Assembly (NCBI RefSeq): GCF_001194135.2
Contig: NC_068987.1
Location: 24,174,581 to 24,238,580, forward strand
Direction of reading: 5' to 3'
DNA length: 64,000 nucleotides
Source: Octopus bimaculoides
Lineage: Eukaryota
In this document: piece by piece, positions 1 through 64,000 of the stretch
Numbering within the stretch: the stretch's first letter is position 1
How the letters are laid out: each line of letters starts with the position of its first letter
Translations under genes and position numbers: made by a program
Notes under the pieces: generated by a model
Told to the model about the DNA's origin: nothing
Databases searched by the model: none
The model's input: only the letters and a program-made list of their open reading frames with translations

Positions 1-311
1 AAATCATGGCTGTCCTTGCATTCAGGCATGACCCCTACATCCCTTTTCAGCCGAGTAATCCTAATCTGGTGGGCTCATGGGTGCTGGTGTCACATAAAAA
101 GTACCCATGCTGGTGCCAGGTAAAAGTGTCTATGCCAGTTTTGCATAAAGGTACCCAGTACACTTTGTAAAGTGGTTGGTGTTAGAAAGGGCGTCCAGCC
201 ATAGAAACCATGTTAAAACAGACATGGAATCAGGGCAGCTCTTCAGCCGGCCAGTTCCTGTCAAACTGTCCTACCCATGCCAGCATGGAAAACGCATGTT
301 AAATGATGATG
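1..311 (+). mobile_element. 3' tail of an RTE-type LINE or RTE-tailed SINE
   Basis: Ends GCATGGAAAACGCATGTTAAATGATGATG and matches the 3' end of the RTE copy at about 10450-10728. Confidence 0.7.
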
Positions 312-420
312 TCAATTGTTCATACTTCTGTATATATTTCTATTCTTCTTTGTTATGCAGTATTTTTGACAGATTGCCTCCTTTTTAGTAAGCTTTATGT
401 TTACTTTTCATTGTCCTATA

Positions 421-500
421 TTCTTTATTCCAGGTTTTGTGGTGACATTGAAATGGTAATTGTAGACTCAAGATATATCAAGAAATATGTTAGATTTTGA
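421..500 (+). other. Candidate splice acceptor and start of a shared 5'-UTR exon of Z1 (homologues upstream of all seven genes)
   Basis: Pyrimidine tract + CAG|GTTTTGTGGTGACATTGA, first exon base 434. Homologues begin at 11914(+), 22825(-), 30359(-), 40324(+), 52260(-) and 60734(+). Confidence 0.6.
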
Positions 501-854
501 AAACAGAAAATTGATATTATCAAAAAGCCAGAGAAATGTAAATTAAGGTTATAAACAGGTTACAGCATAGACAAGACAACTGTTTTGGTATGTGTGTATT
601 TGGATGAATCTTGGGAAATAGAGTCAGTTTACTTTCTGGCTTTTAACTCCAAGATTGAACTCTAGGCGAAAAAAAGCTGTCCTAATACAATATCTTGAAA
701 TTGTTTCCTGTAACAAAAGAATTTACAGGCTTCATCAAGCATCACTTTTTGCCTCAAGAAAAAAAAATAACATTGTTACTTCAGTGTTTATTTGGAAGTA
801 TCAGAAAAATTAATCAAATTTTAAAAAATTTTCTTGCAAAATATAAAGAAATTT

Positions 855-2069
855 ATGGAGGTGAAACTTTATGTGAATCAGGTTTGTGATCAAACACAGC
901 CTGAATCTAATGACATATCTCATCAAATATGTGTAGATCCACAGAAGAAATCATATCTCTTAAACATCAATAAGAAAACATTCACACAATCAAATGCCAT
1001 ATTGAAACAAAAGATGCTTCAGAAATGTTGGAAGAGGAAATATGTTTACAGTAAAACAATTGCTAAACTCTCTAAGAGTACTTTAACAAGTCAGAAAGTT
1101 TGTAAATGCTCAGTATGTGGTAAAATATTCTCTCAAAATTGTCACATGACTAAACACAAGTGTATACAGAGAAGCAAGAAAAAACACCATTGTGATATCT
1201 GTGGCAGAACCTTCTCTGAGAGCAGTACTTTGACTAATCATAAACGTATTCATACTGGTGAAAAGCCATACCACTGTGATATTTGCAGTAGAACATTCAC
1301 TCAGTATGGTCATTTGAGTAGACATAAATATACTCACTCAGGTGAGAAACCATATAACTGTGATATCTGTGGGAAATCATTCTCTCAGAGTGATAAATTA
1401 GCTATTCACAAACGTATTCACACAGGTGAAAAACCCTATCAGTGTGGTATTTGTGCTAAAACATTTTCTCGAAGTTCTGATTTGAATAGGCACAAGTACA
1501 TTCACACAAATGAGAAGCCATACAGCTGTGATGTCTGTGGGAAAACCTTCTCTGGGAGAAGTAATATGACTAACCACCAACGTACTCACACAGGTGAGAA
1601 ACCATACTACTGTGAAATCTGTGGAAAAACATTCTCTAGTAAATTATCTACACACAAACGAATCCATACAGGTGAAAAACCATACAACTGTGATATATGT
1701 GGAAAAAAATTCTCTCAGAATGGTCATTTAACTCAGCATTTACGTGTTCACACAGGTGAGAAACCATACCACTGTGATATTTGTGGTAAAACATTTTCTC
1801 AAAGTAGTCATTTAACACTTCATGTACGTGGTCACACAGGCGAGAAACCATATAGTTGTGATATTTGTGGTAAAACATTTTATGATAATCAGAGTTTAAC
1901 TCGTCATATACCTGTTCACACAGGTGAAAAACCATATCATTGTGATAGCTGTGATAAAAGTTTCTCTAAGAAAAAGATTTTGACTAATCACAAGCAAAAA
2001 ACACATAAAAAGCAAACCATAAAACAAGAGAATAAGTTGGAAGAATTTGTACAAATTATTACTTCATGA
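855..2069 (+). CDS. Poly-C2H2 zinc finger protein Z1 (404 aa, 11 fingers, one with a 2-aa helix deletion)
   Basis: Track ORF 834..2069 begins at a non-ATG codon. The ATG at 855 (MEVKL) aligns with the paralog starts. Repeated CxxC-x12-H-x3-H units with TGEKPY linkers. Confidence 0.93.
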   Translation: MEVKLYVNQVCDQTQPESNDISHQICVDPQKKSYLLNINKKTFTQSNAILKQKMLQKCWKRKYVYSKTIAKLSKSTLTSQKVCKCSVCGKIFSQNCHMTKHKCIQRSKKKHHCDICGRTFSESSTLTNHKRIHTGEKPYHCDICSRTFTQYGHLSRHKYTHSGEKPYNCDICGKSFSQSDKLAIHKRIHTGEKPYQCGICAKTFSRSSDLNRHKYIHTNEKPYSCDVCGKTFSGRSNMTNHQRTHTGEKPYYCEICGKTFSSKLSTHKRIHTGEKPYNCDICGKKFSQNGHLTQHLRVHTGEKPYHCDICGKTFSQSSHLTLHVRGHTGEKPYSCDICGKTFYDNQSLTRHIPVHTGEKPYHCDSCDKSFSKKKILTNHKQKTHKKQTIKQENKLEEFVQIITS

Positions 2070-2659
2070 AGTATAAGACATTTTATACAATAGAACTATT
2101 GAAAGTGGAGGAAGGTAGACAAGAGTCGTATGTTCATTCAACCATAACATTTTTCTTCCAGAACTTTCTTCAACACAGTACTGGAACTGAATGTAAATTT
2201 ACATATGTTTATGTAACTAGCTTACAGAGGCTTTATGTAAATAATAAAGTTATAATGTTTTATAATCAAACTTTATATAAACCTCTTCATTGATTCAATT
2301 TGGTTTAAAATTAATATCTGATCTGATTACACTGACATCTGTCACTATTTTGATGTTAAACAGTTGATAATTGTGACAGTTACTTTTGCCTCTGTGGATT
2401 AAAATTCCAATAATCTTGAAAAGCCATTTCATTAGCTCTTTCAGCCAAATATAAGTTTGTGATTTTGGAAGAAGAGTGATTAATTATAAAATTAATTTAA
2501 ATAGATTCTTTGTAGGTTATTTTGTTCAAATTGTCAAATATATTTCAAAAAACATAAATGAATGATATTTGGAATAGAGCAATGACTTGAAGAAGATGAC
2601 AGGGAAGTAGAAATCTGATTCAATGGAATTAGTAGCATCTGTTTAGACATAATTATAGC

Positions 2660-3540
2660 ATAGTCACTTGTTTACTCAGACCCTTGGCTCCTCCTAGGGC
2701 ATAATAATCTCTTTCCATCTACTCTTGTCCTGGGATTTCATCTCCAGTTTCCCCCCAGTTCCATCTTGATCTTCTCACTCTTCTTCAGGTTATATTGCTA
2801 GAAGTTCCTTGGGCTTCCTTTTATCCTTGGAGTTACACTTTAATGATTGCCTAGCAACATTGTATTAAACCACTTTGAAGAGTTATCCAATCCAGTGCCA
2901 CTTTCTTCATAAAATAGGGGGTTTGCTTCCACAAGACTATGTTTCTGATTCACTTGCTTTGAGGACATGACAGCAATATCTTTGTGTGAGGCATTTTCAT
3001 CTTTGTGTCCACTGTAAAGCTCTAAATCATCTGTTGAAAGTCTTTCTTGTCCTGCTTGAAGCCATCATGTTTCACTCAACCTGAGTATGGCAAGGTTGCA
3101 TCTCTTGCACTGGCCAAGCATTTGTGCTGTTTTGCCTCTTTCATATGTTGTGATGTTCTGTGAAACAGTTGTGACTTTGCTCATGGCTGTCAGGAAAGGT
3201 ATCGGCTGTGCAACATCCTTTCAGCTTGAGCTGCAATGCTTCATTCTCTCTTTGCAAGATCCATCTGATCCCCAAGTCTGTGAAACCAGCTTTTGATTCT
3301 TCTCTGACATTTCTGTAGTGAGTGTAGGTTTTTTTTTTTTTATGGTGAGGCTGTTAACCCCACACTAAACCTCTAGCCTAGAGGACTGGGGACTACCTTT
3401 TGGTCTGGATTTTATCCTTTGACCCTTCTAGTATGATTAAATCTACCAGGAAGTGAAAACTCCCTGCTAGTATAACTCTCAAGGTCATATAAGTGCAAAA
3501 ACGTACCTAACACAGTAAGGTGACAGTCCATGCGGGTGTA
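2660..3540 (-). mobile_element. Degenerate, internally deleted RTE-type LINE relic
   Basis: The reverse strand resembles the RTE C-terminal W..H.LR...GKRK.GRP region, and 3330-3540 resembles an RTE 5' UTR. No intact ORF. Confidence 0.35.
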
Positions 3541-4548
3541 TGGGATAGCATCTTGTTAAAAAATGACATGCTACAAGCTGGTGATTAACTTTATACTCAG
3601 AGCAGGATCCAAACCAAGCAGTTAGCACCATAACTGAAATAGTTTTATGAAGTGAGAAACATGTTGAAAGGAGCAGAAAGATAAGGGTAACATAAGAGAC
3701 TACCTAGAGATTAAACTGGATAAATGTCACACATACTATGCTAATAGAATAAAAATAACTGTTTTACATCAATAGAATGTCATGGGTGAAGTGTAAAACA
3801 GAAATCCAAGTGGACCACAATAAATGTTCTTGTGAGAAAATTGATTTGATTTTAGTTCTTTCAATTACCTAAATTTTATTTAAAGATCTCATCTATTACG
3901 AAAATATGGCTGATGATTTGATACATCAATTAGTTTAGTTTTAAAACGTCAATTCTTTCTTATGGAAGTTTTCCAAATGATTATGTCTTGTAATATCTAC
4001 ACCATTTGAGTGTGAATAGTATAGGATGAATGTAGTTGTAATGCAATCAGTTGAGGCTCTAGCTGGAGTGAACAATACAGAGATGGTTTGTAAATCAGTT
4101 GACATAGCAGGAAAAGTTTACAACTTCTTCAAAAATTGTTATGTTAAGATCATGAGGTTTTGGTTTGATGTGCTTCAGATAAATTGTGTGCTAAAAAAGT
4201 CCTAATGAACTGAAATTACCCCTCAAAATTTGAGAATCTCAGGAGGAGGAAGTAAAAGATTCAAATCAAGCTTTTTTTTGTGTGTGTGTGCGCTTAGTCA
4301 TACAAGATTGAGTTTGTAGAACAAAAATTCGAAAAAAAAATCTGAAAATACCAAAATCTAAAATTGTTACAATTGGTGGAATAGTGTGCTTCTATCAGAA
4401 CTCCTTCAACAAAGAAAGTAGTAAGTTAATTTATCATTGGTATATTGTTAAGTATGTTTCAGTATTTGTAGTGTACAGGACTGGCCCAGCACTACACATT
4501 ACATAAACAAGATGACTGAGGGTCCCAGAAAAAATATAACATTTTTGG

Positions 4549-4668
4549 GGATGGCAACACCAGGCTCCAATTAGATTGGAGCCGGGTGTTGCCATCCGGT
4601 TTCACCAGTCCTCAGTCAAATCGTCCAACCCATGCTAGCATGGAAAGCGGACGTTAAACGATGATGAT
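4549..4668 (+). mobile_element. 5'-truncated RTE-tailed SINE with a 23-bp fold-back at its 5' end
   Basis: 4572-4668 matches the reverse complement of the 20360 and 46250 elements. 4549-4571 is an inverted copy of 4575-4597. Confidence 0.75.
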
Positions 4669-7029
4669 GTATTGATAGATCACCTTTTTTCTAGCCAGAA
4701 CCCCTAATATCCATATGTCAATGAATAATTGCCATAGTTGTATGAACAATGCTTTGGCAGTGTCTCAAAATTGAATCATCACCAGTTAAACTAGAGATAC
4801 AATGGTGTATGGTATTTTTTATATTCTATGGCTTTTGTCTGTATTCAATAAACCACCATAACTAGGAGGAGGAGTTGCTCATTGAGGGATTAACTTAACA
4901 TGTATACCCTGACATCAGTACTGTTGTAGCAACTGTCAGATGGTAAACAAATCAGTTGAGGTGCAAAACTCTAATTAAGGCAAAGTATTTTACTACACCT
5001 CCAAAAATATTTATATAAAATCCACTAAGCTTCAATAGGAGGAAATTGCCGGATAAACCTTTATATTTACATACACACAGAAAGACATCAAAGTTAAAAA
5101 CCTTAGGTATTCAGAAGAGTGCAGCAAAAAAAGTAAACTCAGATTCATCACCCTTGATAAATGTTTCAACAGCCATCGCATATTGGACACCAATCACGGT
5201 GGTAACTAGAAAAAGAAAAAAAATTGGTAAAACATTAACTTCATGAAGACATCATTACCACCTGCTTAATTTTACTAGCGCCACACCAAAAGCTGTGTAT
5301 AATATGGGAGGTTTTTCTGTCACAACCTGCATATCAGGTTGCACTCCAAAATGACTAAGTTGAAATGCGATCCAGGTAACAAAGAAAGAATATCAGTGGA
5401 GAATATTTTGACAAGGTGGCAATAATAAATACTTCAGTGTCAACAGTAGTTATAAATAATTATTAAAACTGAACCTGGAACATAGTTTCACAATTCATTT
5501 AACTGATTAGCTTTTGGTTTGACTCCACTTTTCTTTACATTTCCACCTCATACTCATCTTTTGTTTTACTCACATCTACAATAGCTACTCATGTAGCTTC
5601 TATAGTCATTTGAATTTTTAGAAATAGCAACTAAATTCCCCTTAGCAAATTGTAAATATCTCTTAGGCAATAGATTTAATTTCTAGTTTGTGTTTAAACA
5701 TTTCTTGCCACATGACCACCACACAGAAGAGGCCAAGAAAGAGTGTCAGAGTTGTAAGTGCTACCTTTTGAGGGGAAAAATGAATGAAGTAACTAGTTTT
5801 TTTAATGTTATACATAGTCATGTAATTCTTTATGCTCAACAAGGAATTGCAGGAATACTGAAACTGAGTATTGCTTTTCAGTAAGATCTCACCACTAGAG
5901 CACCAGTGATCATTTGTCTTAATATATATATATATATTTCGTTTTGGGATTTGGTTTGCAAGATTTTTTATGTGATTTCGTGTGTTGAAGCATATTCTGT
6001 TGTGTCTGGGGAGAGTCATTTTCTTATTGTGCCTTAAAATTTAACACACTGACCGTTAAAATTTCCACTTATTTCTTATTTTTACTTTCCTAATATGTGT
6101 ATCTATCTATCTCTATATATATAGAGAGAGAGAGAAAGTAATAACGACGAAGGGTTTTAAAAAGCATAAAAATAATTGAAAATGAAACAAAATTGAAGGC
6201 AAAACACTAAAAACTATTGAAAGTGGGTAGAAATAAACACTACGTGGTAGTGAGTATAGCTGTTTGGTGTGCTATAACCCTGGAAATATTCATTTTTTAA
6301 AGAAGGTATTCATTTAACAAATTCCAGAAGGAAGAGGTTTAAATCGTCCTCATAAGTATTTAAAAAAAAACATAATTGTAGCCTACATCATGAAAACGTA
6401 TGAGAAACGAAACCGAGTCGTGTGAATTATTGGAACTCTTATCACCTCAATCCTTTCGAAAACAATTTTGCAACAAATTCGGATATAATCGTAATCTATA
6501 CCGTATTTATGGAACATTTCATTAAAAAAAAAATCTATTTTTTAGAAAAGTTATGACGAAACAAAGTCGATAGAAGGGGACACGGTTGTGTATTTACGCT
6601 ATTCCTAGCTAGCTTTGTGTTTCCTGCATTCATTCAATGTTAAACGAAGCAGGTCTTTATAAACATACAGTCGATTAAAAAAAAACCTGGTCAATAGAAA
6701 TTTCCCTGATATTTGGAGAAAGAAAGTAAAAACTTAGCATAAATTATTAGCAACTTACTGATTTCAGCAAATTAAAAATTAATTTGAAAATTTTTATTTC
6801 TCATGCTGAAGGCAAAATTTAATTTTTGTTAACTGAAACGGTGACAGCAATGGACATCATTGAACCCGCAAATGCAGTTTATTCTACACAATCTTGCTTG
6901 ATCTATTGGTAGGAGTTTTAAATGTAGAGAAAAATAGGTTAAACATGGGAAAATGCATCAGTAATTTTCAAAATTGAGCTAGTGGAAATAACTCAATCTT
7001 ATGGCGAATCTAAATGAATGATGTGAATA

Positions 7030-7203
7030 TTGGTACAAGGCCAGGAATTTAGTGGGCAAGTTGATTTCATCAACCTCAGTGCTCAATTGGAACCTATTTT
7101 TCGACGACGAAAAGATGAAAGTCGACCTTGGCGGAATATAAAGGCGGGCGAAATACCGCTAAGCATTTTGCCCGGTATGCTAACGATTCTGCCAGCTCGC
7201 TGC
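7030..7203 (+). mobile_element. SINE fragment (family also at 18735-18952)
   Basis: Shares GATT(T/A)CATCAACCTCAGT...AAAGTC(G/A)ACCT...CTAAGCATTTTGCC...AACGATTCTGCCAGCTC with the 18735 copy. Confidence 0.65.
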
Positions 7204-8509
7204 ATTAAATTAACTGAATATTGATGTATTAAATGAAGTACGCCCGAAATTCCCAATTGAAATTTCCCTTTATGTTGGGGAAACAAAGTATATCACTAAC
7301 TGCAATCATTAGAGACATACAAAAAGGATCGGAAGGATGATTTTTAAAGAATTTCATTAAAAAACTACCTATTTCTCTTAGCTAAATTTTATTTACATTA
7401 TTTCTACACTAACGTGCTTTCGCTATTACGAAAGTGTGGCTGGTAATTCGTTCAGGTTTAAACTACATCGTTTAGTCAGTGCTTTATTATAGTGGAAGTT
7501 TACTAAATGATCGTGTCTAAATTGTCTCTTAAGAGCCACAAATCTGCTTATTTCTAAATATTATTGCACCTAACAGTAAGAAAAAGAAATGAAGAAAACA
7601 GTAAGTTGTCAGCTTATTATTGAATATGATATTTTAGTATTTGTAATGCAAATATCTCTTTTTGTAACAAATTGCAATATGTATTAATTGCTATGTTTAA
7701 TCTCCATTTAAAAGTTAAACATCAATTTTAGAAACTACTCACCAGCACTAAGCTTAGTGATATTGAATTATTTGTTATTAATCGTCACATATTGTCACAA
7801 TATTCTCCATTGCTATTATCTCACTGAATTTTATTTCGACCAAATCAGTTTTAAGTCTGTCGTCTTGCTGCAGACACCAGGATTTGGCGCTTCCTTCGTT
7901 TTCAGGACCTTCATCCGAGTAAAAAAGTATTTATCTTGTCAAAAGTAAAGTGTTTTCCCTGAGCGAAAAGTGGAAATGTTATTTAATTTATTGCTTTAAC
8001 TTTAGATAACATTATCGAAAAGAAAACATTCGTTAGAAATCACTACACTTTGGTCGACAAGAAATTGTGAAGTGTGTGTGATTTATTTAATATCGCGTTT
8101 ATTAAATTATTGACAGGCATTTGAAATGGCTGTCATTTAAAAGGGTGTTCTTTCGTTTTCATAAACGTCAGATTATTCGTTAATTTCCGTAAAAATTTTT
8201 TATTTCTTAACTTTTGTTTTCATGACGTGTGGAAGGTGTCATTTGCTTTGAAGTGAGAGGAGAAAGTGAAAGATGTATGTACGTGTATATAAAAGATTAG
8301 TGGATGTACGTGTGTATATGTTTGTGTGTGCGTGCGCACTGTGTTCAGCACACAAACACACGTACACCCATTATCTTTCATATACACGTGCATACCATAA
8401 ATACATATGCATGCACCTTTTTTGTATGCATGTGCATGTGAGAAAGAGAGAGAGTGGGTGTATGTTCTCATGTATGTATTTTTCTACACAATTGTGTGTA
8501 TGTATTTAT

Positions 8510-9480
8510 TCTTTTGTTTCAACCCTAAGGCTGTGGCCGTCTAGAGGCACCGTCAGTGTAGTCACTTTTTTAATGGCCAATCCTATGTTGCCTCTTTTTA
8601 GTTTCTTACTTTCATATTGGTTCATCTGGGATTTTGGATAGCAAGAAGTCAAGTTGTTTCTTGAAAACATCTACCCCCACTCCATGGTGAGCCCTGAAGG
8701 CGTTATAAATAGCTGTGGGTCCTTGAATCCGAAGCTATTGCAGTACATGATCCTCACCTTAAATGGGGCAATTGGGATCTTTGGAATAGTGCAGTGACGT
8801 CCAATTTGGGATCTGGTATAACTCGATTCCAAAGTTTGGTGCCAGCCCCTCTAGTACCTTCCACACAAATATAATTGCATACCTTTCCCGTCTTCACTCC
8901 AGGGAGTAGAGTTGTAGCTCTTTCAGTCTCTCCCAGTAGCTTAGCTCTTCCATCGATGCAATCTTCCTTGTGTAACATTGCTGAACTGCCTCAAGTTCCA
9001 CTATTAATCCAACACTGTAAGGTGACCACAGTTAAGAGCAGTGGTCCATAGGACCAGCATAGTTTCTGGTTAGTGATATGCATATTGCTTGGTTACATGT
9101 CACTAAGTCTCTCAGGTGCTGTGTTTTGTGTTATTGGGACGTTACGAGGCCCCTGATGTTCAGCAAGAATACTGGTGTGACATATAGGATGTCAGTAGCG
9201 GCCACTGGTTTAACATGTGCAGAAGTGTTAGAGGTGGCCACCTTGGATGTTTGGTGAAGCCAGGTCAGCTGCCTTACAATCTTCTGTGCAACCTCCAAAA
9301 AAGCCTGTTGTTCAGCAATCACTGTCTGCACTGCATCCACAGTTTCTTTCCTCCTGGGAGCTGTGTGTGGTGGTCTTCAGGCAAGTGAAACAAGTACCAC
9401 TCACATGGGATTTGAGATGAGCAAATTTGCAGCCTGTCCCAATGTCACCATGCCAGCAGGTACCCTTTACATAGAACTTG
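8510..9480 (-). mobile_element. CR1-like LINE relic (RT C-terminus joined to an endonuclease start, internally deleted)
   Basis: Reverse-strand translation gives ELEAVQ.CYTRKIASMEELSYWERLKELQLYSL..RRERYAII and GVDVFKKQLDFLLSKIPDEP, typical of a CR1 ORF2 C-terminus. Confidence 0.7.
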
Positions 9481-9710
9481 CAGACTAGTTTGGTTTCCTT
9501 TTTAACAGAGCCATTGCTTTTGCAGGTTCCCTTTCATTTTCCTTGTTAACCCATCTTGAGCCCACATCCATTCTCAGCTCACCAGCCTGCTGGTACGTAT
9601 TTAGGTGGGCAGTAACTATAAATAAGAACTGATATGGTCCATGACAATCCATACAACCTGTTGTAGCATGGAAAGCAAATGTAAAACAATAATGATGATG
9701 ACACATGCAT

Positions 9711-9743
<33 letters not shown>

Positions 9744-9744
<1 letters not shown>

Positions 9745-10728
9745 GGTGTACCCAGTGCAAGCTATGGACATGTAAGAGGTGCAGCAGTATCACTGGAAGA
9801 TTAACAGAAAAAGTAGTCTTTACATATGTCAGATGTGCAGGTACGCTAAACACCAGGAATGCACAGAAAATAGACTCACTCAAATGTCAGAGATCATCCT
9901 TAGAAGTAGTAAGCAGTTTTTGTTACTTAGGTGACCAAGTTAGCAGTGGTGGTGGTTGTTCTGAAAGCATAGCTGCTTGAATAAGAACGGGCTGGGCAAA
10001 GTTTGGAGAGCTACTACCTCTGTTAGTAACATAGAGTCTCTCCATCAGAGTGAGAATGTACAAACAGCTATGCTACATGGCAGTGAGACATGGGCTGTGA
10101 CTACTGAGGACATGCAAAGGCCTGAAAGAAATGAAGCTAGTATGTTATACTGGATGGGTAATATTAGTGTACATATACGTTAGAGTGTAAGTGATTTGAG
10201 AGAAAAACTGGGTATACGAGGCATCAGATGTAATGTGCAAGAGAGAAGATTGTACTGACATGGTCATGTATTGTGTATAGATGGAGACAGCTGCTTCAAG
10301 AAGTACCAATCTAATTGTGGAGGAAACTTGCGGAAGGGGCTGCGACAAAGTGGTGAGAAAATATCTTCAGCATTGGGCCCTCACAGAGGGGATGGGAAAG
10401 GACCAAGACTTCTGGCAGTTTGCTGTGCTTGAGAAGACATGTCAAGCTAAGTAAAATCATGGTTGTCCTTGCATACAGTCATGACCCTGCTACAGCTGAT
10501 CAATCCTAATATTGAAGGCTCATGGGTGCTGGTGCCATGTAAAAAGCACCCAGTACACTCTGTAAAATGGTTGGTGTTAGGAAGAGCATCGAACCATAGA
10601 AACTATACCACAACAGACATGTAGCCTAAGCAGCTCTTCAGCCTGCCAGCTCCTGTGAAACCATCCAACCCATTCCAGCTTGGAAAACGGATGTTAAATG
10701 CTGCTGCTGCTGATGATGATGATGATAT
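9744..10728 (+). mobile_element. RTE-type LINE, 3' portion of ORF2 plus 3' UTR (disrupted)
   Basis: LEVVSSFCYLGDQVSSGGGCSESIAA and MLHGSETWAVT motifs, a (GAT)n tail, and stops and frameshifts. Confidence 0.85.
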
Positions 10729-12019
10729 ATATATATATATATAATGCAGTGAGAAAAAATCATAAGTAACTGATTAAAATTATTTCCATTATTATGAGCT
10801 CATCAGCAAAGCATACACCTAACGATTTGGCAATCTTTAGATTATGGAGTGCTTTGCTGAAATAGTTATTCACAATGTCTTTATACAAATGCATTATAAT
10901 ATGCTTAAATGATACTACTTGCATTGCAACTGTGGCCAAGTTGAAACTGATGCTAATTGTCATTGACAACTGCAGTTTGGCAGAATGATGTTACAAACAT
11001 TGATCTTTTTGCTGAAACTTTTGCAATCTCTCCAAATGTATGAAATTCCAATGAATAGAATGGGAATATGTGTTAGTAGGTTCCTACAAGAGTGACTTGA
11101 TCTCCTAAAACTCCAGCTACCAAATGATGCTACAGGCTTTTCTCATTATAGCTGGTTAGTTAATGGTATCTGCTGAATTAATGAGAACTGGTTTCTTAAT
11201 GTGATTTGTGGTGGTTTCTTTAATATTATCATTACAACTTGATTGAGATTCAGGAATTGTCTCATGATTGAAGAAATTGTATATGTTTCAGCTTTATTAT
11301 AACCTCATATGTGAAGTATAGGTTATAAGAAGTTCAAAACATTTTACATGCTGTTGATATCCTTGAGTTATTTATTGCCTAAGCATTTCTACTTTTCTAC
11401 ACCAACCACTGTGTAACCTAGTATAAACTTTGTGGTTTCGCCATCATGACATTAGCATATACTGTGAAATCTGTACATTGCTGGTGAGGTGGTAATGGGC
11501 TTAAAACTCATTTAAAATAATATGATATTAGTCACTGGATATTGTTGTTCTTTCCTTTTTTTAACCAGTTAATTATTTTTAGGGTTAGCTTTTCTCTTTT
11601 CCCCAACATTAAATATGTTAGTACTAACTTAACTTTCATGCTAATGGTATTCTGAGTGTTCATAACCTTACTAAAAACATTCTGTATTTTAATTCCATCA
11701 AAAGCTCCTGTTATTACTTTTTATGTATGTGTATCTCATTACTGTTATCCCTGCTTTAAAGTTTTAATAAATGTCCTTCCTATTGTGTCTTTCCTTTATA
11801 GACATTTTCTGATTTTTCTTTATTATTCTAACATTTAGTGTCTCTGGTCAAGTCCCTCCTCTCTAATAACTTTTCTGTTACCTTTTCATTGGCTTTCTAA
11901 TATTCTGTTTCAGGGTTTGTGGTAACATTGAGATGGTGACTGCAGATTCAAGATTTATAAAGAACTTTGTCAGATTTTGAAAACAGAAGACGGACATTAT
12001 TCAAGAACCCTATTAATTG

Positions 12020-12170
12020 TTCTTTCATCATCATCATCATTTAACATCTGTTTTCCATACTGGCATGGGTTGGACAGTTTGACAGAGGCTGACTAGGCAG
12101 AAGACTGCACCAGGCTTCATTGTTTTGGCAGTGTTTTTATGGCTGGATACCCTTACTAACACCAACCAGC
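12020..12170 (-). mobile_element. RTE-tailed SINE fragment between the Z2 acceptor and ATG
   Basis: (CAT)n TTAACATCTGTTTTCCATACTGGCATGGGTTGG, absent from the homologous Z1 region. Confidence 0.7.
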
Positions 12171-12549
12171 GATATAACCTTGATTTTTTGTGAAATTAAG
12201 ATTAAAGCTATAAACAGTTTATAATTGAGTTATGGAACATGAAGATTTCATTGGTTTTGTTGGGAAGTCTTTTATATCTGTATAGCTTGAGAACTGGAGT
12301 CAGTTTTCAAGTTGCTGATTTTTAATTCCAAGATTGAACTCTAGCAAGAGAAACTGTCCCAATAAAATATCTTAAAACTGTTTCTTTACAATTGAGACAT
12401 CTACAGACTTTGTCAAGTATCATGTTTTTTTGTTTTCTCAGTAAGAGAAAATACATGGTAAATATTTATTGAAAAGTTTCAGAGAATTTAGTTTCCTTCA
12501 GTACACATTTGAAATTAAACAAACATTTTTAGATATTTGTAAGAAAATT

Positions 12550-13983
12550 ATGGAGGATAAACTGGATGAAAGCCAGGCTTCTGAAAAACAACCTGAATCT
12601 GATGACATAACTAATCAGGAGTGTGTAGATACACAGAAGAAAGCCTATCATTTTGACATTCGTAAGAAGACATTCTCACAATATAATGTCCTTCTTACAA
12701 GCATAAAACTTAAATATTCTAAAATGTGTAACAAAACATCTGCTAAAAATCGTTCATTCTCTAAGGGTGTTCAATCAGATCAGACTGGTTTTGAATGCTT
12801 AATCTGTGGTAAAACATTTTCTCGGAGATGTTATCTGAGAAGGCACAAAACTATACACAGAAGTATTAAACCATATCGATGTGACATTTGTGATAAAGCC
12901 TTTTCTCAGAGCAGCACTTTGACTAATCATAGACGTATTCATACTGATGAAAAGCCATATCATTGTAAGGTTTGTGGCAGAAGGTTTACACAGAATGGTC
13001 ATTTGAGTAGACACAAGTATATTCACTCAGGAGAGAAACCACACCGCTGCGACATCTGTGGGAAATCGTTCTCACAGATTGACAGTTTAACTCGTCACAA
13101 ACTTATTCATACGGGAGAAAAACCATATCAGTGTGGTATTTGTGGTAAAACATTCTCTCGAAGCTCTTATCTGAATGTTCACAAATCAGTTCACACAAAT
13201 GAAAGGCCACATCGTTGTGATGTCTGTGGTAAAGCATTCTCTGGAAGAAGTACTTTGACTAATCACAAACGTATTCACACTGGGGAAAAACCATACCATT
13301 GTGGTATCTGTGGTAAAACTTTCTCTGGAGGTAATAGTTTGACTAGTCACATACAAGGTCACACAGGAAATAAACCATACCACTGTGATATTTGTGGTAA
13401 AACATTCTCTAGCAGTAGTAGACTAACTAATCACATACGCATCCACACAGGTGAGAAACCTTACCACTGTAACACCTGTGGTAAAGCATTTTCTCAAAAT
13501 AGCCATTTAACTCAACATGTACGGGTTCATACAGGTGAGAAGCCACACCACTGTGATATATGTGGTAAAACATTCACTCAAAGAGGTCATTTAACGATTC
13601 ATATACGTGGGCATACAGGTGAAAGGCCATATAGCTGTGATATTTGTGGTAAAGCTTATGCTGATAATCAAAGTTTAACTCGTCACAAACCTGTTCACAC
13701 AGGTGACCATCCACATCGTTGTGATGTTTGTGGAAAAGCATTCACTCAGAGCACACATTTAAAAATTCATCTTCGTGGCCACACAGGTGAAAGACCATTT
13801 AGTTGTGATATTTGTGGTAAAACATTCTCTGATAATCAGCATTTAACTCGTCACAGACCTGTTCACACAGGTGAGAAACCATATGGTTGCGATATCTGTG
13901 ATAAAACTTTCTCTATAAAAAGGAGTTTGGCTAATCACAAGAAAAAGGTACATGGAAAACAAACCATAAAACAAGAGAAATAG
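12550..13983 (+). CDS. Poly-C2H2 zinc finger protein Z2 (477 aa, 14 fingers), paralog of Z1
   Basis: ORF 12469..13983 with ATG at 12550 (MEDKL). Fingers are colinear with Z1 and the C-terminal QTIKQE tail is shared. Confidence 0.93.
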   Translation: MEDKLDESQASEKQPESDDITNQECVDTQKKAYHFDIRKKTFSQYNVLLTSIKLKYSKMCNKTSAKNRSFSKGVQSDQTGFECLICGKTFSRRCYLRRHKTIHRSIKPYRCDICDKAFSQSSTLTNHRRIHTDEKPYHCKVCGRRFTQNGHLSRHKYIHSGEKPHRCDICGKSFSQIDSLTRHKLIHTGEKPYQCGICGKTFSRSSYLNVHKSVHTNERPHRCDVCGKAFSGRSTLTNHKRIHTGEKPYHCGICGKTFSGGNSLTSHIQGHTGNKPYHCDICGKTFSSSSRLTNHIRIHTGEKPYHCNTCGKAFSQNSHLTQHVRVHTGEKPHHCDICGKTFTQRGHLTIHIRGHTGERPYSCDICGKAYADNQSLTRHKPVHTGDHPHRCDVCGKAFTQSTHLKIHLRGHTGERPFSCDICGKTFSDNQHLTRHRPVHTGEKPYGCDICDKTFSIKRSLANHKKKVHGKQTIKQEK

Positions 13984-16585
13984 TTGGAAAAACTTGTATA
14001 AATTCATATATTATGACACCACAAAGAAATTCCTGTAAAACAATGCAAGGAAATTTTATATATTACAGAGAATTAATGAAAGCCATGCTTATATAATGTT
14101 ACCTGAGTTATTTGAGAATATTTTGTAATATCTGAAATTAAATTATAAATCACAGTGTTATAATATCTCGTAATTGTTAATATTGTAAACCAATCAGCTG
14201 TATCAAATACCAGCCAGATGGTCGAGATGATTGAACAATTCTTTAATGAAATTATACACACAGATTGATTATTAAAAAAAAAGCTTCACTGTAAGGTTTT
14301 CAGGTTATAATTTTTTTTTTTTCAGACAATCATAAGTTGAACATTAATTTTTTTCCCCCAGTTGTACATGTAACAATATTAACATTTATATGGTACAATG
14401 TCAGTGTAATTACCAAATGAATTGTAATATTTTATAATTAAACTTTATGTAAATGTGATTCACTTTACTGATTCATTCTGGATTAACTTTAATATCTAAT
14501 TTGGTTACTCAAAAATTGTTCACTATTTTGATACTATGAACTGTTGAGAGTTGTGTTTTGGGAGTTCAGAGTTGCAATCTAGAAAACAATCTATTTCATC
14601 TGTCCTTTCTACTACAGCATGTGTACTTGAAAGAGGGTTGATTTTCTGTAAAAAGAAAGAAGCTCCCTTGCAGATTACTGCAAAGAATATAAAAACAAAA
14701 TTATAAAGTTAAGAATAGTCATGAACTTAGAATAGACAATGTAAAAGTTAGATGTCCCTGAAAGGAATTAGAAAAATATGTTAGGGATTATAGCATAGCG
14801 AAGTATTAGGTACAAATAAAGCATAACATGTTGTAAAAGACTTATTGTACAAGTAGAGCAGGTCCACCCAGCCATGCAGGGGACATTATAACAGTGGAAT
14901 TGTGAGGTAGAAGGGTTATCAAAGGTGAGAAATTTTGAAGAGATAAAAAGTGTGTAATGCCAAGAAATACCTAGACCCTAGGCTGGATGATACATGCCAG
15001 GTGTGCCTTGCTAGAAATTTGTTACTGTTTTACATTAAGGTGAAGTGTTTCAAATTGTATAATAGTATATATATGTGAATTACAATGTCACTGTGGGGAA
15101 AGTGTATCCAAAATGATATGAATGTATCAGTGTCATAACTTAAATAAAGAAACTGAAGGTATAGCAAAAGCATAGTTCTATTGATATTAGCTGAAAGTCT
15201 AGCTGTAGTGATCAATGTGAGTTTGTTAATAAAACAATTGAAAGGACAAGAAAATGTTATAGTTTCCTCAAAGATTGTTCAGACAATGAGGATAGGGTGG
15301 TGTTAAGCTAATTACTTAGTTTATGAGATTATATAGTAAGGTACTTTTGAAAATGACAGGATAGCATCATGTACTGTGAGAAAATACAAATGTCAGTTAA
15401 CGATGGTTGTAAGTAATCAGGAAAATTACTACAAGAGAGTTAACAGTTGAGAATGTAGTTTGACTTTGTATAAAGACATGAACTCACAGATACTATATAT
15501 TTCTTGGGATAATTGTTGGAAGTTAGTAACCCGGAACTAAATCAACACCTTGGCTTTTGGTATTTAGAAAATGTCTTTGGTGGGTTAGACTGGTGGACAA
15601 TGAGAAATTTGGGTATGTACAAAGGTAGAAAAAGTAGTTAAGGGTGTATTTAATGGTGCTATCAATAAGACAAGTAGTTAATAAATCAGTATTGTTGTAG
15701 GAGTTAATTAGAAATTAAGTTCCATCATTATTTCTGTTCAGATATGTGTATATGTATGTGTACCATTCTTTACTATAGGCAATTGCCCATACTTGTCTGA
15801 AAGTCTCCTAAAAACTTCAGTTGCTGAAACTAGAGAAAATCTTTTAGAGATGTAGCATTTGCTTAATTCTTCATATTACTTAATTCAAATGCTGAGGTAA
15901 AAACATTATTCCTTATTCAGTAGCATGAATGTTATATAATTTTCTAACATAAAAGTAAGATAAATATATAAATGAACTGGATTCTTTGAGATGTTATGAA
16001 TAATTTAAATATACTTGACTTCATTTGCATATGCAGTTGGTCATTTTACATAGAACTGATGCTAAATGTTTTGATGCTTTGAAAAGTTATGCAATTAAAA
16101 TAAGTGATGTCTGCAGCATTATATACACACACACATACTAGAGCATTACCTGTCATTTTCAAAATATACTTTTGCCCTCATCCACAGATAATATCAGAAT
16201 ATACGACAGACAATAATAATATAACTTTTATCAAATTTCATGGTACGTATACAAAATGATGAAATGATTACAAATTTTCGAAAGAAATGTATTTACTTTA
16301 AAATTAGATAAAACAAATTTTTCATTTGTATATTTGCAATAAATACATTGTTTTCTAAATTTTCTCAATACAATAGCAATCCACTTCATCACAAACCTGT
16401 CTGCAAAATTTCATAAAAAGAATGTGCATTAATCAGAAAATTATAAGACACTCAACCTGCACCTCTTATGTTAACTCTGTAGTTGTCCTTTACTTTCTGT
16501 ATACAATGTAAAGTGTAACTGGAGAAATCAACTAACCAATATTTATATCAAATATTATTGTGTATATATATATATATGTGTGTGT

Positions 16586-16740
16586 GTATCATCATCATCA
16601 TCAGTTTAATGTCCACTTTTCCATACTTGCATGGTTCAGACAGAGTTCGTTGAGCGAAATTTTGTATGGCTGGATGCCCATCGTGTCACTTGTTTCCAAA
16701 TAAACTCATATTTTTTCATGGAAGATAAGAAATGAACATC
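16586..16740 (-). mobile_element. RTE-tailed SINE fragment
   Basis: (CAT)n TTTAATGTCCACTTTTCCATACTTGCATGG tail. Confidence 0.6.
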
Positions 16741-16794
16741 ATATAACAGTAATGCTTGGTTTACAACTATTAGTGATGTTCAAGGAAGGAGACA

Positions 16795-18125
16795 CACATC
16801 ATCATCAGCATTTAACTTTACTGGAAGGGTGAAGGATCCTGTTCGATATCTTGCTTACTAGGACCTTGGTCTTTGCTAAGTTTACTTTAAGACCCTTTGA
16901 TTCCAGGTTCTGTTTCCACACCTGGAATTTCTTTTCTAATTCTGTTCCAGATTCTGCTATGAGAGCAAGATCATCAGCATATAGTAGTTCCCATGAGCTT
17001 CCAGTCTTAAATTCCTGTTATGGCCTGGAGGACAACGATGAATAGGAGGGGGCTGAGGACCAAGCTTTGGTGAATACCTACTTGTTCACTAAATTCATCG
17101 CTGTACCAGTGGCCAACTCTTACCTTACCAACAGCACTCCTGTACGTGGCCTGTGCTGCTTTTACAAGCCAATCATCTATCCCTAGCTTCCACTTCCTTA
17201 GAGTCCAACATATCACAGATTGAGGTATTCTGTCAAAGGCTTTCTCTAGATCAACAAATGCCAAGTACAACAGCTTGTTCTTAGCTAAATACTCCTCTTG
17301 CAGTTGCCTGACTATGACAATATTATCTGTGGTACTTTTCCCTGGATTTCATCTGGTCTAATTCTGTTCCTAATTAATTGGGCTATAACTCTCTCTGCCA
17401 CTTTCATCACCTGGTCCAGCAATTTGATGCCTCTATAATTACTTCTATTTAAGGCATCTTCTTTGCCCTTGTAACAGCTGACTATGATACTGCTGTGCCA
17501 GTCACTAGGGATTATGCCTTCTTGCATAACCAGATTAACTATACAGGTAACTAGACTGTATCCATCTCTATCTGATATCTTAAGCATCTCAGCAGTGGCT
17601 CCTGATGGATCAGGGGCCTTTCCTGTCTTCATATTTTTAATTGCATTTTCTATGATGCTGTTGTCAACTAGACTAGCTGGTACCTCTGTTGGATTCACAT
17701 GAGGAAGATTCCCTTTCTCCCATTCATTCTCTGCATTTAATAGTTTTTCATAGTAGCTCTTCCATGCCACTTTCTTTTCAGGATCACTAAGAGCAAGTGT
17801 ACCACTGTCTGTACACACTTCTCTCCCACAACATCTTGATTATCTCTCACACACTGTGTAGCAAATCTGGAATACCTCAAGTATCTGATCTTTGTGCTGC
17901 AAGACATTGGCAGACTACTTTCCTTCTGCATCTGCCTATCTGAATATACCTGATGGCTAGTTTCTCTTTTAGCTATCTGATATGGTTTTTTGCTACCACC
18001 ATTCTTCCAGTCTTTCCAACCCCATCTCTTCTCTTTTATAATCTTGTTGACCTCACTCTTCCAGTGCCATGTGACCCTTGATCTAGTGGAAGCTTTGCTC
18101 CAACCACAGGTTTAATCTGTCATCT
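16795..18125 (-). mobile_element. RTE-type LINE reverse transcriptase fragment (pseudogenised)
   Basis: Track ORFs 17007..17270 (LAFVDLEKAFDRIP; VGIHQSLVLSPLLFIVV) and 17312..17818 (KTGKAPDPSG; NYRGIKLLDQVMKV). Confidence 0.9.
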
Positions 18126-18131
18126 TCAGTA

Positions 18132-18305
18132 CACGCACACACACACAGACTTCTTTCAGTTTCTGCCAGCCAAATCCAATCACAAGGTTTTGGTTAGCCC
18201 TAGGCTATAGCAGAAGACACTTGCCCAAGGTACCATGCTGTGAGAATGAATCTAAAAGCAAGTGGTTGAGAAGCAGACTTCTTGACCAAACAGCCATGCC
18301 TGTGT
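18132..18305 (-). mobile_element. tRNA-derived SINE
   Basis: The reverse strand begins GGCATGGCTGTTTGGTCAAGAAG, contains CTTGGGCAAGTGTCTTCT and ends in (TG)n. Confidence 0.7.
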
Positions 18306-18734
18306 GTGTAAATTTATATTCATATTAAATGTGTATTATATTTAATATTTCACTCAGTCATTGCTGTTGGCTTCAAGAAGCCAAGCTGCTATCTCTTATT
18401 CAACCTATGGACAAGTAATGGAAGTGAGCACAAAAAAATATATACTATTTATAGTCTTCTCTTCTATTCCTCATCAAATTCATTTTACTGCATTTGTTAT
18501 TTCAATCAAATACAGTTAGCTGAAATTTATTAGTGTTTAGGTATAACAGATGAAATAAAATGTAGAGATGGACATTCAGAAGCCTCCAGCGAATTTTGAT
18601 AAAGCTGTCATTACCCTATCTCAGTAACATCTTTTGACAGCTAAACACAGTCCACCTCTACCAACATCATGAAGAAAGCATCATTCTCCACTGCATGGCC
18701 TTTGTTTCATGGTGGCTCAGAAGCTTTTTAATCA

Positions 18735-18952
18735 CACAGCCAGAAATCCTTTCTACTATAGGCACAAGGCCTGAAATTTTAGGGGAGCAGGAAAGTTGAT
18801 TACATCAACCTCAGTCCACAACTGGTATTTGTTTTATCAACCCTGAAAGGATGTAAGGCAAAGTCAACCTCTGTGAAATTTGAACTCAGAACATGGACAA
18901 AATGCCACTAAGCATTTTGCCTAGTAGGTAACGATTCTGCCAGCTCACCACT
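18735..18952 (+). mobile_element. SINE fragment (same family as 7030-7203)
   Basis: Shared core motifs with the 7030 copy. Confidence 0.65.
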
Positions 18953-20359
18953 TTGAAACCATCACATATCTACCTCATTAATGTTCGGTGAAGGCAGGTG
19001 TTGAACTCACAATTGTAAGTTTGTGGTTTCAATTCCCAAACTGGATAGAGCATAGTGTTCTTGAGCAAAACACTTCATTTTACATTGCTTCAATCTACTC
19101 TATTCAAAATAAGCACCAGCAGCATCTGGAGTTTAATCCTGCAGCAGACTGATGCCCTTTGAGGGCAGGGTAAGGGGTATTATATCTGCCCAGTCATTTT
19201 AAAGCTATGGATACAGGGATAAGTTCTAGTCTAATGTACTTCTAGATTTGTGACAAATTCTATTTACTTTTTTTTTTAACTTCTCCATATTAACATTTCT
19301 GATAGCCTGTTCACATTTGTAAACCGGCAAGACATTAAATTAATTAAAAATAGATCAACTAGAAATATAAATAATATAACCCTTTTGTTACCTTATTTTT
19401 GTTGAAATATACCACCTTTCAATTCATTTTGAAAATTATGAAGAATTAAGTAAAATAATTTTATCAATATTAAGTTGATATTTGAAACATAATTTAAAAT
19501 TTTGATATAAAGTTTAATTGAGATCTCTTTTAAAGTGGAAATTTGTATCACAGAACTAGGGGTAGTCTTGAGTGGAATGATATCAAAAGGGTTAAGGAAA
19601 GGGTAATTTATTAATCAGGAAACAGTATACAAACTCCATTGTTGACAGGTTTTGACCAGTTTAACCCTCTAGCTTTCAGATTATTCTGTCAAATGTAATG
19701 CTTATTTATTCACATTGTTTTGAACTTATCCTGCATTTTCTTGTAGCTGTGAGATTATATATTTTTTAAACTAACATTGTAGGGTAGGCATGAGAGGCTG
19801 GATCTGGCCAGTTTGAACATAAAATAGGAAGAATATTTTGGCTGGATATGGTCAGTTTAAAAGCTAAAGGGTCAATGCTTATATTAACACAAGTACTTTT
19901 GCATTCAGTTGTTTTATTATGTTGCAAAGGATTCTGGAACAGTATAGAATTTCAGTCTGACACAAATAATAGGTCTTGCTTTTTCTCATTTTGCCATGCT
20001 GGTTATGTTTCCATGAGTTCAGAATAATGGAATAATCAGTCTTTGTGAATCCATGCAATGTGTTATGGGTTTTCTTTTTTACACCAGAAACTGGAGATTA
20101 TAGTCTTCTACAGTATTAACAGGTTTGATACTAGTTCAGCCATTTATTTCTCAGTGTACATAACCAACTCTAGTATTAAATAAAGTAAATAAAACATACA
20201 GTGTTATAGAGCAGGTAAAACAATGCTGTCAGAATAAAGTTATTGTAAAACTGTTTCAATAGACAACAAAATAAAGAAAGAAGACTAGTCTGTATGAACT
20301 GTAGAAGTGAACAATGTTTATTTTATAGTTATTAGAGTTAAAATTCCTCAAATTTTCTA

Positions 20360-20652
20360 TCATCATCATCATCATCATCATCATTTAACGTCCACTTTCC
20401 ATGCTAGCATGGGTTGGATGATTTGACTGAGGACTGGCTACACCAGGCTCCAATCTGATTTGGCAGAGTTTCTACAGCTGGATGCCCTTCCTAACGCCAA
20501 CCACTCCGAGAGTGTAGTGGGTGCTTTTACGTGCCACCAGCACGAAGGCCAGTCAGGTGGTACTGGCAACGGCCACGCTCAAAATGGTGTATTTTACATG
20601 CCACCTGCACAGGAGCCAGTCCAGCGGCACTGGCACGATCTCGCTCGAATGT
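20360..20652 (-). mobile_element. Young RTE-tailed SINE
   Basis: (CAT)n tail and near identity to 46250-46530. Confidence 0.8.
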
Positions 20653-21348
20653 CTTTATCATAAACCAATGTTCTACAGCCTAAATGACTCAGTCCCTGGT
20701 TATATACTATTTCAGTCGAGTTGAAGAATACATTGTACATTGTTTGCTATATCATTTTTGCTTGTGCATTAAGTTAATTTTGCTTCTGGTTCATCAGTAA
20801 ATTTATTCACATATAATTAATGAGCTTTATGTCAGCCTTTAAAAGACAGAAAATTAAACACTCCAAGTTATCAAATAACTTATTGATTTGACTAAGTGGT
20901 TGATAAATCAAATCAAGGAGTGGCAACATAGAGCTTGAGAGGACATTTTAGTCAAAATGATAGCAAGGGAACCTCTACAGTGATGGTTCCACAAAAAATG
21001 CATCCTGTTCACTGTGAAGTGACTGATGTTAGGAAGGACATATAGCTGTAGAAACCATACAAGATCTGAGACAATGGAACAAGATGTAATCCTCCAGCCA
21101 GTTAGATTTTGTTGAACTGTCCAATATGGAAAACATATAAATAAATTTCTGTGCTACATGCAGTAGGAAGTTGTTCCTACAATACCATACCTATTGCAAT
21201 AGCTAGAATTAGTGAATTGAAGACAGAATACAAACTGCAAACATTTAAACTGGGTAAATGCTATGCTATTTATTCAGCCATTCTTGCTCTCCACAGTGTT
21301 ATAGGTTCTCATAAATGCCAATATGCATTTGAGATTTGAAGTTTTAAT

Positions 21349-22548
21349 TCAGCATTTTGATTTCTCATTTGTATGAACACGTCTGTGAGAAATCAAACTA
21401 CCACTCTGAGTGAAAGTTTTATCACAGATATCACAGTGGTAGGGTTTTTCCCCTGTATGAATACGTCTGTGAATCGTTACACTATTACTCCGAGTGAAAG
21501 TTTTACCACAGATATCACAGTGGTATGATTTCTCATTCGTATGAAAACGCCGGTGAGAAATCAAACTACCACTCTGAGTGAAAGTTTTATCACAGATATC
21601 ACAGTGGTAGGGTTTTTCCCCTGTATGAATACGTCTGTGAATAGTTACACTATTACTCCGAGTGAAATTTTTACCACAGATATCACATTGGTATGGTTTC
21701 TCATTTGTATGAATACTTCTATGATTAGTTAAAGTAGTACTCTGAGAGAAAGTTTTATCACAGATATCACAATGGTATGGTTTTTCACCAGTATGAATAC
21801 GTCTATGATCAAGCATGCTACCTCTGTGTAAGAAAGATTTACCACAGATATCACAATGATAGGGTTTTTCACCAGTATGAACACGTATGTGATAAGTTAA
21901 ACTACTGTGGTGAGCAAAATCTTTCCCACAGATCTCGCAATGGTATGGTTTTTCACCAGTGTGAACACGTATGTGATAAGTTAAGCTACTATGGTAAGCA
22001 AAATCTTTACCACAAACATCACAATGGTATGGTTTTTCCCCAGTATGAATTCGTTGATGCACAAGCATTCCATCTTTCTGTGAGAAGGATTTACCACAAA
22101 TCTCACAATGGTATGGTTTGTCATCTGTGTGAACACGTTTGTGAGTAATTAACTGATAACTCATTGAGAATGCTTTACCACAAATACCACATTGATGTCG
22201 TTTCTCACCTGTGTGAACACTTTTATGACTAATTAACTGTCCTCTCTCAGAGAATGTGTCACCACAGATATCACAGTGGTATGGTTTCTCACCTGTATGA
22301 ATACGTTTATGTACAGACAAAAAGCCTTTAACCATGAACTTTTTACCACAAATATCACATCGATAACGCAATGAACTTGTGTTAATAAATTTCGGTCCAC
22401 TGATATTACTATTATGCGTAAATGTTTTAGATGACTTATCAGGTAGTTTTAATTTCTTCCCAGTATTTATCAGTCTTTTATGAAATACACGAGTATTCTT
22501 GGAGAGGTTTTCACCCTCAACCTCACTCCCACACAGTTTATCTTCCAT
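21349..22548 (-). CDS. Poly-C2H2 zinc finger protein Z3 (399 aa, 12 fingers)
   Basis: Track ORF starts at TTG 22671. ATG at 22548 (MEDKLCG), with an alternative ATG at 22563. Twelve canonical fingers. Confidence 0.93.
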   Translation of the reverse strand: MEDKLCGSEVEGENLSKNTRVFHKRLINTGKKLKLPDKSSKTFTHNSNISGPKFINTSSLRYRCDICGKKFMVKGFLSVHKRIHTGEKPYHCDICGDTFSERGQLISHKSVHTGEKRHQCGICGKAFSMSYQLITHKRVHTDDKPYHCEICGKSFSQKDGMLVHQRIHTGEKPYHCDVCGKDFAYHSSLTYHIRVHTGEKPYHCEICGKDFAHHSSLTYHIRVHTGEKPYHCDICGKSFLHRGSMLDHRRIHTGEKPYHCDICDKTFSQSTTLTNHRSIHTNEKPYQCDICGKNFTRSNSVTIHRRIHTGEKPYHCDICDKTFTQSGSLISHRRFHTNEKSYHCDICGKTFTRSNSVTIHRRIHTGEKPYHCDICDKTFTQSGSLISHRRVHTNEKSKC

Positions 22549-23356
22549 AATTTCTTCTTGCATCAATATTTCAAAAAAGAAGCATATATCAGATACTACA
22601 GAAAAACAGTTGTAGTATAATGTCAAAACTTCTTTAATATGACTGCCACCACCCAGCCAGTATATTTCCAATCAACACAATTGTTAATTAAATAAAATCT
22701 TTTAGAGTAATCTAATCACAGTTAGATAAACAATGCCACAAGCCTTCTTGATGATTATGTCATTCTGTAGTTTTTAAACTTTCTTACTTTTGTAAATATA
22801 TCTTCTCTCAATGTTACCAAAAAATCTGAAAAAAAAAAGACATAACAGATAAGCAACAATGATATACTAAGATGGAAGTTATTTAAGATAAGATGATATT
22901 TGATGGCATAGTCAAAGTCAATTACAAAAGTTTAAAACTTAACTACATTTTGATATCCTTCAGACTATATCAATTATATAGAAATATCAATAAAGTATTT
23001 TTTTTTTAATACTATTTTTAACTCCCCATTATGTTCAGCATCATGTCATGAACAAATGTATCATAAAAAGGCTCACAGTGTAAGCTTTTGTCAGTGAGCT
23101 TGTCTTCAGGTTTTTTTCTTCATATTGAACCACCCACACACTGCTCCTTTTTTGTAAGTATATCAATCAGAAAAAAAATCGTATGACAGATATAACAATT
23201 CAAAAACTTTTTGTCATAGTAAAATAAGAAATTGCATACACTATCAAAGAGTGTGGAAAAATTATAACTAAAGCTAGATATCTGACATGTGTGCATTTAC
23301 AAAGATTTTGATTACAACCATAAAGAAAAAAAAAATCATAAAATAGTTTTATTTTT

Positions 23357-23769
23357 GGCACTGTCATGGTATTAGCTGTCAGAAGTGAAAGTAGAAAAAT
23401 CTGACAAGGAACGTTACTGCTGGTTTGAGTTGATTCTTTGGCTACTGACAGCTAATACCATGACAGTGCCTTATTTTTTAATTGGAAACTGATCAGGGTT
23501 GAGGTATTTAATGCTTCTTACTACGCACTGGAGAGCTAGTCATACTTATTCTAGANNNNNNNNNNTGCGTTTTCTAATTTGATAAATTCTACGGACACAG
23601 AGGTGAACGAGTGATAGATAGATATATAGAGAGAGATAGATAGTGAGATAGACAGACAGACAGATAGATAGCTCCGGCTAGTCAGTAGCCAAAGAATCAA
23701 CTCAAACCAGCAGTAACGTTCCTTGTCAGTTCTACTTTCACTTCTGACAGCTAATACCATGACAGTGCC
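23357..23769. mobile_element. Merlin-like MITE (partly collapsed at an assembly gap)
   Basis: GGCACTGTCATGGTATTAGCTGTCAG termini and 8-bp TSD TTATTTTT (23349-23356 and 23770-23777). Same family as 38649-39229, in the opposite orientation. The superfamily is inferred from the GG termini and 8-bp TSD. Confidence 0.75.
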
Positions 23770-23861
23770 TTATTTTTTAATTGGAAACTGATCAGGGTTG
23801 AGGTATTTAATGCTTCTTACTACGCACTGGAGAGCTAGTCATACTTATTCTAGATGATGGT

Positions 23862-24105
23862 GTTCAGGGAGCTAAGCAAAGACCTATTTTACACAATGGA
23901 ATTTAGGGAGTTAAACAAACCCCCATTCAAGGCAATGAAGTTTAGGGAATTTGTCAAAACACTCAGTCTATGACATTTCGGGAGTTGAGCAAATAACCAT
24001 TCTAGACAATGGAGTTTAGAGAGTTAGACAAAGACCCATTCTAAACAATAGAGTTTAGGAAGCTAACCAAACACTTCTAGATTCCATTAAGTCTAGGGAG
24101 CTGCT
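23862..24105. repeat. About 39-bp minisatellite, roughly 7 units
   Basis: Units start near 23862, 23901, 23940, 23975, 24013, 24052 and 24091. Consensus is approximately GTTTAGGGAGTTAGACAAAGACCCATTCTAGACAATGGA. Confidence 0.75.
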
Positions 24106-25582
24106 AGGTAAGCTGCTATTCTGTTTTAGTTACCTTGGTAAATATAGTATCGAAGATTACGTTTGTGATTAGGGCATAAACTAAAAATTTCGCTTTCAGA
24201 CATTGTTTCATTCTACGTGTTCGATTCGGACCGACATTATCGAGATAACATTTCTAATTGAGAGATAAATATACTCAGCCAAACAGGAACGTGGGAAACT
24301 TATATTTAAACGCGTACTTCCCCCGGATAAAGCCGAACGACGCCAAATGCGATCCCCTTGCAAAGAGAATTTTTCAACTAATCTAGTCATTTATGTATTC
24401 CAAACTCTGAATAGCGGCTAAAACAAGCAAAATGATATAACCTAACAACCACTGATAAAAAGCAGATATTTCCCTATACATTCTTCGAGACATCCAAGTA
24501 ACACAAGATGTAGTTAATGTAGATGGATATTTTACTTACATAACAATTAAGTCCCAATTTGATATACGTGGTCTCTAAAGTGGACAGGTAATTAATACGG
24601 TCAGTGATTGCTGTAAATAGACAACTGAATTTCAACGATAAAGCTTAAAGAAGTTAACATCGCTATTCCAGTTGATTCTCCTTACATACCAATTGCAAAG
24701 TACATTGACGAGATAAACAACACCAGCGAAGTCTATTTTGATTACACTAAACAATGTCAGGGGAGTTAACTCTACCATCACTAATAACTCACTAAATATA
24801 TAAAGCTCTTCCATAAATAGTTGCTAACGTTAAGCCCAAAACGTATTAATGTGACTAAACTATTTGGAGAATCTCTAGCAAATTAATAAGGTTTCAGTCA
24901 ATCTGAAGTGGAATAATTAACTTGGCATCCTAATTCAAAAAGAAAAGCAATCATTACCTCAAACGCTTTCGTAGAAACGGAACTAGAACTCTTTTATAGA
25001 AAAAGCAATTTGCATAAAATATTCAACACTATAATTAATTCTCTCTTTCTCACACACAGAGCAATGCCACTGTTAATTAAAAGAAATAAATAATTAAAAA
25101 TATGAGGAAAGAACCTAAAGATAACGTAATGTCAAGTCATAATTCATATAATGCAGTATATTCCATTTCAATATATCAGGCGTTGCTTAATATGATTGAT
25201 ATGTGATTTTAATTATCCACAATTAATTATGAAAAAAAAACAAGGTATTTACGTAATCAGTGCTATCAAACAGGTTTTCTTTCATGTTTGATGTATTGAA
25301 TAAGAATTAAGTGTAATTTCGTTTACAGATATATCTTAATGTTCCCTTTCAAAACATAATTCACTTGCAAATCTTTCTCTGATCTTAGAATAAACCTCAA
25401 TCTTCACTCAGGTTTTTCAAATAGTCTTTTCTAAGGGAGAATTAATTTAAACTAAACTGAATATGTCACTATATTCTTAGAAATTCTATCAAATACAGCA
25501 CAGTTTATTTAACTTAATATATTTATGAATAAAAGAACTTTTTAAAGGGTTAAAAGTTGACATTGTCAAATTAATGATAGGT

Positions 25583-25738
25583 GCAGGCGTGGCTGTGTGG
25601 TAAGAAGCTTGCTTCCCAACTTCATGGTTCTGGGTGGCAACTTGGGCAAGTATTTTCTACTATAACCTCGGACCAAACCAAGCCTTGTGACTGAATTTCG
25701 TAGATGGAAACTGAAAGAAACCTGTTGTGTGTGTGTAT
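25583..25738 (+). mobile_element. tRNA-derived SINE
   Basis: GGCGTGGCTGTGTGGTAAGAAGCTTGCTTCCCAAC head, CTTGGGCAAGT core and (TG)n tail. Confidence 0.75.
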
Positions 25739-27849
25739 GAATAAACGCTTTAATCGGTCAAAACAACTTTATAACATTCCCATAATATCATAAATGGAAC
25801 ATAAATATATATTAAAAAGATCAGGGCATCCGATGGTAAGACCCAATAGTATAAAATATACATATATATATGAATACAATAGGTGATTTAAATGAAGTCG
25901 AATGAAGAAAAATATATGGATTAAATTAATGCATATTAAAAACGACTAAAAATTTAAGGCAATGAAACTAAAATAATATAAATATGAATAAAGGACAAAG
26001 CAATAATCAGAAAAGAGTCCATTCGAAATCCAGCTCTATGATAGTTTCAAAAGACGTCGCCACACTTCTTTAATGTAAAATTCATTAAACAAATCCAAAG
26101 GCAATGACCTTTTTGTCAGGAGAATATTCTCAAAAGTCTCACATTTCTGGTTGTCTATCAATCTATATTTTATACTATTGGGTTTTACCATTGGATGCCC
26201 TGATGTTTTTAATCTATATTTAGGTTCAATTTATGATATGGTGGCTGTCCAATTGCATGTTATTAAATGGAAAAACAGTTAGCATGAATCACCATAAGAC
26301 ATTTTTGTGTATAAATATATTGTTTATTCTGTGTTCACCTTTTGTGGTGGGAGCATGTAGTATGATACAAAAACATGTGTTCACATACAAAGAAAATGTT
26401 GATTTTTGCTTTTGCACTGAAAGAAGTAACATACAATATTTGTATTACAGTATGTATACATGTGTGTAATGAGAACACTCATTTTGAGAATGTGTGTGTG
26501 ATAAAATATCTTCATTTACGAACAATATATCTTGTGTTGATGTGAATAGACATGTGAGTCGCACATGGGAGATTGCGCGTGGAGCTACAGAGAAGACATG
26601 TCTCTTTGAAACCTGGCAGGAACTGAGAGTTTCTACAGTGTAGTTCGGAATGAGGCTAGTGTCTCAGAACGAGGCTACTGTATCAAAGTGAGGCTAGACA
26701 CCTCATCGATATATTTGTTTGCTGTGCAAGTCAATTCACATATTACTATGTAATATGTAGTTCTTCTACAATGATGATATGATCACAGTAGTACCAACTA
26801 TAAGTATGCATGCACAGAAGGTAGTGTGATAATACTAAAGATATGTTACGGAAAAAGTGAGGATAATTTTTGACTTCCCCTTGTATGTGTATATATATAT
26901 ATACACATACATATAAATTTGACATGGGCAACTCTTTCTTGTCTTGGGATTCACGGTCAAATGGCTGGGTGGAATTGCATGAAAAATTATACAAATGTGT
27001 AGAATGATCCAGTGGTGATGCTAGGCTTTGTATTTTTTCATAGCTCCTATGGTTACTGAGATAATTTACTATAATAATACTCTTGTGTTTATGAATGAGA
27101 AAGGAAGGACTGATAGATGAATAAGGAAGGAAAGGGGTGATGTCATACTTGGTAGTGTGATGATGAAGGCTGTACGCTGAAAAAAAATAAATCAAACAGC
27201 ATTTCAACTGTGTGAATATATATATGTAAAACGGGAGGTTATGTGAATGTGTGTGTATTTGTGTGTGTGTGTACGCGCGCAATGTAAGTGGGATGGTTCA
27301 TCTTTATTCGCTTAGTATTTGGGTTTATTTTTCGATTTGGTTGAACCTTAGTGGTTTTTATTTTTTTGTTGGTCAGTTATTTTTAGCATATTGACAGAAA
27401 AACAACATTCTAAAATTGTTTTTTGACATAAGCGTGCCCAAACAAGTTGAATGCTTACACAGAACAGGTTTTACAGCTACATCATCCAAACCGACTGGAT
27501 GAAACCAGGCTTAGCTGCTAGTATATATATACAGTTATATACACACATATATCTACATATGTATATGTGGTATATATGTTTCTTTGTGTGTTTCCTTGTT
27601 TTTACATCATGCAATAGTTGTAAACAAGTAACATCATTATACAAGCAGTGTCCTTAGTTTCCAATATTCTGTAAAAATTGCAAAGACATGGGAAATATTT
27701 CCCTGCTTGAGGGTTGTTAACATGAAAGGCATCCAGTCATACAAAATCTGCTTCAAGGAATTTCATCTGACCCATGCAAGGATGGAAAAGTGGATGTTAA
27801 AAAGACAAATAGATAGACATATAGATTGGAGTTCAAAGTAATAGTTCAA

Positions 27850-30800
27850 TAGGTCTTTGTGAATCCATGCAGTGGACTCCATTATAAAATAATTTTCTCT
27901 ATGTATTAAGTGTTGCCTTCTTTACACCAGAAACTGGAGATTCTAGCCTCCTACACTATTAACAAGTTTGATATTAGTTTATCAATTTATTTCTCAGCGA
28001 ACACAGAACATAAACTTTAGAGTTAAATACAGTATAAAAACATACTGTAGAACAAAGCATGTAAAATAGCATTATCTGAATAGACTCATTACAGTACTCT
28101 TTCAAAGGACTACAAAATAAAGAAGGAAGACTAGTCAGTGTGAACTGTAGAAGTGAGCTGTGTTTGTTTTATTGTTTATTAGAGTTGAAATCCCTCAAAT
28201 TTTTTAAGTTCAAGGTAAACCAAAGTTTTACAACCCAAATTACCAAATGCCTGGTTAAATATTTCAGTCAGGTTGAAGAACATAATAAACTGTTTGCAGT
28301 GCCATCTTTGCTTGTGTAGAAGAGTATACTGAGATAACGCTGCCTTTGGTTCATCAGTAGATCTATTCACAGATAATTAAATAGTCTTGATATGGTCTCA
28401 TGTATACAATGTGCACAATCAATGCAAGATGAATTCAATTTATTGATAGTTTAATATGTACTCTAGTATATATTTTAGACCAATCATGTTAGCTGCAATT
28501 TTGAAATTTTGAAGAAAACAATAGGCACATTTGTCTACATCAAACGAAACAAAAGAGATAAAGAGATTATAAAGAAGTGAAGAGATACCGGTAGCATCTC
28601 TGACGACTGTAGTAGTTTTACAGCTTATTTCCAGTGTTTGTGATCAGCCAAAATATTTATCAGGCAAGGTTTAAAACAGATTATATCTCAATGCTATGGT
28701 TACCTCAAAATATGAAGATGTATATGATGAAATGAAATTCGACACTGACAGAATGCTTCACCACAAATTTCACTGTGATAAACTTTCTTCTGAATCACAA
28801 CGATTAATATAGCTTCATATCTATCATCAGTTTATATAGAGTCAAATCTCACTTTGGATATGAAAATGGCTTGTTACAGGTAGTTTTTCCTATAGAAGGA
28901 AAATCAAATTCAACAATGCAAGTAAAGAGATTATTCATCACTTGAACATTGCTGCTACTGCATGCAGAGGCAAGTTGTTCCTAAACTGCAGTACATATTA
29001 CAGCATGGTACACTGGGTTGAGAAGAATATAAACTGTTGACATCACAATCAGTTATTCCTACACAGCAGAACCTATTTCAGCTAGATGTATTTAGTTGAG
29101 AAAAGAATACAAACTGACATTGCCACTTGGTATGTGCTATGCTCTTCATTCAGCGATCCATACTTTACTCAGAGCTACAACTTCTGAGAATTTGAATGTA
29201 TTTGTTTGTGATTTGAAATTCCATTTCAGTTTGTGGTTACTCATTCATGTGAACACGCTTATGGGAAGTTAAACTACCACTTTGAGTAAAAGTCTTATCA
29301 CAAATATCACAATGGAAGGGTTTTTCACCAGTATGAACACGTATGTGATTAGTTAAGCTACAACTATGAGCAAAATCTTTACCACAGATATCACAGTGGT
29401 AAGGTTTTTCACCAGTATGAATACGTTTATGATCAAGCATACTACATTTGTGTAAAAATGCTCTACCACAGATATCACAATGGTAGGGTTTCTCACCACT
29501 ATGAATACGCTTATGCTTATGCATAGTGCCTTTGCAAGAGAATGTTTTACCACAGATATCACAACAGTATGGTCTTTCACCAGTATGCATACGTTCATGT
29601 ATAAGCATACCATCTTTCTGTGAGAAGGATTTACCACAAAACTCACAGTGGTATGGTTTCTCATCTGTGTGAACACGTTTGTGAAGATTTAGCTGATAAC
29701 TTATTGAAAATGCTTTACCACAGATATCACAATGGAGTCGTTTCTCACCTGTGTGAACGCTTTTATGACTAATTAATTGTCCTCTCTCAGAGAATGCTTC
29801 ACCACAGATATCACAGTGGTATGGTTTCTCACCTGTATGAATACGTTTATGTACAGACAAAAAGCCTTTAACCATGAACTTTTTACCACAAATATCACAT
29901 CGATAACGCAGTGAACTTGTGTTAATAAATTTCTGTTCACTGATATTACTAAATGTTTTAGAAGACTTATCAGGTAGTTTTAATTTCTTTCCTGTATTTG
30001 TCAGTCTTTTATGAGATACACGAGTATTCTTGGAGAGGTTTTCACTCTCAACCTCACTCCCACACAGTTTATCTTCCATAATTTCTTTTTGCGCCAATAT
30101 TTCAAAAAAGAAGCAGATATTAGACACTACAGAAAAACAGTTGTAGTATAATGTCAAATCTCCTCTAATATGACCACCACAACCCAGCCAGTATATTTCC
30201 AATCAACATAACAATTGTTAATTAAATCAAATCTTTTCGAGTAATCCAATCACAATTAGATAAACAATGTCACAAGCTTTCTTGATGATTATGTCATTCT
30301 GTAGTCTTCAAAATTTTGTATATATGTAAATATATTTTCTCTCAATGTCACCAGAAAATCTGAAATTAAAAAAAAAAAAAACATAATAGATAAGCAATAA
30401 TGAACTAAAAAGACAGAAGTTACTTACAAGAAAATATTTACTGGTAGACATTAAAAATTAGTCTATTACCCACTTACCCACAAGAATGTTAGTGCTGTAT
30501 CTCTAATTTAAAACTGAACTATATTTTGATAAGCTTCAGCCTACTCAAATATTGTTAACCCTTTTGATATCAACCTACTCACAATCTTCTTTTGTAAGCC
30601 TCTGATCTTCAAAAAGAACACTCTCTTTATTGTAGTTTGATTTCCTACACAAAAACACTTCAGCAACCTAGAACACAAAGAGAGATGTATCCCAAGACCA
30701 TTATTCATTAAGCAAACCCTATTAAACTACTTTACACAATGTTACCTTATAAAATTAAACCAATCTACCACACACTAGTGTGTTAGCACTTATTTATCCT

Positions 30801-33230
30801 GTACCTCATGATTTACAGCACCTTCATAGGAAAAAGCTTTGAGTTGGTTGATTTAGTCTTACATTTAAGGAGAGAACTTTGTCCAACGACCAGTATGGTG
30901 TAGTGATTGTATTGCTTGGTTTCTTCCTTGACACTTTCGATTTGGTTATATTTTAGGGTGTAAAGTTTCTGGTTTTGTATCCAGCTTTGAAAGGAGCTTA
31001 ATTCTTTCAATACCTTCTAGTCTAAGAACACTTCTGTTCTGTTACAATCTTCCTATTTTTCAGTGAGTTAAATTAAAGCCTTCCATCTAAATATCATGTT
31101 AATCTAGGTTTCATATACCAGCTTCATATTGACGATGTTATTTTTCAAAATTCTTCAGTGGTTAATAAGAGGAAGGGTATCCAGTAATAGCAAGCAAGCC
31201 AAAAATGGCATGTATGAGCAGTAACTTCAAATAGAAAATAATTCAAACCCTTGCTGACAGAGAAAGTAGATAATGATCTACAAGTTCATAAATATAATCC
31301 CAATACAAACTGATACAGTAACTTATTTACACAAAAGAAAAAATACGGCATCCAAACAAGTTTGATGCACCAAAAGAAAGAACGTAAAAAATGGAAAAGA
31401 GAGAAAAATTCTTCTGTCTTCCACAGACTAATATGTAGTGCCCACCCAAATTAAAACTATAAATATTAATAATTAGAATAACATTTAAATTCCATCTTAG
31501 TAATTTGGAAGTGACAAGGGCATTCATATATATAGTGTTTGGAGGGACATATTATCTGGTCGGATACCATGGTAGCTCTCAGTTATGTTCCAGGTTATGG
31601 CTAACCACATTGATGATGAACAAACCTCCATATTCTATATCATCATAATTATTGATTAATGATGATGATGGTATATAGCAATCATTTAGTGTATATTTTT
31701 GCAATGGAGTCAAGAGGTAAATGGCAAAATACATCAAAATGGTTAAATGACAGCATTTAAACATTTGAGAATCAGTGAAATAAAAGATTCCTCATTGCTG
31801 AAAAGACTTATAGTTATTTTGCCCTACATTATCCTAGAATGAACTGATATATAAAATATGTTGCAGAGGTTTGCTTGTACATCAAAAAATGACATTGTGC
31901 AATGTTTCCTGTTTTGCAAGGACGCTATGATGGACACACACACACGTAGATGGACGTATAAATTATGTGCTCACAAATTTCACTTTGCAAACATGTGGTT
32001 TTGGGTTCCATCCCACTGCATGGTACCTTGGGCAAGTTGCTTATACTACAGCCTCTGACTGATGAATGCCTCTTGAGTGAAATTTTGAGTAAACTGAAAC
32101 TGTACAGAAATTCATCGTAAAGGGTTTTGTACATTGTTAGATGGCTAAAATGGTTCTTCCACGATGTTCATAAGTAATCGATCCTGTCACTAAACGCACG
32201 TATTTCGCTAACATTCTGTTAATTCCGTACACAATGATTTTTCCCCTCACCGAACATGTAACGAATCTCGTTCTATGCACGCGCGTACAACCGTGTGTGT
32301 GTGTGTGTGTGTGTGTACAGGCAGTTTAAGAGAAGAGAAAGATGATTCTGGTTAATTAAGTTTAAACTTTTTTCCTTCTTATTCTTAGTTTCGTGAACCA
32401 TTTTATCACTTTCTGTCACATAAATCCTCACACAGCTATGCTGTCCTCAATCTATAAACCAAACCCTGACAGCAGAAAAATAAACAAAGCGACGTAACAG
32501 CCAATAGTTGGGTAAAACGCATTTTCCCTAAACATGTTTCAAGACATCTGGACAACAGATGTGCATAAGATGTATTTAATATAGGTAGGTATAACAATAC
32601 TCACATGACAATGTAACCCCAATTTAAAATGTAGGTGTAGTAAAGCAGACAAGTGGTGCAAAAATTCAATAGACATTGATTTATTAAAAACCTCTAATGC
32701 TCACGACAAACCATGACTTCCTTCAAATAAAAAAAAAACTTCAAAGTGCCAGTGTGTATTTTTATAGTAAAATTCACCTTTTATACTGTTTGAAGACTGA
32801 CTGGTGTTGTAAACAATAACATCAGTGGAAGAGTCTATTTTGATAGCCTTAAACAATATCAGGGGAGTTAACTCTACCATCATTAATAACTCAGTAAATT
32901 TATAAACCTCTTCTATGAACAGCTGCTAGCATTAAGCTAGAAATATATTAAGTGCTACGAAGATATTTGTAGCAAAGTATTAAGGTTTCAGTCAGTATGA
33001 AGTGGAATAATTTAACTTCGCATCCTAATTCAAGAAGGAAAACAATAAGTACCTCAGCCACATAGTAGAAACGGAACTAGAACTCTTTTATACAAAATGC
33101 ATAAAATATCCACCAATATAATTAATTCTCTCTCTCTCTCTGAAATGTTACTGTTAATTAATGGTAGTAAATTATTAAAAGGTGAGGAAAGAGCTGAATG
33201 ATAACATAATGTCAGGTTATAATTAAGATG
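27850..33230 (-). repeat. Segmental duplicate of about 20030-25150 (Z3/Z4 duplication unit with flanks)
   Basis: Colinear non-coding homology at 27850-28200 vs 20030-20350 and at 32480-33230 vs 24420-25150. Confidence 0.8.
29237..30079 (-). CDS. Poly-C2H2 zinc finger protein Z4 (280 aa, 8 fingers), paralog of Z3
   Basis: ATG at 30079 (MEDKLCG). The leader and first four fingers are nearly identical to Z3. Confidence 0.92.
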   Translation of the reverse strand: MEDKLCGSEVESENLSKNTRVSHKRLTNTGKKLKLPDKSSKTFSNISEQKFINTSSLRYRCDICGKKFMVKGFLSVHKRIHTGEKPYHCDICGEAFSERGQLISHKSVHTGEKRLHCDICGKAFSISYQLNLHKRVHTDEKPYHCEFCGKSFSQKDGMLIHERMHTGERPYCCDICGKTFSCKGTMHKHKRIHSGEKPYHCDICGRAFLHKCSMLDHKRIHTGEKPYHCDICGKDFAHSCSLTNHIRVHTGEKPFHCDICDKTFTQSGSLTSHKRVHMNE

Positions 33231-33299
33231 ATAGAGTTGTTGCGAGGGTTGGCTGATCTGAGGTGATGACTGGTTTAGTTGAATGAAAATATGTTTCTT

Positions 33300-34140
33300 G
33301 GGCACCATGAAGAAGTAACTAACAAGAAATATCTTGGAGTCTAAATTCCTGGTGAAGCCACATGTAAAAAGAAATTAGGACACGGCTAACCAAGACAAGA
33401 ACGTCTATGGAAAAGCTTAATAACATCTGGAGCAGCGAAAGTGTCCCAAGGGATCTTTCTGAATTGACGGGCACCATTTGTTTTCTTAACGAAACATTTT
33501 CAAACTTGGGATAACTGGTAGAATGTGTCATATAAAACATTTTTTTCTCTTAGCCTTCTTAAGAAAAATTTCAATATTGCAAGTCATTGCAAGTTGTCGA
33601 CAAAAAATTTTATCTGTTCTATAACACAAAATATACAAGTATACGACGTTTGAAAGTGTTTCGGTACCAAAAACACTACATAAAACATAAATGAAAAGTG
33701 GTGCCCGTCAATTCAGAAAGATCCCAAGTAAGTTATAAACAAGGTTACAGGCAGCGCTTATTTGGCCAATAGGCATTTTTGGTTGCGAAGCATGGACTCT
33801 GAACCAATTTGAAGAAAATATAATCGATGCGTTTGAAATGTGAAAGGATCATCGGACAAATGAATTGCTGTTAAAACAAGTAGGTGAAAGACGACAACTG
33901 AATATTGTGGAAAAAAAGAAAAAGCTCAACTGTTGTGGCTATATTCGAAGAAGCAGAGATCTGGAAAACATTAACGTTGAAGGAAGAGTAGAGATTAGTA
34001 GATCAAGAAGCAGGCAAAGAACGCAGTAGATGGACTATGTTAGCTGGTTGAACAAGGCAGCTGGAGAACACGCGTTTAATCGGGAAGATTTTCGTTGTAG
34101 TGTCTTCGATGCTCTGCAGACGTACGATATATGACGACGA
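33300..34140 (+). mobile_element. RTE-type LINE 3' relic interrupted by a MITE
   Basis: NNIWSSESVP|SKL*TRLQAALIWPIGIFGCEAWTL reads in frame once the MITE and one TSD are removed. A VEGRVE..RSRSRQR motif lies near 33980. Confidence 0.7.
33451..33724. mobile_element. 274-bp MITE with perfect 26-bp TIRs and 4-bp TSD CAAG
   Basis: GGATCTTTCTGAATTGACGGGCACCA at 33451-33476 and its exact reverse complement at 33699-33724. CAAG at 33447-33450 and 33725-33728. Confidence 0.85.
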
Positions 34141-34987
34141 TTGCTCAATGTGACTGATATGCTTATGAACGTTTACACATTGTTTACAATTAGATCAAAG
34201 AAAGGGAGCTCACATGCATTTACACATATAAATAGGACAAACGTCTTTCACTCACAAAGTATTGGCCAACCCTTGGCTGTGATAGAGGACATAAGCCAAC
34301 ACCGTTCACACAGTGGTGGCAAATCCCAGACCAATCTTACCTTTAAAAATTCTATAGTCCTTTTAATAGGAAACTCCATTAAATTAAATTGAATATATCA
34401 CTTTAGCGATACTGTGTAGTAAATAAAAGAGCAGGAGGAAAATATTATCAATTGTTGAAATGGCCCTTTATTTTCAAAGTTACAATGTAGAAGACAACTT
34501 CTTCGAGTTGTACACAAATTTGCAGTTTTGCTATCCATTCCGTATGTAGTTAACTTCAACTGTGGGTGACTGCTAGAAGACTAGTGGGAAAAGGAGTGAG
34601 AGAAAGAGTAAGTAAGTCTAACAAGTAGAGATGGAAAAAGTGTATAGTTCTTCGCATAAGGTACGTCTAGCTTGCCTACAAAAGTGTTAGGGGGCGATTG
34701 AGGTTTGCGTGGTGATCAAGGAAGGAGAGGACAGAGTTGTGTAAGCGACAAATATTGAGTAGGAGTAGGATAGTAACGTTAATACATATAGTTGTCATTC
34801 AGAGATACACATGTGCACGCTTTCAATCTCTTTCTCTGTCTCTCGCTTGCTTTCTCTCTGTCTCTCACTCTTTAACTGTTTCTCTCTCTCTCTCTCTCTC
34901 TGTGTAACACACACACTCATAAATCTATAGACAAGTATTTGACAACGTTTAAACTGGAAATAACCGAAGTATTTTACCATTTATGAA

Positions 34988-37215
34988 CAGACGATAAAGG
35001 AGTTATCGTCTGCTAAATACAGATTTCTAAAGGGAAATCTCTATCACTTAGTATCTTATCCCTTTTCGTGTTGTAATTTTCCTTCGTGTTCTATTCACAA
35101 AACCATCTAAATCACTTTTCTTTTCACGAAGACGACGTTTCAAGTCAACATTGAAGGTGAAGTACCTTATTAATTTCGTTTTTATTATTTACAAAATTAT
35201 AATTACTCATTCATCTATCTCAAAGTTAAAAATACAGATTTCTAAAAGGAAATCTCTATCACTTAGTATCTTATCCCTTTTCGTGTTCTAATTTTCCTTC
35301 GTGTTCTGTTCACAAAACCATCTAAAGTTTAAACTGAAGATGAAGTCCCTTACTGAATTTATTGAAAAATATTCAACAATATTAATTCACACCTTTAATA
35401 AAGTTATGGGTGATGGTAACTGTATGTTCAGAGCTCTGTCACTCTACCTCAAAAACAACAGAAACTACCGAACTCTTCCGGAAGAGTCCGTACGGTACAT
35501 ATGCAATAATTGGAAGTATTTTCATTCTTTTATTCCTAATAGTGCAATGCAGGAATACCAAGCATACATGAATAGGGATGGAACATACGACGGTAATGTT
35601 GAATTAGCTGCCATTAGTGGATTGTACGATATTGCAATTCAGGCTCATCACAAAAGTGACGATGAAATTCTTCTTCTTTTCATCATTTGTGGTCGAACAT
35701 TTACAGAAAGGAAGATTTCAGTGTTATATAGTGGCAAAATTGATAACGGCCACTGTGATGGTCTCTTTCCCTTAAACAATCATGAGTATGAAAGAAATAA
35801 AATATCACAAGTCAGTATAAAAAGACAAAAGAATGAGAATTCAAACATTTGATATGAAAATTGTAGAAGAAAGTAAAAACCATCGGAAAGTTAGGTTGCA
35901 AAAAATGATGGGACATTAGAGGAGAACAAGAAGGTGAAAAAGATAGAGAAATAAGATTGCAGAGAAAGAAGGAAAATTATAGAAATAAAAAAAGTACAAG
36001 AACATAAAAAAAGACTAAGAAAGACGATTGCAAAAAAGGAGAGAAAAAGGTAGAATAAATAGAAAATGAGAGTAAATGCGACCAAAAAATACGACTAAAA
36101 TGGAGAAAGCTTTTCAGGGAAAACCAGCAGAAGTATAGTCGATTTCAATGGCAAAGTGTAGCATTTAATTATGATACTAATCGTAATTATGCATCTGAAA
36201 AAATTGTCTCCTTGGGTTCTATGTGCAAGACATGTGAAAAGTGTAGTGCTAGGAATCATTAGGTATGTGCTGTTCTGAAGGTAAAGTCCATTTACCAATA
36301 ATTGAGCCTCCAGAACTTATAAAACATCTTCAGAATCAATGTGTATGCGTGTGCGCGCGCATGTATATGTATGTACTTCTCCACTTTCTATGTTTTAAAT
36401 ACCAGATATTACAGTTCTGCAAATAAAAGGGTTTTTTTTGTTTTTTTTTTAAATTGCAAATGCTTATCACTTTTTATCCTGCTTAATTTTAAAGTTTTTA
36501 TTATTTTGAAATGAAGAACACAAACATAGATGCTGAGCCAGTGACTAAACTAGTCGATTTGGCATGTTCATGGATAACAGACCGTTCAGCTCTGTAAAAC
36601 CTTATATGTTCCTGAGAAACAGACTGAATCATACCGACTCTAGATTTCGGTGAGATATACAATATCTTATGTTTTCTGTTGATAAAGCCGATAAAAGAGG
36701 TATTGAATCTGGTATATATGCCTTTATAAAGACTACCAAAAACAACTGCATGTCTATAAGCAAGTTTAAAAGACGGCTTGATGATAATGACAGGCAACTA
36801 GAGGGAAGTTGAAATATGATGATGGCCAATGTCCGTGGTTCCAAGCAATTTTGGTCTAGAAAATGTTCAGGATTGATGGCTATGGAAGAAAAATATGGCC
36901 CGGCCCTCTTGTTCCTAACTTTGTCTTATGCAGAGTACTTTTGGCCGGATCTGCGTGAATTTTTGGAAACGTTGAACGCAGATGGACCAAACATTACTAC
37001 AAAGCGCAACAATGAGCTGTATGCTGTTGTGGCAGTTAGTGAGCATTTCCACCATCGATTTGCCACCTTTATGAGAGAGGTCATTAGGCACAAAAACAGT
37101 CCTTTCGGCCTGGTCGAGCACTTCTTTCAGAGATTGGTATACCAGATGAGAGGTGCACATGTTCACATGAGACTGTGGATTAAAGGTGGCCCGTTTATGG
37201 ACAGAGACTACAACC
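34988..37215 (+). mobile_element. Truncated Helitron-family element: OTU protease, basic coiled coil, CxxC..CC zinc motif, Rep (HUH) fragment
   Basis: GDGNCMFRAL OTU motif. AFNY...SLGSMCKTCEKC...GMCCSEGKVHLP at about 36160-36310. RGSKQFW...LFLTLSYAE..WPDL and YQMRGAHVHMRLW Rep motifs. Multiple stops and frameshifts; boundaries are approximate. Confidence 0.8.
35340..35852 (+). CDS. OTU-family cysteine protease domain ORF (Helitron-borne; may be a pseudogene)
   Basis: ATG at 35340. GDGNC with Cys codon 35421-35423 and a C-terminal GHCD with His codon 35751-35753. Ends at a probable frameshift stop. Confidence 0.6.
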   Translation: MKSLTEFIEKYSTILIHTFNKVMGDGNCMFRALSLYLKNNRNYRTLPEESVRYICNNWKYFHSFIPNSAMQEYQAYMNRDGTYDGNVELAAISGLYDIAIQAHHKSDDEILLLFIICGRTFTERKISVLYSGKIDNGHCDGLFPLNNHEYERNKISQVSIKRQKNENSNI

Positions 37216-37253
37216 TTCATGTTGCGTGTGCTCTGTATTGGCCAGTTAATTAG
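36816..37253 (+). pseudogene. Helitron Rep-domain fragment (Helentron/Helitron2-like motifs)
   Basis: VRGSKQFW..AM..YGP..FLTLS and R..YQ.RG..HVH..LW motifs. Similarity stops near 37210 and no helicase follows. Confidence 0.75.
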
Positions 37254-37499
37254 GCAGCCGCTGTCAGGGGAGGTAACTGCACCTATAGAGGCCCCTTTTC
37301 CCTAGACCGGAAGTGGTTGAATAAGAGTAATGTAGGCGGAGTATGTATGCGCTAGGAGGGCACAGATGAATGAAACATGGCAAACCAGTTGTATGGATAA
37401 CTGAAAAAAAAAAAAAAACACAATGCCAGTAGGTACAAGGGAAAACGTTCAGCAAAGAAAGGTGTCCAATCAAATAGAACAAAGTATATCGCCTATATG

Positions 37500-37648
37500 G
37501 GCGATCTTTCGGTACGAGTCCTAAATATCGGCCTTTTCCCTGTTTCTCTCCAACACTTTTTACGGAAAAGGCCGATCTTTGGTAAAGATCGCCAAAGACA
37601 CTTTTTACAGAAAAGGCCGATATTTAGGACTCGTACCAAAAGATCGCC
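37500..37648. repeat. 149-bp inverted-repeat element (39-bp arms, 1 mismatch) with internal direct repeats
   Basis: 37500-37538 pairs with 37610-37648. ACACTTTTTAC(G/A)GAAAAGGCCGAT occurs at 37553 and 37598. CCTAAC-rich tandem repeats follow at about 37700-37745. Confidence 0.8.
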
Positions 37649-38606
37649 AAAATGGCCTTTATCAAGGGTCAAATATAGATTACCCATTCTTTGGCTACCA
37701 ACCTCTCACCTAACATTCACCTCTCACCTAACATTCACCTAACTTTATGAAATATAATATCGAAATAGCCATTGGCAATGCACAGCGATATGAAAATATT
37801 TTTGAATTCTATAAAGTGGTCGCAGAGTTACTTCCCCTGTTTGATGTTAGGTTCTCCCGTTTAAATCCTTTAGCTTTGGTTTTCAGCAGATACGCTATTG
37901 AATTATACACACACTCTGCATGGTAATTAACAATACAAACATAGTAGTGTTAATGGAAAGAGTATTATTTACAAAAAAATAACGGTTCATCGTAAACGCT
38001 CTGCTGAAGCTGTCAATGTTATTTTGGATTTTCAAGTCTCAACATCTGAGAACATTTTCAATATTTCGCATGTGAACTGCTTTTTATGTAAGTATAATTA
38101 AAATATCCATCAAAAACTTGTACATTTCGTTCTTTGATTTAATCAATAACATAACATGATATATGGTTCAACAAAGATAAGACATTTTACGAAAATACGG
38201 AAGCTACATTTTTTTAAAATTTCGTCATCATTATGCATTATTAATTAATTATCACTAAGTTAACCGTTGTGTGTCTGTTGGCATAATTGTGAAGCTAGGG
38301 AACTAACAGTGGGGTGGGTGGCCTAATTGTCATTTAGTTTTATTCTCTACATAATTTGACTTCCGGTGTCAAAGTTGCAACGGTCTAATGGCATTGGTAA
38401 CGTATCAACTAAAACCTTCCCCTCAATATTTGTAGGCTTGCGTTATTATATAAGAAACTGTTATTGTCGAGATATCCAATAAAAGTCCAAAAAGTGTCCA
38501 AAATGTTTTTTTGTTTTCTTATCCATCAAAAAACTGACAACTGTCGCAAATGTAAATAGTGTTAAATAGGTTTCCAATATTCTTTACTTTCTATTTTGAT
38601 TGTGCG

Positions 38607-39495
38607 CAGTGGTTCTCAACTATTTTGTTACGTATGGAACCCTTTGATGGCACTGTCATGGTATTAGCTGTCAGAAGTGAAAGTAGAACTGACAAGGAAC
38701 GTTACTGCTGGTTTGAGTTGATTCTTTGGCTACTGACTAGCCGGAGCTATCTATCTGTCTATCTCACTATCTATCTATCTCTCTATATCTATCTATCTAT
38801 CTATCACTCGTTCACCTCTGTGTCCGTAGAATTTATCAAATTAGAAAACGCAAATTTAATATAAAAATATATTTTCTGAAATTGCAAATTATTTAAAATA
38901 TAAAAATATAATTTTCAACAGAGAGAATTTATCAAAATAGAAAACAAATGAAGTTTGAAGTTTAAAAATAATAGGATCGACCACTCACGACTAGCTAGCG
39001 CGGACGCGCGACTGCGCGTTTTCAAACGCATGGATATAGGTGTCGAATTTGTTCCAATAACTTTCGAGTGATAGATAGAGACAGACAGACAGACAGACAG
39101 ACAGATAGCTCGCTCCGGCCAGTCATGGTATTAGCTGTCAGTAGCCAAAGAATCAACTCAAACCAGCAGTAACGTTCCTTGTCAGATTTTTCTACTTTCA
39201 CTTCTGACAACTAATACCATGACAGTGCCCCCTTTGATTACTACTTCAGTCTGGTGGACCCCGTAGCCATTCGGTGTTTAAAAACTAGTTTTATAGATAC
39301 TTTTTTTCAAAATAACTATTTTGTTTTCCACACGCTCACTTGTGTAGGTTGAACTATGTAAAACATTCGAGAAAGAAATCTAGCTGTTTCCTCCAATAAA
39401 TACAGCTAAAACAATTTTTTTCGTGTAACTTTAACATTCTACTGTGGGTTCCCAATTTGCTATTTTGTTGTGTGAACCCCAGTTGAGAATAACTG
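38607..39495. mobile_element. hAT (Charlie-like) MITE hosting a nested Merlin-like MITE
   Basis: CAGTGGTTCTCAACT...AGTTGAGAATAACTG imperfect 15-bp TIRs. No intact TSD seen. Confidence 0.6.
38649..39229. mobile_element. 581-bp Merlin-like MITE with long TIRs
   Basis: GGCACTG...CAGTGCC termini, arms over 100 bp running into (ATCT)/(GACA) microsatellites, and a perfect 8-bp TSD CCTTTGAT (38641-38648 and 39230-39237). Confidence 0.85.
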
Positions 39496-40834
39496 TTCTA
39501 ACCCCAGTCTAAAAGGTTTCCAGAAACAACATTTTAGTTAACATTGTTTATACCTTCCCCTAATCTTCAGAGGATACGAAGGGATGTTCCCTTTGTCTTC
39601 ATATGTTTTTTAATCCTAGACACCTAAACCGGGATATAACCCGTTCCCCGATATGGCAACTTCATTAAATCCTTTAACTACATTACTTTGTACATTCGTG
39701 GCGATTATTTCTTAAACTAATGCAATAAGACACACAAAACCCGATACGATGAAAATAATAGGCGATTTTTTTAATGCTAACTACCACCATCATTGGTATG
39801 CTAAATCCCTTTATATTTCTACTTTCTTCATCACTAAGAAGTTTCTATCTGTCCACTGGAGAAGATAACAAATTTGGAAGATTCAACAATATTTTTGATA
39901 AAATGTAGAAACTGATGCTCCTCTGTAGAGAGGCATCAGTTCCCATATGTCATATGTGCACACTGACATTGCATATCCAGCGGAGCATGCTTGCTTCATT
40001 TCTTTCACGCTTTCACATAGAGAATAGTAATTTTAAACAAGATACTGTTACAAGGCAGAGAAGATACTTTATTCTTGCTACAGACAACTTCTTATGCCTT
40101 TTAGAACCAGTCATCAAAGCCAAATGCATAACAAAGATGGACAATTTTGTCTGCTCTTGTGTGTACCAGACCCTTTAAACTCTTTGCTAGCATGGAAAGA
40201 TGTAAAACAAGGATGATGATGTAGTGGTTGTTTGCTTGATGGTCGATTCAAGACTATACTTTTTAATTATTTTTTCCTGTTATTTAAATATCTTTAATAT
40301 CTTTTACTGTCTCTATATTTCAGAGTATCTAGTGACATTGATATAAGAATTGTTTGCCTAGAATACAGCAAGTAATTTGTGAAGAATCTTAGAAGACTAA
40401 AGAATGGTGTTGTGAAGATGAGATGTGACTACATATAACCTTGATCAAATTGCTGTGAAGTCAATATAAGGAGTTTTTACCCGAGACTTTTTTCACAAAG
40501 CTACAAAACTTCATTAATTTATGTGTAATGCTTTTGATGTATGGATATATATTTGGAGCTTATTTGGATCAGCTGTTATTTATTTCAAGTTATGCAATTG
40601 AGCCTTTGATATCTGTCAAAATAGCTTTTTTAATGTAACTGTTAGCTTTAAGAAACTACCATGAAAGAGTTATTTTTGTTTTGCTATACAAACTTTGTTA
40701 AATGTTTCTATTTCATTTAAGAAGAAATAGCTTCAATATTTCACTGGGAAATTCTATGGAATTTGTTTCTTTTTTTTTTTTAGACATTGCAAAATAAGAA
40801 TTATCATTGTATTTTTAGTACATTGGAACAAATA

Positions 40835-42031
40835 ATGGAAGAGAGATTGTGTGAGGGTCAGGATTATGGAGAGACACTGCTTGAAACTAGTGATTTATCT
40901 CATCAGATACAAGTAGATACAGAAAAGTCATACACCTATAACACCTTTGGAGAGACTTTCATCAAAAGTAGTGACATCATTGAACATAAATTACATCACA
41001 CAATTTCAAAACTCTACCTTTGTGATGTTTGTGGGAAAAGATTCACTACAAACAGTTCTTTATCTTTACATAAACGTACTCATACAGGTGAGAAACCATA
41101 CAATTGTAATATTTGTGGTAAAACGTTCTCTTATAGTGGTATTCTAACATGCCATAAACGAATTCATACAGGTGAGAAACCATACCATTGTGACAAGTGT
41201 GGAAAAACATTTGCTCGGAATGATCATTTAACCATTCACAAACGCGTTCATGCTGATGAGAAACCATACCATTGTGATATCTGTGGAAAAACATTTTCTC
41301 ATGATAGTCACTTAACTATTCACAAGCATGTACACACTAGTGAAAAACCATACAATTGTGATATTTGTGGTAAAACATTTCCTTACAGGGGTAAATTGAC
41401 AAGCCACAAACGTATCCACAGTGGTGAGAAACCATACCATTGTGATACTTGTGGTAAAACATTTTCACACAATGGTGACTTGACTGTTCACAAACGAGTT
41501 CACACAGGTGAAAAACCATACCATTGTGATGTCTGTGATGAAACGTTTTATCGGAGTAGTAAGTTAACTGTTCACAAACGTGTTCACACAGGAGAAAAAC
41601 CATATCACTGTGATATCTGTGGTAAAACATTCTCTGACAATAGAGATTTAACTCGTCATATCCGTATTCACACAGGGGAAAAACCATACCACTGTGATAT
41701 TTGTGGTAAAACATTCTCTCAGAATGGTAGCTTAAATATTCATCAACGTGTTCACACAGGTGAGAAACCGTACCACTGTGATATCTGTGATAAAACATTC
41801 TCCCATAACGGTAGTTTAACTGTTCACAAACGAATACACACCGGAGAGAAACCATATAGCTGTTATATCTGCAGTAAAACATTCTCTGATAATCGAGATT
41901 TAACTCGTCATATCCGCATTCACACAGGTGAAAAACCATACAACTGTAATATTTGTGGTAAAACATTCTCTCAGAATAGTAATTTAACTATTCACAAACG
42001 TGCTTGTGTAAATGACAAATCACATCACTGA
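40835..42031 (+). CDS. Poly-C2H2 zinc finger protein Z5 (398 aa, 12 fingers, last one C2HC)
   Basis: ATG at 40835 (MEERLCE). TGEKPY-linked fingers, ending HKRAC. Confidence 0.93.
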   Translation: MEERLCEGQDYGETLLETSDLSHQIQVDTEKSYTYNTFGETFIKSSDIIEHKLHHTISKLYLCDVCGKRFTTNSSLSLHKRTHTGEKPYNCNICGKTFSYSGILTCHKRIHTGEKPYHCDKCGKTFARNDHLTIHKRVHADEKPYHCDICGKTFSHDSHLTIHKHVHTSEKPYNCDICGKTFPYRGKLTSHKRIHSGEKPYHCDTCGKTFSHNGDLTVHKRVHTGEKPYHCDVCDETFYRSSKLTVHKRVHTGEKPYHCDICGKTFSDNRDLTRHIRIHTGEKPYHCDICGKTFSQNGSLNIHQRVHTGEKPYHCDICDKTFSHNGSLTVHKRIHTGEKPYSCYICSKTFSDNRDLTRHIRIHTGEKPYNCNICGKTFSQNSNLTIHKRACVNDKSHH

Positions 42032-45000
42032 GATATTTTGGGGTAAAACAGCCATGTGTGAAACTCCATCACTCTTTAATCTCTTTACAAACATTGTTAC
42101 AAAATGATGGACTTTTGTGTTGATTTCAACATATGAGCATCCAGTTGTTTGATCAACTGGATAACCTACTCATTGAAATGGTGCACAAAGAGACTGAATA
42201 TTCCCATGCCTGCATCCATTACAAAATAATCCTCAATGAGTGCACATTAGGATTATTGTTGGAGAATATTCACTTAGGTATTTTTTATAAACTTTTGTTG
42301 TAAAATATTTTTGGATAAGGCTGTGATTATCTACAACTTATATGTCTATAATAATGAGTTAATAATGTTAACATGCTGTATGTTTATTGTTGTTTACTAT
42401 TAATATAATTTAATTGATAATTATTTTATTTATTGTAATCTAAGTGTTTTCTTGTTACTGTTCTCCTTTTTTGTTCCTTCAACTTTGCTGTAACCCATTT
42501 AAAAAAAATTATATATAATAAATAATGACAACAAATTAAATTGAAGTTGTTGGAGTTGATTAAATGAGGTGAGTTTTGTAGATACAGTTTCCTGGATACA
42601 CTTCCCTGGGTATGTATATTCCATGCACATTACTACTCTGAGTTTCGAAAGAAAGCCTTCTAGTTTCAATCTAGCCCATAACTGGTCAAAACTTATTCTA
42701 ATGACCACATCATCTGTGGATACTCAAGAGGCTAGCACTGCTCACTTATTAGATGAAGTATGTTTTACATATATGAATGTAAAATGATTTTTAGGGTTGA
42801 TGTCATTATTAGAGGACATCTCAAAGCATGTTAAATCAATGTACAGGAGTCTTCACCAAAATCTTCAACATGCTTTTCATATAATTATTATTACATGCAT
42901 CAAACTAGGGACTGTTGTCACAGTACTTTAGTAATTACTTGTAATTGTTCAACTCTCATTGTGATCATTACAAAGCATCATTGCTTATTGTGTTATATTG
43001 GCAAAGATATCCTAGATTATTGACTGGGGAGTATCACCAATTAGAATGGAGTTTTTACTTGCTCTTATAGCAAATGATGGTCTGTGTGCCTCGTTCCATG
43101 AATTGAGAATATTAATTGGTTTACGAATACTTGGAATTTGATATTTTTGATATCATCCTGATTACTTTATACACCTTTATGCTGACTGATCTGAATGTTG
43201 CATTATTGATGTTTTTATTAACAAACAGACCTCATTATTCATCCACAATCTTGTTGGAAAATATGTGGGTACCTGTTGGAACTTCAGTTCCACCTATTTC
43301 TCCAGGGCAATTGAAGTTATGAAAATGTTAGAAAGAATTGATGAGATAGTCTTTCAAAAGATTGTTCAACAGCATCTTCAGAAAAAATGTAAATTAACAA
43401 ACCAAATTTCTGGTGTATCATGCTGCTGTTCCAACCTTGCTTATGGAAATGGTTTTTCTCAATCTTTAGGAATAGCTGAAATCAACAGCATTGAAATCAC
43501 CATCAACAAAAATCAGTTTACATAGACAGGTTATGTACACTAAATGAGCAACAGCAGGCCTCCCCATTAAATCTTTTACAGTAAACTCAGCACCAGCAAA
43601 AGACCTTGCAAGTGCCCTCTGTGATGTTATATAAAGATTAACTCAAACTATGAAGAAGACTAACATCCACTTCAAAACTGAGGAAGTACAAGTAGCAGAT
43701 TACAAATTCTGACATCAAATTATCTCAACTGCTACAGAACTGTTTGAAGAACATCATCACAGAAATAAAGGTGGAAAATCTGTCAATCCCAATCATGTCT
43801 TATTTTGCCTGCAAAGTGCAGCTTATATGAATGCCTGTTTCATCAAGAGATTGGTTTTCTCACTCAGCAAAAGTAACAGCACAACAAATAAGAAAGGAAA
43901 AGCAGAAATAAAATTTCTGAAACAAAGATAGCTGCCAATGACAATGACTCACATCATAATATATAGGTTTTGTATCAGGCTACCATATTTCTACTCTTAC
44001 TCCTTTTGTAGTGCCACTCATCACCTCAACCCATTACTTTCTTCTCAAACTCACATTTCACATTGGCCATGTTGTCACTTTTGTTCATCATTTACTACAT
44101 TCACTTCTAACTCAATCTCTAAACATCCGTCACTCTCCTCTCACATGCTTTCAAACTTATATACCCACCCTTCCCAATCCTCTGACCCTATTCTCTCTTC
44201 TAATCACTTTCTTGTACCCTCTTTATCTCTCTCTCCAGCTACTCCCACACAACCTTATATAATGTTGGGTAGCCCTGTATCTCCTCTGCAGCAAGACACC
44301 TATTCATGTCCCTCTGTCATACTTTAACCTAGGCATGGAAGTGAATAGTCCATGTCTTGTTGGGAATGTGCATGCTGAAATGTTTGGATGAGATGTTAGA
44401 TAAATGAACTTTTACACACATGCATATGCAAATGCATACATATACACACATACAAGTGGAGGAACTAACAAACCATTGCACTCAACACATTAAGTTAGAG
44501 TTGTGTTTCATAACTGATAAGATGTTGGTGTCAGCAATCTGTTAGATTTGACAGTTAACACATGACAAAATAAATGTTTTTTGGGTGTCAGATTACATAT
44601 CAATTTGTGTGTTGACCATGACTGTATGATACAAATATAGCTGGTATTAGTAGGTCACAGTGATAGCATACTGAAGAGGAAATAATCTTGCTGCAGGCAA
44701 AAAGAGATACTATACCCTGAAATTGTGCATGGGCCAGTTGGCACTAGGGTGGGGTTTTCAGATTATCTGTGTCCTACAGTTTCAAGTTCATTAACAGGGT
44801 ATATCTTTGGAGACAACAATAGGACAGATCATTTTTCCTGCTGATACATATTCAGGTTGTTGCAGATTATAGTTTCACACAGAGATGGCCACTGTGAACA
44901 TTGGGTAAGGAGGGCCTCAGTCAAGGGTACTCCATGTGATGTTTGGGAAGTTATTTCCAAGGTTTCAGAGTCTCCAGACAAATACATGACAGGGGGATGC

Positions 45001-46169
45001 AGTTTCCTGTATCCCTACTCCTGAAGAATTACATGTTTTGCATATATATATATGTGTGTGTATATATAATATATCAGTGGTATGCAAGTCATGCACACTG
45101 TAAGCCATAAATAAATTAAAAATATAAATTATCTCCAGCAACATTGAAAAGTTGTCAAAATCATTGGCGACTTCATTGCTGAAGCCCTTTCTGATCTCAT
45201 TTCTCACCCCATTAAAAATATGTTTGAAGGTTATGACATTTCAAAAATGCATGTAACATTCTCTCTTTGTCCTCCTCTCTCTTTCTCTTGATACTGCACT
45301 CTCTGCTGTCATCTTCATAACTGATGTCACTAAACAATCAACTGACCTGGTGTTTCATCATTTGACCTCAAGTGAAACATGTGGAAAAGCACCAAATTTA
45401 AAAATAGAAGCAGTTTAGTCTCTCACAAAGATATTTTAACTCCTCTGCAGAGTGGTCCTTTCCTACATAGAAAAGAATTAACATACCAAAAAAATACAAG
45501 AGAAATACTTTCAGGGTTGACTCTTATGTCAAATGAAAAAAAGTTTACTCCAACAACTAATTAAAATTGAATTAATTCATAAAGGAGTTTAATAAATAAT
45601 TGGGTGTTTTTTAACATCTTTTTAAAAATTTTATATGTACTAAACAGCAATCCTCATGGCCATATCATGAAATGGTTTGTCTTCTGTATTGATAAAAGCA
45701 AAATTCTGTCTGTCCATCTGAGACCCCTGTTTCTCAGTCTACATAGTCAGGAATCAGGATGATCCTGGTACTGAAAATCTGCCCTTCATTTAATTCTTGA
45801 ACATTCAGCATTAGGATCTGATTTCAAAGCAGTTGGGTTGCTATTTGTAGCAGGTAAAGTGACTACAAGAGGGTTCAGTGTTGTAGTATTACTAAGATAG
45901 GAGAACAAGAATTACCTTCCTTAGCTTAAAGTTTTACTAAGGAATTTAGCGGATCCTTTATCTTTTTCAGTCATAAAACTGTGACCATGTTGGGGCACTG
46001 CCTTGAAGAATTTTAATTGAACAAATTGACACCAGTTCTTTCTTTTTTATTGGCCTCTTTCACCGAACTGCTAAGTTATGTGAATGCAAACAGACCACCA
46101 GTTATTGACTGGTGGTGGGGAACAAACACAGACACAAAGCCACACACACATACATACATATACATTATA

Positions 46170-46173
46170 TATG

Positions 46174-46252
<79 letters not shown>
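46170..46252. repeat. (TA)n microsatellite
   Basis: Direct observation. Another (TA)n at about 48788-48880 spans a 10-N gap. Confidence 0.95.
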
Positions 46253-46255
<3 letters not shown>

Positions 46256-46660
46256 ATCATCATCATCATCGTTTAACGTCTGCTTTCCATGCTAGCATGG
46301 GTTGGACGATTTGACTGAGGACTGGTGAAACCAGATGGCTACACCAGGCTCCAATCTGATTTGGCAGAGTTTCTAATGCCAACCACTCTGAGAGTGTAGT
46401 GGGTGCTTTTACGTGCCACCAGCACGAAGGCCAGTCAGGCGGTACTGGCAACGGCCACGCTTGAAATGGTGTATTTTACATGCCACCTGCACAGGAGCCA
46501 GTCCAGCGGCACTGGCAATGATCTTGCTCAAATGTCTTTTCACGTTGGTAACGATCACGCTGGTGCTATGTACATGCCACCAGCATGGAAGCCAGACAGC
46601 TGCTCTGGCAACGACCACGCTCAGACGGTGCTCTTTGTGCTCCACTGGTACAGGTGCCAT
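46250..46660 (-). mobile_element. Young RTE-tailed SINE with internal tandem sub-repeats
   Basis: Near-identical to 20360-20652. Four imperfect TGG(C/T)AA(C/T)G..CACGCT sub-repeats at about 46445, 46513, 46547 and 46605. Confidence 0.8.
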
Positions 46661-46703
46661 CACGATATATATATATATATATATATCTTCTATAATAATA
46701 ACT

Positions 46704-46915
46704 ACTGAGTTTCTTAACTCTTTGAATCCTCTTGGAATGCCTTCTCACAAACTGACATTGAAGAAAGGATCTCCAATCATACTTTTGAGAAATCTGGATC
46801 TCTCAAAGCTGTGCAATAGAACATGACTAATTGTCAGGCAAATGCATCCACATCTTTTGGAAGCAACAATCCTCACTGAGCAAGGAAAGGGAGAAAATGT
46901 GTTAATACTCCTTAC
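46704..46915 (+). mobile_element. Helitron PIF1-like helicase C-terminal fragment (pseudogene)
   Basis: [43 protein letters not shown]...EATILT...GENVLI, a canonical Helitron helicase motif. Confidence 0.85.
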
Positions 46916-47369
46916 ATCAGAGTATTTAAAAAGTAACACATGTACACAAGTCTGTATGGTTAGAAAGAGAGATGCATATTGCCTCAGTTGGTGTGTATTG
47001 CCTTAGGCAAGACAATATGGTTTTAAATGATCACAATGTACCTCCACATTCAATATCCATGTTTTCATCTCCAACATTTCTTTTCATCCACTGATTTTAT
47101 TTACATCACATTAAGGCAATCTAATCAGCCAAATGTTTCACACTGGTTTAATTTAAACTCACATTGTAAAAGGACAACTATGCATTGCCTAACATTTTCA
47201 ATTCTGACTTTTATGTATATACAATATATTTAAGATACACTTAAATAGATACTTTCGGTGGCAGAGCTAACCTGTTGCCCAGTTTAACACCACATAGCCT
47301 TTGGTTGTTTTTAACAGAACCCATTCTGTTACAATCTTCAGTGTTTATAACCGCTGTGCATCTGCCACA

Positions 47370-48055
47370 CACAAAAACTATCTTCCTGGGTAACCTTCTT
47401 TGATATTGCTGCACCGTTTATGTGTCCATAACTTACACCAGGTACATCGTATGAAGTTTCTACCCATGCCTTTTCTACAGATTGAGCAGGACCATCTACC
47501 TGAAGAAGTTTGTGATTTGTCAGCGTTCCTAATTATTAATACTTTGGTTTTTGCTAAGTTAACCCTAAAGCCCTTCGATTCTAGACCTTGCTTCCACACC
47601 CTAGACTTCATTTTTAGTTCTGGTGGTGACTCAGCTATTAGAGCAAGATCATCAGCATAGAGGAGCTCCCAGGGGAAGCCTGTCTTAAATTCCTCTGTTA
47701 TTGCCTGGAGGACTATGATGAATAAGAGGGGGCTGAGGACTGGTCCTTAGTGAACCCCTACTTCTACCTGGAATTTTTCATTATAGTCATTACCAACCCT
47801 CATCTTACTGACAGTATCTGTGTACATGGCTTGTACAGCTCTTACCAACGACTCGTCTATCTAAAGTTTCTGCACTGACCACCAGATAAGGGATCGGGAG
47901 ACCCTGTCAAATGCTTTCTCCAAGTCAACAAAAGCCAAGTACAGAGGTTTATCTTTGGCTAGATATTTTTCCTGCAGTTGCCTTAACAGAAATATAGCAT
48001 CAGTGGGGCTTCTGCTTGGCACAAAACCAAACTGCATCTCATCTAGGCAAATGTT
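47370..48055 (-). mobile_element. RTE-type LINE RT fragment including a Cys/His-rich insert
   Basis: LAFVDLEKAFD at about 47900-47940. GFRVNLAKTKVL is followed by WSCSICRKGMGRNFIRCTWCKLWTHKRC. Confidence 0.88.
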
Positions 48056-48276
48056 ATGAACATTTCCCTTCCTCCTTTGAATAAATCATTATAAAAAGAC
48101 ATGAGATATTTAAAGTAGCAGAATTTATACCAATACAATTTTCTGTCTTCCTTCATGACTGGGGTAGATATTGACTGAGTTACCTAAACTCTGTCATTAT
48201 TTTTACTGCTTATCAATGTAATCTTGCCTTTAAGAAAGAACAATACATTTTTGTATATCGGATACAAGATACATTC

Positions 48277-48310
<34 letters not shown>

Positions 48311-48799
48311 ATATATATCAAGACACATGTGCTTGTCCCTGTATCATACGTTAACCTTCCAAACCTGGCATAAAGAAACTTTCTCCTCTCAAATACACTC
48401 CTACTCTGTCAAAGGGATTTTTCCTGTTCCTTTCTTTGCTTTGCAAGTTACTTGATGATCTCACTAATGCTAGTGTCACAGAAAAATAAAAGTACACACT
48501 ATAAAGTGGTTGGCATTAAAAAGGGTATCCAGCTGTAAAAACCATGCCATAACTGAAATTAGGGCCTGGCACAGCTCTGCAGCTTGTTGGATCCTGTCAA
48601 ACCATCCAACCCAAGCCAGCATGGATAACAGACATTAAATAATGATGATATATATACACACACACACACCAGAGATGGCAAACCTGATATGTGTGTCATT
48701 GCCAACATAAGTGAAGCTTTTAAGTGACATGTAAAGGGCTTTAAAAAAAATCATACTGCAGTATCATATAAAATGTGTTTCAATAAGCATTTACCTAAA

Positions 48800-48836
<37 letters not shown>

Positions 48837-48846
48837 NNNNNNNNNN

Positions 48847-48884
<38 letters not shown>

Positions 48885-49534
48885 AGCACTTAAGTTACAG
48901 GATTATCAAATCAATTCAACATATCAGACTTAAAAATGGTTCACTCTTACTGAAGCACATATAGATTCTTTGGATGGTACCTATGAATGAAAATTCCAAT
49001 ATTAATTTGTAGAATAAAAGTATTTAAGATGAATTATGAAGAGCTCTAAGTAGTAACCCTGTCAGTAAAATGTGTTTATTATCAGACTACAGGTTAAAAT
49101 TATTCTCTAATAAATGAGTAGCAAATTTAACAGACAATTACATTTGAATGTCAATAATTTAAAACAGAATTTTAAATATTTATATAATTCAGAACAAAGT
49201 TTACACAGACAAGTTGCAGTTTCTGTCTATCTGAAAAAGTAAAATTAACTAACGCAAGCAAAAGATCTGTGCTTGGATATTCTCAAAATTCCTTTCCAAG
49301 ATGTGTGAGAGGATGAAAAAAGACAGCTGTACAGAATCAAGAGTGCTAGATATTACGGCCATGTATTTTATAATTTCAACTCAAATAGTACAAATATGAC
49401 AACACAATAAAACAGTATAAATACTTCATTCATTTTCCCAAAATTTACTATAAATTCAAATGTAATTACATATCACAGATGTATCCAATAGTGGCTTGAT
49501 ATGATATTGTGAAATATTTCTCAATTTTAACAGG

Positions 49535-49720
49535 CATAAGCATAGATGTATGATTAATAAGTTTGCTTCCCAACCATATGGTTTCTTGATCAGACCCACA
49601 GAGCCACACCTTAGGCAAGTGTCTTCTCTTTTAACCCTGGGCCAAACAAAACCTTGTGAGGAGATCTGGTAGATGTAAAGTGAAAAATCCCATTATATAT
49701 ATGAGTGTGTGTGTGTGTCT
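49535..49720 (+). mobile_element. tRNA-derived SINE
   Basis: AAGTTTGCTTCCCAACCATATGG head, CTTAGGCAAGTGTCTTCT core and (GT)n tail. Confidence 0.7.
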
Positions 49721-50122
49721 GTATTTATTTACATCTGAACTTGCTTATTTGAAGGTCACATCATATCTGTAGTGTCCTGTAGGCATTTCTCCTGTCAACA
49801 GATTGCCCAATCATTTCTGCCAAAGTTATGTGGAATAACAGATCCATTACTTGAAAAACAAGTAAGGATTAGCATCAGGAAGAGTATCTAGCCATGAAAG
49901 AATGCCTCAGTAACATGTTTGTCTAACTCATGCTAGTAAGTAAAAAGGGGCATAAAACAGACAAATAAAATTGTTGTTTAAATGTATTGTTGACAAATTA
50001 CATCAGTATTTTGAGATTATATTTTGCCACAAATCTCAAACTTATTTGGTTTATTATTTTTGAACATGCATAGAACAAGTTGTATGAGCATTCTGAATCA
50101 GAGACACATCTATCCACAGAAG

Positions 50123-51820
50123 TTAAAGTGGTATGGTTTCTTTCTTGCATGAGTATATTTGTGAAGTCAATTCATTATTATGAGAAAATTTATTACCAGA
50201 TATCACAATATTATAGTCTCTTGTGTGAACACGCATGTGAGTTGTCACATTTCCATTACGAGAGAATGATTTACCACATACATCACAATGATATGGTTTC
50301 TCTCCTGTGTGAATTCTTTTATGACTAGTCATATTTCCAACAGAGGAGAATTTTTTGCCACAGATATCACAATGGTATGGCTTCTCACCTGTGTGAATAC
50401 GTATATGCCTAGTCAAATGAAAATTACGGGAAAACTTTTTACCACAGATATCACAATGATATGGTTTCTCACCTGTATGAATACGTTTGTGAAGAGTTAG
50501 TTTAGAAGTGGAAAAAAATGTCTTACCACAGATATCACAAGGATAGAGTTTCTCACCTGTGTGAGTAAGCATATGAGAAGTTAAACTAGGCTTTTGGGAG
50601 TATGCTTTACCACAAATATCACAGTGGTATGGTTTTTCACCTGTGTGGCAACGTTTATGAATAGTCAATTCACCGTTACGTGAGAATGTTGTACCACAGA
50701 TATCACAATGGTATGGTTTCTCACCTGTATGTATACGTTTGTGAACTGTCAAAGCACTACTACATGTGAAAGTTTTACCACAGATATCACAATGGTAGGG
50801 TTTTTCACCTGTGTGAGTACGTTTGTGAACAGACAAGGTATTACTACGAGGGAATGTTTTCCCACATATATCACAGTGGTATGGTTTCTCACCTGTGTGA
50901 CTACGTTTGTGAATAGTCAATTCACCATTACGAGAGAATGTTTTACCGCAGATATCACAGTGAAAGGGTTTCTCACCTGTGTGAGTACGTTTATGGTTAA
51001 CTAAATGTACATGCATATAAAATTTGTTACCACAGATATCACAATGGTATGGTTTTTCACCTGTATGCTTACGTTTATGAACATTCACTTCATAATTACG
51101 AGAGAATGTTTTACCACAGATATCACAGTGGTATGGTTCCTCACCAGTATGAGTACGTTTGTGAACAGTTAAAATACCATTACGAGAGAATGTTTTACCA
51201 CAGATATCACAATGGTATGGCTTCTCACCTGTGTGAATACGTTTGTGACTAATCACATTTCCATTGTATGTGAATGATTTACCACAGATATCACAATGGT
51301 ATGGTTTCTCACCTGTGTGAATACGTTTGTGACTAGTCAAATGCTCGTTCCAAGAAAATTTTTTACCGCAGACATTACAGTAGTATGGTTTCTCCCCTGT
51401 GTGAGTACGCTTATGACTAGATAAATAATCATTCCGAGAGAATGTTTTACCACAGATATCACAGTGGTATGGTTTCTCACCTGTATGTGTACGTTTGTGT
51501 CTCATCAAAATTCTACTGTTAGAAAACGTTTTACAACAGATATCACATTGGTAGAGTTTTTTAACTGTGTGAGTACATTTATGTGATAACAATGAACCCT
51601 TTGTAGTGAACCCTTTGGTACAGACTTTACAATGGTAAACATTTGGACTTGTGTAAAGTGACTTGTGTTTACTAATATATTTATGCTTTATAAATGTTTT
51701 TTTCTTGATGTCACAGTGTTTAGATTTCTTCTTTAAATCTTCCTTAGTTTTGTGAGAAAAGTCATTAGTCTCACAGTGTGTTTCATTATAAACCTGATTT
51801 TCACACAGTCTCTTCTCCAT
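50123..51820 (-). CDS. Poly-C2H2 zinc finger protein Z6 (565 aa, 17 fingers)
   Basis: ATG at 51820 (MEKRLCE). Seventeen fingers followed by a frameshifted decayed finger. Confidence 0.93.
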   Translation of the reverse strand: MEKRLCENQVYNETHCETNDFSHKTKEDLKKKSKHCDIKKKTFIKHKYISKHKSLYTSPNVYHCKVCTKGFTTKGSLLSHKCTHTVKKLYQCDICCKTFSNSRILMRHKRTHTGEKPYHCDICGKTFSRNDYLSSHKRTHTGEKPYYCNVCGKKFSWNEHLTSHKRIHTGEKPYHCDICGKSFTYNGNVISHKRIHTGEKPYHCDICGKTFSRNGILTVHKRTHTGEEPYHCDICGKTFSRNYEVNVHKRKHTGEKPYHCDICGNKFYMHVHLVNHKRTHTGEKPFHCDICGKTFSRNGELTIHKRSHTGEKPYHCDICGKTFPRSNTLSVHKRTHTGEKPYHCDICGKTFTCSSALTVHKRIHTGEKPYHCDICGTTFSRNGELTIHKRCHTGEKPYHCDICGKAYSQKPSLTSHMLTHTGEKLYPCDICGKTFFSTSKLTLHKRIHTGEKPYHCDICGKKFSRNFHLTRHIRIHTGEKPYHCDICGKKFSSVGNMTSHKRIHTGEKPYHCDVCGKSFSRNGNVTTHMRVHTRDYNIVISGNKFSHNNELTSQIYSCKKETIPL

Positions 51821-52774
51821 GTCATTTGTTAAAAAAAAATACAACTATAATTCCTTCCTTTATTGTTGTTTGTGAAGTCAAATTGGTTGTTCATAAGGCA
51901 TATGCTAAACTACTGAGCACAAGGTCATGAAATAAAAACATACTATTAATGGTAGTCTATTTAATCTGACAATTACAATATTTAAAATGTGTCTCAGCTA
52001 TTAATAAACATCTTTTAAATATATTGGAGAACAGTCATTCCTCACAAGACATTACTCATTAGCCATGTCAAGTCTTCTATTAAATTTCTTGAGTTCGATC
52101 ATCATATAAAATCACCCATGGAATTTATTTCAATGGACCTCAGAAAATTGCTGTAAAGTTAGATAACACTGTTCTATTTTCTCCAAAACCATTCTTAAAA
52201 CTTTCATATTCTTCAAAGATTTGTTGGGTGAAAAATTGTCACCTCAAGTTACCAGATAACCTGAAATAAAGAGACAATAACTCATATCAGACAATTAAAT
52301 ATCATCACAAATGATATTAGAGAGAAATATTGAGATAAAACATGATGCGAGTTTTGATTTGTGGAACAACACTAGGTTGTTATGTATCTATTCGAGAATA
52401 TTATCAAAGTTTCATGGTGTCATTGGAAAATTGAAGTGAAGCATGAAGGTTGCATGGATGAATGATACCAGTGTACAGAAGAGTTAAAAGGAAAGAGTAA
52501 TATCATCTACATACGAATGTGTGTTATTAGAGCTGACAGCAAGTAAGTAGTTAAGGTACAAAAACAACGTATTGGAGAAAGTTCTGCCAACATAGATATC
52601 AATAATGCTGTCATCTTTTAAGTTTCTGATCCAAGTCAAGTTGCTATGGAGAATATTTATGTTGAGTTTCTAGATTTAGTCAATATTTATGTTAAGTTTC
52701 TTGATTTAGTCATGTACTATTTTTCCATGATCCTCTTTCATTTGACTTAAATATTTAAAATTTTTGTAGCATTA

Positions 52775-53030
52775 TCGGTCTTTAGCCGAACCGCTAAGTT
52801 ACGAGGGCGTAAACAAACCGACACCGGTTATCAGTGACGAGGGACAAACACAAAGGCACACACACACACATATATATATGTATGACAGGCTTCTTTCAGG
52901 TTCCGTCAACCAAATCCACTCACATGACTTTGGTCGGCCGAGGCGATAGTAGAAGACACTTGCCCAAGGTGCCATGCGATGGGACTGAACCCGGAACCAT
53001 GTAGTTGTGATCAAACGCAAGGCTTGCACT
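52775..53030 (-). mobile_element. tRNA-derived SINE with 3' extension
   Basis: AGAAGACACTTGCCCAAGGTGCCATGC and GGGACTGAACCCGGAACCATG, a reverse-complement B-box-like head. Confidence 0.75.
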
Positions 53031-53220
53031 TCGTTGAAATGCAAGAGACTTTCAAAGTTAACCAACTCGGAACAGTCTGATAAAAGTGTCAATTAATGAT
53101 AACGATGTTTGCTAGAGGGTGACCCTGGCTAAGAATAACGGTATTAATCTACGTAGGTCTGGAGATCTACAAGGGTATATCAGCAATAGATAGATAGATA
53201 AGGAAAGGGCGGAGGTAAAC

Positions 53221-53288
53221 AATACGCACACCACCCGTTTTCGGTGTAACCCTAAACCTAACGGCCGAAAACGGGAGGTGTGCGTATT
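53221..53288. repeat. 68-bp hairpin (24-bp arms, 1 mismatch) with a CCTAA-repeat loop
   Basis: AATACGCACACCACCCGTTTTCGG / CCGAAAACGGGAGGTGTGCGTATT. Confidence 0.85.
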
Positions 53289-54759
53289 CTTTATTTCATC
53301 TAAGGAAAGATATGACCTTCATTTTTTAGCAGCGTCGCATGTTTTATGTGATTCATTCCGACGATCATTCGGTCGGTTGTATTTAAAATGGCTACCAATT
53401 GATATTTATTCGGCTAAATAACACTTCTGGAGTAAAAGAATACAGTCGAATATAGATTTACTTGAATAAATGTTTACTGTGACACTTCATTGGACTTGAA
53501 TAAATTCCTTACTCGACTCATAACTTCGTGTGATTTTAAAGCACTTTTGCAAGATGCCTTCTTTTATTTACATCAGTTTCTTCACTTTATCTTACTGAAC
53601 TCATCAAAGTAAACAAATGTATTTAAAAGACATGTGGAAGAAAGACAGGTATATCAATAATACTTACATATTAATATAGACGCATGTAATAATATTAGAA
53701 CGTAAGTTGGAATGTGACAACGACGGCTTCCAAGCTTATGCAGCAAATATTGATTTCCATTTTCAAAGCAACAAAGGATCTGTACTGTTCCTCTACATAG
53801 TTAATTAGCAATCGAGCCAACTGAATGGCAGATATAAACAAGAACTGTTAAAGAAAAATAACCAGCTAAAAAGATTAAGACGAGAAGATTGGGGAACAAT
53901 AAACCGACAGGGGAAATAACTCTAATTGTATTTTATTAATAAGCTACTGCTTATATTTCATGTCCTAAAAGAATTCTACGTGATAATTCTTCATTAAAAC
54001 TACTAGTTTCACATTAATTATTGTCACTATAATCATCAAATTTTTTTTTTTTTTGGTATAAGTTTGTGTGGCAGCCGGTGAAAAAACCATGTTTGTAAGG
54101 CTGAAGGGAATGTTTTTTATCCAAGTCATAGTACAAATACTAGTTTCGAATTTTTTAAAATCTAAAATACGAGAATATTTCAAGTATTAAATTTTTCTAT
54201 TATGAAATAAAATAATAGAAAATATTCTTTTTATAAAGCGGTAAAATACAAGAGTATTACATTTAGTCATCTTTCTGTTTTATTTTTATGAAGTAAATTT
54301 ACTCAATGCTTTTCAATAGCCGGAGGTTAAATAACTTGAAGATAAGAATAACTACAAATAAATTGGAAAATCTCATGAGCAAGTTGCTGATTAGGCTATG
54401 ATCTGCGATCTACAAAAAAAATAAAAATAATCATGTATTCATTTCTCTATGTTAACTTTCAGCCACCAAGAATTAAAACTGAACTATTAATTGCTAGTAA
54501 GGACACAGTATTTCGTTGTGTTTTTTTTTGCAACCATAATATACTATCAAGCTTATTGAGCGTTTATAAATCAATATTGTGCCTTTATTATTATCATTAT
54601 TATGAATTGATTTTTATTTTACAGCGTTATTGTTCCAGTGTACTCAATAACATAAATATTCCACATTAAAATACACATCCAAAACCAAAGATAACACAAC
54701 CATGAGCGAAAAAAAAAGAAGAAAAACATCAATTCAACACTAAGCGCCTCAGTCGATCG

Positions 54760-55240
54760 CAATGCAATAAGGCTCAACGAAACCTATTCAAGCAAGTCAA
54801 CACGCTCGCAACATTACCACAGATGATGGCGAGGTTACGGCGCTGGAACAGCCAGGCACCCACACGGGTATTTGCTAACAATGACAGGAACTTCACTGTC
54901 AGCTGCACTGCTCTTCCAAACGTCTCAAACGTCAAAGGCAGGGAGAAATGGCTCACTGACAAGTTCCGATACTTAGGGATTTTGTTCCGATGTCCCCCGG
55001 CCCATTCGAGTGACTACTTATACTGGCCCGACCCGTAAGATAGGTGCCTCATCTGAGACGCCAATCAATGACTCCTTTGCCACTCCCAACGTCCTGGATG
55101 ATGTAGTAAACGGGTGAGCCCTGCTTCTGTAGCCGAACGGACCAAAATCCTAAAATATCGGGAATTGTCGGTAAACCCTTTCGATACCTTGTTTCTTCTA
55201 CCGTGTGACGTTTGGAGGAGCTGGACCGGTAACAAGAGAA
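54760..55240 (-). mobile_element. CRE-clade-like non-LTR retrotransposon 3' fragment (restriction-like endonuclease C-terminus)
   Basis: K.PKYRNLSVSHFSLPLTFETFG...VKFL...LFQRRNLAIICGNVASVL resembles the RLE tail consensus K..KY..L....F.P+A.ET.G....QR++.A+.RGNA.SVL. Confidence 0.6.
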
Positions 55241-56829
55241 GTTCTTGCCATCGTTAGCGGCTCGTCTTACTTTTGTGTTGGCAGTGCATTGTTTCCATTT
55301 TTAAGTTTATCTCTACTGGGTTTGTTCAGAGATCAGAGCCAGCCCTGAAAGTTTCTATACAAATACGACTATGTAAACACTGAGATCGAAAATAGAAAAC
55401 ATAGGTAATGCGTGTATATGCATATTTCAAAAGTTACTGGGGTTTATTTTTATTTCAGCACCACATCCATGACATCTACAAACGCATTGTTTAGATGTGT
55501 AATGCTATTGGGTAGACCAATTTACATATTCAACACGTTCCTAGTAATTGGAACTTAAATATCAATTGCAAACAAGGATGTAGTATTTCGTTTTGCAACC
55601 ATAAAAACTAATGTGTGAAAGAAAAGTCTGTTTTGTTTTGTTTTTTTCTGTTTTAAATAAATTATATTATTGTCCTCAGACAGAGAGAGAAATTCATTTC
55701 TCTTCCTTAAGCTTTCAAATATTTTTGTTTACTTTTCGAAGTGACATCAGTTTGCAATTACTTTTAAATGTATTTGTTTGTTTTTGTCTCTTTTTTAACA
55801 AAAAAAAAGAAACGTTTTGTTTTCAACCCGTAATGATGTTTATTTTCAAGTACTTGTTCGTTTCGCTCCTGTTTGGTGTCCATGTCTATTTTTGTAGATT
55901 CTTTGTTTCAGTTTTTTTTCATTTTCAATCGCTCGCTTAGATCCCTAAATTTTGTTTTTAATTAGCTGGCCAGTGTCAAACATATAACACTTTACCGACA
56001 TTTACCAACTTATTATTTTAACCATAGAAACGTTTTTCTATTATTTAATCTTTTAGCGTTAAAAAAATATATCAAATAATTAAAATCATAAAAAGTAGAA
56101 GTAGTTTTGTAGTTTGCTCCATAAAAATTATTTCAGCAACATTACGTTACAAAAAATTAAAATTTCCATTCTTTTAAAATGTCTTAAACAAAACATAGTA
56201 TAATAAAGCAAGTAAATATTCGAAACTTAGGCTATGAGAACGAAACAATCTACCAGTCTGCCGCCAATCACCAAAAGTAAATATTAGACGAAGTATATTG
56301 ATGATGTCGAAGATGATAAAGAAGTGTGGAAATCCATAAGGCAACTTATAATAATCAAGTACACAGCTTTTAGACTCGTTGACAATAGAGATATTTCTCT
56401 TGACTCTTAAATTTTCACAAATTCTGTTCACATCTATAGTTGTCATCTGTACTTAACTGTCATTTAGACGATGAATTTGATTATAGTTGATTGGTAATGA
56501 ACTCTGTAAGACGTACATAATTCTTTATTAGTTAACTTGAGGATAGAAATTAACGTTTATCGTAGAAGGCTGAAGTTCTCTTGAAGCTATCATTATCCAC
56601 TCTTACTTGAACAAAGGCAACATATTACACATTGTGCCTATGTAAGTATGTTAATATAATTATCTACATAGTACGTATGTTATTTTTCATACATGTTTGT
56701 TTTTATATGCTTAGTAATTAATATAAAGGGGGGAAAATGAATTTTATGAAACTAATTGATATTCTCATGTTAGACTAATGATGCTGTTATCCTCTCTCCT
56801 GCTTCATCTTATTATCTTCACACTACAAT

Positions 56830-57350
56830 AAAACATGAAGGTTCGCAGAGAAAACAGAAATTGATGTGGAAGGGGAAGGTGGCGACCAGAGGTGCGAGGA
56901 GGGTATCGAGGTAGGCAGTGATAAGTTCGGTATGGTCATTCGGCCACTGAGGTTTTGGGGGTTTATGGATCGATTAGGTTGGAAGTAGTGGGGGAGGAAG
57001 GCACGGGGCGATGGAAGGAGTTCCACAAATGTCGTACCACTTCATTTCTGTAGAGGTTGGCCCGTCATACCACCACGTCAGCGCCCTTGTCCGCCAGTTT
57101 GATGACGATGCCATCGCAGTGATGAGGGAAATAGAGAGTGACAAGTTCGGTTCTGGAGTTGCTGTTGTGTTGTGATGGTTTTGGGAAGTTGAAGTGGTTA
57201 ATTGCATGGCGACCAGCATCATTGAATAGATCCAGAGTGCTGAAATGGCTAGGAATCGGTGGTAACCGAAGCAAGTGAAGCAGTTGGTGCAGGAGAACTG
57301 TGGCCATAAAAAGCATATAGCTAGATGCAGTGCAGAAACCATTCAATTTC
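56830..57350 (-). mobile_element. Penelope-like element RT fragment
   Basis: IVIKLADKGADVVVW, IHKPQN..GR and ELITAYLD motifs on the reverse strand, disrupted. Confidence 0.75.
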
Positions 57351-59994
57351 AGTATGGGTCTGGAACTGTGTCCATCTCCAATGTTTGTTTTGGCATGGTT
57401 TCTATGGTTAGAACACCTTTCCTAAAAACCGACCGTTTTACAGTGAATTGGGTGCTTTATCTATGAGACCAGCTCTAGTGAGGTTGCCAAGTAACTTGCA
57501 AGACAGAAAAGACTCTTTGAGTGGGATTGTAGTAGATGGGGAAGTGGCTTTATGTCAGGTGTTGAAAGGCTAAACTTTGATAGAGGGACAGACACAATTG
57601 TCTTGTTATAGAGGAGACACATGTTTATCTTGCATTATATAAGGATGGGTGGGAGTAGCTGGAAAGAAGACAATGATGGTAATGGCAAGGTGTCAGGGCA
57701 TACTCTTAAGATAGAAGAAAGTGAATATGAGAGAATATAGACAAAGAATCTGGAAGGGTAGGTAGGTAAACTCATTAGAGTGAGAATGGCAGATGATTAA
57801 AGTTGGGCATAGAGGTGATTGTAATGAATAGAACAAGGAAACCTGAAGGAGAGAATGAAAGTCATACTAGTCATCTTTTTCTCAGACTCTGTATTATCTA
57901 ATTTGTCTGTACACTTAATTTTGTATGGTGTTTGTTGGGGGAAGATTTAGCTGCTATCTCTAGCAGGTTGAGCAACCACATAGATACTCATTTACTAGCT
58001 TGTCTACTTTACTCTAGTAAAGACCGTATGTGTGCCTTCTCTATATGTTCAGCAACTGTTTAAAACTGAAATATTTTATAGGTCTAAGCAGGAGCTCCAA
58101 TCTTTATGATGTAGCCTTTAAAATATATATATATATTGTTTCTATAAAGGTTAAAGAGATTTTAAAACCTCTCATTGTAATGAGCATTTATGGATGTCCT
58201 ATTTGAGTGTGATTTGTTGGTACATACAGTTTGTGTTTTTGTTTAACGAGACCAAATTATCAAATCCCAATCGTAGGATCTTTTTTGTGGTAGATAATTG
58301 CATCATGTAGGAAATGTTGATGTTTTGTTTGAATAGGATTTATATACAGAAGATGATACAATAAAAATTAAATTAAATACTGAATGCTTAGGATTAGGTT
58401 GAGAGTCTGTGGTGGTGCTCTGAGTGATAATTAAATTGATAAAATGATGCCACAGGAGGAGTATGAAGTGAAATTCATGTAAAAAAATAACAACTTAGCT
58501 CTTGTCATATTTCTGACAGGGAAAGAGACTAGTGATGAGTAATGTTCAAAAGAAATAATCTAATGAATTGAGCTGTATGGATCATATGCTGGTGATCAAG
58601 AAATTAAACATTCAAAGTGTAAGCTCTGCCTGTTTGTGCATGTGTTTAGAAGGACAGCTTGCACAATGTACTTAGCTGTAGAGAATGAATCAAGATATAA
58701 ACATACTTACTGCACTAAGTTTTGATGTTAGATTAATTAAACAAACTCATTTACATTATAATTGGGATTACTATGTGCATATATGTGTATGCATTTAATA
58801 TTATTAATGCTTCTTAAGAACTTTAGAATAGTTGTTAAGGGAAAATGGCAGTTGAGGATTAGATGGAAAGTTGTGTACAGTCAGTGGATTGAAATAAAAG
58901 TAGACTCTGCTGTAGTAATAGTAGCATATACAACTTTATAGGAAAGTCAAATAACTTCTTATGATTACAGTCCAGAATATGTTTGTATGAAAGATCAACT
59001 GTTGGACATATTTGAACTTTCTGTAATGTTAGCAAGTGTTTATTGCTTCATGCAGTTGACTTCAGTGGGAGTAAATGAAGTTGCAATATGTAGTACCTGG
59101 TTACTTAGTCCCACAGGAAAGTATAAATTTGGCAATAGGCTGTTTGCACACCACACATCTCCTTCCCACAGTGCTCTGGTACTTAACTCAATAATTCTAA
59201 ACAAGGGTGATAGCACCCCTTGGTTGGGGGTGCTACCGGTTAGGTTTAGAATCACTGTGGTATTGTAAACTCATAAAGAGGTACTATAAGAAGTACTGGG
59301 TGTTTAAAAGCTGTTATTTTCGTTAGAAATAAAATATTTAAATGAAGTGCAATACTTATATTTCAAATACATTTTCAAAAGAATTTTGTGTCGAACATAA
59401 AATATAATACATTGTTTTTTCAGTGAGCAAAAGTATGTGTTGATGTGACAAAATAAAAATTTTATTTTATTATATAAATCACCACCTTCTCTAGTAATTT
59501 TCATAAAATTCAGCCTAAGGAGTAATTGTCCAGGCAAATATTTAAAAGAAGGCATAGATAGGATAATATAAGGAAATATGGATAATAAACCACAGCATGA
59601 AATTACCGATTTCATTTAGATAATCTGCTTTTGATTTATTTGATTTGTAAAATATTGGAGGAGGTGTGCTATTTGGAGGAAGGGAGCATTAAGCTACAAA
59701 ATGATGAGAAGCATTGAATTAACTGATCAAGTTCCACCACTTCTGAGACAACTAAATACATATGTGACTAACACCTTCTTCTAAAATATACCCCTTCACA
59801 TTCCTCATACAATTAAATCTTTTAACTCTCAAACTCACAAATGTTTTTCCTTGCTGCTGAGTTGTAGTAATATTATCAATGAACACTGCAAACAATTCAT
59901 GGAGGAAGACACTGGTACCAATCTGATTATCAAACTTTAACAACCTTTTATTAATTATATATATGTTCTGTTTATTCTATCATTCATAAACATT

Positions 59995-60445
59995 GCTTCA
60001 TCATCATCATCGTTTTAATTTCCAGACTTGCAGAGGTCAGACAGATTTCATTGTGGCACATTTTTTATGGCTGGATACTCTTTCAGTTGCAAACCTTCAC
60101 TTGCCTCCAAGCAAGCTAATTTCCCTATGGCCATTTTCACAAAAGATTGGAAATGAAAGAACCGTTTTTATGATGGTGATGCTCATTTGCAACTATCACA
60201 TGACGTCAAGACAAGGCAACACAAACACACACACACTCTCTCTCTCTCTCTCACACACATGCACACACACACACACACATTCATACAACAGATTTCTTTC
60301 AGTTTCTGCCTACCAAATCCACTCACAAGATTTTGTTCATCCCTGGACTGTAGTAGAAGACACTTTCCCAAGGTGGCATGCCATGGGACCGAACTTGAAA
60401 CTGTGTGCTTGAGAAGCAAATTTCTTAACCACACAGCTATATCTG
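59995..60445 (-). mobile_element. Composite SINE (tRNA-derived head with RTE-type tail)
   Basis: (CAT)n tail at about 59995 and AGAAGACACTTTCCCAAGGTGGCATGC core at about 60355. Confidence 0.7.
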
Positions 60446-61218
60446 TTCCATAAATACATAAAGAAGATCTCACTCTATTTGTTGATATTTATTATATTCT
60501 GTTTCCCTTAACTTCTCATCCCATTTCACATGTTATGACCAGTTCTCTACCTCTGGTCTGTCCTCTCAAACTTCTATTCTTATCTATCATAAATCTCATG
60601 ATATTTTTCCATAGATATCTTTGGTCTCTTTCTTCTAGTTCTATCTTTCATTATCTCTGATGTCTCTTGTCACTAGTCTCTTCTGTGTTCACATTTAATT
60701 ATCTCTCATTTTTTACTATCTCTTTTTTTTTAGTGCATCTGGTAATAACTGAGTTGACAATTTCTCACACAAGACACATCGAGATACATGAAAAATATGA
60801 AAAACTGAAGAATGATTTAATAGAGGAAGTACAACAGTGGTTATCTAACCTAAAGAAATATTCCAACATTAATTGAAAAATGAATGGAAAATTTAGCACA
60901 GTTGATGTAAATATTCACCACATGTTATATGCTTGAGTTGATTCATATAAATTCAAGGATTAAATCTTGGAGAAGAAATCTGTCCTCAAACATAGTTGAA
61001 AGATGTTATGTATAACCGAGACAAAAGTACAAATATTTTCACATATTTATGTCAGATAAAATAGACTGTATTATCAGTAAGTTTTGATCTCCTGACTATT
61101 CAGTAGTCTAGCATGTTAATCACAGTGTCTCTTTGCCTTCTAACCACACAATTTATTTTCACAAAATTATATAGTAATAATAAAAAGGAATAATATTTTA
61201 TGACTGACAAATCACATT

Positions 61219-62493
61219 ATGGAGGAGAGACTGTCTGAGAATCGGGTTTATAAGGAAACACAATGTGAGAATAATGAGTTTTCTCACCAAACTGAAGGAG
61301 ATGTAGGGAAGAAATCATACCACTGTGACATCAAAGGAAAGACATTCATGAAAAGTAAGGACCGCAATGAAGACAAACCATTTCAAGCAAGTTCAAATGT
61401 TTACTGTTCTAAAATATGTGGTAAAGGATTCATCAGAAGTTGTTCTGTATCTCCACATCAGTGTACTGAGACATGTGAGAAACAATATCACTGTGGTATA
61501 TGTGGTGAAGCATTTTCTTGGAATGAAGATGAACATTCAGCTAGTCATGTATGCACTCATACAGGGGAAAAATCATACTGTTGTGAATTCTGTGGCAAAA
61601 CATTTGCTTATATTGGAATTGCAAATACCCACAAACGTACACACACAGGTGAGAAACCATTCCACTGTGATATCTGTGGGAAAGTATTCTCTCGTAAGGG
61701 TATCTTAACTGTTCACAAACGTACACACACAGGTGAGAAACCATACCACTGTGATATCTGTGGTAAAACATTCTCTCGTAATAGCCAAGTGATTGTTCAT
61801 AAGCGTAGTCATACAGGTGAGAAACCATACCAATGTGATATCTGTGGTAACAAATTTTCTATGCATGTACATTTAGTTAATCATAAACGTACTCACACAG
61901 GAGAAAAACCCTTCCACTGTGATATCTGCGGTAAAACATTCTCTCGTAATGCTGAATTAACTATTCATAAACGCAGTCATACAGGTGAGAAACCATACCA
62001 ATGTGATATCTGTGGGAAAACATTCCCTCGTAAAAATACTTTGACTATTCACAAACGTACTCACACAGGGGAGAAACCATACCACTGTGATATATGTAGT
62101 AAAACATTTTCTTGTAATAGTGACTTGACTGTTCACAAACGTATTCACACAGGTGAGAAACCATACCATTGTGATATCTGCGGTACAACATTTTCTCGTA
62201 ATGATAAATTAACTATTCACAAACGTAGCCATACAGGTGAGAAGCCATTTTCCTGTGATATCTGTGGTAAAACATTCTCTCAGAAGCCTAGTTTAACTTC
62301 TCATATACTTACTCACACAGGTGAGAAACAGTACCCTTGTGATATCTGTAGTAAAAGTTTTTCTACAAATTCTAATTTAACTATTCACAAACGTATTCAT
62401 ACAGGTGAGAAACCATACCATTGTGATATTTGTGGTAAAAAGTTTTCTCGCAATTTTCATTTGACTAGACACATAAGCATTCACACAATTTAA
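61219..62493 (+). CDS. Poly-C2H2 zinc finger protein Z7 (424 aa, about 12 fingers plus degenerate N-terminal ones), inverted paralog of Z6
   Basis: ORF 61219..62493. Fingers are colinear with Z6 F4-F15 and share the rare helices MHVHLVN, QKPSLTS and RNFHLTR. Confidence 0.93.
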   Translation: MEERLSENRVYKETQCENNEFSHQTEGDVGKKSYHCDIKGKTFMKSKDRNEDKPFQASSNVYCSKICGKGFIRSCSVSPHQCTETCEKQYHCGICGEAFSWNEDEHSASHVCTHTGEKSYCCEFCGKTFAYIGIANTHKRTHTGEKPFHCDICGKVFSRKGILTVHKRTHTGEKPYHCDICGKTFSRNSQVIVHKRSHTGEKPYQCDICGNKFSMHVHLVNHKRTHTGEKPFHCDICGKTFSRNAELTIHKRSHTGEKPYQCDICGKTFPRKNTLTIHKRTHTGEKPYHCDICSKTFSCNSDLTVHKRIHTGEKPYHCDICGTTFSRNDKLTIHKRSHTGEKPFSCDICGKTFSQKPSLTSHILTHTGEKQYPCDICSKSFSTNSNLTIHKRIHTGEKPYHCDICGKKFSRNFHLTRHISIHTI

Positions 62494-62724
62494 AAACTAT
62501 AATACTATAAAATCTGATAATTCAGTTTCTAATGATGGTAAATCGACTGTTCATATACCTACCTACACAAGTAAGAAACCTTCGTTTCTTACCTGTGAGT
62601 TGCTTTGTGAAAATATTCCCTTAATTGTTCATATATAACTTGAGAATTGATACCACAGGGAATTCTGTGGTCAAACAGTCTCTCAGAATGTTAATTTGAC
62701 TTGATAGACATATTTACATCATCC

Positions 62725-63095
62725 ATATCATCATTGTTATTGTTTCAATGCCAGATTTACCATGCTTTCATGGGTCATATCGAATTCATTGATCAAATTT
62801 TCTATGGCTGGATGCCCTTGTTTTCACTAACCCTCACCTGTTAGTATTTCATCATGGCTGGACATGTTTTCATGGAAGATTGGAAATGAAAGACACCACT
62901 TGTATGATAGTAGTGCTTGTTTGTAATTGACACCAAATGTCCAGACAAGTAGAGACACACACATATGCATATGTAAATATATAATAATCTTCCAGTTTCT
63001 AACTACCAAATCCACTCATAAGGCTATCGTAGGTTTGGAGTTATAGGAGAAAACACCTGCTCAATGTGTCGCAGTGGGACTGAACCCAAAACCAC
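62725..63095 (-). mobile_element. Composite SINE
   Basis: Same organisation as 59995-60445. Confidence 0.65.
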
Positions 63096-63434
63096 CGTGT
63101 AATAAATCAAACCATTGAGTAAGCATTTCCCTGATATCTATGGTTAAGTTATTTGAAAGATTAGGTTGGTTAATCACAAATTAATCCACTCAGGTAAAAA
63201 AGCAAACCCTTGAATTCTATGGGTATACATTGCCTCAGAATGCTCATTCAGTACATGATATATTCATGTATATAATAACCAAACCAATGTGAGATTTGAG
63301 GGAAAACATTATCTCAGTACTAATTTAATTAGTCACAAATATACTTAAAACTCAAACTTCATTGAAAAATATTATCACAAAATTATATCAAACCACAGAA
63401 AAGTAGTTGGGGAGATGTACTTCAGTAGAATATT

Positions 63435-63800
63435 TATCATCATCATCGCTTAATGTCCACTTTCCCATGCTTATATGGGTCAAATAGAACTTGTTGAGGC
63501 AGATGCTCTTCCTGTCGCCAACCCTCACTTGTTTCCAAGCAAGGTAATAATTTCCCCGTAGCCAGACATGTTTTCAAGGAAGACTGGAAATGAAGGACAC
63601 CCTTTGTATGCTGGTGACACTTGTCTACAACCATTGTGATGTCCAAACAAGTGGACACTAACACACACACACACACATTTATGATAGACTTTCAGTTTCC
63701 ATGTACCAAATGCACTCACATGGCTTTGGTTGACTCAGGGCTATAGAAGAGACACTTGCCCATGGTGCCATGCAATGGGACTGAACCCAAAACCATGTAG
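63435..63800 (-). mobile_element. Composite SINE
   Basis: (CAT)n CGCTTAATGTCCACTTTCCCATGC tail, GACACTTGCCCATGGTGCC core and GGGACTGAACCC head. Confidence 0.7.
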
Positions 63801-64000
63801 TTAGAAAGTAAATTAAATTACATGGCTCCCACCCTCTGGGAAAATGGCTAATGTGAGAATTTATGCATTTTGATTGTGAAATACTATATCATTTCAGAAA
63901 TTTTTGTCATATTTGTAATTTTATTGGAAAATTACAAATACACAGCTGTCATATTTAGCATCAATTATTCTTATAAGTTTGTCATGCAACACATCTCTAG

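What the first reader, a model, noticed from the sequence alone, without database searches (positions are those of the whole stretch)
855..61347. A fixed-length 42-43 aa N-terminal leader shared by all seven KRAB-less zinc-finger proteins: candidate lineage-specific effector module
Seen: from the ATG to a (K/E)TF anchor the seven proteins align with at most a one-residue gap. Z1 MEVKLYVNQVCDQTQPESNDISHQICVDPQKKSYLLNINKKTF; Z2 MEDKLDESQASEK-QPESDDITNQECVDTQKKAYHFDIRKKTF; Z3 MEDKLCGSEVEGENLSKNTRVFHKRLINTGKKLKLPDKSSKTF; Z4 nearly as Z3; Z5 MEERLCEGQDYGETLLETSDLSHQIQVDTEK-SYTYNTFGETF; Z6 MEKRLCENQVYNETHCETNDFSHKTKEDLKKKSKHCDIKKKTF; Z7 MEERLSENRVYKETQCENNEFSHQTEGDVGKKSYHCDIKGKTF. The last 13 aa look like a dead finger (KKSYHCDIKGKTF vs EKPYHCDICGKTF), and H-x4-D-x-x-K-K mimics the H-x4-H-T-G-E-K end of a preceding one. 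Established: clustered poly-ZNF families in other lineages carry N-terminal effectors (KRAB, SCAN, ZAD, FiNZ). Inference: this acidic leader, possibly built from decayed fingers, keeps its length while finger number ranges from 8 to 17. It may recruit a cofactor, dimerise or control turnover.
Basis: partly seen in the sequence, partly recalled or inferred. Interest (0 to 1): 0.72.

Follow-up and report, generated by a model that had tools for sequence, protein, structure and literature searches.

The report
Octopus zinc-finger leader is decayed fingers
The shared 42-43-residue start of seven clustered octopus zinc-finger proteins is real, but it is mostly two worn-out zinc fingers kept in the 28-residue repeat phase, and only its first ten residues look selectively maintained.

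Summary
The window is Octopus bimaculoides chromosome CM046607.1. It carries seven single-exon, KRAB-less C2H2 genes, and their products start with the quoted 42-43 aa leaders. Both assembly gaps are intergenic.

The leader is not a separate domain by origin. Residues 31-61 are a decayed finger: 809 in-register hits in generic ZNFs against at most 2 for column-shuffled profiles. Residues 1-30 line up with a linker plus a finger in the predicted phase (z=4.1, P~1e-4). The Met sits where the T of TGEKPY would be. The first intact finger starts at residue 62, which is 6+28+28. Inherited periodicity and common descent therefore explain the "fixed length".

Related leaders occur on other chromosomes and in O. 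sinensis and O. vulgaris. There the second unit is an intact finger, and the length from the Met to the first finger ranges from 24 to 41 residues.

Selection is patchy. dN/dS is 0.24 for codons 2-10 (p=0.0015), about 1.3 for codons 11-30 and 0.37 for codons 31-43. Two relatives carry frameshifts inside the leader.

Whether the conserved acidic N-terminal decapeptide (ME-x-K/E-L-C-E-N/S-x-V) works as an effector is untested. No paper I found describes it.

The parts
855..1037 (+). Z1 N-terminal decayed-finger region, codons 1-61.
   Evidence: Followed by a further non-finger linker and a degenerate finger.
12550..12729 (+). Z2 N-terminal decayed-finger region, codons 1-60. Leader is 12550-12675; decapeptide is 12550-12579.
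   Evidence: One-codon gap at column 12-14.
22366..22548 (-). Z3 N-terminal decayed-finger region, codons 1-61. Leader is 22420-22548; decapeptide is 22519-22548.
   Evidence: I-N-T-G-K-K-L at residues 27-33 mirrors I-H-T-G-E-K-P. First intact finger Cys at residue 64.
29906..30079 (-). Z4 N-terminal decayed-finger region, codons 1-58. Leader is 29951-30079; decapeptide is 30050-30079.
   Evidence: A 3-codon deletion after KTF puts the first intact finger Cys at residue 61.
40835..41014 (+). Z5 N-terminal decayed-finger region, codons 1-60. Leader is 40835-40960; decapeptide is 40835-40864.
   Evidence: First intact finger Cys at residue 63.
51638..51820 (-). Z6 N-terminal decayed-finger region, codons 1-61. 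Leader is 51692-51820; decapeptide is 51791-51820.
   Evidence: K-H-C-D-I-K-K-K-T-F keeps the first Cys of finger B. First intact finger Cys at residue 64.
61219..61401 (+). Z7 N-terminal decayed-finger region, codons 1-61. Leader is 61219-61347; decapeptide is 61219-61248.
   Evidence: An in-frame TGA lies 18 nt upstream with no AG in between. Two more degenerate fingers follow at residues 62-119.
855..2069 (+). Z1 coding sequence, 404 aa, 9 canonical fingers
12550..13983 (+). Z2 coding sequence, 477 aa, 14 fingers
21349..22548 (-). Z3 coding sequence, 399 aa, 12 fingers
   Evidence: The public gene call uses a non-conserved ATG 15 nt upstream.
29237..30079 (-). Z4 coding sequence, 280 aa, 8 fingers
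40835..42031 (+). Z5 coding sequence, 398 aa, 11-12 fingers
50123..51820 (-). Z6 coding sequence, 565 aa, 17 fingers
61219..62493 (+). Z7 coding sequence, 424 aa, 11 fingers

Best explanation
The seven genes are tandem paralogs of the octopus-specific C2H2 expansion. Each is one coding exon that consists of a zinc-finger array from its first codons onward.

The 'leader' is the worn N-terminal edge of that array. The Met lies at the T position of a former TGEKPY linker, so M-E-x-K-L-C corresponds to T-G-E-K-P-Y. Residues 6-33 are a finger that has lost all four zinc ligands (finger A). Residues 34-61 are a second decayed finger (finger B) that keeps Y-x-C and G-K-T-F remnants. Intact fingers follow in the same 28-residue phase.

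The constant length is inherited from this periodicity and from one common ancestor. It is not maintained as a separate module. Selection acts only on the first ten residues (ME-x-K/E-L-C-E-N/S-x-V) and on the beta-hairpin remnant of finger B. The acidic 20 residues between them drift.

Shown: the finger B homology, the phase, the distribution within Octopus, and the selection pattern.

Inferred: the finger A origin, and that the tail is now a flexible acidic extension. Its conserved N-terminal peptide may serve as a short contact or stability motif.
For: A leader profile searched against 1.84 billion proteins hits generic ZNF arrays in many stretches. It aligns without gaps to two consecutive fingers, for example EdkLcesqvysetq...tgKKsylldikkkTF against EKKLYECNDCGKTF...TGEKPYECNECGKAF.

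Columns 31-63 give 809 domain hits above 5 bits in 257 generic ZNFs, against at most 2 for 20 column-shuffled profiles. Of these, 783 are in the predicted register, and both halves are significant separately.

Columns 1-30 were tested in the a-priori register against the window's 77 intact finger units. The score was -4.0 against a permutation null of -27.4 +/- 5.6 (z=4.1, P~1e-4). Register 0 was the best of 28 cyclic shifts, with the next at -14.9.

The first intact-finger Cys sits at residue 63/64 in Z3, Z5 and Z6, which is the exact phase; Z4 is at 61 after a 3-codon deletion. In Octopus relatives, finger B is an intact first finger directly after a 29-33 aa leader.

Pooled NG86 dN/dS values are 0.24 for codons 2-10 (8 pairs, p=0.0015), 1.32 for codons 11-30 and 0.37 for codons 31-43 (p=0.03). 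Identity between subfamilies is 0.44 in columns 1-10 and 0.15 in columns 11-30.

The start codon is supported in three ways. In-frame stops lie upstream with no AG before the ATG (Z7 at -18; the O. sinensis Z3-like gene at -6). No splice acceptor is conserved. Gene models in three species start at this Met.
Against: Finger A is not detected by ordinary searches. A finger HMM scores the leaders no better than shuffles, hhalign gives P=0.28, and a leader 1-30 HMM gives 3 hits against at most 2 in controls. Its support therefore rests on one register-specific test.

The selection estimates come from few substitutions: 32 in codons 2-10. AlphaFold was uninformative, with pLDDT 38 even over real fingers because the alignment has only 7 sequences, so 'flexible tail' is an inference.

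No RNA data were available to confirm the transcript structure. The family size and the distribution outside Octopus could not be measured.
Confidence: 0.7

Rival explanations
1. The leader, or at least its first ~30 acidic residues, is an Octopus-specific effector module analogous to KRAB or FiNZ. It would recruit a cofactor, dimerise the protein or set its turnover. It would have been exapted from a dead finger.
For: The N-terminal position, the acidity (pI 4.1-5.5 in most copies) and the absence of any Pfam match fit this reading. The motif ME-x-[EK]-L-C-E-[NSD]-x-[VIF] recurs on at least three O. bimaculoides/O. sinensis chromosomes and in O. vulgaris. Codons 2-10 have dN/dS 0.24 with plentiful synonymous change (pS 0.35), so the constraint acts on the protein. 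In-frame indels are depleted. FiNZ is likewise a short (28 aa), Glu-rich N-terminal sequence with no similarity to known domains (PMC10547256).
Against: Codons 11-30 evolve neutrally at dN/dS 1.32. Length varies from 24 to 41 residues between subfamilies, and some copies change the decapeptide (MENESSEIKI) or lack the leader altogether (MSRKIRKPYHC). The O. vulgaris Z1 ortholog has a 5-bp deletion in the leader, and a Z7-like metagenomic copy has a 2-bp deletion. No fold was predicted. No functional data exist.
Confidence: 0.25
2. The leader is a purely neutral relic. It looks conserved only because the duplications are recent or because gene conversion homogenises the 5' ends.
For: Nucleotide identity in the 200 nt upstream is about the same as in the leader: Z3/Z4 89-93% against 94%, Z1/Z2 70-80% against 77%, Z2/OvA (its O. 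vulgaris relative at L006:8403) 92-97% against 93%. Pooled dN/dS for codons 1-30 is 0.63, which is not significantly below 1 (p=0.12). Leader dS is lower than dS for the rest of the gene in several pairs.
Against: Codons 2-10 have dN/dS 0.24 (p=0.0015), and the same decapeptide survives between subfamilies whose columns 11-30 share only 15% identity. Codons 31-43 have dN/dS 0.37.
Confidence: 0.15
3. The ATG is not the true start. An upstream coding exon, possibly carrying a real effector domain, is spliced onto the leader.
For: Polypyrimidine-AG sites lie 16-70 nt upstream of several ATGs, and the frame stays open upstream in Z2, Z3 and Z4. A-rich codons just before the Met look conserved.
Against: Z7 has an in-frame TGA at -18 and the O. 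sinensis Z3-like gene has TAA at -6, with no AG before the ATG in either. Z1, Z5 and Z6 also have stops within 54 nt. The candidate acceptors are not conserved between orthologs, for example Z2 against its O. vulgaris relative. The ATG and a -3 purine/+4 G context are conserved in nearly all copies. RefSeq and other models in three species start at this Met, and the two O. sinensis neighbours are single-exon calls from it.
Confidence: 0.05

Closest known systems
Degenerate C2H2 fingers at the edges of poly-zinc-finger arrays (described for mammalian KRAB-ZNF clusters, PMC2865497)
   Same: The units stay in the array's 28-residue phase. They keep linker and hydrophobic remnants but have lost the Cys/His zinc ligands. 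They sit next to intact fingers in tandemly duplicated genes.
   Different: Here the decayed units form the very N-terminus, with the start codon inside a former linker. The same decay state is shared by many paralogs across chromosomes and species. The first ten residues are under purifying selection.
[quoted passage not shown]
   Same: Both are short, N-terminal, acidic and lineage-specific. Both lack similarity to known domains and head a large tandemly expanded ZNF family.
   Different: FiNZ-ZNFs have knock-down evidence for transposon repression; nothing functional is known here. This leader is traceable to decayed fingers, varies in length between subfamilies, and is constrained over only ~10 residues. 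Sequence similarity to FiNZ could not be tested, because no FiNZ model or sequence was available.
KRAB, SCAN and ZAD domains of clustered ZNF families
   Same: All occupy the position N-terminal to a finger array in rapidly duplicating clustered genes.
   Different: There is no Pfam match to any of them in the leaders or the whole proteins. The leader is much shorter, has no predicted fold, and lies in the same exon as the fingers.

Membership tests
C2H2 zinc finger (as a decayed copy) | Cys-x2-Cys ... His-x3/4-His zinc ligands | tested here: not met
   Unit A has none of the four ligands in register: S/N/G/D at Cys1, Y/C/E/S at Cys2, Q/K at His1 and D/N at His2. Unit B keeps at most the first Cys, in Z6 and Z7. 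These are relics, not working fingers.
C2H2 zinc finger (as a decayed copy) | 28-residue periodicity in phase with the neighbouring fingers | tested here: met
   The Y positions fall at residues 6, 34 and 62, and the first intact Cys at 63/64. Of 809 hits with columns 31-63, 783 are in the predicted register. Register 0 is the best of 28 shifts for columns 1-30.
C2H2 zinc finger (as a decayed copy) | Detectable sequence similarity to finger profiles | tested here: inconclusive
   Unit B is strongly similar when tested from the leader side, although Pfam finger models do not reach the leaders. Unit A fails the HMM and hhalign tests but passes the register-specific permutation test at z=4.1.
KRAB / SCAN / ZAD / BTB ZNF-associated domains | Match to the Pfam family model | tested here: not met
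   No such family appears at E<=10 in the leaders or at E<=0.001 in the full proteins.
FiNZ | Sequence similarity to the 28-aa cyprinid FiNZ consensus | not testable with these tools
   No FiNZ sequence or model was available. Only the description in PMC10547256 was read.
FiNZ | Short, acidic N-terminal sequence conserved across a lineage-specific ZNF expansion | tested here: inconclusive
   The leader is acidic and N-terminal in 3 Octopus species. Only ~10 residues are conserved, and the length varies.
Octopus C2H2 expansion (Albertin 2015; PMC12513265) | Tandemly clustered multi-finger C2H2 genes in an Octopus genome | tested here: met
   The window maps to O. bimaculoides CM046607.1. It holds seven genes in 62 kb, with an eighth just upstream of the window.

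The most novel reading that the evidence does not exclude
The conserved N-terminal decapeptide ME-x-[EK]-L-C-E-[NSD]-x-[VI], together with its acidic tail, is an Octopus-specific ZNF-associated effector or degron motif exapted from a dead finger. It would be the first such motif in cephalopods. It would give a handle on how the ~1,800 domain-less octopus zinc-finger proteins act on chromatin or are turned over.
Probability: 0.25. Interest if true: 0.65.

Novelty: new member of a known kind. Interest (0 to 1): 0.38.

Why it matters
Octopus genomes hold one of the largest C2H2 expansions known. The genes have no recognised effector domain, so how they regulate anything is open.

This work shows that the apparent leader is mostly array debris. 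That removes a tempting but wrong domain boundary: the KTF anchor falls inside a dead finger.

It also isolates a ten-residue N-terminal peptide that is kept by selection across subfamilies, chromosomes and three species. That peptide is the piece worth testing. The case also gives a clean example of a start codon sitting in a former inter-finger linker.

Tried and rejected
That tool is insensitive to short queries, so I could not count leader-bearing proteins or test squids and Nautilus.
2. A full-length Z7 query was flooded by vertebrate ZNFs and gave no octopus hits.
3. An exact look-up of the seven proteins returned 'not in the collection'. I treat this as uninformative: the references included the stop codon, and the same proteins were found by the contig look-up.
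4. A finger HMM against single leaders, hhalign and a leader 1-30 HMM were all non-significant for finger A.
5. I looked for a conserved splice acceptor upstream of the ATG and found none.
6. AlphaFold2 on Z7 residues 1-126 with the 7-sequence alignment gave pLDDT 38 everywhere, so no structural conclusion is drawn.
7. No assembled transcript carrying any of these proteins was on record. The one short ENA contig proved to be genomic DNA from a metagenome.
8. dN/dS for the finger arrays ('REST') is only approximate, because arrays of different length cannot be aligned finger for finger.


Full report
**Where the window comes from and what it holds**

Exact look-ups place the window on Octopus bimaculoides chromosome CM046607.1 (GCA_001194135.2), at about 24.17-24.24 Mb. 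It contains seven long ORFs that Pfam assigns only to C2H2 zinc-finger families. There is no KRAB, SCAN, ZAD or BTB match. The conserved ATGs are at 855(+), 12550(+), 22548(-), 30079(-), 40835(+), 51820(-) and 61219(+). No further finger or leader motif lies outside these seven genes. An eighth, Z2-like gene lies just upstream of the window.

**Assembly gaps**

The N runs at 23556-23565 and 48837-48846 are intergenic. The first is 1,008 nt upstream of the Z3 ATG. The second is 1,277 nt downstream of the Z6 stop and sits inside a (TA)n microsatellite. No finger-like coding sequence lies within 900 nt of either gap. They do not touch the finding.

**The observation**

They align from the Met to (K/E)TF with at most a one-residue gap: 43 residues in five genes and 42 in Z2 and Z5. 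Finger numbers of 8 to 17 are also correct.

**Is the Met the real start?**

- Z7 has an in-frame TGA 18 nt upstream and no AG between it and the ATG.
- An O. sinensis Z3-like gene has TAA at -6.
- Z1, Z5 and Z6 have in-frame stops within 54 nt.
- Polypyrimidine-AG sites occur 16-70 nt upstream in some copies, but they are not conserved between orthologs or paralogs.
- The ATG and its -3 purine/+4 G context are conserved in nearly all copies.
- Public gene calls for Z1, Z2, Z4, Z6 and Z7 start at this Met. The Z3 call starts at a non-conserved ATG 15 nt upstream.
- RefSeq or other models in O. sinensis, O. vulgaris and O. bimaculoides also start with ME..., and two O. sinensis neighbours are single-exon calls from it.
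- No RNA evidence could be obtained. An upstream coding exon is therefore unlikely but not formally excluded.

**What the leader is**

The leader has no Pfam match. A 63-column profile (leader plus the stretch up to the first finger) was searched against 1.84 billion representative proteins and gave 1,275 hits. Most are ordinary ZNF arrays, many of them marsupial KRAB-ZNFs, matched in 5-20 stretches each. The alignments are ungapped over 55-60 residues against two consecutive canonical fingers. This gives the following map:

- M1-E2-x3-K4-L5-C6 corresponds to T-G-E-K-P-Y.
- Residues 6-33 correspond to one finger, unit A.
- Residues 34-61 correspond to a second finger, unit B.

I tested the two parts separately against 257 generic ZNF proteins, using column-shuffled profiles as controls.

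*Unit B.* Columns 31-63 gave 809 domain hits above 5 bits, against at most 2 in any of 20 controls. Of these, 783 were in the predicted register. Columns 31-43 and 44-63 were each significant alone.

*Unit A.* Columns 1-30 were not detectable by HMM or profile-profile searches. However, the repeat phase fixes a single a-priori register. In that register, the mean ungapped BLOSUM62 score against the window's 77 intact linker+finger units is -4.0. The column-permutation null is -27.4 +/- 5.6 (z=4.1, P~1e-4). Register 0 is the best of all 28 cyclic shifts, and the next best scores -14.9. The matching positions are these:

- K4.
- The hydrophobic residue at position 10.
- (K/E)-T at positions 13-14, corresponding to G-K-T-F.
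- The hydrophobic residue at 21 followed by S/T at 22.
- D28 at the second-His position.
- T-G-K-K at positions 29-32.

Z3's I-N-T-G-K-K-L is nearly I-H-T-G-E-K-P. In Z3, Z5 and Z6 the first intact finger begins at residue 61-62, with its first Cys at 63/64, which is the same phase. Z4 is shifted by a 3-codon deletion.

I conclude that the N-terminal ~61 residues are two decayed fingers with the start codon in a former linker. Confidence is about 0.95 for unit B and about 0.7 for unit A.

**Distribution**

Among the 150 listed hits, every protein matched at its own N-terminus is from Octopus (O. sinensis, O. vulgaris or O. bimaculoides). The loci around them show leader-bearing genes on other chromosomes:

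- L005: two genes, MENELCENKF...
- L007: three genes.
- L008: O. bimaculoides CM046629, MESELCQDEV... and MENESSEIKI...
- L009: MENELCENQI... and MENDLCKNQF....

In these subfamilies unit B is an intact first finger (…GKTSYHCDICGKSF). This independently confirms that the window's KKSYHCDIKGKTF is a dead finger.

The length from the Met to the first finger is 29-33 residues in most. It is 24-26 in a variant class (MEKSEKLxELI..., L010) and 41 in one gene. One neighbouring ZNF has no leader (MSRKIRKPYHC). The fixed length is therefore a property of this clade, not of the family. I could not count members genome-wide or test other cephalopods.

**Selection**

Pairwise Nei-Gojobori estimates put the leader at dN/dS 0.26-0.55 in most pairs, against 0.2-0.4 for the rest of the genes. 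Pooled results split by region were as follows.

| Codons | Pairs pooled | dN/dS | p |
|---|---|---|---|
| 2-10 | 5 sister pairs | 0.20 | 0.0055 |
| 2-10 | 8 pairs (three added from other subfamilies) | 0.24 | 0.0015 |
| 11-30 | 5 sister pairs | 1.32 | not below 1 |
| 31-43 | 5 sister pairs | 0.37 | 0.03 |

For codons 2-10 in the 8-pair set, pS is 0.35 and pN is 0.11. Identity between subfamilies is 0.44 in columns 1-10 and 0.15 in columns 11-30.

Nucleotide identity in the 200 nt upstream is about as high as in the leader. Much of the visible similarity is therefore simply recent common descent. In-frame indels are absent in 645 pair-nt of leader, where 3.9 would be expected at the upstream rate (P=0.02). 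This comparison is biased, because the upstream DNA has A/T runs.

Two relatives carry frameshifts inside the leader. One is a 5-bp deletion in the O. vulgaris Z1 ortholog, whose finger array is also broken. The other is a 2-bp deletion in a Z7-like copy on a metagenomic scaffold. Both may be pseudogenes or assembly errors.

**Other properties**

Residues 1-30 are acidic in most copies (pI 4.1-5.5). Z3 and Z4 are near neutral at 6.5. AlphaFold2 with the 7-sequence alignment gave pLDDT 38 throughout, including over real fingers, so it says nothing either way.

**Comparison with what is known**

Degenerate fingers within and beside ZNF arrays are well documented in mammalian KRAB-ZNF clusters. 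The closest functional analogue would be FiNZ, a 28-aa Glu-rich N-terminal sequence of cyprinid ZNFs. The two papers on octopus or metazoan ZNF expansions that I read do not mention any N-terminal motif in cephalopod ZNFs, and further searches found none.

**Verdict**

The guess that the leader derives from decayed fingers is right, and it extends to the whole leader. The 'fixed-length effector module' reading is not supported as stated. What remains unexplained and worth testing is a ten-residue N-terminal peptide under purifying selection, at the head of many Octopus zinc-finger proteins.

Noticed in passing
window 35301-35852 (+): A 183-aa ORF with an OTU-like cysteine protease domain (Pfam PF02338, E=5e-10) sits between Z4 and Z5. 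It may be part of a mobile element or a gene fragment.
   Followed up: partly
window 17312-17818 (-): A 168-aa ORF with no Pfam hit. By eye it resembles the segment just before the reverse-transcriptase domain of non-LTR retrotransposons (…KTGKAPDPSG…NYRGIKLL…). This rests on my recollection and was not tested.
   Followed up: partly
L006:9946-10640 (O. vulgaris OX597820.1): The ortholog of Z1 has a 5-bp deletion in leader codons 21-23 and further frame breaks in the finger array. The public annotation splits it into a 171-aa protein that starts at an internal out-of-frame ATG (MTYRICVDP...) and a 113-aa protein. It is either a pseudogene or an assembly error.
   Followed up: partly
L007:10001-10210 (O. 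sinensis CM016865.1): The Z3/Z4-like gene has an in-frame TGA inside its first finger (CEICGK*F). The RefSeq model XP_029639418.1 avoids it with an intron.
   Followed up: partly
L011:1-579 (ENA metagenome scaffold ERZ23491055): A Z7-like copy is colinear with the Z6/Z7 upstream region. It has a 2-bp deletion in codon 6 of the leader and a stop where the first finger should begin. The octopus-like DNA is in a sample labelled as a metagenome.
   Followed up: partly
window 677-700 and 12354-12377 (+): A conserved upstream block (CTGTCCTAATAMAATATCTTGAAA) lies about 155-200 nt before the ATGs of Z1 and Z2 and their O. sinensis/O. vulgaris relatives. In several pairs the -200..-100 region is more conserved than -100..0. 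It may be a promoter element.
   Followed up: partly
L010:9980-10501 and L010:265-891 (O. sinensis CM016876.1); also P0138 and P0262: A second N-terminal type occurs in Octopus ZNFs: MEKSEKL(Q/K)ELI..E, 24-26 residues before the first finger. It may be related to the ME-x-E-L-C-E leader, with P0172 (MESEKKMVESELYEDRV...) as an intermediate.
   Followed up: no
P0181 (XP_029654435.1, O. sinensis, partial): In this model a finger array reads without a stop into ...RSERKIMENELRRSEVECK... followed by a new finger. The leader is therefore internal. This could be a fused tandem pair or an annotation artefact.
   Followed up: no
L001:17041-20208, about 5.8-8.9 kb beyond the window's 3' end: A 508-aa gene with HTH_Tnp_Tc5 and DDE_1 domains (a pogo/Tc5-like transposase) lies next to the cluster.
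   Followed up: no
window 61402-61575 (+): In Z7 the two units after the leader (residues 62-119) are also degenerate: the second His is replaced by E in one, and the other has a 2-residue insertion. Four decayed or impaired units therefore precede the first canonical finger.
   Followed up: partly
L008:28985-30385 (-) (O. bimaculoides CM046629.1): A 16-finger ZNF starts only 8 residues before its first finger (MSRKIRKPYHC), again inside a linker-like sequence, and has no leader.
   Followed up: no
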